Shown here piece by piece: positions 1 to 32,000 of a stretch of DNA of 32,000 bases. Made by a program: the position numbers and the translations under genes. Position 1 is the stretch's first letter. The number at the start of each line of letters is the position of its first letter. The stretch covers positions 3,600,001-3,632,000 of the forward strand of contig JAIZWK010000001.1 in assembly GCA_021498095.1 (NCBI GenBank), read 5' to 3'. The DNA is from Candidatus Harpocratesius repetitus. Its GTDB lineage: Archaea > Asgardarchaeota > Lokiarchaeia > Sigyniarchaeales > Promethearchaeaceae. The notes under the pieces are model-generated. The model did not search any database. It was not told where the DNA came from and saw only the letters and a list, made by a program, of their open reading frames with translations.

Positions 1-281
1 TTTATTTTCCCATATATAGAAAGCGGATTTGGAGTATCAGTTTTGGAATAATTTCCCCGCGAACCATCGAAAATAAAATCTGTGGAGATATAAATTAATT
101 TTCCATCGTTTTGTTTCACCGCATGAGCAACATTTTTTAGTCCAAACGCATTTATTAAATTGGCTCTATCAGGATAATCTTCACATGCATCCACGTTAGT
201 TATAGCTGCAGTCAAAATGACCAGATCTGGCTTATAATCTTGAATAACCTTGAAAACATCATCTTGTTTTGTGATATCCGT
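1..281 (-). pseudogene. rfbD: dTDP-4-dehydrorhamnose reductase fragment lacking its N-terminus; continues beyond the window start
   Basis: Manual translation of a frame missed by the ORF track: TDITKQDDVFKVIQDYKPDLVILTAAITNVDACEDYPDRANLINAFGLKNVAHAVKQNDGKLIYISTDFIFDGSRGNYSKTDTPNPLSIYGKIK, carrying RfbD motifs (TNVDACE, YISTDFIFDG, PNPLSIYGK). No start codon or GxxGxxG segment; it abuts rfbB sequence directly. Confidence 0.9.
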
Positions 282-1123
282 AAATCATCTCCGGGACGAT
301 TTCGTACAATGGTAATTAAATCTTCACTTTTTTCAAAGGTTTGAAGCAAGTATTTAACCATATTTATGTTGGAAACTTCCGCATCGCCACCGAAATTGTA
401 TACTTCTACTGGGATTCCTTTTTCTAATACTACTAAAATCCCACGACAATGATCAGTAACATGAATCCAATCACGAACGTTAGAACTATCTCCGTATACA
501 AGAAGCGGTTTATCTGTTTGAATATTACGGATCATAAGTGGAATGAGTTTTTCTGGGAATTGATACGGCTCATAATTATTCGAGCAACGTGTAATTACGA
601 CGGGCAAATTATAAGTGTGATAAAATGCTTGAACGAGCATATCTGCTGCGGCTTTACTCGAGGAATAGGGACTTCGAGGATGGATGGGTGTTTTTTCAGT
701 AAAGATAGGATCATCAAATCCTAGATGACCGTAAACTTCATCTGTGGAAAATTGGATAAATTTCTTTACCTGATTTCGATTTTTTTTAAAAGCATTTAGG
801 AGAGTTAGCGTTCCTTTAACATTTGTATTGATAAAGATATCGGGATTTGAGATCGAGCGATCTACATGGGATTCTGCAACAAAATTGATGATTACTTCAA
901 TATTGTATTCTTACAACAGATAATCTATAAGTTTATAATTACAGATTGAACCTTTAATAAAATGGTAACGTGTGTGGTTGACAAAATCATGTAAGTTTTC
1001 GGGATTTCCAGCATATGTCATTGCATCAAGATTCCAAATTTCAAAATTTGGATATTCGGTTAAGATAAGTCGGATAAAATTACTTCCGATAAAACCAAGC
1101 CCACTGGTGACAAGAAGTTTCCT
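282..1123 (-). pseudogene. rfbB: dTDP-glucose 4,6-dehydratase pseudogene
   Basis: Single frame reads KLLVTSGLGFIGSNF...DAMTYAGN...[TAA at 911-913]...FVAESHVDRSI...QFSTDEVYG...PRSPYSSSKAAAD...RCSNNYEPYQFPEKLIP...VRDWIHVTDHC...RPGDDLR. AGG sits where ATG is expected (1123-1121, after an AAGGT), there is an in-frame stop, and the C-terminus is missing. The ORF-track entry 212..640 is only part of this. Confidence 0.92.
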
Positions 1124-1305
1124 ATCAGTTTTACCTTAAGAAAATGGTTTATGGATAGAAATATCAGTTATGTTAAATAAATTTGGGTTATTTAAGCAAT
1201 ATCGCAGATTTGATTATATAATCCCTTCAAACTCAAAGTATGAAAAATAGATCTGAAAAAATAGGAAAGATAGCTAAGCATTAAATGATTAATTTTAATT
1301 ACTCG

Positions 1306-2664
1306 CTATTTTATCTGTTGAATTTTTCGACCTACTCCACAATACACGGTTCCAGTTGGAAGCTGAAATGGATCATAAATATTTCGACTATCTACAATAA
1401 TCAAAGGTTTAGCCATAACTTGTTTTAATTGAGCAAAATTCAACGATAAAAATTCTTTATGGTCTGTGAGTACCACCAAACATTGCGAATTTTCAATGGT
1501 CTCATCAAAGTTCGCACTAACTTCAAATCCGTTGACTTTTTCACCGACATAATAAGGATCCCAAATCTTTACTATAGCAGATTGCTTTTGAAGATATTCA
1601 ACTACCCGCAAAGCAGGTGAAATCTGGACATCCCGCACATTCGCCTTATATGATAATCCTAAGACAGTAATTGTTGAACCATTCAAGCACAATCCTACAA
1701 AATTCAACGCATTTATTATCATTTCCAATACATATTGAGGCATTCGATCGTTAATTTCACGGGATACTCGAATTAAAAAGGGAATGTAATCGACTTTCTG
1801 GGCATCTTCAATAATGTAATATGGATTTGCAGGTAAACACGGACCTCCAACGCCGGGACCAGGATAATGTGGTTGAAAATTGTATTTTGTTGAAGCACCT
1901 TTAATAACTTCCTTTATATCAATCCCCAAACGCTCGTAAAGAACCGCAAATTCATTCATTAAGGCAATATTTACATCTCGAAAGATATTCTCAGTTAATT
2001 TTACCGCATTAGCAGTTCCTGGAGTGGAAACTTGGACGATTTCAGCATCAGTAATATTTTTATAAAGTTCAACAATCACTTGACCGATTTCCCAAGAACT
2101 TCCACCAACAATTCGAGCGACTTTATTAAAATTATCAACGATCTTTCCCGGATCGGCACGTTCTGGACATGAACAAACACCAAAATCAGCATTTACTTTC
2201 ATATTACTGGCTTTTTCAATAATTGGTGTTAGAATGGTTTCGATGGTTGTGGGGCTGACGGAACTTTCATTAATAATAATTTTGTTAGGTGTCAAGTTTT
2301 CACCAATTTTTTGGGAGACATCTTTTATAGCGGTATAATCTGGAATTTTATGTGCTGTTACTGGAGTAGGAACACAAATAACTATTACATCACTCTCATG
2401 AATAGTATGTGAATAATCATTCGAAAACACAATAAAGCCTTGATCAACAGCAGAATTTAGTATATCAGGAAGTCCGGGTTCATCGATAAACGTTTTTTTT
2501 TCTTTCAGATCTGCGAGGAGATCTGCATTTATATCATAACCGATAACGTGATAGCCCCCCTTGGCGAACATTAAAGCAGTAGGGAGTCCAATCCGACCGA
2601 GACCGAAGACTCCAATACGAAGAGTTTTTTCGGTGATTTTTTGTTTGATAGTTGTTAAATCCAT
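1306..2664 (-). CDS. Nucleotide-sugar 6-dehydrogenase (UDP-ManNAc/UDP-GlcNAc dehydrogenase, WecC/WbpA/TviB family)
   Basis: GLGRIGLP Rossmann motif, ICVPTP, ESSVSPTT, CPERADPG, KLTENIFRDVNIALMNE, catalytic GGPCLP, C-terminal GLSYKANVRD. Confidence 0.93.
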   Translation of the reverse strand: MDLTTIKQKITEKTLRIGVFGLGRIGLPTALMFAKGGYHVIGYDINADLLADLKEKKTFIDEPGLPDILNSAVDQGFIVFSNDYSHTIHESDVIVICVPTPVTAHKIPDYTAIKDVSQKIGENLTPNKIIINESSVSPTTIETILTPIIEKASNMKVNADFGVCSCPERADPGKIVDNFNKVARIVGGSSWEIGQVIVELYKNITDAEIVQVSTPGTANAVKLTENIFRDVNIALMNEFAVLYERLGIDIKEVIKGASTKYNFQPHYPGPGVGGPCLPANPYYIIEDAQKVDYIPFLIRVSREINDRMPQYVLEMIINALNFVGLCLNGSTITVLGLSYKANVRDVQISPALRVVEYLQKQSAIVKIWDPYYVGEKVNGFEVSANFDETIENSQCLVVLTDHKEFLSLNFAQLKQVMAKPLIIVDSRNIYDPFQLPTGTVYCGVGRKIQQIK

Positions 2665-2797
2665 TTTCTTTCATCTATCGAATATAATAATAGAAAAAAT
2701 GAAAAATGACATATAAATTTCAAGATATTCATAATTGAATCACAAAAGATTTACAGAAGATTGACAAACGTGATATTTTTATGCCCACAATTTTCCC

Positions 2798-4435
2798 TTA
2801 TTTTCCATTGCGAACTTCCTTTTTAATTCGTTGAATATGTCCCCGACCTAAGGCTTTGACTTCGCACCCAAGTTCAAAATATCGCCGAATATCATCATCT
2901 GACAAAATTCCAAAACAATCAATTATTGCAGCGGGGTGACCAACCCAAGCAACAACTTGATCTGGTTGCAAACTGATGTATTCGGAATGTTTAACGGCAA
3001 AAATCACGGCAGAAACATCAGAAAATGATGAAGGCAAATCCTTTAAAACTTCGAGTGTTTGAAGAGAAGATTGATTACGGAAGAATTGGGCTTTTGAATG
3101 ACCATTTCCTGGATAGGTTTGTTGTTCCCGAAATTCCCACCATACATCAACATATGGATCGTGAACTTTAGGAACAGCACCCATTTCGGCTAAGCGCCGT
3201 ATAATAATTTCTGAACCACTATATCGAGTATCACCAACATCTTCACGATATGATGCCCCTAAAATAAGTACATCTGCTGCAGCTATTGGTTGTCCCATAT
3301 TACGGAGAGCATCACGAACCAAGGTCGCCACATGCAAAGATCGAGTATCATTGATATCTATAGCTTTTGGTGTGATGGTAAAAATGTCATCATCAAAGCC
3401 CAAAATATGTTTATATGCCCACATCCCTAAAGCACCATCTTTAGGCAGACAATAACCTCCAATTCCAGGACCAGGAAATAGCAAATTTTTATGAGTAGGA
3501 CGTTTCCGAATAGCATCTCGAACTTTCACCAAATCAACACCATTACGTTCAGCAAACAGGCTCCACTCATCCATAAATGCTAATATTGTTGCACGAAAGC
3601 TGTTTTCAACAATTTTAGCAGTTTCAGATTCAATTGGCTTATCCAAAACGGTAAGTGGGTAGTCTTTAGTATTTAGCACTTCATTTAGAAATTTAACAAC
3701 CCGATCTCGGGCTTCTTCATTAATTCCACTGCACACACGGTAAAAATCTCGTATGCTGGCGATATAATCTCTGCCAGGCATTACTCTTTCGTAACTATGA
3801 GCAAGTAAGGGATCTGAAGTAATATTACGCTGTTTAAAGATTTTTTTCATGATAGGTAAAGCAATATTTTCAGTAGTACCTGGAGGAACTGTAGTTTCGA
3901 TAAGAATTAAAGCTTTGGGGGGAATTCGCTCGGCAATAATCTCAAAAGCTTTTTCAAGATTTGAGATTTCTGCATATCCTTGTCTGCAATTCCCCAATTC
4001 TTGCTTAATATAATCGCATTGAATATCAATTACCACCACATCAGCATATTTTAAAGCATCATACGAAAATGTGGCTATAAGGGTATGTTTTTCTAGCACG
4101 CAGCGATGAATCATGGGAATCACTTCCGGATCTTCGGCTTTCACTGGACATTCTCCCCGATTCAATAAGGGAATTTTCCAAAAACTACGTACACTCGGCC
4201 TTTGCATTCCAATGACAAACTTTGCTGGATTTCCTTCCGAATCGGTACTATCAGCAATAATAGCAGCCATGATAGCTCCGACAAACCCAACTCCCATCAC
4301 CACTACAATCTCGCGCCCAATTTTTTGTTGACTTCGGACCAATTGAGCTAATTTTTCATTTTCTTGAAGATATTCAGCTTCAGTAGGTAATGGAAATATT
4401 TCTCCACTAGGGCTGACAGAATTGTTTCTCTCCAT
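2798..4435 (-). CDS. Nucleotide-sugar dehydrogenase, UDP-glucose/GDP-mannose dehydrogenase family, long (545 aa) subtype
   Basis: GVGFVG, ETTVPPGTT, HSYERVMPG, KIVENSFRA, catalytic GIGGYCLPKD, GASYREDVGDTRYS; about 40-aa N-terminal extension. Confidence 0.92.
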   Translation of the reverse strand: MERNNSVSPSGEIFPLPTEAEYLQENEKLAQLVRSQQKIGREIVVVMGVGFVGAIMAAIIADSTDSEGNPAKFVIGMQRPSVRSFWKIPLLNRGECPVKAEDPEVIPMIHRCVLEKHTLIATFSYDALKYADVVVIDIQCDYIKQELGNCRQGYAEISNLEKAFEIIAERIPPKALILIETTVPPGTTENIALPIMKKIFKQRNITSDPLLAHSYERVMPGRDYIASIRDFYRVCSGINEEARDRVVKFLNEVLNTKDYPLTVLDKPIESETAKIVENSFRATILAFMDEWSLFAERNGVDLVKVRDAIRKRPTHKNLLFPGPGIGGYCLPKDGALGMWAYKHILGFDDDIFTITPKAIDINDTRSLHVATLVRDALRNMGQPIAAADVLILGASYREDVGDTRYSGSEIIIRRLAEMGAVPKVHDPYVDVWWEFREQQTYPGNGHSKAQFFRNQSSLQTLEVLKDLPSSFSDVSAVIFAVKHSEYISLQPDQVVAWVGHPAAIIDCFGILSDDDIRRYFELGCEVKALGRGHIQRIKKEVRNGK

Positions 4436-4614
4436 ATAAAAAGAAATTACAAATGTCTTTTGAAGTATTTGGTTTAATGATAGAATATTACAAAAATTTC
4501 TTCTAAAATCCCATTATCTTATACATCTCAAGAAAGCGGGATAAAACTTAAATTAGGAAATTTAATAAAAAAAGAATAAAAAGAACTCATCTTTCTTGAA
4601 AAGTGGAAAGAAAC

Positions 4615-5577
4615 CTACTGTTTTTGTAAAATAATCGTTTTATAGTAATTTAAATATTCTTGAAATCCCGAAATGACATCATATTCCGCTGTATAGCTTA
4701 AAATTTGCTGAGCCTTCTTTATATCACCGAAACTATGCAAAATATCACCCTTGCGAATTGGACCATATTCAATTTTTAATCCATCCACGCCTGATTCGCG
4801 AATCATAATTTCTGTTAGTTCTTGCAATGAAATCGGTTTACCTGCAGCGATATTCATCACTTCTCCCGCAGCTTTCTGTGAAAGGCCTGCTAAAAGATTT
4901 GCACGCACCACATCCTTTATATACGTAAAGTCCCGAGATTGGGTTCCATCACCAAAAATTACAGGATTTTTGTGCTCAAAGATCCGGGCGATAAAAATAG
5001 CAATTACACCGCTGTACGGTGAATCTTTCTGCCGGGGACCGAAAACATTAAAATATCTAAGTGATGTCGTGTTCAATCCATAAACTCGATGATATGAGAC
5101 CATATAAGCTTCAGCAGCGTATTTCGCCACACCATAAGGTGAAATAGGATCCAAATGCATTTTTTCGTGTTTGGGTAATGTAGGTGTATCACCATAAACA
5201 GATGAACTTGATGCAAAAACAATTTTTTCGACATCTCGAATGCGTGCAGCATTTAAAATATTTAGGGTTCCACTTACATTCACGCTGTTACAGAGTTCCG
5301 GCATTAAAATGGATTGTGGAACACTGGTAAATGCGGCTTCATGAAAAACAATATCAATATCCTTCATCAAATAAAGGAGTCGATCATAATCTCTAACATC
5401 TGTTTTATAAAACGTAAAATTAGGATTTTTTTGAGCGAGAGCTAGGTTTCCCATCCGTCCATTAAACATATTGTCGATTCCAATGACAGTAGCACCTTGT
5501 GAAAGCAATTCATCCGTTAGATTGCTTCCAATGAAACCGGCGGCACCAGTTACAAGGACTCGTTTTCCTTCATACAT
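4615..5577 (-). CDS. NAD-dependent epimerase/dehydratase (extended SDR, WbpP/UDP-GlcNAc(A) 4-epimerase-like)
   Basis: TGAAGFIGSNL, HEAAFTSVPQS, ASSSSVYG, SPYGVAKY (YxxxK), RYFNVFGPRQ, SPYSGVIAIF, GDGTQSRDFTY. Confidence 0.92.
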   Translation of the reverse strand: MYEGKRVLVTGAAGFIGSNLTDELLSQGATVIGIDNMFNGRMGNLALAQKNPNFTFYKTDVRDYDRLLYLMKDIDIVFHEAAFTSVPQSILMPELCNSVNVSGTLNILNAARIRDVEKIVFASSSSVYGDTPTLPKHEKMHLDPISPYGVAKYAAEAYMVSYHRVYGLNTTSLRYFNVFGPRQKDSPYSGVIAIFIARIFEHKNPVIFGDGTQSRDFTYIKDVVRANLLAGLSQKAAGEVMNIAAGKPISLQELTEIMIRESGVDGLKIEYGPIRKGDILHSFGDIKKAQQILSYTAEYDVISGFQEYLNYYKTIILQKQ

Positions 5578-5734
5578 ATAATATCAAATTATTTAAGATA
5601 AGATCAAAAATGAAATTATCGCAATGATCTAAAATAGAATAAATTAGAAAGAGAATTATTAGAAAAAGAATCAAAAAAATATATAAGAATACATATAGAA
5701 ATACATAGTATTTTAAATAGGCATTTCATGAATT

Positions 5735-6268
5735 TTACGAAAGATATTCTCGTAATGAGGGATTTTTTTTGTCTCGGGTAGATAATATCGGAGATTCTAC
5801 TTTCCAATCCACATGAATTTCTGGATCATTCCATAAAATTCCTCGTTCTAATTGTGGATTATAGTATTCATCCACTTTGTATTGAATTTCTGCAGTTTCT
5901 GAAAGAACTGAAAATCCATGTGCAAATCCTTTGGGAATACAAACCTGTAGGAAATTTTCAGCTGAAAGTTCCACACCCCACCATTGCTTAAATGTGGGAG
6001 ATTCTGGTCGAATATCAACCATTACATCCCAAATTTTCCCCACCACACACCGTACTAACTTGGTCTGTCCAGGATTAATTTGAAAATGCAGACCTCGAAC
6101 AGTATTTTTCACCGATTTGGAATGATTATCTTGTCGAAAAACGATGTCAATTCCTATATCGCAAAATTTCTTGTAGGAATAAGATTCCAAGAAAAAACCG
6201 CGGTTATCATGAAAAACTCGGGGTTTAATCAACCAAACATCAGGAAAAGGCGTTGAAATTTTCTCCAT
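5735..6268 (-). CDS. rfbC: dTDP-4-dehydrorhamnose 3,5-epimerase
   Basis: DNRGFFLESY, QDNHSKS, VRGLHFQ, QTKLVRC, DIRPESPTF, PKGFAHGF, YKVDEYYNP, GILWNDPEI. Confidence 0.96.
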   Translation of the reverse strand: MEKISTPFPDVWLIKPRVFHDNRGFFLESYSYKKFCDIGIDIVFRQDNHSKSVKNTVRGLHFQINPGQTKLVRCVVGKIWDVMVDIRPESPTFKQWWGVELSAENFLQVCIPKGFAHGFSVLSETAEIQYKVDEYYNPQLERGILWNDPEIHVDWKVESPILSTRDKKNPSLREYLS

Positions 6269-6270
6269 AA

Positions 6271-7356
6271 TTAGATATCACCAATAAATTCATCAATATG
6301 ATATTTATAAAGGAATTTTTTTATATTAATTCTCTGTTGAAGTTCAAATGATTCAATTGCACCTAATAAAATGACCATTGTCCAAAAATTATCACGAATC
6401 GATGTGGGATGTGATGTCCCTGTTCGAATTGCATGCACAAATTTAGCCACACTATCGGGCCAACCTGGTGGGTAGGTCCATTGATTATCAATATCTCCGA
6501 TATTTTCCCCCAATTCTTCTTTTTCACCTTCAATTGGATAAAACATTGGCGATTCATTTTTGGTGTTCACAATAGTCCCTTTTTCTCCGTACATGGTGAA
6601 CTGGGTATGTCCTGATGTAGTTGGCCCCGCTACAGATTCTTGATTGGCAGTCAAATGCCATTCGGTGCCGTTTTCAAAAGTTACATTCAAAAGGAGCGAT
6701 GAATATCCGAGAATTTTTGAATGAGGGGGGCGTATAAACTTAGCCCATACTGTTTTCGGCTTGGAATTCAAATAATATCGCATCGAATCAATAATATGCA
6801 CATACCAATTGAAAGCACTGATATAGAGATTCTGCTGGCGCCACCACTTTTTAAAATGATAATTATTCTGAGAAAATTCGGAATTAACCAAAAAAACCCT
6901 TCCAATTTTTCCATTCTGCACCGCATTATAAATGGCATTAACACGAGGGTTCCATCGATATTGTTGATTAACTGCAGTAATAATTCCGTTCTCTTCAGCC
7001 AGCTTTTGTGCGTGTAAAACATGCCGAAATTGATCAATCGAAACGCATAATGGTTTTTCGGTAAGAACGTGAATCCCTCGGTTAATTGCATCAATTATAT
7101 AACGTGTGTGATATTGTGGAGGTGTTGCAATTACCACTGCGTCAATTGAGTGGTTATTGTATGCTTGTTCGATGGTTGAATAAGTTTTTAGGTTTGGGAA
7201 TTGATAATTAGAGAGTTTTTCGAATGATTTGGGGTCTGGGTCCGCTACAGCAATAAGATCAACATCGGGGTTGTTCTGAAAGGCGTCCAACCAGCGTGGG
7301 GCAATGTGGCCGCAACCGATAAGTGCGAATTTAAGCGGTGAAGTAGATGGAGTCAT
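6271..7356 (-). CDS. Gfo/Idh/MocA family NAD(P)-dependent oxidoreductase
   Basis: ALIGCGHIA, DAVVIATPPQYH, HVLTEKPL, VNQQYRWNP, GKIG, HIIDSMRY. Confidence 0.9.
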   Translation of the reverse strand: MTPSTSPLKFALIGCGHIAPRWLDAFQNNPDVDLIAVADPDPKSFEKLSNYQFPNLKTYSTIEQAYNNHSIDAVVIATPPQYHTRYIIDAINRGIHVLTEKPLCVSIDQFRHVLHAQKLAEENGIITAVNQQYRWNPRVNAIYNAVQNGKIGRVFLVNSEFSQNNYHFKKWWRQQNLYISAFNWYVHIIDSMRYYLNSKPKTVWAKFIRPPHSKILGYSSLLLNVTFENGTEWHLTANQESVAGPTTSGHTQFTMYGEKGTIVNTKNESPMFYPIEGEKEELGENIGDIDNQWTYPPGWPDSVAKFVHAIRTGTSHPTSIRDNFWTMVILLGAIESFELQQRINIKKFLYKYHIDEFIGDI

Positions 7357-7620
7357 ATGAGTGATATAGCCTTTGTTGAGTTAAAATTATTATTAAGGAA
7401 TTCTAAAATTGAATTGAACTAAACTTTAAATAAACAAAATTAAGAAAAAGTTTTTAATCAGGCAAAAAAACGGTCTTTTCTCCAAAATCAAAGATTTTTT
7501 TATTTTTATATTAACATTATTCTATATTTAATCAATATAATATAATCTACTGAGTTAAGAAAGAATTTTTTTACGATATTTCTAGCTTATACTAGGATTA
7601 CCATTTATGTATCAAATTCC

Positions 7621-7630
7621 TTTTTAAATA
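7621..7630 (+). promoter_or_regulatory. Possible archaeal TATA box for a leaderless transcript of the surface protein
   Basis: TTTTTAAATA ends about 23 nt upstream of ATG 7653 and no SD is visible. AT-rich background makes this weak. Confidence 0.3.
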
Positions 7631-7652
7631 TATAGAAAATTTCGCACCAGAT

Positions 7653-10016
7653 ATGCATACAGTAATATTTTCAACATTGATTGGTGGGAGCGGTGATGAT
7701 AGAGGGTTTGATATTGCCTTGGATTCTTCTGGTTTTATATATATTTATGGCTCAACTTCATCAACAGATTTCCCGGTTACTACAGATGCTTTTGATACAA
7801 CTTATGGAGGGGGAGAAGATTTATTTGTTGTAAAAATGGACCCCACCGGTCAAAGTCTGAATTATTCAACATATATTGGAGGTTCAGGAGGTGAATGGAG
7901 AAATTTATTCTATGTTACTTCTGAAGGTCGTGTATATTTGTCAGGAAAAACAACTTCAATAGATATTCCAACTACAGAAAATGCGTTTGATTCATCACTT
8001 GGTGGAACTGATGGTTTCTTTTGTATCTTAAATGAAGCGGGTAATTCATTGGATTATTGTACTTATTTTGGTGGAAGTGGAGAAGATGATATTGATTATT
8101 TCTTCCCATTAGAAAATGATGAAGTAATTTTTTCTGGTTATACATATTCTTCTAATCTACCAATTTCTGATGATGCGTACCAAAGTGTTTATGGAGGAAA
8201 TGGAGATATGTATATCGTAAAGTTGAATATCAGTTCTAAAACTTTGGTATATGGAAGTTATTATGGAGGATCTTCACTGGATGCAAAGAATTCTCAAATA
8301 TGTAGGAATGAATTTGGAGAATATTTCGTAGTTAGCACCTCTGGTTCATCGGATTTTCCCATTACACAAGATGCGGTTCAAAAAACGGTAATTGGTGGAC
8401 AAGATTTAGTATTAATGAAATTTTCTCAAAATTTAACAGAAATTAAGTATAGTTCATTTTTAGGTGGTTCTAACGATGATTTTATTTGTAATATAAAATG
8501 TATCGGCTTAAATAAAATAACAATTGCGGGGTATTCTCTTAGTTCAGATTTTCAATCTGATAAAATTGTTTCAAGATTACCAACTGGTGTTTACTTTGGA
8601 TTTACTATTGATTTTGATTTCCTTAAAAATAAAACTGAAAACTATAATTACTATGCATCTTCAGATCGGGTAATCGCAAAAGATTTCGTTTATTCTTCAA
8701 ATAATTTATATGTTTTTGGAAATGAGAGAGAATCCAATATGAGTTTATCAGGAATCCGGTGTAATAATACTAATCAAGGCGATGTAGATGTGTTTTTAAT
8801 TAAGTTTTCAAACATGGGGATGAATCTTTATACTCCAGAATGGATCACAGAAAATCAAACAATTGATGTTGATAATTTAATTCTTAACTGGACCGATGTC
8901 AACTGGGCTGAAGAATACAATATATATATCAACAATATCTTTTATTCCAATTCAGTGGTTTCAGAAAAGGAGGTTATTTTTCCAGGAAATGGAAAATACG
9001 AGGTTTTTTTGACTGCTTCTAATTCAACAGGTGAATCATCACTATCTTTACCACTTTCGATTGTAGTATCGATTCCGCCACCTCCTAGACCCGAAGAACC
9101 TTTATGGATAACAGAAAACCAAACATTGACTGCGGATCGAATTTTACTCCAATGGCATGAGCAGCAATTTGTAGATAGTTATCAATTATTTATTAATGGA
9201 ACATTTGAAGTTGAGATTGAAAATGAATCTTTTGAATATGTGTTCAAAAATAATGGAAGATATAATTTTCAATTAAAAGCATTTAATAGTTCTGGATATT
9301 CTGCTTTTTCTGAAGTTCTAAGCATATATGTAGATTGCCCAAGTTTATTAATTCCACCCCATATCGAATTGATTTCTCCTGCAGATAATGAAATTTTTGA
9401 AAATACTACAGAGATTCCATTGATATATATTCTGACTGGGGATGTTTCTGGAGCAACAGTATCTTATAATCTTTCATCAACAACTAATTGGAATTCTTTA
9501 CATGGAAATACAACACTCAAATTCGAAGAAGGAGGAATTTACACTATCCAATTGTTGTTAGAATTGTCAAATCACACTGTAATTTATAGTGAAACACATT
9601 TATTTACGGTGATTTTACCTACAACAAATTCCTTAATTTTTGAATTAAATTCTCCCGCAGATAATGAAATATTTGAAGATATCACAGAAATTCCATTAAT
9701 ATATACTCTAACTGGGGATGTTTCTGGAGCAACAGTATTTTACAATCTTTCATCAACTAATCAATGGATTTCTCTAACAGGAAATACAACAATTTCAATT
9801 GAAGAAGAAGGAGTATATTCAATTCAATTAATGCTTATATTATCAAATGGAACTCAGATCTTAACTGAAACGCATTCATTCACAGTGTTTATACATTCAG
9901 ATAATAATTTTGATAACATTCCTGGATACATAGATATAATTTGGCTTTTGCTAGGAACATATACAGTTATATTTCTTTCAATCTATCAGAAATATAGAAA
10001 AAGCAAGAATTTCTAA
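7653..10016 (+). CDS. Cell-surface protein: SBBP-type beta-propeller repeats, two FN3/Ig-like repeats, two ~92-aa repeats, C-terminal Loki-CTERM-type sorting/anchor segment
   Basis: Repeated STLIGGSGDD / STYIGGSGGE / CTYFGGSGED / SYYGGSSLD / SSFLGGSNDD blades with DFPVT-D-TYGG--D-FVVK; C-terminus DNIPGYIDIIWLLLGTYTVIFLSIYQKYRKSKNF (IPGY + TM + basic tail); many N-x-S/T sequons. Confidence 0.85.
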   Translation: MHTVIFSTLIGGSGDDRGFDIALDSSGFIYIYGSTSSTDFPVTTDAFDTTYGGGEDLFVVKMDPTGQSLNYSTYIGGSGGEWRNLFYVTSEGRVYLSGKTTSIDIPTTENAFDSSLGGTDGFFCILNEAGNSLDYCTYFGGSGEDDIDYFFPLENDEVIFSGYTYSSNLPISDDAYQSVYGGNGDMYIVKLNISSKTLVYGSYYGGSSLDAKNSQICRNEFGEYFVVSTSGSSDFPITQDAVQKTVIGGQDLVLMKFSQNLTEIKYSSFLGGSNDDFICNIKCIGLNKITIAGYSLSSDFQSDKIVSRLPTGVYFGFTIDFDFLKNKTENYNYYASSDRVIAKDFVYSSNNLYVFGNERESNMSLSGIRCNNTNQGDVDVFLIKFSNMGMNLYTPEWITENQTIDVDNLILNWTDVNWAEEYNIYINNIFYSNSVVSEKEVIFPGNGKYEVFLTASNSTGESSLSLPLSIVVSIPPPPRPEEPLWITENQTLTADRILLQWHEQQFVDSYQLFINGTFEVEIENESFEYVFKNNGRYNFQLKAFNSSGYSAFSEVLSIYVDCPSLLIPPHIELISPADNEIFENTTEIPLIYILTGDVSGATVSYNLSSTTNWNSLHGNTTLKFEEGGIYTIQLLLELSNHTVIYSETHLFTVILPTTNSLIFELNSPADNEIFEDITEIPLIYTLTGDVSGATVFYNLSSTNQWISLTGNTTISIEEEGVYSIQLMLILSNGTQILTETHSFTVFIHSDNNFDNIPGYIDIIWLLLGTYTVIFLSIYQKYRKSKNF
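8830..9360 (+). repeat. Two diverged beta-sandwich (FN3-like) repeats within the surface protein
   Basis: PEWITENQTIDVDNLILNWTDV...YEVFLTASNSTGES versus PLWITENQTLTADRILLQWHEQ...YNFQLKAFNSSGYS; boundaries approximate. Confidence 0.7.
9363..9890 (+). repeat. Tandem duplication of a ~92-aa domain (unit spacing about 276 nt)
   Basis: SPADNEIFENTTEIPLIYILTGDVSGATVSYNLSS versus SPADNEIFEDITEIPLIYTLTGDVSGATVFYNLSS; nucleotide identity visible (gcagataatgaaat, actggggatgtttctggagcaacagtat). Confidence 0.9.
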
Positions 10017-10085
10017 TTCTTTTCTTCATATTTTTTAAGTTTTTTTCATTATTTTGAAATTTTTTCTTCTTTTCTTCTTTTCTTC
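10017..10085 (+). terminator. T-rich tract, probable archaeal oligo(dT) terminator
   Basis: Pyrimidine-rich run with several T5-T7 tracts directly after the TAA at 10014-10016. Confidence 0.45.
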
Positions 10086-10291
10086 AGTTATTCAAATTAT
10101 TTTAATCTTCTAGGTGAAATTGTTGGATCTTTTTGCAAAAATTAAAATAAATTAAATAGATACACTCTTTAATCTGAATTTTAAAGGGAAGATTCAAACA
10201 TATATACATATCAATAGTTGCTTGAATGTTTCAAGGAATCTTATTACAAAGTAAAACATTCAAATATTTACAGAATTTCATTCACCCACGA

Positions 10292-10880
10292 AAAGAATCC
10301 ACCGTGCTTTGAAACCTCCTGACTCTGTGGCATGGTAGAGATTTATCCATCCTTAGATTGACACGATTATTTTTGATAGGGAGTTTTATCACGCCACGCC
10401 GGTTTCAGAATTAAAAAAAAATTTGTATAAAATGTATTTTCCCAACCATAAAATTTGCATGGATAAAATATAAAATGACTCAATATTTGCATGGACAGAA
10501 GGGATTTGTTTTAGGAAATGTTTTTGCTCAGTCAAATAAATATTATCTGAAACAGGCAAGCACTTTTGTGCGCTTAGTAATTATCGGAAGGAAGAATGAA
10601 ATGTCTTGGAATATTAAAGCAAGATTTCAAAAGAGACAATTAACAGAGGAAGAAACTCTTAATAATTTAACTGGACTTTTCACAACATATAGACCATGGA
10701 AAAATCACGTTTTTTTACAACAAAACTCTTAGATATTTATGTCAAAGCGATTTTTTACAACTGGTGGCAGCCTTGCAGGGTTTTTAGGATAAAAAAAGGA
10801 TATCATCATAGAGATTATACTCTAAATGAATTTAGATGGTTTGCTTCAAGTCAGATCTGCATAGTTCTGAAAGATTAGAA
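10292..10880 (+). mobile_element. Probable degraded insertion-sequence remnants: IS200/IS605-like end hairpin plus a fragmentary DDE-type transposase C-terminus
   Basis: Imperfect GC-rich hairpin CCACCGTGC(10299-10307)...GCATGGTAG(10330-10338) preceded by GAAT; two overlapping short frames (10475..10732, 10696..10878) ending ...YVKAIFYNWWQPCR, resembling the YNxW C-terminal helix of IS4/IS5-type transposases. Pattern recall only, unverified. Confidence 0.35.
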
Positions 10881-10986
10881 GTAGAAAGTAATAATTTTTA
10901 ATAACTAATTTAAAGGATGGAGGGAAAATGAAGAAAAATAAAAAACCTTAAAGGCGGGATAAAAAAAAGAATTGTTTCAAATGCAC

Positions 10987-11685
10987 TCAAATTTTGTTAT
11001 ATTCTGTGTTTTTTAATAAAAATTCGCAATATTTAATATCTTCATATGAATCAATATCAACACTTCGTGTACGAGGCATGATATATGGCATTATTTTTTT
11101 TGAATAAAATCCTTGATTTTTTCTGAAACTTTGTACAGATGAGATATATATCGCTCCATTGGAAATATAGGTTTGTGGAAGAGTTTGGCGTGGTTTTTTA
11201 AAATAATCAAGAGAAAACAATGGATGGAGGTGATTCTCTGAAATTGTGAAACTCCAATATGGAGAATGTTCAGATTCGCAAACGCTTATAAGCGCTTCAT
11301 TTGATCTTTGCTGCAGAAATTTAGATATTGCTTCATCAATATCCTCAGTGGAACGAAGTGGTGAAGTTGGTTGTAGTAAAACAAGCAAATCGGAATTATT
11401 AATTTTAGGTTGCATTTGAGAGAGAAAATCCATAATAACATCTACTGTAGAAGAATTATCTTGAGCAAGTTCATCTGGGCGATTAATAATTTCAATTGGA
11501 AAGCTTTTAACATATTCCTTAATATTGGGATCTTCAGTAGATACAAAAATAGAATCAATTAAATTAGAGTTTAATGCAGCATCAATTGTATATTTTATAA
11601 GTGGTTTCTGTAAAATAGGAAATAAGTTTTTTCGTTTTACTCCCTTAGATCCACCTCGAGCGGGAATGATTGCATAATTTGCCAT
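10987..11685 (-). CDS. Acylneuraminate (CMP-nonulosonate) cytidylyltransferase, copy 1 (NeuA/PseF/LegF family)
   Basis: IIPARGGSKGVKRKN, VSTED, RPDELAQDNSST, LLQPTSPLR, SNGAIY, SVDIDSYED. Confidence 0.95.
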   Translation of the reverse strand: MANYAIIPARGGSKGVKRKNLFPILQKPLIKYTIDAALNSNLIDSIFVSTEDPNIKEYVKSFPIEIINRPDELAQDNSSTVDVIMDFLSQMQPKINNSDLLVLLQPTSPLRSTEDIDEAISKFLQQRSNEALISVCESEHSPYWSFTISENHLHPLFSLDYFKKPRQTLPQTYISNGAIYISSVQSFRKNQGFYSKKIMPYIMPRTRSVDIDSYEDIKYCEFLLKNTEYNKI

Positions 11686-11750
11686 ATAATTAAGTTAGAT
11701 ACACAATAAGAAAAAAATTATTATTTCAGATAAGAATATATATTTCAATA

Positions 11751-12641
11751 ATGCATTTTCAAGAAAAGATTTTTGTTTCGAGTTCTTGTTTAAAACCAAA
11801 ACTCTCTATTTCAGAAATTGTGGATTTATATTTGAAGAATAAGATTAACAAAATCGAATTAGGCTCGTCCCATAAATATGAAGAAAATATAATTTCAAAA
11901 TTAAAGAAAAAGAAAAAAGAAAATCCTTTTGAATGTACAATACATGCTTATTTTCCTCCTTTAGAAGACTCTTTCTTTTTTGTAAATCTCGCTTCAAATA
12001 AGCCAAAAATTGCCTTAAGAAGTAAAAATTTTGTTAAGAAAATGATTGATTATTCAGCAGAATTGGATGCAAAAATGTGCAGTTTTCATTCTGGATTTCG
12101 TTGGGATCCTGTAGATTCATTAAAATATAATGGTCAGGAGATATATGATTATGATAAATCCTATCAAATTTTCCTTCAAAATATTAAAGAAATTTGTATT
12201 TATGCAGAAAAAAAGAATGTTCCTTTGGCATTTGAACCCAATGTTGTATCAGCAAACAGTTTAATCAATGGAAAAAATTTACTCTTAATGATGTGTGAAC
12301 ATGATGAAATTAGAAAACTATACAAAGATTTGGAAGATACTGGAATAAGAAATTTGCAATTATTATTAGATGTTGGTCATTTAAAGGTTACTGCAAATAA
12401 TCTTAATTATAGTTTTGATGACTTCATTAAAGAGTTTAAAAAATATATTGGAGAAATCCACATTCATGATAATGATGGTTTAATGGATACTCATGATCAA
12501 ATCACCCAAAATTCAAAAATTGGAAAAGTTTTAGAATCTTTAAAAAATGAAAAAGACATGATCTTTACTTTAGAAGCAGGGAAATTGAGTATTGATGAAA
12601 TTAAAGAACAAAAAGAATTATTAAGAATAATTCTATATTAA
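11751..12641 (+). CDS. Xylose isomerase-like / AP endonuclease 2 family TIM-barrel metalloenzyme
   Basis: IHAYFPP, FHSG, AFEPN, LLDVGHL, EIHIHDNDGLMDTHD, FTLE: metal-ligand pattern of the family. Confidence 0.85.
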   Translation: MHFQEKIFVSSSCLKPKLSISEIVDLYLKNKINKIELGSSHKYEENIISKLKKKKKENPFECTIHAYFPPLEDSFFFVNLASNKPKIALRSKNFVKKMIDYSAELDAKMCSFHSGFRWDPVDSLKYNGQEIYDYDKSYQIFLQNIKEICIYAEKKNVPLAFEPNVVSANSLINGKNLLLMMCEHDEIRKLYKDLEDTGIRNLQLLLDVGHLKVTANNLNYSFDDFIKEFKKYIGEIHIHDNDGLMDTHDQITQNSKIGKVLESLKNEKDMIFTLEAGKLSIDEIKEQKELLRIILY

Positions 12642-12653
12642 TGAGGAATCCTT

Positions 12654-13730
12654 ATGAAAAGTGTAAGTTTTGCACCTCCAGCAATTGGAATAGAAGAATA
12701 TGAAGCAATTAATAAAGTATTTTCATCTGGTTGGTTATCTCAAGGTCCCGAAACAGACCAATTTGAGAAAGAATTAGCCGAATATATTGGATGTAAGCAT
12801 GTAATTGTTGTAAATAATGGAACTTCTGCGTTAATCTGTGCTTTACTGTCACATGGTATTCAACCTGGTGATGAAGTAATTGTTCCAGCATATACTTTTA
12901 TTGCAACGATTAATTCTGTATTATCAATAGGCGCTAAACCTGTTTTAGCTGATATAGACAGTCAAACTTGGAATACTACCCCAGAATTGATGAAAAAAAA
13001 GGTTACAGAAAAAACAAAAGCAATAATGCCTGTTGATATTGCAGGAATGGCAGTAGATATTGATGAATTTGAAGATTTTGCATCAGAAAATAACCTAATT
13101 ATGATAGAGGATTCAGCAGAATCAATAGGTGGGGAATATAAAAAAAAGAAAATTGGTTCTTTTAACCATACCTCAATTTTCAGCTTTCATATGGCTAAAT
13201 TAATTACCACTATTGAAGGTGGATGTATATCTACAAATGATGATGAAATTGCTCAAAAAATTCGTTCAATTAGAAACCATGGTATGGAAGGTAAATATCA
13301 TTATGTAAACTTTGGATTAAACTTACGCACAACAGATATTCAATCAAGTATAGGTCGGATTCAATTAAAAAAAATTGATCAATTTATTAATCACAGAAAA
13401 AAAATGGTCCAAATTTACCGTGATAGATTAGGAGATAGAGTTTCATACCAAAAAATACCATCATATATATCAATCCATCCCTATATGATTTTTTCAATTC
13501 AAGTAGATGGAAATCGTCGAGATGATATTAATACATATTTAAATCACAATCAGATCTCTACTAGAATGTGGCCATCGATTTATAAATCACCATATCATAA
13601 TCAACTTTTTAATGATGAATTTCCAAATGCTGATAAAGTTGCAAATAGCCTTATTAATTTGCCAATAGGGAATGGAATAAAAGAAAATGAAATAAACTAT
13701 GTTTGTGATATATTACTGAAAAAACTATAA
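12654..13730 (+). CDS. DegT/DnrJ/EryC1/StrS PLP-dependent sugar aminotransferase, GDP-perosamine synthase-like
   Basis: SGWLSQGP, NNGTSAL, GDEVIVPAYTFIAT, IEDSAESIG (AE variant as in PerA), FSFHMAKLITTIEGG (PLP lysine), GLNLRTTDIQ; immediately upstream of gmd. Confidence 0.9.
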   Translation: MKSVSFAPPAIGIEEYEAINKVFSSGWLSQGPETDQFEKELAEYIGCKHVIVVNNGTSALICALLSHGIQPGDEVIVPAYTFIATINSVLSIGAKPVLADIDSQTWNTTPELMKKKVTEKTKAIMPVDIAGMAVDIDEFEDFASENNLIMIEDSAESIGGEYKKKKIGSFNHTSIFSFHMAKLITTIEGGCISTNDDEIAQKIRSIRNHGMEGKYHYVNFGLNLRTTDIQSSIGRIQLKKIDQFINHRKKMVQIYRDRLGDRVSYQKIPSYISIHPYMIFSIQVDGNRRDDINTYLNHNQISTRMWPSIYKSPYHNQLFNDEFPNADKVANSLINLPIGNGIKENEINYVCDILLKKL

Positions 13731-13745
13731 GAAGGAAGAAATGAA

Positions 13746-14801
13746 ATGAAAAAAGCCTTGATTACTGGTGTTAATGGACAAGATGGTTCTTATCTTGCAG
13801 AATTATTATTAAAGAAAGGATATGAAGTACATGGTTTAATTCGACGAAGTAGCATAATGAAATTTGATCGAATAGAGCATCTCATTCAAGATCCACAATT
13901 AAAAGACAAGCATAAATTCTACTTACATTATAATGATATGACAGATTCTTTAAACATAACAAAATTACTAAAAACAATAGAACCAAATGAAATTTATAAC
14001 TTAGCTGCTCAAAGCCATGTTAGAATTTCATTTGAAACGCCTGAGTATACATCTAATGTTGATGCATTGGGAACACTGAGATTATTGGAATCTGTTAAGT
14101 TCTTAGGATTAGAGAACAAAACAAGAATCTATCAAGCTTCAACAAGTGAATTGTACGGATTAGCAACTGAAATACCTCAATCAGAAACAACTCCCTTTCA
14201 TCCACGAAGTCCTTATGCAGTTGCAAAACTTTATGCTTACTGGATAACTATCAATTATCGTGAAGCGTATAATATGTTTGCGAGTAATGGAATATTATTT
14301 AATCATGAATCCCCTCGAAGAGGAGAAAATTTTGTTACTAGAAAAATCTCTTTAATGGCTTCTGAAATTGCTTTAGGAAAACGAGAGTGTTTATATTTAG
14401 GAAATATGTATGCCAAGCGAGACTGGGGGTACGCAGCAGAATATGTTGAAGCGATGTGGAAAATACTACAAATAGATAAACCAGATGACTTTGTCATAGC
14501 AACTGGAGAAACGCATACAGTTAAAGATTTTGTTGAAGCTGCATTTCATCATTTAAATATACCAATTCGTTGGGAAGGTGAGGGTGTAGACGAAGTTGGA
14601 ATTAATGAAATCAATAACAAAATAATTGTTCGCATTGATCCTTACTATTTTAGACCTGCTGAAGTTGAATATCTTTTAGGAGATCCAACAAAAGCTAAAA
14701 AGATACTAAATTGGGAACCCAAAGTCAAATTTAAGGAATTAGTAGGTATTATGGTTGATTCTGACTTGAATTTATTAAAGAAAAAATATCATCTTCTATA
14801 G
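13746..14801 (+). CDS. gmd: GDP-mannose 4,6-dehydratase
   Basis: [89 protein letters not shown]. Confidence 0.97.
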
Positions 14802-14810
14802 AATGGAATA

Positions 14811-15920
14811 ATGGTTATACAAATGAGAATTGAAATTAAAAACAAACGAACTATTGGAAAATTAGAGCCTATTTTTTTGATTGCAGAGATTGGAATTAAC
14901 CATATTCTCAATGAAAAGGACAAAATGAAATTGGGACTATCAAATTCCTTTGAAGTTGCATGTAAAATGATCGATATAGCAAAAGAAGCTGGAGTTGATG
15001 CAGTTAAATTTCAAACATTTAAAACTGAAGAACTTCAATTTCAAGGAATAAGTAAACCTGATTATCAAGAACAAAATGAAGAAATTAGAGAATCCTATTA
15101 TGATTTAATAAAAAAATATGAAGAAGATTATAATGAACAAAAAAAGATAGCCGATTATTGTAATAAAGTCGGAATACTTTTTCTTTCTACACCTTATGAT
15201 ATTGAAAGTGCTCTTTTTCTGGTTAACGAATTAGAAGTTCCAATTATCAAATTAGCATCTATCGAATTGAATAACCACCATTTTTTAAAACAAATCGTAC
15301 AGTTTAATCTGCCAATAATTTTATCAACAGGTTTAAGTAATGAAGAAGATGTAGAAGAAACCATAAAATTAGCTCAAAAAATGCATTTTAAAGACCGTTT
15401 AATATTACTTCATTGTACATCTGATTATCCAGCAAAAAAACATGAAATCAATTTAAATATCTTAAAAAACTACTATAATAAATATCCGAATATGTTATTT
15501 GGTTATAGTGATCATTCAGAAAACAATTTACCATCTTTAGGTGCCGCTGCAATTGGTGCAGTGGTAATTGAAAGACACTTTACATTAGATAAATCATTTT
15601 CAGGCCCAGATCACCGTGCATCTATGAATCCCAGCGAATTAAAGAAATGGGTGGAAGAAATTAGAAATATGGAAGTAATTCTTGGAAATTATACTAAAGA
15701 AATAACAGAATCTGAAAAAAAAAATCTTAATATGCGTAAATTCTTAGTTCTTAATCCAGTTAAAAAAGGGACTATTATTTCAGAAAATCACTTAACTACA
15801 ATGCGCACTGGAAAAGGAATTCTTCCAAAAAATTGCAATCTACAGAAAATTATAGGTAAAAAAGTTTGCAAAGATATAAAAAAAAGGACCATTTTTTCAT
15901 GGGATCTCATTTCTGATTAA
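14811..15920 (+). CDS. Nonulosonate synthase (NeuB family) with C-terminal SAF domain, copy 1, atypical N-terminal motif
   Basis: IAEIGINH, DAVKFQTF, FLSTPYD, IILSTG, LLHCTSDYPA, GYSDHS, IERHFTLDK, GPDHRAS, SAF-like tail. Confidence 0.93.
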   Translation: MVIQMRIEIKNKRTIGKLEPIFLIAEIGINHILNEKDKMKLGLSNSFEVACKMIDIAKEAGVDAVKFQTFKTEELQFQGISKPDYQEQNEEIRESYYDLIKKYEEDYNEQKKIADYCNKVGILFLSTPYDIESALFLVNELEVPIIKLASIELNNHHFLKQIVQFNLPIILSTGLSNEEDVEETIKLAQKMHFKDRLILLHCTSDYPAKKHEINLNILKNYYNKYPNMLFGYSDHSENNLPSLGAAAIGAVVIERHFTLDKSFSGPDHRASMNPSELKKWVEEIRNMEVILGNYTKEITESEKKNLNMRKFLVLNPVKKGTIISENHLTTMRTGKGILPKNCNLQKIIGKKVCKDIKKRTIFSWDLISD

Positions 15921-15960
15921 AAACCTTAGATATTTTTATAATATAAATAATATTGGAATA

Positions 15961-16647
15961 ATGAATATGGTGATTCATAGAAAGATTCTAATAATTGGGG
16001 CAGGAGTCCACGCTCAAGTAATACTTGATATCTTATCTTATGATTTAAACAATGAAATAATTGGATTCACAGATAAAGATAAAAGAAAGCATAATTCATT
16101 AATTAATGGAATACCTGTAATTGGGGATGATAGTGTCATTCCCAAACTAATTAAAAATAATGAAATTAATTCGATTATCATTGGATTAGGCTATGAACTT
16201 ATCGAAAAAAGAGAAATTCTTTATAATGAAATTAATAAATTAAACATTGAATTAATAAATGCAATTCATCCCTCTGCCATTATTGCAAAAAATGTAAAGC
16301 TTGGGAAAGGAATTGCGATTATGGCAGGATCTATTATAAATCCCAATAGCGATATTCAAGATAATGTTGTAATAAATACAGGAGCAATTATTGATCATGA
16401 CAATTATATAGGAAAGAATTGCTTTATCCAAGTAGGAGCTAAGTTAGCAGGAAATGTTAGAATTAGTGAGAATTCCATAATTGGATTGGGAGCAAATATT
16501 TTGGAAAAAGTAAAAATTGGGAGAAACTCCATAATAGGTGCTGGAAGTGTAGTTAATAGGAATATTCCAGATAATGTGATTTTTGTCGGAGTTCCTGCAA
16601 AGTTCTTGAGAAAAAATATCCGTATAACTAATGAAAGAATAAATTAA
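15961..16647 (+). CDS. Sugar N-/O-acetyltransferase, NeuD/PglD/PerB family (left-handed beta-helix)
   Basis: LIIGAGVHA, IGFTDKD, AIHPSAII, INTGAIIDHD, hexapeptide repeats, GVPAK. Confidence 0.92.
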   Translation: MNMVIHRKILIIGAGVHAQVILDILSYDLNNEIIGFTDKDKRKHNSLINGIPVIGDDSVIPKLIKNNEINSIIIGLGYELIEKREILYNEINKLNIELINAIHPSAIIAKNVKLGKGIAIMAGSIINPNSDIQDNVVINTGAIIDHDNYIGKNCFIQVGAKLAGNVRISENSIIGLGANILEKVKIGRNSIIGAGSVVNRNIPDNVIFVGVPAKFLRKNIRITNERIN

Positions 16648-16666
16648 TAAAAAATAGGATAAATGT

Positions 16667-17878
16667 TTGAATATGAAGATTAAAGAGAAATTAGTCCAAT
16701 CAAATAAAATAATACTCATTGGTTTTATTCAAAATCATCATCCAATTTACATTGCCCTAATTAATTTTTTGCTTGAATTCAATCCTTCCATTACGTTATT
16801 AACCACAAAAGAAATTTTCATGCAAATCCAACATGAGATTGATTCAAACAAAATAGATTTACATCTTGAATCGCGCAAATTAAATCGCATGTTGAAAAAA
16901 AATTTGAAATTAATAAATTCTCATGAAATCGTCATAATGGAAGAATATTATGGTGGTTTTATTAAAATCTTTAATTTAAAATTCAAAAATCCCAAAAAAA
17001 TTGCAATAGTTCATAATGTGAATAAATGGTTTCTTGTAAGGGGAAGTATTTATTATTTTATTGATCTTCTCTTTAAATCAAGATATATATCTCAATTTGA
17101 TGCATATATAGTAATGTCCCCTGTAGTAAAAACATACTTAAAATCTTTTATAAACAATAAGAATATCTTCTTTTTCCCAGGAGAAGAAAACTATTCTTCA
17201 GAACCAAACCCTTATCATAAACTAGAAAAATTAGATCAAAATATCATACATAATGGAAATTACATTGAGATTGTTGTTCCAGGAATGATTTCAGAAAAAA
17301 GAAGAGAATATATCAACTTATTACTGGTTTTAAAGCAATTTTATAAAAATAATCCTACTTCTAAAATTAGAATTAACCTTTTAGGATCAATTAACAATAA
17401 GGAAAATGATCAAGATAGAGATAAAATTTTAGAAATTATCAACGAATGTAATAATCTTTCTCCAATTGAAGGAGAAAGAATAAAATATGGTAAAAAATTT
17501 ATCCCAATGGAGGAATTTACGAAAACATTGGAAAAAGCAGATTTAATATTGTCTAACGCAAAAGTGTTTAATCTTTTGGAAGATCGTCTAGAAATATATG
17601 GAATAACAAAAATAACGGGGATTTCTTATATAATCTATCGATATGAAAAACCTGCTATAATTCCAAATCATCAAAATATATTACTTGGTTTTGATAATCA
17701 ATTTATTAAGTTTTCAAATTATACTGATATTATAGATATTTTCAACCAAATTGAAAAAAAAGAGATAAATTTAGAAATTTTGAAGCGAAATGCTTTTAGA
17801 AATAGAAAAAAATTTAATCAATTGATAAAAACAGAAAAAAATAAGATCAAGGATTATTTGAATTCTACTGATATGTGA
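16667..17878 (+). CDS. Uncharacterised protein, probable GT-B glycosyltransferase
   Basis: Soluble 403 aa; AIVHN, IVVPGMISEKRREY, LEKADLIL, YGITKITG and KPAIIP resemble GT-B C-terminal lobe elements; last gene of the per-gmd-neuB operon. Confidence 0.55.
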   Translation: MNMKIKEKLVQSNKIILIGFIQNHHPIYIALINFLLEFNPSITLLTTKEIFMQIQHEIDSNKIDLHLESRKLNRMLKKNLKLINSHEIVIMEEYYGGFIKIFNLKFKNPKKIAIVHNVNKWFLVRGSIYYFIDLLFKSRYISQFDAYIVMSPVVKTYLKSFINNKNIFFFPGEENYSSEPNPYHKLEKLDQNIIHNGNYIEIVVPGMISEKRREYINLLLVLKQFYKNNPTSKIRINLLGSINNKENDQDRDKILEIINECNNLSPIEGERIKYGKKFIPMEEFTKTLEKADLILSNAKVFNLLEDRLEIYGITKITGISYIIYRYEKPAIIPNHQNILLGFDNQFIKFSNYTDIIDIFNQIEKKEINLEILKRNAFRNRKKFNQLIKTEKNKIKDYLNSTDM

Positions 17879-17889
17879 AAAAAGGTAAA

Positions 17890-20250
17890 TTATTTTAGAA
17901 ACCTGCGAATTTTTCTGTAAGCTTGTATAAATAAAGTTATTATTATACGAATGTGAAATAAAAGAAGAGGATATCTTAGTAAAACATGTAAAAATCTATT
18001 TTTCATAATTAATTTTGAAAAAATATTCATTTTATGAACAAAAATTGGATTATAAATTCTACGATATTTTTGACTCTCAGTTATTTCAATGTACTTAAAT
18101 AATATACTTTTTCTATGCATAATTTTTTGTTTTAGTTTAGAATCTTTGAGAAGGAAGGTATAATTAGAATTTAGAAAAGGAAGAAATTCATTAGGTAAAA
18201 ATTCTGTTTTTATACGTTCCAATTTTGTTTTTTTATTAATCACTTTCTCAAATTTCTTTGACTGAATTAAGAATTTATTAGTAATTTGATAATTTTGAGT
18301 AAATATTCCCCGAGAAATTCGATCATCTTTTATTAACTTTTCCTTTATAATATTAGCTAAATGTAATTTAATTCTATTAACTATATGGATATATATCTTA
18401 TTGGCATAATTTAAATATTGAATAAAAAGATGATTTGGGAAAATTAGATTATTTTTACGGAAGAAATTATTCCTATTCAAAAAGTTTTGAATTAAGCTTA
18501 TGTTGATTATAGGATCTTCATTAAATTTAATACATATTTGTTCGTATATATATAAAGGATATTTTATTGCGTTTGTAACCTGAAGACCTATTCTTGTTCC
18601 TTTGTCTCTTTCATTAGGTTTAAAATAAAAGGGTATTGATACAGTTGAGATTAACTCAACTAATTGAATCATTTGATAATCAAGATCATCAAGAATAAAC
18701 GATGAATAAGAGATTTTTCTCCCACACAAATAAGTTAGAGAAGTAGCAGGTCTAATCATTTGAATATCTTTAAATAAATTCTCATTTATAATCATTGGAG
18801 CATGTTCATATAATAAATATTTCTCTTCCCAACTAAAATGACTTTTCAGAAGAAAATGGATTTGATCATTATTTATTTTCTTCTCATCTATTATAAAACA
18901 TAAGTCAATATCTGAATTTCCAACTGCATGAACAGTTCCAAATTGAAAAATTGAGATTATACCATCAATTTGGCAGAATTTTTTTATTATTTTTTGAGTG
19001 CAATAATTGTAAAAAGAAAGATCTTCAAATGGGTAAGATTTTTCTGATTTATTAAAATAGCCTTTTTTTTGAAGATATTCAAATCCATTAATACAGTATT
19101 GAGAAAATTTGAATGAATAAAACAAATTATTTAATTGATTCCAAAATCGATTAATTCTCCTATTCAATTTTATTTCTAAAACAGAAAAGAATAGGTTTAA
19201 AAATCGAATATTAAAGAGAAAAGAAAATATTATTCGTAAAAATGTAGTTTTTTGGGGTGAACTCCCCCAAAACATATAGAATTGATTTACAGACTGATAA
19301 AATTGCTCTATTTCTGGAAAGATAGATTTAAATTCCTCAGAAAAGATTATATTGAAGGATTCTTTTTTATAGCAGAAAACTCCGAGTGTTTGCAAAAAAC
19401 TAAAGGGAAATGAATAGATTCGATGAATATAACGCACTTTCTTGAAAATATTAAGTGATTTCGTTTTACTTTCGTAATATAATGCTAAAGCATCTGAAAT
19501 AATACTTAGAAAATATTTCCTTTCATTGATATAGTTTTTAATTTCCATAATGTTTATTAAATTATCTAAAGACCATACTTCACCAAAGTCTATGCAGGAT
19601 AATGGTAAATACTGATTTGAGAAAAAATTCAATTGAAAATCTATTGAAATAAAAACACCATGAAGTTGAAATATTTGAAATTTGTAAATTATATCACAAA
19701 ATTCTTGTATTTTATTTCTAATATTTCGTAAATAGTTTTTATTTTGAAAAGATTCTTCCTTTATAACAATAAAAAGATCTATATCGCTCCATCCTGGTTT
19801 ATAATCACGAGAACCAATACTGCCATTTAAGAGAATAATTGAAAAATCATCTTTATATTCATTAATTTTTTTATTCAAATCGGATAAAAGCTTTTTTTGA
19901 AGAAAGAAGCCATAGTAGTTTTTTTTTTTTTTCTTTTTATTAACAGAAATTGAATGCTTTTTTGTTTTTAATTCTGATTTTTGAGACATATTTCTTATTA
20001 TAAAATATAATTTGATTATTCTATCTTCAATACTTAATTCAGAATAATCATCAAATATCGAATTTTTAATCAAATTTGGAAATTTAGAAGAAAATTGTGA
20101 AATTTGGTGAGTTAATTCTTTTTTATCCCTTTTTGAAAATTTTTTTTTTTTGCTAAAAACATTCGAATTAATGTTAAAGTATCTATAAAGCAAATCATTA
20201 AATTCAATATTTAGTTTTAAAATCATTTCTTCTGAAGAGAATTCTTCCAT
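17890..20250 (-). CDS. Uncharacterised 786-aa protein with two Pol-beta-superfamily nucleotidyltransferase domains
   Basis: Motif 1 LNGSIGSRDYKPGWSDIDLFIV (about 19775-19840); motif 2 FQFGTVHAVGNSDIDLCFII (about 18895-18955); each followed by a helical-looking region. Confidence 0.75.
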   Translation of the reverse strand: MEEFSSEEMILKLNIEFNDLLYRYFNINSNVFSKKKKFSKRDKKELTHQISQFSSKFPNLIKNSIFDDYSELSIEDRIIKLYFIIRNMSQKSELKTKKHSISVNKKKKKKNYYGFFLQKKLLSDLNKKINEYKDDFSIILLNGSIGSRDYKPGWSDIDLFIVIKEESFQNKNYLRNIRNKIQEFCDIIYKFQIFQLHGVFISIDFQLNFFSNQYLPLSCIDFGEVWSLDNLINIMEIKNYINERKYFLSIISDALALYYESKTKSLNIFKKVRYIHRIYSFPFSFLQTLGVFCYKKESFNIIFSEEFKSIFPEIEQFYQSVNQFYMFWGSSPQKTTFLRIIFSFLFNIRFLNLFFSVLEIKLNRRINRFWNQLNNLFYSFKFSQYCINGFEYLQKKGYFNKSEKSYPFEDLSFYNYCTQKIIKKFCQIDGIISIFQFGTVHAVGNSDIDLCFIIDEKKINNDQIHFLLKSHFSWEEKYLLYEHAPMIINENLFKDIQMIRPATSLTYLCGRKISYSSFILDDLDYQMIQLVELISTVSIPFYFKPNERDKGTRIGLQVTNAIKYPLYIYEQICIKFNEDPIINISLIQNFLNRNNFFRKNNLIFPNHLFIQYLNYANKIYIHIVNRIKLHLANIIKEKLIKDDRISRGIFTQNYQITNKFLIQSKKFEKVINKKTKLERIKTEFLPNEFLPFLNSNYTFLLKDSKLKQKIMHRKSILFKYIEITESQKYRRIYNPIFVHKMNIFSKLIMKNRFLHVLLRYPLLLFHIRIIITLFIQAYRKIRRFLK

Positions 20251-20383
20251 AATATGTGTTATTGAACGAATTTGAAAAATATTTTTATATTCTTAGTTTA
20301 AGAGAAATAGAGTAATCAAAGAAATAAAAAAAAATAAAGAGAAGGAAATAATTTAAAACTTAAATAACTAATGGTGGAGTTAA

Positions 20384-21691
20384 ACGAAGAAAATATTAAT
20401 TGTACCCCATTACGTAAATTCCTTAATATATTACCAAAAATTATTTCAAAAATTTAATAGTCATGATTTTGAGTTAGTTTATCTAATCAGAAATAACCAT
20501 TTTGGCAAAATTATGAAGGATTATTGTATTAAATCAAATTTAAACTATATCAAACTAAAGTATCCTCTTTTTAATAATTCTAAATTCGCAAGTATTCTTA
20601 ACATTTTATTTATTGGTGTCTTTAAATTACAAGTCAAAAAAATATTGCAAAAAAATAATCCAAACTTGATAATTCAAACTAATGACACGAATCTTATTAA
20701 CAATGTAATAGTTTCCACTGCTAAAAAGAAAAATATTTTAACTTTAGTTATACAATGGGCTCAAACTGCTCCAGAAGATTATTATTTAAAACTAAAGAGT
20801 TTAAATACAAATCATAAAGAATTAACAAAAAAAACACATATAACACATTGGTTCCTCCATAAATTAACAAATTTCATGCTAAAAATCTCTCAGATACCTA
20901 AATTCAATAAAAAATCATTAGCCCAAGGTAATTCAGACTATGTTTTCGTAATTAACGATTATACAAAGAAACTTTTAATTAAACAAGGTGTAAAAAAAGA
21001 AAAAATATATATCTCAGGTTCTACAGCATATGACGATGCGTTATCCATAAATCTACCTAAAAGAGAAGAAATTAAGAAAAAAATAGGAATAAATAATAAT
21101 AATATTACAATTTTATTCATTTCTCAACCGTTTTATGTTAAAGATATTCGAATTATGAAAAAAGAAAAACAAATTCAATACATCAAAGATATAATTGTTT
21201 TCTTTAATAATTTTTATCAAACACAGAATAAAGAGGTAAATATAATTTTAAAACTACACCCTGTTGAGCTTAAAAAAGATTATATTGAATTGACTGATTC
21301 TTGTAAAAATATATTGATTTTAAGTGATTTTAATAACTTAGAATTAATAAAAATCTCAGATTTATGTGTTGGATTCAGTTCAACACTTCTACAATCAGTA
21401 ATAATAATGAAAAAGCCAATCTTGTGTTTAAATATGATTCCAGAACTAAAATTTATAATTGAAACTCAATCAAAAATATCTGGAATAACTCAAGATATAA
21501 AATCTTGGAATGAATTATCTAAAACCTTAAAGATCTTGGAAGAAAATGGATATCAACAGTTAGATAATGTAAATATGAAAAACTTTGTTTTAGATCAGAA
21601 AGTTTACTTAAGATTAGAGACTTGGATTCATGAATTACTATTTGATAATCATATAATTTCTACGAATTTAGAACCAAATGAACAAGAATAA
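20384..21691 (+). CDS. Putative GT-B transferase (capsule-synthesis / CDP-glycerol phosphotransferase / sialyltransferase-like). Start extended to ACG 20384; first in-frame ATG is 20513
   Basis: ILFISQP, ILKLHPVE, SDLCVGFSSTLL, KPIL; the frame is open 43 codons upstream of the ATG (TKKILIVPHY...) behind a GGTGGAG SD-like site. Confidence 0.65.
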   Translation, partial: TKKILIVPHYVNSLIYYQKLFQKFNSHDFELVYLIRNNHFGKIMKDYCIKSNLNYIKLKYPLFNNSKFASILNILFIGVFKLQVKKILQKNNPNLIIQTNDTNLINNVIVSTAKKKNILTLVIQWAQTAPEDYYLKLKSLNTNHKELTKKTHITHWFLHKLTNFMLKISQIPKFNKKSLAQGNSDYVFVINDYTKKLLIKQGVKKEKIYISGSTAYDDALSINLPKREEIKKKIGINNNNITILFISQPFYVKDIRIMKKEKQIQYIKDIIVFFNNFYQTQNKEVNIILKLHPVELKKDYIELTDSCKNILILSDFNNLELIKISDLCVGFSSTLLQSVIIMKKPILCLNMIPELKFIIETQSKISGITQDIKSWNELSKTLKILEENGYQQLDNVNMKNFVLDQKVYLRLETWIHELLFDNHIISTNLEPNEQE

Positions 21692-21703
21692 TGGGTAATT
21701 ATT

Positions 21704-23308
21704 ATGAATGTAAAAGATTTTTGGATAAATTATACTAAAAAAATAAATATTTATCGAGAAGAAAAAAAAATTTCTTCTGATACAGTAGATTTATTTAAGG
21801 AACTTAAATCTACAAATAAATTACAAGGGAAAACTGTGGTATTTAATACGGTCCGCAGTTTCAAAAATATTTTTGACTTAGAATTATTTTTTGGAAAATT
21901 ATTAGCTAAAAATGGAGCGAAAGTTATAATATTATTAGATAATGGTGTTTTAAATCATTGGGATACAATTAAATTTGATTCTTTAAATGTAATTAAGTTA
22001 GAAAGGAAAAAACTCAACCCTTATTATAAATTTTTTTCGAATTTTACAAGTTTTATTTCACCTCAAATTAGAATAATAAAATTACATAAAGAGATTTATC
22101 AAGATCCTAATTTAGAAATTATATTTTATAGTAATATTTTGAAAGGTATTGGGTTTTCTGATATAAAGAATAAGAATTTCCATCACCATGCAAAAGCTTC
22201 AACAATTCGATTTTTCAAAAACTCTGATTTTCAGATTGATGACCCCCCTTATTCTAATTATTATGACCTATCGATGGAAAATTGTAAATTGACATTTGCC
22301 ATTGGTGAACAAATATATGAAAAATACCATCCAAATGTATTTATCACTTCTCATGGTATATATTCAACTTGGGGTCCTATGTATGACTTTTTTAAAACAA
22401 AGAAAATTAAAAGTTATGTCTATGCCGGGAAACATAGTCATGCTCTAAATCAAAAATACATTTACTTTACAGACTCAAAAGTTCAAACTTTAACAAGATC
22501 GAGTTTTTGGAATAAATATAAGAATACACAAGTAACTACAGAAATGAAAAAGAAAGTGGATGAATATTTTAAAACTAGATTTAGACATGCTACAATGGAT
22601 ACAAAAGTTTATTTTGGTGAAGAAGCAAATATTCTTCAAATTGTAAAAGATAAACGCAAGAAATTTAATATTGCAATATTTCCTAATTCAATTTGGGACG
22701 GAAATATCCATGATCGTCATCAAGCATTTGAAGGAATTATCGATTGGTTGGTGAAGACGGTATATTATTTCAGAAATAGAGAAGATTGTCAAGTTTATAT
22801 TAAATTTCATCCCGCAGAAATAACTTTTTTTCAAAATCCAGAAGGATTAGCTGATATCCTAAAAAAGAAAATCCCAGGATTGGAATCATTTGAAAATATT
22901 AAATTAATTAGACCTCATGAAAAAATTGAAACATACAAATTTTTAAAGAGTGGTATCGATTTAGGTATTCTTTATGATGGAATCTTAGGATTAGAACTTC
23001 CATACTTGAGAATTCCGGCGTTATTAGCCGGAGTAGGGGGAAGATTTACGATAGAAGATGGAAATTTCACAATCAAAAATAAGGATGATTATTTTAACAT
23101 CCTTAATAATTTGGATTATTGGATTGAAAATTTCAAGTCAAATTATGATTATTATTTAAACCAAATCATTAGATATACTTATTGGTATATTTTTGAACAT
23201 CCATTTGAACTTGTAACTCAATCCCCTACAGGTCGATATCAAAGATCATTGAAAGGATTAAGTAAAAAAGATTTAGTAATACCTGATAAACTGCTTTCTT
23301 TGTTATAG
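21704..23308 (+). CDS. Capsular polysaccharide biosynthesis protein (KpsS/Capsule_synth-like GT-B), possible nonulosonate transferase
   Basis: VFITSHGIY, IAIFPNSIWDG, VYIKFHPAE, GILGLELPYLRIPALLAG. Confidence 0.6.
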   Translation: MNVKDFWINYTKKINIYREEKKISSDTVDLFKELKSTNKLQGKTVVFNTVRSFKNIFDLELFFGKLLAKNGAKVIILLDNGVLNHWDTIKFDSLNVIKLERKKLNPYYKFFSNFTSFISPQIRIIKLHKEIYQDPNLEIIFYSNILKGIGFSDIKNKNFHHHAKASTIRFFKNSDFQIDDPPYSNYYDLSMENCKLTFAIGEQIYEKYHPNVFITSHGIYSTWGPMYDFFKTKKIKSYVYAGKHSHALNQKYIYFTDSKVQTLTRSSFWNKYKNTQVTTEMKKKVDEYFKTRFRHATMDTKVYFGEEANILQIVKDKRKKFNIAIFPNSIWDGNIHDRHQAFEGIIDWLVKTVYYFRNREDCQVYIKFHPAEITFFQNPEGLADILKKKIPGLESFENIKLIRPHEKIETYKFLKSGIDLGILYDGILGLELPYLRIPALLAGVGGRFTIEDGNFTIKNKDDYFNILNNLDYWIENFKSNYDYYLNQIIRYTYWYIFEHPFELVTQSPTGRYQRSLKGLSKKDLVIPDKLLSLL

Positions 23309-23316
23309 TATAGAAT

Positions 23317-24195
23317 TCAGTTCCAAAATGAGGTATTAATATTAACAATTTTACTTAATTTTTGATTTGGATTTTTAAAAAACTTCTGAAGATTTGAAAC
23401 CGTTTCTAAATCCATAGAAGGATATCCTACTTCTTTTTTATAATTGAAAGCAATCATTTTATGATAAAGTTGTGCTACTTGTCCTCCATTTTTGAAAAAT
23501 GGTTTTCCAAATTTTGTAATTCGATCAATAATTTTCTGGATTTTTTGATTTTTAGGTAAAACTGTAACATTTTTTTTGATTGATACATCGATTTCAATAT
23601 CTGGATTAATACCTAAAAAAACGAATATATCTCGTAAAATTTTCTGAGTCGAATTAAAATCTTTGGTATATTCTTCAAAGGTTGTGAAAAACATTTGTTT
23701 TTTAGGAAAAAAGTGTAAAAAATATTCAACATGCATAAAATATAAACTACGATATAAATAACCTTCTAGTTTTCCTAGTTCTATATATTTCATTTCTTCT
23801 TCAATTACTTCTTTAAATGCACGGTTTTCCCTTCCTTTTTTATAAGCATGCCAATAATCTGAATATGCTCTATCAATAGGATTTCGTAAAATCCATATTA
23901 ATTTTGCAGATGGTATAATTTTTGCAATATTTTCTGCGTATTCTTTCTTCAAACAATAATTTGGTGTTTTTTCACCAATGATCGATTGATTTTGATAACC
24001 TGAAAATTCATTTGCATACCAATCCAAACCTTTAGAATAATGTTTTTCGTTGTTAAAGAAGTGAATTTCATGATCAGCCATAAAAATATCTGGATGTTGA
24101 CTTAAATGATAACTTAAAGTGCTTGTGCCAGATTTCATTGCTCCAACGATTAAAATATTTGGCAATATTATTTTTCTTCCCCCCAGAAATATCAA
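23317..24195 (-). CDS. PAPS-dependent sulfotransferase (probable true start TTG at 24165)
   Basis: 5'-PSB GAMKSGTSTL, EIHFF, GEKTPNY, 3'-PB ILRNPIDRAYSDY; GGGGGAAG purine run upstream of the TTG. Confidence 0.92.
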   Translation of the reverse strand: MIFLGGRKIILPNILIVGAMKSGTSTLSYHLSQHPDIFMADHEIHFFNNEKHYSKGLDWYANEFSGYQNQSIIGEKTPNYCLKKEYAENIAKIIPSAKLIWILRNPIDRAYSDYWHAYKKGRENRAFKEVIEEEMKYIELGKLEGYLYRSLYFMHVEYFLHFFPKKQMFFTTFEEYTKDFNSTQKILRDIFVFLGINPDIEIDVSIKKNVTVLPKNQKIQKIIDRITKFGKPFFKNGGQVAQLYHKMIAFNYKKEVGYPSMDLETVSNLQKFFKNPNQKLSKIVNINTSFWN

Positions 24196-24240
24196 TTATT
24201 TATTTTTATAAAGTAAAAAATGATAAAAAAATTCTCACTT

Positions 24241-25260
24241 CTATGATTTTAATCGAAAAAGAAATCTTTGAACGAATTCTTTAATAAGACGAGCAAAATC
24301 TTTAAAAGATTCGAGGAATTTGATCGGAGAATAAAAATCATGTAGATAAAAAACTAAATGATAATATGTTCGAGGAACAAAAATCTTTTTTTTTAATGCC
24401 ATGAATATAACATTTCGAGCGAGTCGTTTACTTTTAGCTAAACACAACAATTCAAATATTTTATAACAGAAAAATTGGTAAATTTCAATATCATCTTTAA
24501 TAAAAGATTTATACTTTTTCCAAATATAAAGATATGCCCATATTTTGGTAAAAGGCTTTTTTATTAAACTTTCATAGGTTATACTAGATTTATGAACATA
24601 ATGATTTAACAAAGGTTTACTTACATATTCACATTCATAATATAATGCGATTCTAATCCACATTTCATAATCTTGATGGCCTCCTTGCCTTAAAATTTCT
24701 GATTCATCGAACAAACCTACTTTCTTAAATACTTCTCGTTTGATGAGGGGATAAACACCAATCACTCCTTGAGTCAACATTTCTTTAAAGACTTTACCAG
24801 AATACTTTGGTAAAATATTTCGATTTAAACCAGGTTGAATCAAAGTCATTCCAGGAAAAACAAATCCAACCTTTTTTGGAGATTTCTGTAACTTTAGCAA
24901 TAATAATTCTAACATTTCAGGGCGCCAATCATCATCTGAGTCTAAAAGTATGATATACTCACCTGATGCTGCTTTTATTCCACGATTACGTGTGAAATTG
25001 GGTCCCATGTTTTTTGAATTTACAATAAGTTGGATATTAGAGTAATCTTTCATCAAGGAACGAATAATTGAAACAGTTTTATCTTTTGAACAATCATCCA
25101 CAACAATAATTTCAAAATTTTGATATGTTTGGTTTAAAACACTTTCAATAGCTCGTTTTATTGTTGACTGGCGATTGAATGAAGGAATAATTACAGATAT
25201 TAAACTAGATTCAATAGCTGAATTCATAATGGAATAATGGAATAATGTAATTTTAAGCAT
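24241..25260 (-). CDS. GT2 family glycosyltransferase
   Basis: ISVIIPSFNR, EIIVVDDCSKD, RNRGIKAASGEYIILLDSDD, QDYEMWIRI. Confidence 0.94.
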   Translation of the reverse strand: MLKITLFHYSIMNSAIESSLISVIIPSFNRQSTIKRAIESVLNQTYQNFEIIVVDDCSKDKTVSIIRSLMKDYSNIQLIVNSKNMGPNFTRNRGIKAASGEYIILLDSDDDWRPEMLELLLLKLQKSPKKVGFVFPGMTLIQPGLNRNILPKYSGKVFKEMLTQGVIGVYPLIKREVFKKVGLFDESEILRQGGHQDYEMWIRIALYYECEYVSKPLLNHYVHKSSITYESLIKKPFTKIWAYLYIWKKYKSFIKDDIEIYQFFCYKIFELLCLAKSKRLARNVIFMALKKKIFVPRTYYHLVFYLHDFYSPIKFLESFKDFARLIKEFVQRFLFRLKS

Positions 25261-25427
25261 TGTATTCTGATTATGCCTATAATTCTAGAAAATGTCTTTA
25301 AATTATACATGGTTGCAAAATTGGTGAATTTTATGAAGTTGTGCTCAATTGACTTCCTTTTATCTTTGAATGAATTTGGGAAAAGATTATTTTTATCAAA
25401 TGATTCATAAAAGTTTTTTCTTAGCAG

Positions 25428-26939
25428 TTGTTCTTTATTTTAAATATGAAAGAGAAACTAGCAATTCAGATGATTTTTCAAATTTCTATAAGAATTTTGT
25501 CAATGATTAGTACTTATATTTTTATTTTAAAAGTTTCGTCTGGAATATATGGAACGATCCATTTTGTTTCAGATACAATTCAAATGTTTTTAGTTCTTAT
25601 CTCAATCGGATTTGATTCTATCTTAAATAAACAATCAAAAGAGCATAATTTTAGAGAAATTTTTGTAAACTATTTTTATATTAAGTTATTTCTAATTCTT
25701 ATCAATTTTATTCCTATTTTTATATTTATTATAATTATGAATTACGATTTTTCGTTCTATTTTGTAATTACAGCATTTTCTATCATGCTAAATAATATAA
25801 GCGGAAGTCTAATTTGGATAATCAAAGCACGTTTTAAGCTTTTTAAAGTAAATATTATTGGTTTTGTATATAATTTACTTAACTCAATATTAACTATATT
25901 TCTTGCTTTAAATTTAGATAAAATTTCAGATATTTTAGTTTTAGTTGGAATAATTGCTCTTGGTTCCTCTTTTCTTAATTTCACTATGGTAGCTTTAGTT
26001 GTTAGAAAAGAATTTCAATTTAAAAGAATTAATTTTCTAATTATTAAAAAAATGATATTTGAAGCAAAACCACTAATTTTAGTTTCGATTTTTGCAACTT
26101 TTACAAATTACTTCGGAAATTTCCTATTAGGATATGCATATGGAGTTGTAATCTATGCAGAATTTGCTTTTGTGAATTCAGTAATTATTAGTTTTTTGTT
26201 ATTTATAAGTAATAGCATTACTGAGAATTACCAAACATTATACTCTATTTGGATAAAAGAAAATTCATATGAGAAAATTAGAAGGTTTGCCAATAAACTT
26301 GAAAAATTTTCTTCTATTTTCTTTGGATTAATTTTAACTGGAACTTTATTAAACGCAAAAATTGCATTAAAATTATTCCTTCCGAATTATATTAATTCCT
26401 TAATTTATATCCAAATTCTTATTTTTGTGCCTTACATTGCCAGTATTTCTCGACCTTATGGAAAAATCCTTGTTCCTGCAGGAAAACAAAAAGAATTATC
26501 ATTATTAACTTTTGTAAAACTAATAATACGATTAGTATTTTCATTAATATTAATCCCTCAGTCAATTTTTAGCATTAAAATGATTGGATTAGGAGTAATT
26601 GGAAATTGTATTGTAATATTGACTCCTTGGATTATTGATTTATTTTATTATCGGATTTATTTAAAAAAAACCTTCAATATTTTATTTTATACTCGGATTT
26701 TCGTTCATCTCTTGATAATAATTGTTATTCTAGGATTATCATATATAATCAAAAAATTTATTATCGAGATATTAATTAGTTCTGATTTAATCATTTTATT
26801 TTTATCTTCCTTTATTCTAACAATTTTATATTTTGGAGGATTTATTATCACAAAAGAAATTACAAAATCAGATATTGATTTCATTAAAAAATTTATAAAA
26901 ATTAAAAACTATAAAAATGCAATTAAGTCAGAATTTTAA
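25428..26939 (+). CDS. Oligosaccharide flippase (Wzx/MOP superfamily); likely start ATG 25446
   Basis: About 500 aa with 12-14 hydrophobic segments, YGTIHF, PYGKILVPAGKQK, located inside a glycan cluster. Confidence 0.85.
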   Translation: MFFILNMKEKLAIQMIFQISIRILSMISTYIFILKVSSGIYGTIHFVSDTIQMFLVLISIGFDSILNKQSKEHNFREIFVNYFYIKLFLILINFIPIFIFIIIMNYDFSFYFVITAFSIMLNNISGSLIWIIKARFKLFKVNIIGFVYNLLNSILTIFLALNLDKISDILVLVGIIALGSSFLNFTMVALVVRKEFQFKRINFLIIKKMIFEAKPLILVSIFATFTNYFGNFLLGYAYGVVIYAEFAFVNSVIISFLLFISNSITENYQTLYSIWIKENSYEKIRRFANKLEKFSSIFFGLILTGTLLNAKIALKLFLPNYINSLIYIQILIFVPYIASISRPYGKILVPAGKQKELSLLTFVKLIIRLVFSLILIPQSIFSIKMIGLGVIGNCIVILTPWIIDLFYYRIYLKKTFNILFYTRIFVHLLIIIVILGLSYIIKKFIIEILISSDLIILFLSSFILTILYFGGFIITKEITKSDIDFIKKFIKIKNYKNAIKSEF

Positions 26940-27022
26940 CAGACAGATATGACTAGATAAAAAATTATTAGATTACTTTACAAAATCAAAAATATGAAGA
27001 ATAAATTAAAAAACTGCAAATT

Positions 27023-27742
27023 TCAAAGAAACTTTTTTCTTTTTTTTATTAAAAATTCTGCAATATCCCAGTCATATTGATCATCGATATCAATACTTCT
27101 CTCTTTTGGCATGATATAGGGGATACAATTACGACCAATGATTCTTCTTTCTTTTAGTAATAATTCAGTTTTAGTTAAATAAATTGCGGCACCGTTTCGA
27201 GCATATAGTGGTTCTAAATCTTGTCTTCTTTTAATTTTCGATTGTGAATTTATATAACCTTTTATATATTTCTTATTTTTTTTCATTATTTTTTCAGGAT
27301 GATATATATGTGGTACTTCTACAACACTGACTAAAGAATCTGCTTGTGGATCATTTAGAATTAATTGAATTGAATTATCAATATCTTTTGCAGTTCTTAA
27401 TGGAGAAGTTGGTTGTAATATCATTATATAATCGGGTCTATACTGCTCTTTATCATTAAGATAATGTAAAGCATGAATTACAACATCAATGGTTTTTGAT
27501 TCGTCAGATGATAATGATACTGGTCTTTGGAATGGAGCTTCCATACCGCATGATTTGGAATAATTTATTATGTCTGGATCATCACTGGAAACAATGCATC
27601 TCGAAAGATATTTTGATTTTTCTACAGCATTAAAAGTATATTTTATAAGCGGTATTCCATTCAATGTTCGGATATTTTTTCGTAAAATCGTTTTTGATCC
27701 TCCACGTGCAGGAATTATACCCAAAATTTGTTTAATGTGCAT
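27023..27742 (-). CDS. neuA: Acylneuraminate cytidylyltransferase, copy 2
   Basis: IIPARGGSKTILRKN, VSSDD, RPVSLSSD, ILQPTSPLR, RNGAAIY, SIDIDDQYD; overlaps the neuC end by 11 nt. Confidence 0.93.
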   Translation of the reverse strand: MHIKQILGIIPARGGSKTILRKNIRTLNGIPLIKYTFNAVEKSKYLSRCIVSSDDPDIINYSKSCGMEAPFQRPVSLSSDESKTIDVVIHALHYLNDKEQYRPDYIMILQPTSPLRTAKDIDNSIQLILNDPQADSLVSVVEVPHIYHPEKIMKKNKKYIKGYINSQSKIKRRQDLEPLYARNGAAIYLTKTELLLKERRIIGRNCIPYIMPKERSIDIDDQYDWDIAEFLIKKRKKFL

Positions 27743-28931
27743 TTATATCACTAAATTTTCTATAGAATTTTTTCTGAACATTCACATCAATATTTTCTAA
27801 AATTGAAACAATTTTTTTTGCAGCATTTCCAGTTCCATATATCGGATCTGAAGGATATTTTCCATGTTTTATCTGAGTAATAATTGCTTTCTTAATTTCA
27901 TCTGAATTATATGAAACATCTATCACGTTTTTACCTCTCGCTCGGTCTGATTGTCTTGTGCCAATATTAACTACTGGAGTTCCTATAAAAGCACCTTCTC
28001 TAATTCCACTACTTGAATTTCCAATCAAACAAGCAGTTTTATCCATCAACCATATATATATATTTAAGGGTAAGTTTTTAAAGAAATGAAATTGCTTATC
28101 TAGCCCTCTTTCTCGAAATTTTCGAATTCCTCGAGAAATATGATCACTTCCTGCATCCACATTTGGCCAAAGCATAATTACTGGATAATTATATTCCTTC
28201 GAAACTTCAGAAACTGCGTTTAATGTATTTGTGATTTGTTGTTCTCCTAATCCAAATTCAGTAGTGACAGGATGTTGAGAAACTAATAAAAATCCATTAT
28301 TAATGTCAAATATTGATCCAACACCATTTTTACGAATGATTTGGTTTATAATATCTTTATCATAATCAGTTTCTAAAATTTCTTTTATACTATCAATTCT
28401 AGGGCATCCAACATTAAAAACAAATTCTTCATTTTCTCCCATTTGAATAATTGTTTTTCTAGCAAGTTCATTTGCAGGAAAATGAACATGTGATATTTTT
28501 GTTATTGCATGTCGAATAATTTCATCTACAGTCCCAGAAAGTTCTCCTCCCATAGTATGCACGATAGGAATATTCATATAGAGAGCAGCAATAGCAGCTG
28601 TTAACATTTCAAATCGATCTCCAACAATTAAAAAAAAATCTGGAGAATATTTATGAAGTAAGCTTGGAAGTTCAATAAGACCCATGCCTGCAGATTTTGC
28701 CATTGTGATTAAATTCTCACCTTCAAAAATAGTATAAATCTTCTCATTAACCTTAAATCCATCTTCTTCAACAATTTTAATTACTTCACCAAATTTATCG
28801 AGAAGTGCTGAAGCACCTACAAAAAGAACCAAATTTAATTTCTCAGAATTCTTAATTTCACGCATAATTGATTTTAAACTTGAGTAATTTGCTCGACTTC
28901 CCAAAAATATACAAACATTTCGCTTTTTCAA
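27732..28931 (-). CDS. neuC: Hydrolysing UDP-GlcNAc 2-epimerase (NeuC/LegG family); TTG start
   Basis: GSRANYS, VGDRFEML, HTMGGELSGTVDEIIRHAITKISHVHF, QHPVTTE, WPNVDAG, GNSSSGIRE, NIGTRQ. Confidence 0.93.
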   Translation of the reverse strand: MKKRNVCIFLGSRANYSSLKSIMREIKNSEKLNLVLFVGASALLDKFGEVIKIVEEDGFKVNEKIYTIFEGENLITMAKSAGMGLIELPSLLHKYSPDFFLIVGDRFEMLTAAIAALYMNIPIVHTMGGELSGTVDEIIRHAITKISHVHFPANELARKTIIQMGENEEFVFNVGCPRIDSIKEILETDYDKDIINQIIRKNGVGSIFDINNGFLLVSQHPVTTEFGLGEQQITNTLNAVSEVSKEYNYPVIMLWPNVDAGSDHISRGIRKFRERGLDKQFHFFKNLPLNIYIWLMDKTACLIGNSSSGIREGAFIGTPVVNIGTRQSDRARGKNVIDVSYNSDEIKKAIITQIKHGKYPSDPIYGTGNAAKKIVSILENIDVNVQKKFYRKFSDINAH

Positions 28932-28991
28932 AGTTATTCCTCTTCTTTCTATATTGGATTATGAAAATAGTCAAAAAATTGAAAATATTTT

Positions 28992-30032
28992 TCATTCTAA
29001 AAATGAGTATAATATTTGTTCATTGTGATTTATATCACATTTTAATTTTTTACCAATAATTTCATGGTATTTATCAGCTCTAATTCCATTACCTGGCTTT
29101 TTAAAATCCAAGTCTGAAATCTCAAGAATCTTGCCTTTTGGAAGATTTTTGGAAGCAACTATGCTTTTTTCAAATACTAGTTTCATTTGTTTATATTTTT
29201 CTAGATTATTTTTATCAACTGGATTTATTAGAACTTTTTCAATAAATCGAATTTCATCGATAAAAGATTTCATTTCATGAGGTTCAAAGGAAAATCTTGC
29301 ATCTGCACCATACATTTTTTTTGATAATGTAAAGTGTTTCTCAAAGATAGTTGCCCCGGAATATAAAGCAGCAATAGCAGAGCTACTAGAAAGAGTATGA
29401 TCAGAAAAACCAATGGGTATACCAGGATAGCGTTTTTTCATTTCTTGAATAACATTTATTCCGACTGATTCTGGTTGACAAGGATATTCTGAAGAACATT
29501 GAAAAATCATGCAAAGATTATTTTTTAATGCATTTACTGCCTGATCAATTTCATCCCAATTTGACATACCAGTAGAAAGTAAGACAGGAATTTGTTGTTT
29601 GTCAATATATTCTAAAAGAGGTAAATTAGTGGTTTCACCAGATGCTATCTTAAATCCATCAATTTTTAATTTAGTTAAAATTTCTGCTGCTTTTTGAGAG
29701 AAAGGAGATACAATAAAATCTAAACCTAAAGAATGAGTAAAATCACGCAATTTTTCCCATTCTAGATATGTAAAAGATGTTCGGTTAAAATATTCATATC
29801 GTTTTTCAATAGTAAAGTAAGGAGGGGTAGGAGCATCCGCCAGAGTCTCTGCTTCTGATATATGCATTTGAAATTTTACTGCATCAACACCCGATTTTGT
29901 AGCTTCTTCAATTAATCGAATAGCATTTCCAAAACTTCCATCATGATTCATTCCTATCTCAGCTATAATGTAACAATTTTTAGACTGTATTTTTTGAAGT
30001 AATTTATTCATTCTTACATAAATTAAAATCAC
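28992..30032 (-). CDS. neuB: N-acetylneuraminate (nonulosonate) synthase with SAF domain, copy 2; likely start ATG 30011
   Basis: IAEIGMNHDGS, DAVKFQ, FKIASGE, LLSTGMS, QCSSEYP, GFSDHT, EKHFTLSK, KKPGNGI. Confidence 0.94.
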   Translation of the reverse strand: MILIYVRMNKLLQKIQSKNCYIIAEIGMNHDGSFGNAIRLIEEATKSGVDAVKFQMHISEAETLADAPTPPYFTIEKRYEYFNRTSFTYLEWEKLRDFTHSLGLDFIVSPFSQKAAEILTKLKIDGFKIASGETTNLPLLEYIDKQQIPVLLSTGMSNWDEIDQAVNALKNNLCMIFQCSSEYPCQPESVGINVIQEMKKRYPGIPIGFSDHTLSSSSAIAALYSGATIFEKHFTLSKKMYGADARFSFEPHEMKSFIDEIRFIEKVLINPVDKNNLEKYKQMKLVFEKSIVASKNLPKGKILEISDLDFKKPGNGIRADKYHEIIGKKLKCDINHNEQILYSFLE

Positions 30033-30395
30033 CTAATATTAATTTTCATCTGTTTTTAAGCTAAATTATTTTCAAATTTGTTGATATCATAACAAGTGTT
30101 AGTATCTCTTACTATAGTAATCAAACTATTTATTATTTCAAAAATATGAAAGAATTGAATAAAAATATGTAAGAATAGAAATAAAATGATAAGAATTGAA
30201 GAAAATGATAAAAATTGAGATAAAAAATAAAAATGGTAAAGAATTTGCGAAAACAAATATTGAACTATAATATGATCACTTTAGGATGGAAATTTATTAG
30301 ATAATAACATGAAATATAAATAGAATTAATAATTAATTAACCAATATTTGAAAATATGAACAGATTTAGAATTTATATTATTATAATAAGATGAT

Positions 30396-31469
30396 TTGAA
30401 TAAAATGACTCGTTTAAACTATTTCCGATTTGCCAAGAATTTTACACTCAATAATTTTTCCTTCAACCATATTTATAAGCCTTTAAACGCCCAGATTGAA
30501 CTTACCTTAAAATGTAATGCTCAATGCGTATTTTGTTCCATTTGGCACCCTGATTTTCAAAAAGAATTGCAAGAGGAAATGAAAACGGATGAAGTCAAAA
30601 AAATAATTGATGATTTGCATGAACTTGGTGTTCAAGTTGTTAATTTTACAGGGGGCGAGCCAACTCTTCGGTCAGATCTGCCAGAGCTCATTTCATATGT
30701 AAAAAGCAGGGGAATGATGCCCACAGTAGCCAGTAATGGTTTATCGTTGTATAAATGGATAAAAAACGGTAAATTTAAAGACTTGGAGCTGATTATGGTT
30801 TCTTTAGATTGGCCTTTTCCAGAAAAGCACGATCTTTATCGGGGAATTCATATTTTTAAGCAGGCAGTTAAAGGTATTCGAGCAGCAGTGCTTGAACGAA
30901 AGACTGTGATTATATCAATGGTCGTTACCAAAGAAAATCTTCAATATATGGAAGAAATGAGCCGATTAGCAAAAAAATTGGGCGCGATGATTGAAATGTT
31001 ACCATGCGAAAATATAATTAGAGAGCAAGATACTCCGCATGTGGTGGAAAATATCACATCATTTATTCCTGATTTACATAAATATGCGCAAGAAATCCGA
31101 AGATTGGTAAAAAAATATCCAAATATACTAACAGACACAATTACTGCAGATATTATTGAAGCAGGTGGATTTGGATATCAAAATATGCTTCACTGTGTTT
31201 CAGCCAGAGCCTTTTTGGTAATAAATTATAAAGGTGAAGTAGTATTTCCTTGTAAAATTCACCCCATTTTGCGCGTTAATGTAAAAAAGAAATCATTATA
31301 TGATGTATATCATTCATATGAAGCAAAACAGATCATGGATATGAAGGATGGGTTTCCATTTTGCAAGGGGTGTCGATTAGGTTGTGCCATTGCCGCTTCA
31401 ATACCTACCCGATGGGCGACTTTATACGAAAAATATATTCGGGCATTTATCAATGGTAATCTTTTTTAG
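30396..31469 (+). CDS. Radical SAM protein with C-terminal SPASM/twitch-like domain
   Basis: CNAQCVFC (CxxxCxxC), FTGGEPTLR, ASNG, VSLD; C-terminal HC...PC...CKGCRLGC. Confidence 0.92.
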   Translation: MNKMTRLNYFRFAKNFTLNNFSFNHIYKPLNAQIELTLKCNAQCVFCSIWHPDFQKELQEEMKTDEVKKIIDDLHELGVQVVNFTGGEPTLRSDLPELISYVKSRGMMPTVASNGLSLYKWIKNGKFKDLELIMVSLDWPFPEKHDLYRGIHIFKQAVKGIRAAVLERKTVIISMVVTKENLQYMEEMSRLAKKLGAMIEMLPCENIIREQDTPHVVENITSFIPDLHKYAQEIRRLVKKYPNILTDTITADIIEAGGFGYQNMLHCVSARAFLVINYKGEVVFPCKIHPILRVNVKKKSLYDVYHSYEAKQIMDMKDGFPFCKGCRLGCAIAASIPTRWATLYEKYIRAFINGNLF

Positions 31470-31569
31470 ATTTTTTAAAGTGATGAATATAATACAATAA
31501 CTAAAATCAGAAAAATCGGAAAATCGGAAAAATCTAAAAACAATCAGTAATCAAATATAATAAAAAAAT

Positions 31570-31986
31570 TTACAAGCGCTCTTTCCAACCCTTATCTTTT
31601 TTATATCTAAAATCCTCATTAACAGATTGTGTGTATGAAGAATCAGTTGTAGTTGTGTCAACAGATAAATCCTTCTTATAGGTTCCCATTCGATCATTAG
31701 GATCTGTATAAATAATATTAGATTGTAGAGCTCGTAATTTGTCATGAATAATTTCTTTTTTCTTTATTTTATCAGGGTTTAACTTTTTATAAATCATCTT
31801 AACAATCATGATTACAAACGCTGCAGCAAAAGAAACAAGTAAATAAAGCGAAAAGAGAGTTCGTCCAAAAATAAAGGTAAAGGGAAGATATTCATCATAT
31901 CCACCATACAATAACCGCATTAATCCCCACATGGCAAAAAAGACAACAGATCTTATCATCATGGGTAAGAATTGTTTTTTGGACAT
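31570..31986 (-). CDS. Small hypothetical membrane protein (two N-terminal TM helices, polar tail)
   Basis: 138 aa; hydrophobic IRSVVFFAMWGLM and LFSLYLLVSFAAAFVIMIV segments. Confidence 0.7.
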   Translation of the reverse strand: MSKKQFLPMMIRSVVFFAMWGLMRLLYGGYDEYLPFTFIFGRTLFSLYLLVSFAAAFVIMIVKMIYKKLNPDKIKKKEIIHDKLRALQSNIIYTDPNDRMGTYKKDLSVDTTTTDSSYTQSVNEDFRYKKDKGWKERL

Positions 31987-32000
31987 TTCGCTTACTAATT

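Follow-up and report, generated by a model that had tools for sequence, protein, structure and literature searches.

A Gmd-containing operon in an Asgard archaeon encodes a candidate route from GDP-mannose to a nonulosonic acid

Nonulosonic acids (NulOs) occur on microbial surfaces, flagella, pili and S-layers, where they control phage, host and immune recognition. One of them, Kdn, is 3-deoxy-D-glycero-D-galacto-nonulosonic acid. It is formed when a NeuB-family enzyme joins PEP to a mannose-configured sugar bearing a hydroxyl at C2, which yields a 5-hydroxy nonulosonate. The routes to Kdn run from mannose or mannose-6-phosphate and use no dehydratase, aminotransferase or acetyltransferase. 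In Caulobacter crescentus and E. coli O157, Gmd, PerA and PerB make GDP-N-acetylperosamine (GDP-PerNAc), which is the end product of that pathway and is used by a perosaminyltransferase. The CMP-legionaminic acid pathway of Campylobacter jejuni is GDP-linked and consists of LegB, LegC, LegH, LegG, LegI and LegF (Schoenhofen et al. 2009, cited in PMC6137143). As known NulO core compositions, PMC8157484 lists three only.

The operon described here lies in a window of 32,000 nucleotides from the closed genome of the Asgard archaeon Candidatus Harpocratesius repetitus. Its genes, all on the forward strand, encode an Endo IV-like metallo TIM barrel (11751–12641, +; 296 aa; PF01261 (AP_endonuc_2), 74 bits), which is a candidate GDP-sugar hydrolase; a DegT-family sugar aminotransferase (12654–13730, +; 358 aa; PF01041 (DegT_DnrJ_EryC1), 358 bits), which is a candidate GDP-perosamine synthase; Gmd (13746–14801, +); the nonulosonate synthase NeuB1 (14811–15920, +; 369 aa; PF03102, 267 bits); a PerB-like left-handed beta-helix N-acetyltransferase (15961–16647, +; 228 aa); and a GT-B-like protein. 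The spacings are, from 5' to 3', 12, 15, 9, 40 and 19 nt. The CMP-nonulosonate synthetase gene neuA1 (10987–11685, −; 232 aa; PF02348 (CTP_transf_3), 95 bits) is divergent from the operon, and the ORF coordinates leave an intergenic region of 65 nt between them (11686–11750). All seven ORFs were confirmed, and the tight operon that the sequence-only reading had described, with gaps of 9–40 nt and a neuA 65 nt away, is borne out in ORFs, families, order and spacing. This arrangement is beyond chance, because many unrelated genomes have the same set around related NeuB genes. An orthologous operon was not found among 40 related genomes, which makes the operon a mobile island and is uninformative on function.

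Judged from sequence, it is fairly probable that these genes encode one pathway, running from GDP-mannose through GDP-PerNAc and free PerNAc to 7-acetamido-3,7,9-trideoxynonulosonate and its CMP-sugar. Here, Gmd, which is identified by orthology, would convert GDP-mannose to GDP-4-keto-6-deoxy-D-mannose, and the DegT enzyme would aminate C4 to give GDP-perosamine, with the C4 configuration likewise a prediction. The acetyltransferase, given its closest similarity, would then form GDP-PerNAc, from which the TIM barrel may remove the nucleotide to release 4-acetamido-4,6-dideoxymannose. As the released sugar is already manno, 2-epimerisation is unnecessary. NeuB1 would condense this sugar with PEP to 7-acetamido-3,7,9-trideoxynon-2-ulosonic acid (C11H19NO8), the predicted 5-hydroxy analogue of legionaminic acid; NeuA1 would activate it with CMP, and transfer to the glycan would fall to the GT-B-like protein or to transferases encoded nearby. 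We infer the product structure, the C4/C7 stereochemistry, the NeuB1 substrate and the TIM reaction. The sequence-only reading had proposed this acid as an undescribed product. No description of it, or of a GDP-mannose-fed route, was found in the literature, which agrees with that proposal, as do the three cores listed in PMC8157484.

The C. jejuni legionaminic acid pathway is the closest in logic. In both, as the operon is read here, the precursor is GDP-linked, the synthase receives a manno-configured hexose, and the chemistry runs in one order: 4,6-dehydration, transamination at C4 (a DegT enzyme), N-acetylation (a left-handed beta-helix enzyme), removal of the nucleotide, condensation with PEP (a NeuB-family synthase) and activation with CMP. 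They differ at entry, where the operon starts from GDP-mannose via Gmd and not LegB, so that C5 of the product would bear OH and not NHAc. They also differ at nucleotide removal: the operon lacks a LegG/NeuC hydrolysing 2-epimerase and has an Endo IV-like TIM barrel (a Nudix protein in others) instead. No Epimerase_2 (PF02350) gene is present in the operon, and the only NeuC of the genome lies in a second gene set, 11 kb away. As in the GDP-PerNAc pathway, the operon has a Gmd orthologue, a DegT enzyme with perosamine synthetase among its best PDB matches and an acetyltransferase that is closest to PerB. In the operon, these genes are found together with NeuB, NeuA and a candidate hydrolase, a context that points to release of the sugar and its extension to nine carbons. 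Relative to Kdn, the predicted product differs in being 7-acetamido and 9-deoxy.

The dehydratase scores 561 bits against the gmd equivalog TIGR01472 (cut-off 415), as opposed to 111 bits against LegB TIGR04180. It matches E. coli Gmd (1DB3) with 478 bits and conserved catalytic motifs, and by sequence it is a true Gmd orthologue. It is also the single Gmd of the genome, in which orthologues of Fcl (best score 62 bits, cut-off 500), LegB (186 bits, cut-off 475) and PseB (64 bits, cut-off 408) are absent. Consequently, the adjoining DegT enzyme is the only evident user of the Gmd product, and no GlcNAc-type 4,6-dehydratase is available to serve a legionaminic or pseudaminic acid route. These scores bear on the proposal that the Gmd-like enzyme acts on GDP-GlcNAc, as does C. 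jejuni LegB, and that the operon makes ordinary legionaminic acid. Some relatives of the cassette are indeed Leg-like loci, in which a LegB/RmlB-like dehydratase is accompanied by an NTP-transferase, a PtmA-like SDR and HisH/HisF-like amidotransferase genes, and NeuB1 scores better against the NeuB/LegI-type model than against PseI. Nevertheless, this proposal is very improbable, given the full Gmd orthology, the absence of a PtmE-type NTP-transferase gene from the window and of LegG from the operon, and the established chemistry of the substrates, in which the 2-acetamido group of GlcNAc is equatorial and the 2-OH of mannose is axial.

The best PDB matches of the aminotransferase are QdtB (223 bits) and the Caulobacter perosamine synthetase (221 bits). 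It scores 242 bits against LegC TIGR04181, which with a cut-off of 420 is a family-level match, and is 53–57% identical to the DegT proteins of three operons whose synthases group with NeuB1 (L001, L005 and L012). The acetyltransferase falls in the NeuD/PglB/VioB subfamily TIGR03570 (212 bits, cut-off 161). Within the PDB, its best match is the Caulobacter perosamine N-acetyltransferase PerB (4EA7; 149 bits, E 2e-42), followed by PglB (103 bits), PglD (84 bits) and VioB (79 bits); by closest sequence similarity, the enzyme is clearly PerB-like.

The TIM barrel is proposed, from its sequence and context, to be a GDP-sugar hydrolase that stands in for NeuC/LegG/PseG. In its fold and metal ligands it resembles Nfo and the xylose-isomerase-like superfamily PF01261, which also contains CbiR, a cobamide-remodelling phosphodiesterase. 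The trinuclear metal site of Nfo has nine ligands: H69, H109, E145, D179, H182, H216, D229, H231 and E261. When the TIM protein was aligned to E. coli Nfo using hhalign (93% probability), eight of the nine were matched, with H109, E145, D179, H182, H216, D229, H231 and E261 corresponding to TIM H113, E162, D207, H210, H237, D246, H248 and E275. The candidate counterpart of the ninth, H69, is the invariant H65, which is directly upstream of the aligned stretch. Across 44 homologues, H65, H113, E162, H210 and E275 are invariant; D207 is kept in 32, H237 in 31, and H248 is likewise not universal. An Nfo orthologue with a role in DNA repair was considered and rejected, as the protein scores 20 bits against NF002198 (cut-off 244) and, unlike Nfo, sits in a sugar biosynthesis operon. 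A phmmer search gave no PDB match at the sequence level.

Structure offers another role for this protein. Its AF2 model (pLDDT 95.6) is nearest to ketose 3-epimerase-like proteins (TM 0.74, compared to about 0.6 for Endo IV), and the neighbours include MJ1311 (D-tagatose 3-epimerase-like, TM 0.74), D-psicose 3-epimerases, UlaE and YcjR (a 3-keto-glucoside 4-epimerase). Weak NCBIfam matches are to psicose and 5-keto-gluconate epimerases and, also weakly, to CbiR. The TIM barrel, which often adjoins DegT, might thus be an epimerase within a single GDP-mannose-fed pathway, acting at C3 or C5 beside the 4-keto group, either on GDP-4-keto-6-deoxymannose or on a free keto sugar. That would yield a different stereoisomer, such as a pseudaminic-like 5-hydroxy acid of the L-series, and leave nucleotide removal to another enzyme or to a NeuB/NeuA-associated activity. 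We regard this as unlikely. The Endo IV-specific H65, H113 and H210 are present in 44/44 homologues, whereas D207 and H237, which are shared with the epimerases, are less conserved. In addition, some homologues are GNAT acetyltransferase::TIM fusions, which place the TIM barrel beside the N-acylation step and suit a function after acylation, and the cassette would be left without any hydrolase. The alternation of the TIM barrel with a Nudix protein, explained below, also speaks against an epimerase and is in keeping with the hydrolase role that we favour.

The sequence-only reading had suggested a search for recurrent gmd-per-neuB-neuA-TIM neighbourhoods, and such recurrence was found. The combination of Gmd, DegT, N-acyltransferase, NeuB, NeuA and either TIM or a Gmm-like Nudix protein occurs in at least 10 other loci of archaea and bacteria. 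Six gene orders are found, in which neighbouring genes overlap or nearly abut; NeuC or LegG is almost never present, and the Gmds of the clusters score 536–579 bits. Examples are NeuA-SDR-NeuB-AcT-DegT-Gmd-Nudix (L001 and L005), NeuB-TIM-DegT-Gmd (P0009) and NeuA-NeuB-formyltransferase-TIM-Gmd (L007); further loci are L011, L056, L058, L035 and L076 (Thorarchaeota). The Nudix proteins that take the place of the TIM barrel have GDP-mannose mannosyl hydrolase as their best match and, in the NeuB1 clade, the two alternate and never occur together. Against a single-pathway reading, ordinary GDP-fucose/colanic-acid clusters likewise contain Gmd together with Nudix genes. At 50% identity, the TIM family comprises some 1000 representative clusters. 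It adjoins NeuB in 54 of 82 related loci, and NeuA is found with NeuB in 49 of the 82. Where NeuB genes have full flanks (n=39), TIM alone is present in 29 and NeuC in 3. Among 25 genomes with a TIM-type locus that lacks a dehydratase, 21 have a Gmd or Gmd-like gene elsewhere, often on the same contig and 1–20 kb from the fetched locus, and in the five of these genomes that were tested, neither a LegB orthologue nor a strong PF02719 match was found. The operon appears to be one instance, from an archaeon, of a widely distributed cassette whose NeuC/LegG/PseG slot would be filled by the TIM barrel or, in certain archaea, by the Gmm-like Nudix protein. The earlier claim of one six-enzyme set with Gmd as its entry is supported by the recurrence in six orders across archaea and bacteria, and further by the single Gmd, by a genome that lacks Fcl, LegB and PseB, by the resemblance of the acetyltransferase to PerB and by the Nudix alternation.

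The window also contains a second gene set on the reverse strand: NeuB2 (28992–30032, −; NeuB_NnaB, 323 bits), NeuC (27732–28931, −; TIGR03568, 389 bits, cut-off 236) and NeuA2 (27023–27742, −), which together form a canonical set. NeuB2 is the only other NeuB of the genome and NeuC its only one. The set fits the Neu5Ac pathway and probably makes Neu5Ac; the first set, which has Gmd, DegT and acetyltransferase and no NeuC, does not. The NeuC, 11 kb away, might supply NeuB1 with ManNAc, a point that counts against a single pathway. Two unrelated pathways would then be mixed in the operon, with GDP-PerNAc a direct hexose donor and NeuB1/NeuA1, fed with ManNAc or mannose, making ordinary sialic acid or Kdn. 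Such mixing is frequent in glycan loci, Gmd/PerA/PerB is a complete known route to a glycosyl donor, and sialic acid clusters, too, typically have a NeuD-type acetyltransferase beside NeuB. We nonetheless consider this arrangement improbable. The five core genes stay together in six orders and in distant lineages, mostly without NeuC in the locus, the acetyltransferase is far nearer to PerB than to other members of its subfamily, and no role is left for the TIM or Nudix protein. Moreover, the genome already has a complete NeuB2-NeuC-NeuA2 set and would have no need of another synthase and CMP-synthetase to make that same sugar.

NeuB1 itself scores 333 bits against the NeuB_NnaB model (cut-off 400) and 242 bits against PseI, and keeps the NeuB residues K-F-Q, SDH, E-x-H, GPDH and the C-terminal R. 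As every mappable sugar-contact residue of canonical NeuB is retained, the sequence gives no specific sign of a 2-hydroxy substrate. NeuA1 is best matched in NCBIfam by PseF TIGR03584 (155 bits, under the cut-off of 206). NeuB1 belongs to a nine-member clade (SH-aLRT 97), and two operons of this clade, L003 and L012, have an RmlB/LegB-like dehydratase in place of Gmd, so that clade membership leaves the substrate unfixed. The altered active-site loop noted earlier is real, being a 12-residue insertion (residues 32–43; 14904–14939, +) in the beta1-alpha1 loop, after the GxNH motif. It is not an argument for a new substrate, because it also occurs in clade operons with a non-Gmd dehydratase and is missing from bacterial Gmd operons. 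Its presence in 9/9 clade members and its absence from NeuB2 and bacterial homologues, including those in bacterial Gmd-embedded operons, make it a lineage marker. The L003/L012 dehydratase, the canonical NeuB1 contacts and the epimerase-like TIM structure count against a single-pathway reading.

A broader and more tentative proposal, to which we give somewhat less than an even chance, is that the cassette makes a fourth NulO core from GDP-mannose (5-hydroxy, 7-acylamino, 9-deoxy; C11H19NO8 when N-acetylated, and also occurring in N-formyl variants) in SAR11, Prochlorococcus, candidate-phyla bacteria, DPANN and Asgard archaea. The Endo IV-like trinuclear-metal TIM barrel would be its nucleotide-sugar hydrolase, a reaction new for the fold, and the Gmm-like Nudix protein a non-orthologous substitute. 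If the 5-hydroxy-7-acetamido-9-deoxy acid is the product, a fourth core would be added, and many environmental genomes annotated with a sialic acid synthase would make another compound, with their absent NeuC/LegG step explained by a new enzyme activity. The new CMP-sugar and the hydrolase would be of use in chemoenzymatic glycan synthesis. As the operon lies beside a canonical sialic acid set in one archaeon, it would allow a clean comparison of two systems in a single organism.

The last gene of the operon (16667–17878, +) has a TTG start and encodes 403 aa. It has no match to Pfam or NCBIfam; its ESM Atlas features, which are language-model features alone, are 0.98 to GT1/GT4 clusters, and as a lead only, the protein is GT-B/GT4-like and a candidate glycosyltransferase.

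Genes of a compact operon make plausible, from their sequences, a nonulosonic acid (NulO) biosynthesis with a new core sugar and a new enzyme activity. On the plus strand, the operon encodes an Endo IV-like AP_endonuc_2 (PF01261) TIM barrel (11751–12641), a DegT aminotransferase (12654–13730), Gmd (13746–14801), NeuB1 (14811–15920), an acetyltransferase of the NeuD/PglB/VioB subfamily (15961–16647) and a 403-aa ORF (16667–17878), with successive gaps of 12, 15, 9, 40 and 19 nt. The gene for NeuA1 (10987–11685, minus strand) is divergent from the TIM-barrel gene across a 65-nt gap. Family assignments by Pfam and NCBIfam are unambiguous for all but the 403-aa ORF, which has no curated family match in either collection and whose likeness to GT-B/GT4 glycosyltransferases is seen solely in language-model features. 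The seven-ORF layout of the sequence-only reading is borne out, both in its positions and in its families. A second, canonical set (NeuB2, NeuC and NeuA2) lies at 27023–30032 on the minus strand of the same window, and the closed genome of 4.36 Mb has no NeuB genes besides NeuB1 and NeuB2.

The proposed entry enzyme is a true Gmd: its score is 561 bits with the gmd equivalog, whose cut-off is 415, and no more than 111 bits with the LegB model. It aligns end-to-end with E. coli Gmd (478 bits), its catalytic motifs are intact and it is the single Gmd in the genome. Genome-wide searches yielded no Fcl (best 62 bits versus 500), LegB (186 versus 475) or PseB (64 versus 408) orthologue and no strong Polysacc_synt_2 protein (best 86 bits). 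Consequently, the adjoining DegT protein is the only visible user of GDP-4-keto-6-deoxymannose, and there is no GlcNAc-type 4,6-dehydratase to supply a legionaminic or pseudaminic acid route. Among solved structures, the DegT protein is closest to QdtB (223 bits), with Caulobacter perosamine synthetase nearly level (221 bits). The acetyltransferase is closest to Caulobacter PerB, the perosamine N-acetyltransferase (149 bits), followed by PglB (103), PglD (84) and VioB (79). With these matches, the trio fits the established GDP-N-acetylperosamine pathway, which the first three steps of the proposed route match.

In the NeuB reaction, carbon 3 of PEP attacks hexose C1, and hexose C2, C4 and C6 end up as C5, C7 and C9 of the product. 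The LegI substrate, 2,4-diacetamido-2,4,6-trideoxy-D-mannose, has N-acetylperosamine as its 2-hydroxy analogue. NeuB1 would condense N-acetylperosamine with PEP to yield 7-acetamido-3,7,9-trideoxynon-2-ulosonic acid (C11H19NO8, 293.111 Da), a predicted acid that relates to legionaminic acid as Kdn does to Neu5Ac. The formula and atom mapping put forward earlier are correct. NeuB1 itself scores higher against the NeuB/LegI-type model (333 bits) than against PseI (242 bits), and it retains the conserved NeuB residues. A point against a new substrate is that it also keeps every canonical sugar-contact residue that could be mapped.

NeuB1 also carries a 12-residue loop insertion following the GxNH motif. 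All nine members of the NeuB1 clade share the insertion (in a NeuB tree from a fast IQ-TREE run whose support values are SH-aLRT only), including three whose operons have no Gmd (L003, L012 and L006, numbered NeuB loci in other genomes); those of L003 and L012 have an RmlB/LegB-like dehydratase instead. Bacterial and Thorarchaeota operons with an embedded Gmd lack it. The insertion thus marks a lineage, and its use as a marker of substrate specificity was rejected. The active-site loop is indeed altered, as the sequence-only reading had noted, but the argument for a new substrate that was built on it falls. The core of that reading, one pathway entered through Gmd, is supported by the single Gmd of the genome and by a recurring gene set, and its chemistry is a prediction.

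The closest NeuB1 homologues share 50–59% identity and come from archaeal metagenome bins. NeuB1 alone as the query retrieved no related loci from genome contigs; an alignment of the clade was needed, and a scan at one genome per species gave 79 loci for the wider NeuB clade. The gene order is NeuA-SDR-NeuB-AcT-DegT-Gmd-Nudix in L001 and L005 (AcT, acetyltransferase), NeuA...NeuB-TIM-DegT-Gmd with the acetyltransferase on the opposite side on the contig of homologue P0009, NeuA-NeuB-formyltransferase-TIM-Gmd in a Tara Oceans assembly (L007) and NeuA-NeuB-DegT-Gmd in a Woesearchaeota bin (L011). The sugar N-formyltransferase of L007 is a parallel to N-formylperosamine chemistry. True Gmd genes (536–579 bits) are also found within the operon, or directly at its edge, among bacteria in Gammaproteobacteria (L056, with the order Gmd-NeuB-AcT-TIM-DegT), Alphaproteobacteria (L058), Chlorobiota (L035) and Omnitrophota (L018), and, as one more archaeal lineage, in Thorarchaeota (L076). 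Recurrent neighborhoods of the kind that the sequence-only reading had left to be checked, with a TIM-barrel or, in some archaea, a Nudix gene, thus occur in six gene orders across archaea and bacteria. A set kept together in this way usually signals that its genes are functionally coupled. Clustering of all ORFs from 82 non-redundant loci gave as NeuB neighbors DegT (61), the TIM family (54), NeuA and the acetyltransferase (49 each) and NeuC in only 8. Overall, a single GDP-mannose-fed pathway is moderately probable, and the exact product predicted for it is less so.

Some loci contain no dehydratase at all. Here, a Gmd or Gmd-like gene is present elsewhere in 21 of the 25 genomes (14 above the cut-off), many of them partial (0.6–1.5 Mb); as a control, Gmd occurs in 5 of 14 well-known genomes. 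The counts serve for description only, many of the genomes being from related SAR11 cells. The distant Gmd is often on the same contig, 1–20 kb from the fetched locus, and five of the genomes, tested for a LegB orthologue or a strong PF02719 match, had neither. A further point against the reading is that the wider family of TIM-type loci takes in Leg-like clusters, in which dehydratases of other kinds occur along with NTP-transferases, GHMP kinases, class-III aminotransferases and HisH/HisF-like genes. The cassette is built in modules and has several entry enzymes, of which Gmd is one. An orthologous operon was not found in 40 related genomes, two of them congeneric (best NeuB identity 45%), and the operon is part of a variable glycan island.

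Several loci have features of their own. In the bacterial cassettes of L056 (12511–13947), L035, L037, L045 and L058, the DegT protein is 475–488 aa long and begins with a CBS domain. HisH/HisF-like genes, of a kind linked to acetamidino-modified nonulosonates, are present in L056 too. Around NeuB in the bacterial locus L040 (7112–13632) are two DegT genes, two acyltransferases (beta-helix type and GNAT), a LegB/RmlB-like dehydratase and a TIM gene, which may mean that the product is more heavily aminated. In some archaeal bins, three nonulosonate synthase genes lie inside 20 kb: L001 has three NeuB genes, and L006 has two in addition to a 606-aa NeuA::NeuB fusion that belongs to the NeuB1 clade.

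In known pathways, NeuC/LegG or PseG is required to release the hexose from the nucleotide, and this place is empty in the operon. Of the NeuB genes flanked on both sides by 6 kb or more (39), 29 are accompanied by the TIM barrel only, 2 by NeuC only, 1 by both and 7 by neither, the last group including the Nudix loci. In the NeuB1 clade, TIM and Nudix genes alternate and never occur together in the loci read. The best match of the Nudix proteins is GDP-mannose mannosyl hydrolase (62 and 52 bits, under the model cut-off), an enzyme that converts a GDP-hexose to GDP and free sugar. The Nudix identity in L001 and L005 comes from Pfam and NCBIfam; a Nudix-box regular expression missed both.

The predicted fold of the TIM protein (pLDDT 95.6) is nearest to MJ1311, which is D-tagatose 3-epimerase-like (TM 0.74), and to ketose 3-epimerases, followed by Endo IV at a TM of about 0.6; phmmer found no match to it in the PDB. 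The main alternative is that the protein is an epimerase, like these nearest structures. In a profile comparison, it matches E. coli Nfo (Endo IV) with 93% probability, and eight of nine Nfo metal ligands align to H113, E162, D207, H210, H237, D246, H248 and E275. Across 44 family members, H65, H113, E162, H210 and E275 are invariant. The best conserved positions are the histidines that distinguish Endo IV, and the least conserved are D207 and H237, two of the ligands common to epimerases. An exhaustive profile search (E <= 1e-30) gave 1043 representative clusters, and among the 150 best of these, three are GNAT-acetyltransferase::TIM fusions (P0209, P0245 and P0261; 430–444 aa, GNAT at the TIM N-terminus). 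Searches with the window protein and the 44-sequence profile found no fused long forms, which is weak evidence. As PseG acts after PseH, the fusions would by analogy fit a TIM step directly after N-acylation. Ligand alignment, residue conservation, Nudix alternation and the fusions together argue for a metal-dependent GDP-sugar hydrolase, to which we give an even chance or slightly better. Far from the window, the same genome pairs TIM and DegT once more: an additional AP_endonuc_2 TIM barrel (75 bits) lies within 3 kb of an additional DegT aminotransferase (304 bits; G000:C1:1775003–1779115).

Of the systems described, the one that comes nearest is the C. jejuni pathway to legionaminic acid, which is GDP-linked. 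Its logic is shared, but the operon differs in its entry sugar, is without LegG and needs no 2-epimerization. The archaeal legionaminic pathway of Halorubrum is classical, with LegG (PMC6137143), and known NulO core compositions are three: that of Kdn, that of Neu and that of Pse/Leg/Aci (PMC8157484). A literature search conducted mostly outside subscription journals found no description of a Gmd-fed NulO route or of the predicted acid, and nothing relevant on NulO clusters with a TIM barrel or a sugar phosphate isomerase. Brucella papers joining perosamine and NeuB were false leads. In the Asgard archaeon Prometheoarchaeum syntrophicum, the reported O-glycans have terminal residues of 303.10 and 311.08 Da without an assignment, and the masses given for the glycans (801, 909 and 1213) do not all sum with these increments (10.64898/2026.04.15.718822). 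A link of these residues to the pathway was rejected, as the predicted residue is 275.10 Da and, among the relatives, the genome that is the likely counterpart has just a distant NeuB.

Elsewhere in the window, a 392-aa protein at 20513–21691 (plus strand) has weak matches (48 bits) to Epimerase_2, a BFO_1060-family glycosyltransferase and ‘surface carbohydrate biosynthesis protein’, and is by these matches a candidate nonulosonate transferase. The 534-aa ORF after it (21704–23308, plus strand) has no family match. A 786-aa protein with weak NTP_transf_2 nucleotidyltransferase matches only is encoded antisense in the space that separates the operon from the transferase genes (17890–20250, minus strand). 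An RmlB-like dTDP-glucose 4,6-dehydratase (78–1126, minus strand), upstream of an intact RmlC (5735–6268), contains in-frame stops (one TAA, one TGA), and ORF 212–640 matches the family in its C-terminal half alone; either a pseudogene or an error of assembly is probable. Finally, in the same glycan locus, a sulfotransferase (PF00685) lies beside a GT2 glycosyltransferase (23317–25260, minus strand), and the pair suggests that the glycan may be sulfated.

Follow-up and report, generated by a model that had tools for sequence, protein, structure and literature searches.

Several described pathways resemble parts of the locus analysed here. The bacterial neuBCA route to Neu5Ac (E. coli K1 neuB/neuC/neuA; N. 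meningitidis SiaA/SiaC/SiaB) relies on three protein families and needs neither a dehydratase nor an aminotransferase. The GDP-linked CMP-Leg pathway of C. jejuni (LegB, LegC, LegH, LegG, LegI and LegF) starts from a GDP-sugar, LegB acting on GDP-GlcNAc, while GDP-N-acetylperosamine is made by Gmd, Per and PerB in Caulobacter crescentus and E. coli O157. More than one nonulosonate (NulO) module may occupy a single surface-glycan region, as in the C. jejuni flagellar glycosylation locus, which combines Pse and Leg, and Leptospira carries genes for sialic and other NulOs (PMC3438082). The locus described below differs from these dual bacterial loci in that the host is an Asgard archaeon and a Neu5Ac-type cassette is paired with a GDP-mannose-fed module.

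Two nonulosonate modules in an Asgard genome

The window, a 32,000-nucleotide stretch of DNA, belongs to a closed archaeal genome of 4.36 Mb, in which two SSU rRNA genes of archaeal type score 1472 and 1457 bits. A genome search revealed a full-length actin of eukaryote type (PF00022, 435.7 bits) and two more actin-family genes. A closed archaeal genome with a eukaryote-type actin is therefore that of an Asgard archaeon of Lokiarchaeia type. The GTDB family, which also holds a closed genome of 6,035,313 bp, and the names of the relatives of NeuB2 agree with the rRNA and actin genes, and the provisional assignment to a probable Asgard archaeon is thus upheld.

The glycan locus at positions 10987-30032 carries one NulO supply module at each end, termed set 1 (left) and set 2 (right), as the initial annotation had proposed, and the ORFs of both sets are intact. 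The genome contains only two NeuB genes and only two CTP_transf_3 (CMP-nonulosonate synthetase) genes, NeuA1 and NeuA2, all located at the ends of this locus. The following are direct observations: the assignment of the genes to families, the absence of further copies from the genome, the conservation of the linkage and the island nature of the region. The two sets are indeed clearly divergent, with 29-32% identity between NeuB1 and NeuB2 and 38% between NeuA1 and NeuA2. They had also been described as pointing inward, which is true of the NeuB1 operon (plus strand) and set 2 (minus strand), converging in the middle of the locus, but not of NeuA1, which reads outward. NeuB1 and NeuB2 fall in separate starred clades of the NeuB tree, that of NeuB1 comprising 42 rows, while the NeuA tree is poorly resolved and places NeuA1 and NeuA2 in one weak 10-row group. 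The two sets are unrelated modules, apparently of independent origin. Two to three NeuB genes per locus were also found in four other Asgard genomes (G163, G207, G251 and G217); the pairing of NulO modules is therefore not unique in itself. On balance, and with some reserve, we consider that the locus probably comprises two complete, unrelated CMP-nonulosonate supply lines, set 2 of Neu5Ac type and set 1 fed by GDP-mannose, with genes for glycan use and export between them.

A Gmd-linked nonulosonate operon

Set 1 and the last gene of its operon are as follows:

10987..11685, minus strand: NeuA1, CMP-nonulosonate synthetase, 232 aa (PF02348 CTP_transf_3, E 5.5e-27)
11751..12641, plus strand: xylose-isomerase-like/Endo IV-like metallo TIM barrel, 296 aa (PF01261 AP_endonuc_2, 74 bits)
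12654..13730, plus strand: DegT-family PLP sugar aminotransferase, 358 aa (PF01041, 357.9 bits)
13746..14801, plus strand: GDP-mannose 4,6-dehydratase (Gmd), 351 aa (TIGR01472 equivalog, 561.4 bits, cut-off 415)
14811..15920, plus strand: NeuB1, nonulosonate synthase, 369 aa (PF03102, 267 bits)
15961..16647, plus strand: NeuD/PglB/VioB-family N-acetyltransferase, PerB-like, 228 aa (TIGR03570, 212.4 bits, cut-off 160.8)
16667..17878, plus strand: 403-aa protein, last gene of the operon (no Pfam or NCBIfam match)

NeuA1, which scores 155 bits against TIGR03584 PseF (cut-off 205.7), and the TIM-barrel gene are transcribed divergently, 65 nt apart. The latter is the first gene of an operon with intergenic gaps of 9-40 nt. 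The AF2 model of the TIM barrel (pLDDT 92.6) has its best fold matches among ketose 3-epimerase-like proteins, the isomerase Art22, UlaE and YcjR, with endonuclease IV next; the closest folds are thus sugar epimerases and isomerases, not phosphoesterases. Residues H65, H113, E162, D207, H210, H237, D246 and E275 are invariant among 12 homologues. The DegT protein retains the Schiff-base (PLP) lysine within SFHMAK, and its best solved relatives score about equally (QdtB, 222.7 bits; GDP-perosamine synthase, 221 bits); its substrate is probably the Gmd product. Gmd, with intact GxxGxxG, TSE and YxxxK motifs and only 110.7 bits against the LegB model (cut-off 475), is single-copy in the genome and the sole 4,6-dehydratase of the operon. 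NeuB1 remains under the cut-off of the TIGR03569 equivalog (332.8 versus 399.65 bits) and displays, in comparison with N. meningitidis NeuB, an insertion behind the NH motif that is specific to its clade; its clade relatives are 50-59% identical and come from sources named Thorarchaeota, archaeon and Thermoplasmatota. The best solved match of the acetyltransferase, the only TIGR03570-type member above cut-off in the genome, is the Caulobacter perosamine N-acetyltransferase PerB (148.9 bits), ahead of PglB (103) and PglD (84). Language-model features of the 403-aa protein match GT4/Glycos_transf_1-type clusters (0.97-0.98), a lead towards a GT-B (GT4-like) fold and nothing firmer. Neither a NeuC-type gene nor a recognised NDP-sugar hydrolase was identified in set 1; the missing hydrolase and the epimerase- and isomerase-like folds of the TIM barrel weigh against the complete route proposed below.

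As in the C. jejuni CMP-Leg pathway, set 1 thus starts from a GDP-sugar and combines a 4,6-dehydratase, a DegT aminotransferase, a PglD/NeuD-family acetyltransferase, a NeuB-family synthase and a CMP-transferase. In contrast to that pathway, the dehydratase is not LegB but a true Gmd (GDP-mannose), and both set 1 and the homologous cassettes lack a LegG/NeuC-type hydrolysing 2-epimerase, the metallo TIM barrel being conserved instead. Set 1 also contains the Gmd, a Per-like DegT and the PerB-like acetyltransferase of the GDP-N-acetylperosamine pathway, but interleaves them with the NeuB synthase, the TIM barrel and the CMP-transferase.

This linkage recurs elsewhere. A clade-specific motif scan for NeuB1-type genes identified one metagenome contig with the order NeuB-TIM-DegT-Gmd (L131; Gmd 61% and DegT 58% identical) and another with NeuB-DegT-Gmd (L133; Gmd 66% identical). 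A third NeuB1-type contig (L134) has DegT and TIM, with a formyltransferase replacing the acetyltransferase, and no Gmd within the 14 kb of sequence examined. The TIM barrel adjoins NeuB and DegT in nine bacterial loci of several phyla and in two metagenome contigs; the nine bacterial loci lack NeuC and any other nearby source of a keto-sugar. Exactly one true Gmd was found in all five bacterial NeuB-TIM-DegT genomes tested, versus 5 of 14 control genomes, and in the SAR11 genome Gmd lies ~16 kb from NeuB. In Asgard genome G217, TIM and NeuB are joined in one protein, which also speaks for their linkage. The recurrent linkage of Gmd, DegT and PerB-like genes with NeuB and TIM suggests that the pathway passes through the amino sugar instead of ending with it. 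Set 1 probably represents a widespread, uncharacterised GDP-mannose-fed NulO route, and the proposal of a second, unusual NulO is supported in that this route is NeuC-free and linked to Gmd.

The substrates, products and GDP-release step of this route are predicted from sequence. Gmd would supply GDP-4-keto-6-deoxymannose, to be aminated at C4 by the DegT enzyme and N-acetylated by the PerB-like enzyme. The sugar would then be freed from GDP, for which the metallo TIM barrel is a candidate; alternatively, the TIM barrel may epimerise beside the keto group and another protein release GDP. NeuB1 would condense the resulting 4-acetamido-4,6-dideoxyhexose with PEP, and NeuA1 would activate the product with CTP. 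The predicted product is a 7-acetamido-3,7,9-trideoxy-nonulosonate (C11H19NO8, calculated 293.11 Da) carrying 5-OH, in contrast to the 5-NAc of the C. jejuni sugar.

The operon may also be divided differently. NeuB1, NeuA1 and the TIM barrel, acting as a phosphatase or isomerase, could on their own turn mannose or mannose-6-phosphate into Kdn or a Kdn-like sugar, while Gmd, DegT and the acetyltransferase make a separate GDP-N-acetylperosamine or an isomer of it. We consider this unlikely, yet it is the most serious competitor. Unrelated sugar pathways are often neighbours within glycan loci, which counts against a single GDP-mannose-fed route; Gmd, Per and PerB form a known stand-alone pathway, and PerB is the best solved match of the acetyltransferase. 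The smallest conserved unit is NeuB plus TIM, the two being fused in G217, a genome without DegT; contig L134 shows no Gmd in its 14 kb, and Kdn could be made without dedicated sugar-modifying enzymes. However, Gmd sits between DegT and NeuB1 with gaps of only 15 nt (DegT-Gmd) and 9 nt (Gmd-NeuB1), an adjacency repeated in unrelated contigs. The single Gmd of all five tested bacterial genomes, and the direct linkage of DegT to NeuB-TIM in nine bacterial loci with no other keto-sugar source near, argue likewise for one GDP-mannose-fed route.

A portable NeuB-NeuC-NeuA cassette

Set 2 comprises three genes:

27023..27742, minus strand: NeuA2, CMP-nonulosonate synthetase, 239 aa (PF02348, 78.4 bits)
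27732..28931, minus strand: NeuC, hydrolysing UDP-GlcNAc 2-epimerase type, 399 aa (TIGR03568, 389.5 bits, cut-off 235.9)
28992..30032, minus strand: NeuB2, nonulosonate synthase, 346 aa, GTG start (PF03102, 223.7 bits, plus SAF domain)

The last 11 nt of NeuC overlap the start of NeuA2, and a public gene call gives NeuB2 a later start (319 aa). These are the three families of bacterial neuBCA, again without dehydratase or aminotransferase. NeuC, the only NeuC-type gene of the genome, passes the NeuC_NnaA equivalog cut-off, its solved relatives including the human GNE epimerase domain (253.9 bits) and A. baumannii LegG (202.6 bits). NeuB2 combines NeuB and SAF domains and retains the metal and catalytic positions of the N. 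meningitidis enzyme, with equivalents of E25, E134, H215 and H236. In contrast to the bacterial system, NeuB2 scores under the TIGR03569 NeuB equivalog cut-off (323 versus 399.65 bits) and has Lys at the Arg314 position, as have 48 of 49 clade members; Arg314 of N. meningitidis NeuB is described as essential in a review (PMC8208679). NeuB2 and NeuC share only ~30-40% identity with the corresponding proteins of E. coli and N. meningitidis and lie in other parts of the trees than their K1 counterparts, while NeuA2, at 239 aa, is without the C-terminal esterase domain found in E. coli NeuA (~418 aa). The clade relatives of NeuB2 are 56-69% identical and named Promethearchaeota, Lokiarchaeota or Hodarchaeota.

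The NeuB2-NeuC-NeuA order repeats in Asgard genomes G217, G187 and G169 (NeuB 59-63%, NeuC 60-67% identical), such cassettes occurring in 4 of 400 Asgard genomes. NeuA2 and the NeuA of the G187 cassette, 60.5% identical, are starred sisters in the NeuA tree. G217, which is 100% complete, has no DegT-family protein at E<=1e-30 and no NeuD/PglB/PglD-type acetyltransferase above cut-off. The cassette therefore cannot make a diamino sugar there. The best reading of set 2 is a self-contained, portable three-gene cassette for a Neu5Ac-type route, in agreement with the initial proposal. NeuC would hydrolyse and 2-epimerise UDP-GlcNAc to ManNAc, NeuB2 would condense ManNAc with PEP to give Neu5Ac, and NeuA2 would form CMP-Neu5Ac. 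The NeuB and NeuC trees do not tell Neu5Ac and Leg enzymes apart, the E. coli K1 proteins nesting among Leg-context genes. It is thus the gene context, rather than phylogeny or chemistry, that speaks for true Neu5Ac.

NeuC and LegG are interleaved in the tree, which leaves room for a single legionaminic-type pathway across the locus. In it, set 2 would act as LegG (NeuC), LegI (NeuB2) and LegF (NeuA2), drawing on the set 1 DegT protein and acetyltransferase together with a 4,6-dehydratase that escaped recognition. The DegT protein does fit the LegC model (242 bits), the acetyltransferase belongs to the PglD/LegH family, and in other Asgard genomes NeuB-NeuC pairs lie near DegT or acetyltransferase genes. 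We nevertheless regard such a pathway as highly improbable. No LegB/PglF/PseB-type dehydratase scores above cut-off genome-wide, the best LegB score (186 versus 475 bits) belonging to a TviC-like 4-epimerase, and the only dehydratase of the operon is an equivalog-level Gmd. Moreover, the cassette stands in G217 without any DegT, and no PtmE-type sugar-1-phosphate guanylyltransferase was seen in the window.

A low-GC, genome-specific island

Positions 10987-30032 form the right-hand part of a surface-glycan island that is specific to this genome and low in GC. At 26.5%, the GC content of the locus is below the genome value of 31.0% and ranks among the lowest 0.6% of 19-kb windows. No DNA match to positions 1122-30404 was found in the two same-genus genomes, in which neither NeuB nor Gmd was detected, and no NeuB1 orthologue above 45% identity was found in 400 Asgard genomes. 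In a tree of 150 GNE-centred representatives, animal GNE joins proteins outside the clade of the window's NeuC; under dense sampling, this NeuC is not the specific sister of the animal protein. The island appears to have been acquired by horizontal transfer and therefore says little about how eukaryotes obtained sialic acid; with cassettes in so few Asgard genomes, the suggested bearing on the pre-eukaryotic history of sialylation is weak. That one set is a silent or redundant passenger of such transfer, the cell displaying a single NulO, is the least probable reading, compatible with the low-GC, genome-specific island and a broken SDR gene at its left edge, but opposed by intact ORFs and conserved catalytic motifs in both sets, by overlapping or tight gene spacing suggestive of expressed operons, and by two candidate ulosonate transferases in the locus.

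Genes between the two modules

The central part of the locus contains:

17890..20250, minus strand: 786-aa protein with a Pol-beta-type nucleotidyltransferase domain (PF01909 NTP_transf_2, E 2.5e-6)
20513..21691, plus strand: 392-aa GT-B-like protein, candidate nonulosonate transferase (weak NF046086 and TIGR04396 matches)
21704..23308, plus strand: 534-aa soluble protein, possible KpsC/KpsS-like ulosonate transferase, as a lead only (no Pfam hit)
23317..24195, minus strand: sulfotransferase, 292 aa (PF00685, 77 bits)
24241..25260, minus strand: GT2 glycosyltransferase, 339 aa (PF00535, 134 bits)
25428..26939, plus strand: Wzx-like multi-span flippase, 503 aa (PF01943, 27.1 bits, just below cut-off)

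The 392-aa protein scores 48 bits against the NF046086 BFO_1060-family glycosyltransferase model (cut-off 200); BFO_1060 is orthologous to Tannerella forsythia Pse/Leg transferases demonstrated by knock-out (PMC5420450). Features of the 534-aa protein match (0.97) clusters in which ~40% of members carry PF05159 Capsule_synth. The Wzx-like protein has ~15 hydrophobic segments. The two candidate transferases would act with the GT2 enzyme, sulfotransferase and flippase to assemble a sulfated, doubly acidic glycan and flip it. In Asgard genome G207, the NeuB locus encodes a homologue of the 534-aa protein (44% identical).

Gene organization of the glycan locus

The window (G000:C1:3600001-3632000) lies in a closed genome of one contig of 4,361,485 bp, whose GTDB family also includes a closed genome of 6,035,313 bp. 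The assignment to a probable Asgard archaeon is borne out by two genes matching SSU_rRNA_archaea (1472 and 1457 bits) and by a eukaryotic signature protein, a full-length actin (PF00022, 435.7 bits, model positions 5-408), which is accompanied by two more actin-family genes. The Pfam profilin model found no match in this genome, nor in any control genome. The genes of the window are listed below.

Genes of the window (window coordinates, strand where recorded, description)
about 78-1121, - strand: disrupted SDR epimerase/dehydratase gene with two in-frame stops, TAA and TGA
left part, 1-10 kb: two NDP-sugar dehydrogenases
4615-5577: TviC-like 4-epimerase
left part, 1-10 kb: RmlC; GFO/IDH/MocA oxidoreductase
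7653-10016: PKD/beta-propeller surface protein
10987-11685, - strand: NeuA1, divergent from the + strand operon, 65 nt between
11751-12641, + strand: AP_endonuc_2 TIM barrel, first gene of the set 1 operon
12654-13730, + strand: DegT
13746-14801, + strand: Gmd (TIGR01472)
14811-15920, + strand: NeuB1
15961-16647, + strand: NeuD/PglB/VioB acetyltransferase
16667-17878, + strand: 403-aa protein, last gene of the set 1 operon
17890-20250, - strand: 786-aa protein carrying a nucleotidyltransferase domain of Pol-beta type; lies antisense, with the set 1 operon on one side and the candidate transferases on the other
middle of locus: 392-aa GT-B-like protein, weak BFO_1060-family match
middle of locus: 534-aa protein
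middle of locus, - strand: sulfotransferase; GT2
middle of locus, + strand: Wzx-like flippase
27023-27742, - strand: NeuA2, 11-nt overlap with NeuC
27732-28931, - strand: NeuC (TIGR03568)
28992-30032, - strand: NeuB2
30396-31469: radical-SAM/SPASM gene, beyond set 2

Two divergent nonulosonate modules

The initial annotation described two divergent nonulosonate (NulO) gene sets at the ends of one locus, and this is confirmed by the gene map, by the identities between the sets (29-32% for NeuB1 and NeuB2, 38% for NeuA1 and NeuA2) and by genome-wide counts. NeuB and CTP_transf_3 genes each number exactly two in the genome, all four of them in the glycan locus; the genome also has one NeuC-type gene, one WecB-like gene 22 kb upstream, three full-length DegT genes, one NeuD/PglB-type acetyltransferase above cut-off and one Gmd. 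The sets had also been said to point inward, which holds for the + strand NeuB1 operon and set 2, converging on the locus middle, while NeuA1 faces outward.

In a NeuB tree of 213 rows, NeuB1 falls in a starred clade of 42 rows and NeuB2 in a starred clade of 33 rows. The NeuB1 clade displays 50-59% identity, its few named members being Thorarchaeota, "archaeon" and Thermoplasmatota, with one NeuB-NeuA fusion, and the NeuB2 clade displays 56-69% identity under the names Promethearchaeota, Lokiarchaeota and Hodarchaeota. The NeuA tree, weak overall, places NeuA2 as starred sister of the NeuA of a related cassette in the Asgard genome G187 and NeuA1 beside other Asgard NeuA proteins; its resolution is too weak to prove that NeuA1 and NeuA2 arose independently. 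As judged from their sequences, the two sets differ in origin. Of the two-system reading, the part retained is two real modules independent of each other, one of Neu5Ac type and the other unusual; the significance attached to them for eukaryotic sialylation is not supported. The pairing of NeuB genes is not unique to this genome, since multiple NeuB-family genes (two or three) share one glycan region of 20-40 kb in several other Asgard genomes: L124 (G163:C10:549000-568900), L125/L126 (G207:C138) and L129 (G251:C30). One of these regions holds a 44% identical homologue of the 534-aa protein.

Set 1, a predicted GDP-mannose-fed module

Set 1 is the most interesting part of the locus. Its + strand operon has intergenic gaps of 9-40 nt and includes a Gmd that scores 561.4 bits with TIGR01472 (cut-off 415) and has intact GxxGxxG, TSE and YxxxK motifs. 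DegT retains the PLP lysine and is about equally close to two solved relatives, perosamine synthase (221 bits) and QdtB (222.7 bits), and the best solved relative of the acetyltransferase is the perosamine N-acetyltransferase PerB (149 bits; PglB 103, PglD 84). Gmd is present as a single copy and is missing from both same-genus genomes, which argues that it came with the locus, and no other pathway is evident that would use its product.

The arrangement fits a NeuC-free module in which NeuB, an AP_endonuc_2 TIM barrel, DegT and a CMP-transferase are linked, with Gmd in the locus or elsewhere in the genome and no NeuC or PseG. NeuB-TIM-DegT without NeuC was found in nine bacterial loci (SAR11, Lachnospiraceae, Flavobacteriales, Planctomycetes, Rhodospirillaceae, Magnetospirillum and others). 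All five of the NeuB-TIM-DegT genomes tested contain exactly one true Gmd, compared with 5/14 controls; in the SAR11 genome it is situated ~16 kb from NeuB. In Magnetospirillum sp. (L088, JACRFY010000017.1) the NeuA-NeuB-TIM-DegT module occupies about 7673-12200.

Metagenome contigs were searched for NeuB1-type contexts using a degenerate DNA pattern of the clade-specific motif KLAS[FIL]EL..NH.F, and five matched. Three of these contigs display related gene orders (identities to the window's proteins in parentheses): NeuA ... NeuB (47%)-TIM (46%)-DegT (58%)-Gmd (61%), with a PglD-like acetyltransferase and a flippase, in L131; NeuB (52%)-DegT-Gmd (66%) in L133; and NeuA, formyltransferase, DegT, TIM, sulfotransferase and NeuB (55%) in L134. 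Searching for related loci with NeuB1 alone gave no match, and the NeuB1-clade alignment, with its generic NeuB motifs, retrieved only relatives of <=44% identity. Set 1 represents an archaeal copy of a widespread, uncharacterized module.

A variation on the NeuB-TIM association occurs in the Asgard genome G217, where a second NeuB, a 634-aa NeuB-SAF-TIM fusion (G217:C18:154479-156383, equivalent to L137:4480-6384, - strand), lies 12 kb from that genome's NeuBCA cassette. Its neighbours are an SDR, a CMP-transferase, GFO/IDH/MocA oxidoreductases and a methyltransferase. The fusion with its SDR, CMP-transferase and GFO/IDH/MocA genes is reminiscent of a C8-epimerase cassette in A. baumannii, ElaC/ElaB/ElaA (PMC13656337). 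A role for the TIM barrel as a component of such an ElaABC-type set was dismissed, as ElaA and ElaC are NAD(P)H-dependent, ElaB is a CMP-transferase and none is a TIM barrel.

The metallo TIM barrel

Residues H65, H113, E162, D207, H210, H237, D246 and E275 are invariant across 12 homologues of the TIM barrel. These positions match all but one of the nine metal ligands of endonuclease IV and also comprise the E-D-H-E residues found in ketose 3-epimerases. The AF2 model (pLDDT 92.6) most closely matches, best first, a D-tagatose 3-epimerase-like protein, the isomerase Art22, UlaE and psicose 3-epimerases, followed lower down by the 3-keto-glucoside 4-epimerase YcjR and then endonuclease IV. Two roles would suit the protein: it could epimerize a carbon adjoining the 4-keto group made by Gmd, or it could free the sugar from GDP, a step for which set 1 has no recognized enzyme.

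Set 2, a putative Neu5Ac-type cassette

NeuC scores 389.5 bits with TIGR03568 (cut-off 235.9) and only 65.7 bits with the WecB model. NeuB2 comprises PF03102 and SAF domains and possesses the equivalents of N. meningitidis NeuB E25, E134, H215 and H236, with a TIGR03569 score of 322.7 bits, under the equivalog cut-off of 399.65. The residue aligned to N. meningitidis Arg314 is Lys in NeuB2, in 48 of the 49 clade members and in all 24 wider relatives, and Arg in 139 of 142 other NeuB proteins (NeuB, LegI and PseI-type). This Lys could be a subfamily signature of an altered substrate contact.

Among 400 Asgard genomes, a NeuB2 orthologue was present only in G187, G217 and G169, which belong to another family of the same order. 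All three display the gene order NeuB-NeuC-NeuA, with 59-63% identity in NeuB and 60-67% in NeuC. In G217, which is 100% complete, there is no DegT, acetyltransferase or SDR match within 9 kb of the cassette, and the whole genome contains neither a DegT-family gene at E<=1e-30 nor a NeuD/PglB acetyltransferase above cut-off. The cassette there therefore cannot receive a diamino sugar, and it serves as the orthologous case in which no 4,6-dehydratase, aminotransferase or N-acetyltransferase is needed.

An alternative, already named in the initial annotation, is that NeuC and NeuB2 are LegG and LegI, fed by genes elsewhere. No LegB/PglF/PseB-type dehydratase above cut-off was found in the window's genome: the highest TIGR04180 (LegB) score was that of the TviC-like epimerase (185.9 bits, cut-off 475), and PF02719 scores peaked at 85.7 bits. 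Within the limits of sequence evidence, the G217 and dehydratase results speak against a legionaminic acid route. A pseudaminic acid route fares no better, as its enzymes lie below equivalog level (PseI model 242 and 232 bits, cut-off 340; PseC 279, cut-off 423.5; PseF 155 and 154, cut-off 205.7) and no PseB-type Polysacc_synt_2 protein was found in the genome. Set 2 is best described as a putative portable cassette of Neu5Ac type. The NeuB and NeuC trees were discarded as a means of separating Neu5Ac from legionaminic acid genes, because the E. coli K1 NeuB and NeuC anchors, taken from UTI89, fall among legionaminic acid-context genes.

Predicted surface sugars

The middle of the locus contains glycan-building genes. 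The 392-aa protein is a weak match to the BFO_1060 family, whose Tannerella forsythia members have been shown genetically to be pseudaminic/legionaminic acid transferases (PMC5420450). The 534-aa protein was related through language-model features only to clusters in which ~40% of members have the KpsC/KpsS Capsule_synth domain, and the 403-aa protein displays likeness to GT4-type GT-B enzymes. Two candidate ulosonate transferases would suit two CMP donors.

We tentatively propose, as a reading that is possible and on balance doubtful, that the cell displays true Neu5Ac together with an undescribed NulO core, 5-hydroxy-7-acetamido-3,7,9-trideoxy-nonulosonate made from GDP-mannose, the metallo TIM barrel replacing the NeuC/LegG/PseG step. 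If so, sialic acid proper would feature on Asgard cell surfaces, and a cultivable-lineage genome would define a new enzyme activity common to SAR11, CPR bacteria and others. To our knowledge, hardly any surface chemistry has been described for Asgard archaea, the prokaryotes most closely related to eukaryotes. A closed genome predicting two acidic nine-carbon sugars offers a testable glycomic prediction of two diagnostic masses, 309.106 Da for Neu5Ac, C11H19NO9, and 293.111 Da for the second NulO, C11H19NO8. The locus also provides an archaeal example of an uncharacterized GDP-mannose-fed NulO module, with its putative TIM-barrel step. In the non-subscription literature, we found no paper connecting Asgard archaea to sialic or nonulosonic acids, and nothing on NulO synthesis fed by Gmd or on TIM barrels within NulO gene clusters. 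A 2021 survey (PMC8208679) recorded no characterized Neu5Ac synthase from archaea.

Island character of the locus

The GC content of the locus is 26.5%, compared with 31.0% for the genome, placing it in the lowest 0.6% of 19-kb windows. DNA matches to the same-genus genome G002 end at window 1121 and restart at 30405, in the radical-SAM gene; no significant DNA match was found in the other same-genus genome, G001. NeuB and Gmd are absent from both congeners (87% and 92% complete), and the overlap of the locus with G217 is confined to the three-gene cassette. The borders contain no tRNA genes or Rfam families, and no repeats were found at the right border. From these comparisons the locus appears to behave as a recently acquired, strain-specific island made of portable cassettes.

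The broken SDR gene, which forms the left limit of DNA similarity to G002, has 80% DNA identity to an intact paralogue at C1:3547881-3548718. The surface-protein gene and NeuA1 are separated by 970 bp of non-coding DNA. Of this, ~700 bp (window 10274-10967) recur at C1:4188843-4189636 with 79-84% identity, and part of it also at C1:3119231-3119361, making it a repeated element or the remnant of a gene bordering set 1.

Relationship to animal GNE

The initial annotation had attached to the locus a bearing on pre-eukaryotic sialylation, which is not borne out: the locus is island-like and these trees contain no specific Asgard-GNE sister group. As it behaves as a recently acquired, strain-specific island, it has little bearing on the origin of eukaryotic sialylation. 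A NeuC tree of 64 rows did place animal GNE as sister to the window clade plus CPR fusions (SH-aLRT 95). This position was lost after the 150 best GNE-query representatives had been added, when GNE joined other proteins and the window clade fell in a neighbouring group of 80 rows, and the sisterhood was rejected as a sampling artefact. NeuC scores 254 bits to the epimerase domain of human GNE and 203 bits to A. baumannii LegG. It displays 35-37% identity to hemichordate GNE and 41-47% to NeuB-NeuC fusions of Patescibacteria, the NeuC parts of which are its closest non-Asgard relatives. Such fusions, of 700-770 aa, occur in Patescibacteria and other uncultured bacteria, and larger versions comprise NeuB-NeuC-NeuA (986 aa), NeuB-NeuC-2-hydroxyacid dehydrogenase (1097 aa) and NeuB-formyltransferase-NeuC (1013 aa).

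Follow-up and report, generated by a model that had tools for sequence, protein, structure and literature searches.

A tandem nucleotidyltransferase pair that accompanies nonulosonic-acid genes in Archaea and Bacteria

The DNA analyzed here, a 32,000-nucleotide stretch of the Candidatus Harpocratesius repetitus genome (the window; contig JAIZWK010000001.1, positions 3,600,001 to 3,632,000), encodes a 786-aa protein, P0001, in which two different nucleotidyltransferase (NTase) modules are joined in tandem. Across the homologous loci, the association of this pair is specifically with nonulosonic-acid (NulO) genes and a KpsC/S-like transferase. We propose that P0001 is an undescribed NTase pair for NulO loci that may transfer a nucleoside monophosphate (NMP), or a phosphate-linked group, to a NulO or a NulO-containing glycan, a proposal for which we see the chances as evenly balanced.

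Results

The P0001 gene, a single copy in its genome, occupies positions 17890..20250 of the window on the minus strand, stop codon counted. As the flanking genes (11751-17878 and 20513-23308) are on the plus strand, it lies antisense to its neighbors, in keeping with the initial annotation, which had placed it antisense in a glycan locus. That annotation had also described two different Pol-beta-type motifs in one soluble protein of 786 aa. The open reading frame is real and both signatures are intact; the term soluble agrees with the lack of a clear transmembrane segment in P0001, but is less certain for a hydrophobic and basic helix at the C-terminus (aa 757-785; 17896..17982, minus strand; Kyte-Doolittle 1.85) that may touch the membrane, possibly as a peripheral anchor. 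The segment that holds the gene has the lowest GC of the whole genome.

The N-module (aa 1-400; 19051..20250, minus strand) consists of N-terminal helices, an NTase core at about aa 113-237 and a HEPN-like four-helix bundle at about aa 239-400. The C-module (aa 401-786; 17893..19050, minus strand) contains a second NTase core and a helical bundle, followed by the C-terminal region. Signature 1, GSIGSRDYKPGWSDID (aa 143-158; 19777..19824, minus strand), carries G143-S144 and S155-D156-I-D158, and signature 2, GTVHAVGNSDID (aa 438-449; 18904..18939, minus strand), carries G438 and G444-N-S446-D447-I-D449, at a distance of 291-295 aa from the first. Motif 1 matches Pfam NTP_transf_2 with 28.2 bits (cut-off 21, E 2.5e-6). 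Motif 2 of P0001 has no Pfam match of its own; Polbeta is matched by six of 24 C-module relatives (best E 8.8e-6). Among 104 N-type and 28 C-type relatives, the G, S and two D residues of each motif show little or no variation, and the hG[GS] loop and, on the next strand, the [DE]h[DE]h metal-binding pair that define the Pol-beta superfamily are found in both modules. Judged from these alignments, both motifs exceed chance.

Column counts and strand positions point to a further conserved segment in the N-module, Q195-x-H197-G198 to D204 (aa 195-206; 19633..19668, minus strand). H197 is invariant among the 104 N-type relatives, and D204, which sits directly after strand 199-203 in the AF2 model, falls in a column with E or D in 84 of the 104 (81%), making it a candidate third carboxylate or catalytic base. 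The helical bundle holds a Y294-K295-K296-x-S298-F299 motif (aa 294-300; 19351..19371, minus strand), a candidate phosphate or substrate contact in which K295 is invariant among N-type relatives. In the modeled C-module, the candidate for the third carboxylate is E490, which follows strand 486-489; no more than 15 of 28 relatives retain it, and the C-module may therefore be regulatory or use another residue, such as E476 or E532, both of which are better conserved than E490 in C-type relatives.

An NTase fold in both halves, the absence of which had been set beforehand as a possible refutation, is present in the AlphaFold model of each. The AF2 models (pLDDT 93.8 for the N-module, 90.3 for the C-module) each combine an NTase core with a HEPN-like bundle of helices; the alpha-beta-alpha-beta-alpha-beta core is present in both modules and is spanned by the VIA alignments to aminoglycoside nucleotidyltransferases (ANT), DrrA and GlnE. 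For the N-module, VIA aligned ANT(3'')(9) (7uy4_B; Z 9.4, 219 aligned residues, over aa 113-393) and two further ANT structures (6sxj, Z 8.9; 6nlt, Z 7.7), whereas aa 239-400 matched YutE/HEPN with Z 10.6, and HEPN toxins matched the HEPN part with Z 8.3-8.9. Matches of the C-module were DrrA (Z 8.2), AAD(9) (6sxj, Z 7.6) and GlnE-AT (Z 7.2). Of the matches that span a whole module, those to ANT enzymes were the best for either half. The AMPylase domains of DrrA and GlnE aligned over 220-246 residues with both modules (DrrA Z 7.4 for the N-module and 8.2 for the C-module, GlnE Z 6.3-7.2). Neither model had a Foldseek match in the PDB at E <= 0.001, yet the best rows, at E of about 1e-2, were consistently ANT, namely ANT(4'), AAD(9) and AadA for the N-module and AAD(9) and AadA for the C-module. 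A profile search of the PDB gave motif-level matches only for the N-module (CdnD; kanamycin NTase, E 0.024) and noise for the C-module. On the basis of the models, the closest solved structures are the aminoglycoside nucleotidyltransferases, followed by the protein AMPylases DrrA and GlnE, with middling scores (Z 7-9); since DrrA and GlnE score about equal to ANT, the fold alone does not indicate a sugar acceptor.

BLASTP found no significant similarity between the two halves, and their paralogy becomes visible only by profile-profile comparison (hhalign E 1.5e-5 across 196 columns). By this measure, the N- and C-modules are distant, anciently duplicated paralogs. The pair occurs fused, as separate genes whose stop and start codons overlap, and in swapped order; as stand-alone proteins, the N-module measures about 320-450 aa and the C-module about 330-370 aa. 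Both modules are present, fused or adjacent, in 14 of the 19 testable loci. Because the loci were reached by way of the protein and some of the organisms are related, this and the other census counts given here do not represent independent samples. A natural split pair in locus L010 (8001-9200 and 9197-10285) is convenient for expression and assay. The two halves are also predicted to pack together, bundle to bundle. Complex prediction gave ipSAE values of 0.74, 0.76 and 0.74 (best control 0.04), a pass at a mark that 58 of 80 solved complexes and two of 110 mismatched pairs also attain; this calibration holds only roughly here because custom alignments were used. The runs share at least 69% of contacts, with a partner pLDDT of at least 77; HEPN and ANT dimers have already been solved, and resemblance to known structures may have contributed to the pass.

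The initial annotation's description of a gene flanked by putative transferases agrees with what lies on either side. The convergent neighbor (16667..17878, plus strand; Atlas features) encodes a divergent GT4-like glycosyltransferase of 403 aa, 55% identical to the product of 9515-10690 in another locus (L001) that has the same convergent arrangement. On the other side, a divergently oriented gene (20513..21691, plus strand) encodes a TagF/GT-B-like protein that matches BFO_1060/TIGR04396 ('surface carbohydrate biosynthesis'); this candidate nonulosonate transferase is 38% identical to the product of a TagF-family (PF04464) gene in L008. It is followed by a gene for a KpsC/KpsS-like (Capsule_synth-like) protein of 534 aa (21704..23308, plus strand), which recurs with the NTase pair in seven loci besides the window. 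NeuB and/or a CMP-NulO synthetase are encoded within the fetched flanks of most loci, in Promethearchaeota, Desulfovibrionaceae, Oceanospirillaceae and metagenomes, and three loci (L014, L020 and L022) have the genes for both interspersed with those of the NTase pair. Archaeal and bacterial alike, nearly all fetched homolog loci with readable flanks are glycan loci, and none of the fetched loci shows a defense-island context. The homologs could have lain mainly in defense islands or MNT-HEPN pairs; they lie in glycan loci instead.

Two other candidate links were discarded. No other locus has a counterpart of the sulfotransferase gene at 23317-24195, and the 292-293-aa neighbors in L003 and L010 are unrelated both to its product and to each other. 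Nor do the GT4 domains fused in two relatives (P0065 and P0047) show a specific relationship to the 403-aa neighbor. Within the window, no RNA family was found with Rfam, the cytidylyltransferases are only of the CMP-NulO/Kdo type, and no gene for a CDP-glycerol or CDP-ribitol synthase was seen.

The family is rare and very patchy in its distribution: a set of 1.84 billion representatives contains 420 relatives, and two of 301 sampled genomes of its own phylum have a member. A search for related loci with a 14-sequence alignment returned only three genome and 11 metagenome loci, and plasmid and phage collections gave no match to P0001. One relative (P0020) is located on a 1.4-kb contig. In distant relatives, fusions to GT4, methyltransferase, TPR or radical-SAM domains occur, and a relative of 1724 aa is located in a 6-deoxyhexose glycan locus. 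Public records label relatives only as 'hypothetical' or 'predicted nucleotidyltransferase'. Neither a curated family for P0001 (Pfam, NCBIfam) nor, in literature searches, a characterized relative in NulO loci was found, and for this reason the term undescribed, already used in the initial annotation, stands; the sole 'nucleotidyltransferase' in the papers that these searches covered is PtmE/LegX, which has a different fold.

Discussion

The aminoglycoside O-nucleotidyltransferases (ANT(3'')(9)/AadA, ANT(9) and ANT(4')/kanamycin nucleotidyltransferase) share with P0001 the order of an NTase core and then a HEPN-related helical bundle, with matches that cover both domains in each module, and their G-S to S-D-x-D signature is of the same style. 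The likeness to these enzymes that had been read from motif 1 is seen both in sequence (profile search) and in structure (Foldseek, VIA). ANT enzymes modify a hydroxyl group on an amino sugar, an acceptor that resembles a nonulosonic acid chemically. In contrast to this similarity in architecture, the P0001 modules are only 9-13% identical to ANT enzymes, each is 100-150 aa longer, and they carry the additional invariant Q195/H197 and the Y-K-K-x-S-F motif; AadA_C, KNTase_C and the NCBIfam ANT models gave no match to P0001. Furthermore, P0001 is a fusion of two different modules, unlike the homodimeric ANT(4'), and it lies in a setting of glycan biosynthesis, not of antibiotic resistance, which argues against a resistance role.

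By analogy with the ANT enzymes, we infer the reaction class, the sugar acceptor and the roles of D204, E490, H197 and K295. P0001 would be a pseudo-heterodimer, predicted to be catalytically competent, that fuses two anciently duplicated NTase plus HEPN-like modules, and the pair would serve surface-glycan loci, mainly those for NulO (legionaminic, pseudaminic or sialic-acid-like sugars), as a specialized accessory enzyme. A Mg-nucleotide donor would be bound via the G-S loop and the D-x-D pair, and a sugar hydroxyl could be activated by the acidic side chain that follows strand three, D204 of the N-module and E490 of the C-module. The group then moved onto the NulO or the NulO-containing glycan would be an NMP or, with an NDP- or CMP-linked compound as donor, a phosphate-linked group. 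We know of no nucleotidylated NulO glycan. A more specific version, which we regard as doubtful, is that the pair forms a new NulO-processing enzyme class together with the KpsC/S-like transferase, and either installs a hitherto unseen decoration, linked through a nucleotide or a phosphodiester, on sialic-acid-like sugars of archaeal and bacterial surfaces or activates and then substitutes. In the latter case, one module might O-nucleotidylylate a NulO hydroxyl, and the paralogous module might use the activated group for a new NulO derivative or linkage. Both schemes of the initial annotation, 'activate then transfer' and 'two phosphodiester decorations', are speculation.

Other NTase-fold enzymes suggest different substrates. 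LicD, fukutin, FKRP and Cps7C (PF04991) also belong to glycan loci, although their accessory domains differ, and P0001 might by analogy use a CDP- or CMP-linked donor to add phospho-substituents, or to polymerize a phosphodiester-linked glycan on a primer that the KpsC/S-like protein would make. The KpsC/S-like protein and TagF-family genes co-occur with the pair, as such a role would predict, and there is a precedent in the LicD-family protein Cps7C, a TPR plus NTase polymerase that makes a polyol-phosphate capsule polymer in KpsC/S-dependent systems (PMC11666461); TPR repeats are likewise found in some distant relatives of P0001. The kinship itself, which the initial annotation had raised, is not supported: PF04991 was matched neither by the whole protein at E <= 0.01 nor by the halves at E <= 1, and no FKRP/LicD-type structure is among the matches listed (best rows of Foldseek and VIA). 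As the bundle of the modules is of the ANT/MNT type rather than the LicD architecture, and the window has only the CMP-NulO/Kdo type of cytidylyltransferase with no CDP-glycerol or CDP-ribitol synthase gene seen, we consider a LicD-like enzyme unlikely. A protein acceptor has a comparable precedent in GlnE, the classic protein with two NTase plus helical modules in one chain; like DrrA, it modifies a protein tyrosine. P0001 could then be an AMPylase or regulator whose modules attach a nucleotide to Tyr, Ser or Thr of a glycan-pathway enzyme or a surface glycoprotein, and perhaps take it off again, so as to control or decorate the target. Scores for the DrrA and GlnE domains against both modules (Z 6.3-8.2) are compatible with this, the TPR fusions would suit protein recognition, and each module has a HEPN-like bundle, the kind of protein that MNT enzymes AMPylate. 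Nevertheless, ANT enzymes rank above AMPylases for the N-module, the GlnE models of Pfam and NCBIfam gave no match to P0001, and there is no nitrogen-regulation context (glutamine synthetase/PII), the neighbors being glycan genes in nearly every readable locus. Only glycan enzymes recur beside the pair, with no other candidate target, and the GT4 and methyltransferase fusions and the interleaving with NeuB and CMP-NulO synthetase suit sugar chemistry better, so that protein modification appears decidedly unlikely.

The MntA-HepT type VII toxin-antitoxin (MNT-HEPN) combines a minimal NTase with a HEPN bundle, an architecture also present in P0001. A fused element of this kind, or an anti-phage element, might simply have landed in a variable glycan island, in line with the low GC of the segment and the very patchy distribution, and PADLOC gave weak matches to PDC-S09 (E 2e-5) and a CBASS cyclase (E 1e-3). 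These matches span only about 50-65 residues around the motif, with no full-length match to a PADLOC defense model, and inspection of the P0001 bundle by eye did not reveal the R-x4-6-H RNase motif of HEPN proteins. P0001 is also much larger and has a glycan rather than a defense context. Given that readable homolog loci are nearly all glycan loci in two domains of life, that the fusions seen in relatives include glycosyltransferase and methyltransferase domains, and that phage and plasmid collections gave no match, a toxin or defense role is highly improbable.

Nonulosonic acids affect how hosts, phages and immune systems perceive microbial surfaces, and their biosynthetic loci still contain many unassigned genes. 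The present work defines a rare, well-modeled enzyme pair with intact active-site motifs that accompanies NulO genes in Archaea (Promethearchaeota/Asgard) and in Bacteria. If the pair does modify NulO, this would represent a new reaction type for sialic-acid-like sugars, either nucleotidylation or NTase-fold phosphoryl-group transfer, and would extend the building of capsule polymers by NTase-fold enzymes in KpsC/S-dependent systems (PMC11666461). It would also help to account for the unassigned glycan masses reported for an Asgard archaeon (PMC11284389).

The tandem nucleotidyltransferase gene and its genomic setting

P0001, a protein of 786 aa, is encoded by one open frame on the minus strand of the window (17890-20250), and its gene is present as a single copy in its own genome. 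As proposed in the initial annotation, it carries two Pol-beta-type nucleotidyltransferase (NTase) signatures about 290 aa apart: GSIGSRDYKPGWSDID (aa 143-158, window 19777-19824, minus strand) and GTVHAVGNSDID (aa 438-449, window 18904-18939, minus strand), with a spacing of 291-295 residues. Signature 1 scores 28.2 bits with Pfam NTP_transf_2, above the family's cut-off of 21 (E 2.5e-6). Pfam recovers only this signature on the whole protein, and nothing when the C-terminal half is searched by itself; signature 2 was a matter of pattern alone before homologs and structure were considered. The genes on either side lie on the plus strand; the P0001 gene is convergent with 16667-17878 (gap of 11 bases) and divergent from 20513-21691 (262 bases between), and thus sits antisense in a glycan locus, as first described. 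The convergent 403-aa neighbor is GT4-like and is conserved beside the closest homolog, with 55% identity.

The window is a surface-glycan island with many genes for nonulosonic acids (NulO, sialic-acid-like sugars). NeuB-type synthases are located at 14811-15920 and 28992-30032 and CMP-NulO/Kdo-type cytidylyltransferases at 10987-11685 and 27023-27742, along with genes for a GT2, a Wzx-like flippase, two UDP-sugar dehydrogenases and RmlC. The NulO genes form two separate sets, one within 10987-16647 (CMP-transferase, xylose-isomerase-like TIM barrel, DegT aminotransferase, GDP-mannose 4,6-dehydratase, NeuB, NeuD acetyltransferase) and one within 27023-30032 (CMP-transferase, NeuC-type 2-epimerase, NeuB), which suggests two different nonulosonic acids, one of them perhaps made from a GDP-sugar. 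In the homologous locus L004, too, the TIM-barrel gene adjoins NeuB. Adjoining the glycan genes, 7653-10016 encodes a protein of 787 aa that combines SBBP beta-propeller with PKD domains and could be a surface protein bearing the glycan. A sulfotransferase (Sulfotransfer_1, 23317-24195), for which the tblastn census found no counterpart in homologous loci, implies a sulfated glycan.

The host genome, which is archaeal, consists of one 4.36-Mb contig with 31.0% GC. The segment 17001-27000 has 24.3% GC, where the genome's 10-kb windows bottom out at 24.9%, and 1-7000 reaches 35.8%, among the highest of the genome; this contrast gives the window the appearance of a mosaic glycan island. The low-GC segment, containing the NTase, TagF/BFO_1060-like, KpsC/S-like, sulfotransferase, GT2 and flippase genes, fits a variable island that was probably horizontally exchanged.

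Distribution of relatives and arrangement of the modules

A word-indexed search of 5.8 billion proteins returned only five relatives of P0001; when 1.84 billion representatives were searched exhaustively with HMMER, 420 were returned at E <= 1e-3, 11 of them at E <= 1e-30. Close homologs derive from Promethearchaeota (Asgard) MAGs, and the window probably belongs to this phylum as well. The gene was not found in 40 close relatives of the host genome; matches were present in two of 301 genomes sampled across the phylum (one being the window's own), and none in plasmid and phage collections. Public sources name the relatives only "hypothetical" or "predicted nucleotidyltransferase", and NCBIfam has no model for the family.

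Full-length two-module proteins of ~760-800 aa (P0002, P0008, P0003, P0004, P0005, P0009) keep both signatures. Relatives of the N-module (aa 1-400) also stand alone as numerous proteins of ~320-450 aa, and those of the C-module (aa 401-786) as fewer proteins of ~330-370 aa. A few relatives of 1,100-1,700 aa combine both modules with TPR repeats and a radical-SAM/SPASM, methyltransferase or GT4 domain. A radical-SAM/SPASM protein is also encoded at the edge of the island (30396-31469); since two distant relatives of the NTase pair, P0026 and P0030, carry such a fusion, the two activities may be linked.

When profile HMMs of both modules were run against all ORFs of the non-redundant loci, the modules were fused in the window, L001, L003, L004, L008, L026 and L027, adjacent in the order N then C in L010, L013, L014 (weakly), L016, L017 and L029, and in the order C then N in L022; only the N-type was found in L018, L019, L020, L024 and L030. 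Both are thus present in 14 of the 19 loci where this was testable, leaving out L015, whose contig stops after the N-type gene, and the N- and C-modules are one unit. In L010 the N-type gene (8001-9200) overlaps the start of the C-type gene (9197-10285), which matches the C-half at E 2e-27, and this arrangement recurs in the far more diverged L029. L022 (71-4577) has one C-type gene and a pair of N-type genes, arranged with NeuB and a CMP-transferase as N, NeuB, CMP-transferase, C, N. In L019 (7409-8477) the N-type gene appears to be split over two overlapping ORFs (HMM positions 43-264 and 270-353), either through a frameshift or an assembly error.

Paralogy and predicted structure of the two halves

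Among 104 N-type relatives, S144, S155, D156, H197, P216, P282 and K295 are invariant, and G143, D149, D158, Q195, G198, S298 and F299 are conserved in at least 90%; the position of D204, which follows immediately on the third strand, holds E or D in 84. Among 28 C-type relatives, G438, G444, S446, D447 and D449 are invariant, and H483, P485, E476, G510, R553, N560, R598 and R713 are strongly conserved; E490, the counterpart of D204, is present in 15. BLASTP did not detect similarity between the two halves of P0001. A profile-profile alignment of the two families (probability 79.5%, E 1.5e-5, 196 columns) sets G-S/D-x-D against G-x/D-x-D, and Q195-x-H197...D204 against E482-H483...E490; the halves are therefore ancient paralogs. 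The N-site looks fully competent; the C-site keeps its metal ligands, with a less certain putative general base.

Models folded with the aligned relatives were confident for both aa 1-400 (104 relatives; pLDDT 93.8, pTM 0.92) and aa 395-786 (28 relatives; pLDDT 90.3, pTM 0.89). The modeled N-module has helices at its N-terminus, then an alpha/beta NTase core (~aa 113-237) and, after it, a helical bundle (~aa 239-400). Its best Foldseek rows are the aminoglycoside nucleotidyltransferases (ANT) ANT(4'), AAD(9) and AadA (E about 6e-3 to 4e-2), and VIA-align gives Z 9.4 with ANT(3'')(9) (7uy4_B; rmsd 4.5, 219 aligned, aa 113-393), 8.9 with AAD(9), 7.7 with ANT(4'), 7.4 with DrrA and 6.8 and 6.3 with the two GlnE domains; the bundle by itself matches YutE (Z 10.6) and HEPN toxins (Z 8.3-8.9). 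For the C-module, AAD(9) and AadA are the best Foldseek rows, and VIA matches include DrrA (Z 8.2, 223 aligned), AAD(9) (Z 7.6, 189 aligned) and GlnE-AT (Z 7.2), in a list that also holds many generic helical-bundle matches and in which no informative match covers the last ~150 residues. The NTase fold expected for both halves is thus borne out by AlphaFold models and matches to ANT enzymes, and the Z values, though middling, establish an architecture of NTase plus HEPN-like bundle without fixing a specific family.

A complex model of the two halves reached an ipSAE of 0.74 (best control 0.04), passing a mark that 58 of 80 solved complexes and two of 110 mismatched pairs reach; the runs share at least 69% of contacts, with partner pLDDT of at least 77. 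The predicted interface places N-bundle helix 248-263 and residues 387-399 against C-bundle residues 593-618, a bundle-to-bundle contact as in a HEPN dimer. This supports, without proving, that the two halves pack together, and solved HEPN and ANT dimers may have contributed to the pass.

Association with NulO genes and a possible role in glycan modification

Neighborhoods annotated with Pfam, and a census by tblastn using the proteins of the window, place NeuB and/or a CMP-NulO synthetase beside the NTase genes in L001, L004, L008, L010, L013, L014 and L018-L024; these loci were reached through P0001 itself and some are related, so that the counts describe the sample and carry no statistical test. 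They come from Promethearchaeota, one Desulfovibrionaceae MAG, one Oceanospirillaceae MAG and assorted metagenomes. Methyltransferases are encoded immediately upstream in L003, L004 and L008. In L014, L020 and L022 a single run of genes holds NeuB and the synthetase with the NTase genes interleaved among them, which hints at the NulO itself or its nucleotide sugar as the target. A 1724-aa relative sits in a 6-deoxyhexose locus without NulO genes; therefore, the wider family serves glycan loci generally and the closer subfamily NulO loci. No defence island was found among the loci examined, and PADLOC matches cover only the 50-65 motif residues, which leaves the initial placement in glycan loci standing. 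L010 also encodes, at 13450-15496, a short NeuB and beside it a fusion of CMP-transferase with HAD phosphatase (Hydrolase_3); this arrangement is the hallmark of the NulO-9-phosphate (Kdn-type) route, which is a second NulO pathway of that locus.

No Pfam match was obtained for the 534-aa protein encoded at 21704-23308 of the window, which recurs in L003 (13751-15370; 42% identity, E 3e-137), L004 (12383-14020), L008 (11788-13503), L010 (3947-5491; E 8e-85), L015, L016 and, weakly, L013; together with it, the L003, L004, L008 and L010 proteins form a conserved set of 514-571 aa without a Pfam match. Its nearest language-model clusters (score 0.97) have PF05159 Capsule_synth on 38-41% of their members; this family includes the KpsC/KpsS CMP-Kdo transferases. 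It resembles KpsC/KpsS by these language-model features only, and its kind is a candidate new CMP-ulosonate transferase family common to archaea and bacteria.

We give even odds to the heterodimer-like NTase pair being a glycan-directed transferase. On the simplest reading it would modify a hydroxyl of a NulO or NulO-bearing glycan, placing on it either a nucleotide or a phosphate-linked group taken from a nucleotide-linked donor, in the manner of aminoglycoside O-nucleotidyltransferases, which likewise act on amino sugars. A hydrophobic, basic C-terminal helix (aa 757-785) may anchor the enzyme to the membrane, the site at which lipid-linked glycans are built. The fold of the modules is also compatible with a GlnE/DrrA-like protein AMPylase, which is a possible reading. 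By analogy, a phosphotransferase is kept alive by the precedent of NTase-fold enzymes in KpsC/S-dependent loci, in which a TPR plus NTase (LicD-family) protein polymerises polyol-phosphate in capsule systems (PMC11666461); P0001, however, fails the LicD sequence test, and the LicD/fukutin kinship initially raised is not upheld. For P. syntrophicum, Asgard glycoproteomics reports N-glycan components of unassigned composition, at 304.13, 311.08 and 303.10 Da, and gives no direct link to the NTase gene (PMC11284389).

The fold, the ANT-like architecture and the occurrence of NTase-fold enzymes in glycan loci are already known. What appears to be undescribed is the paralogous N/C NTase pair, its invariants Q-x-H-G and Y-K-K-x-S-F, and its consistent partnership, in two domains of life, with NulO biosynthesis and a KpsC/S-like transferase.
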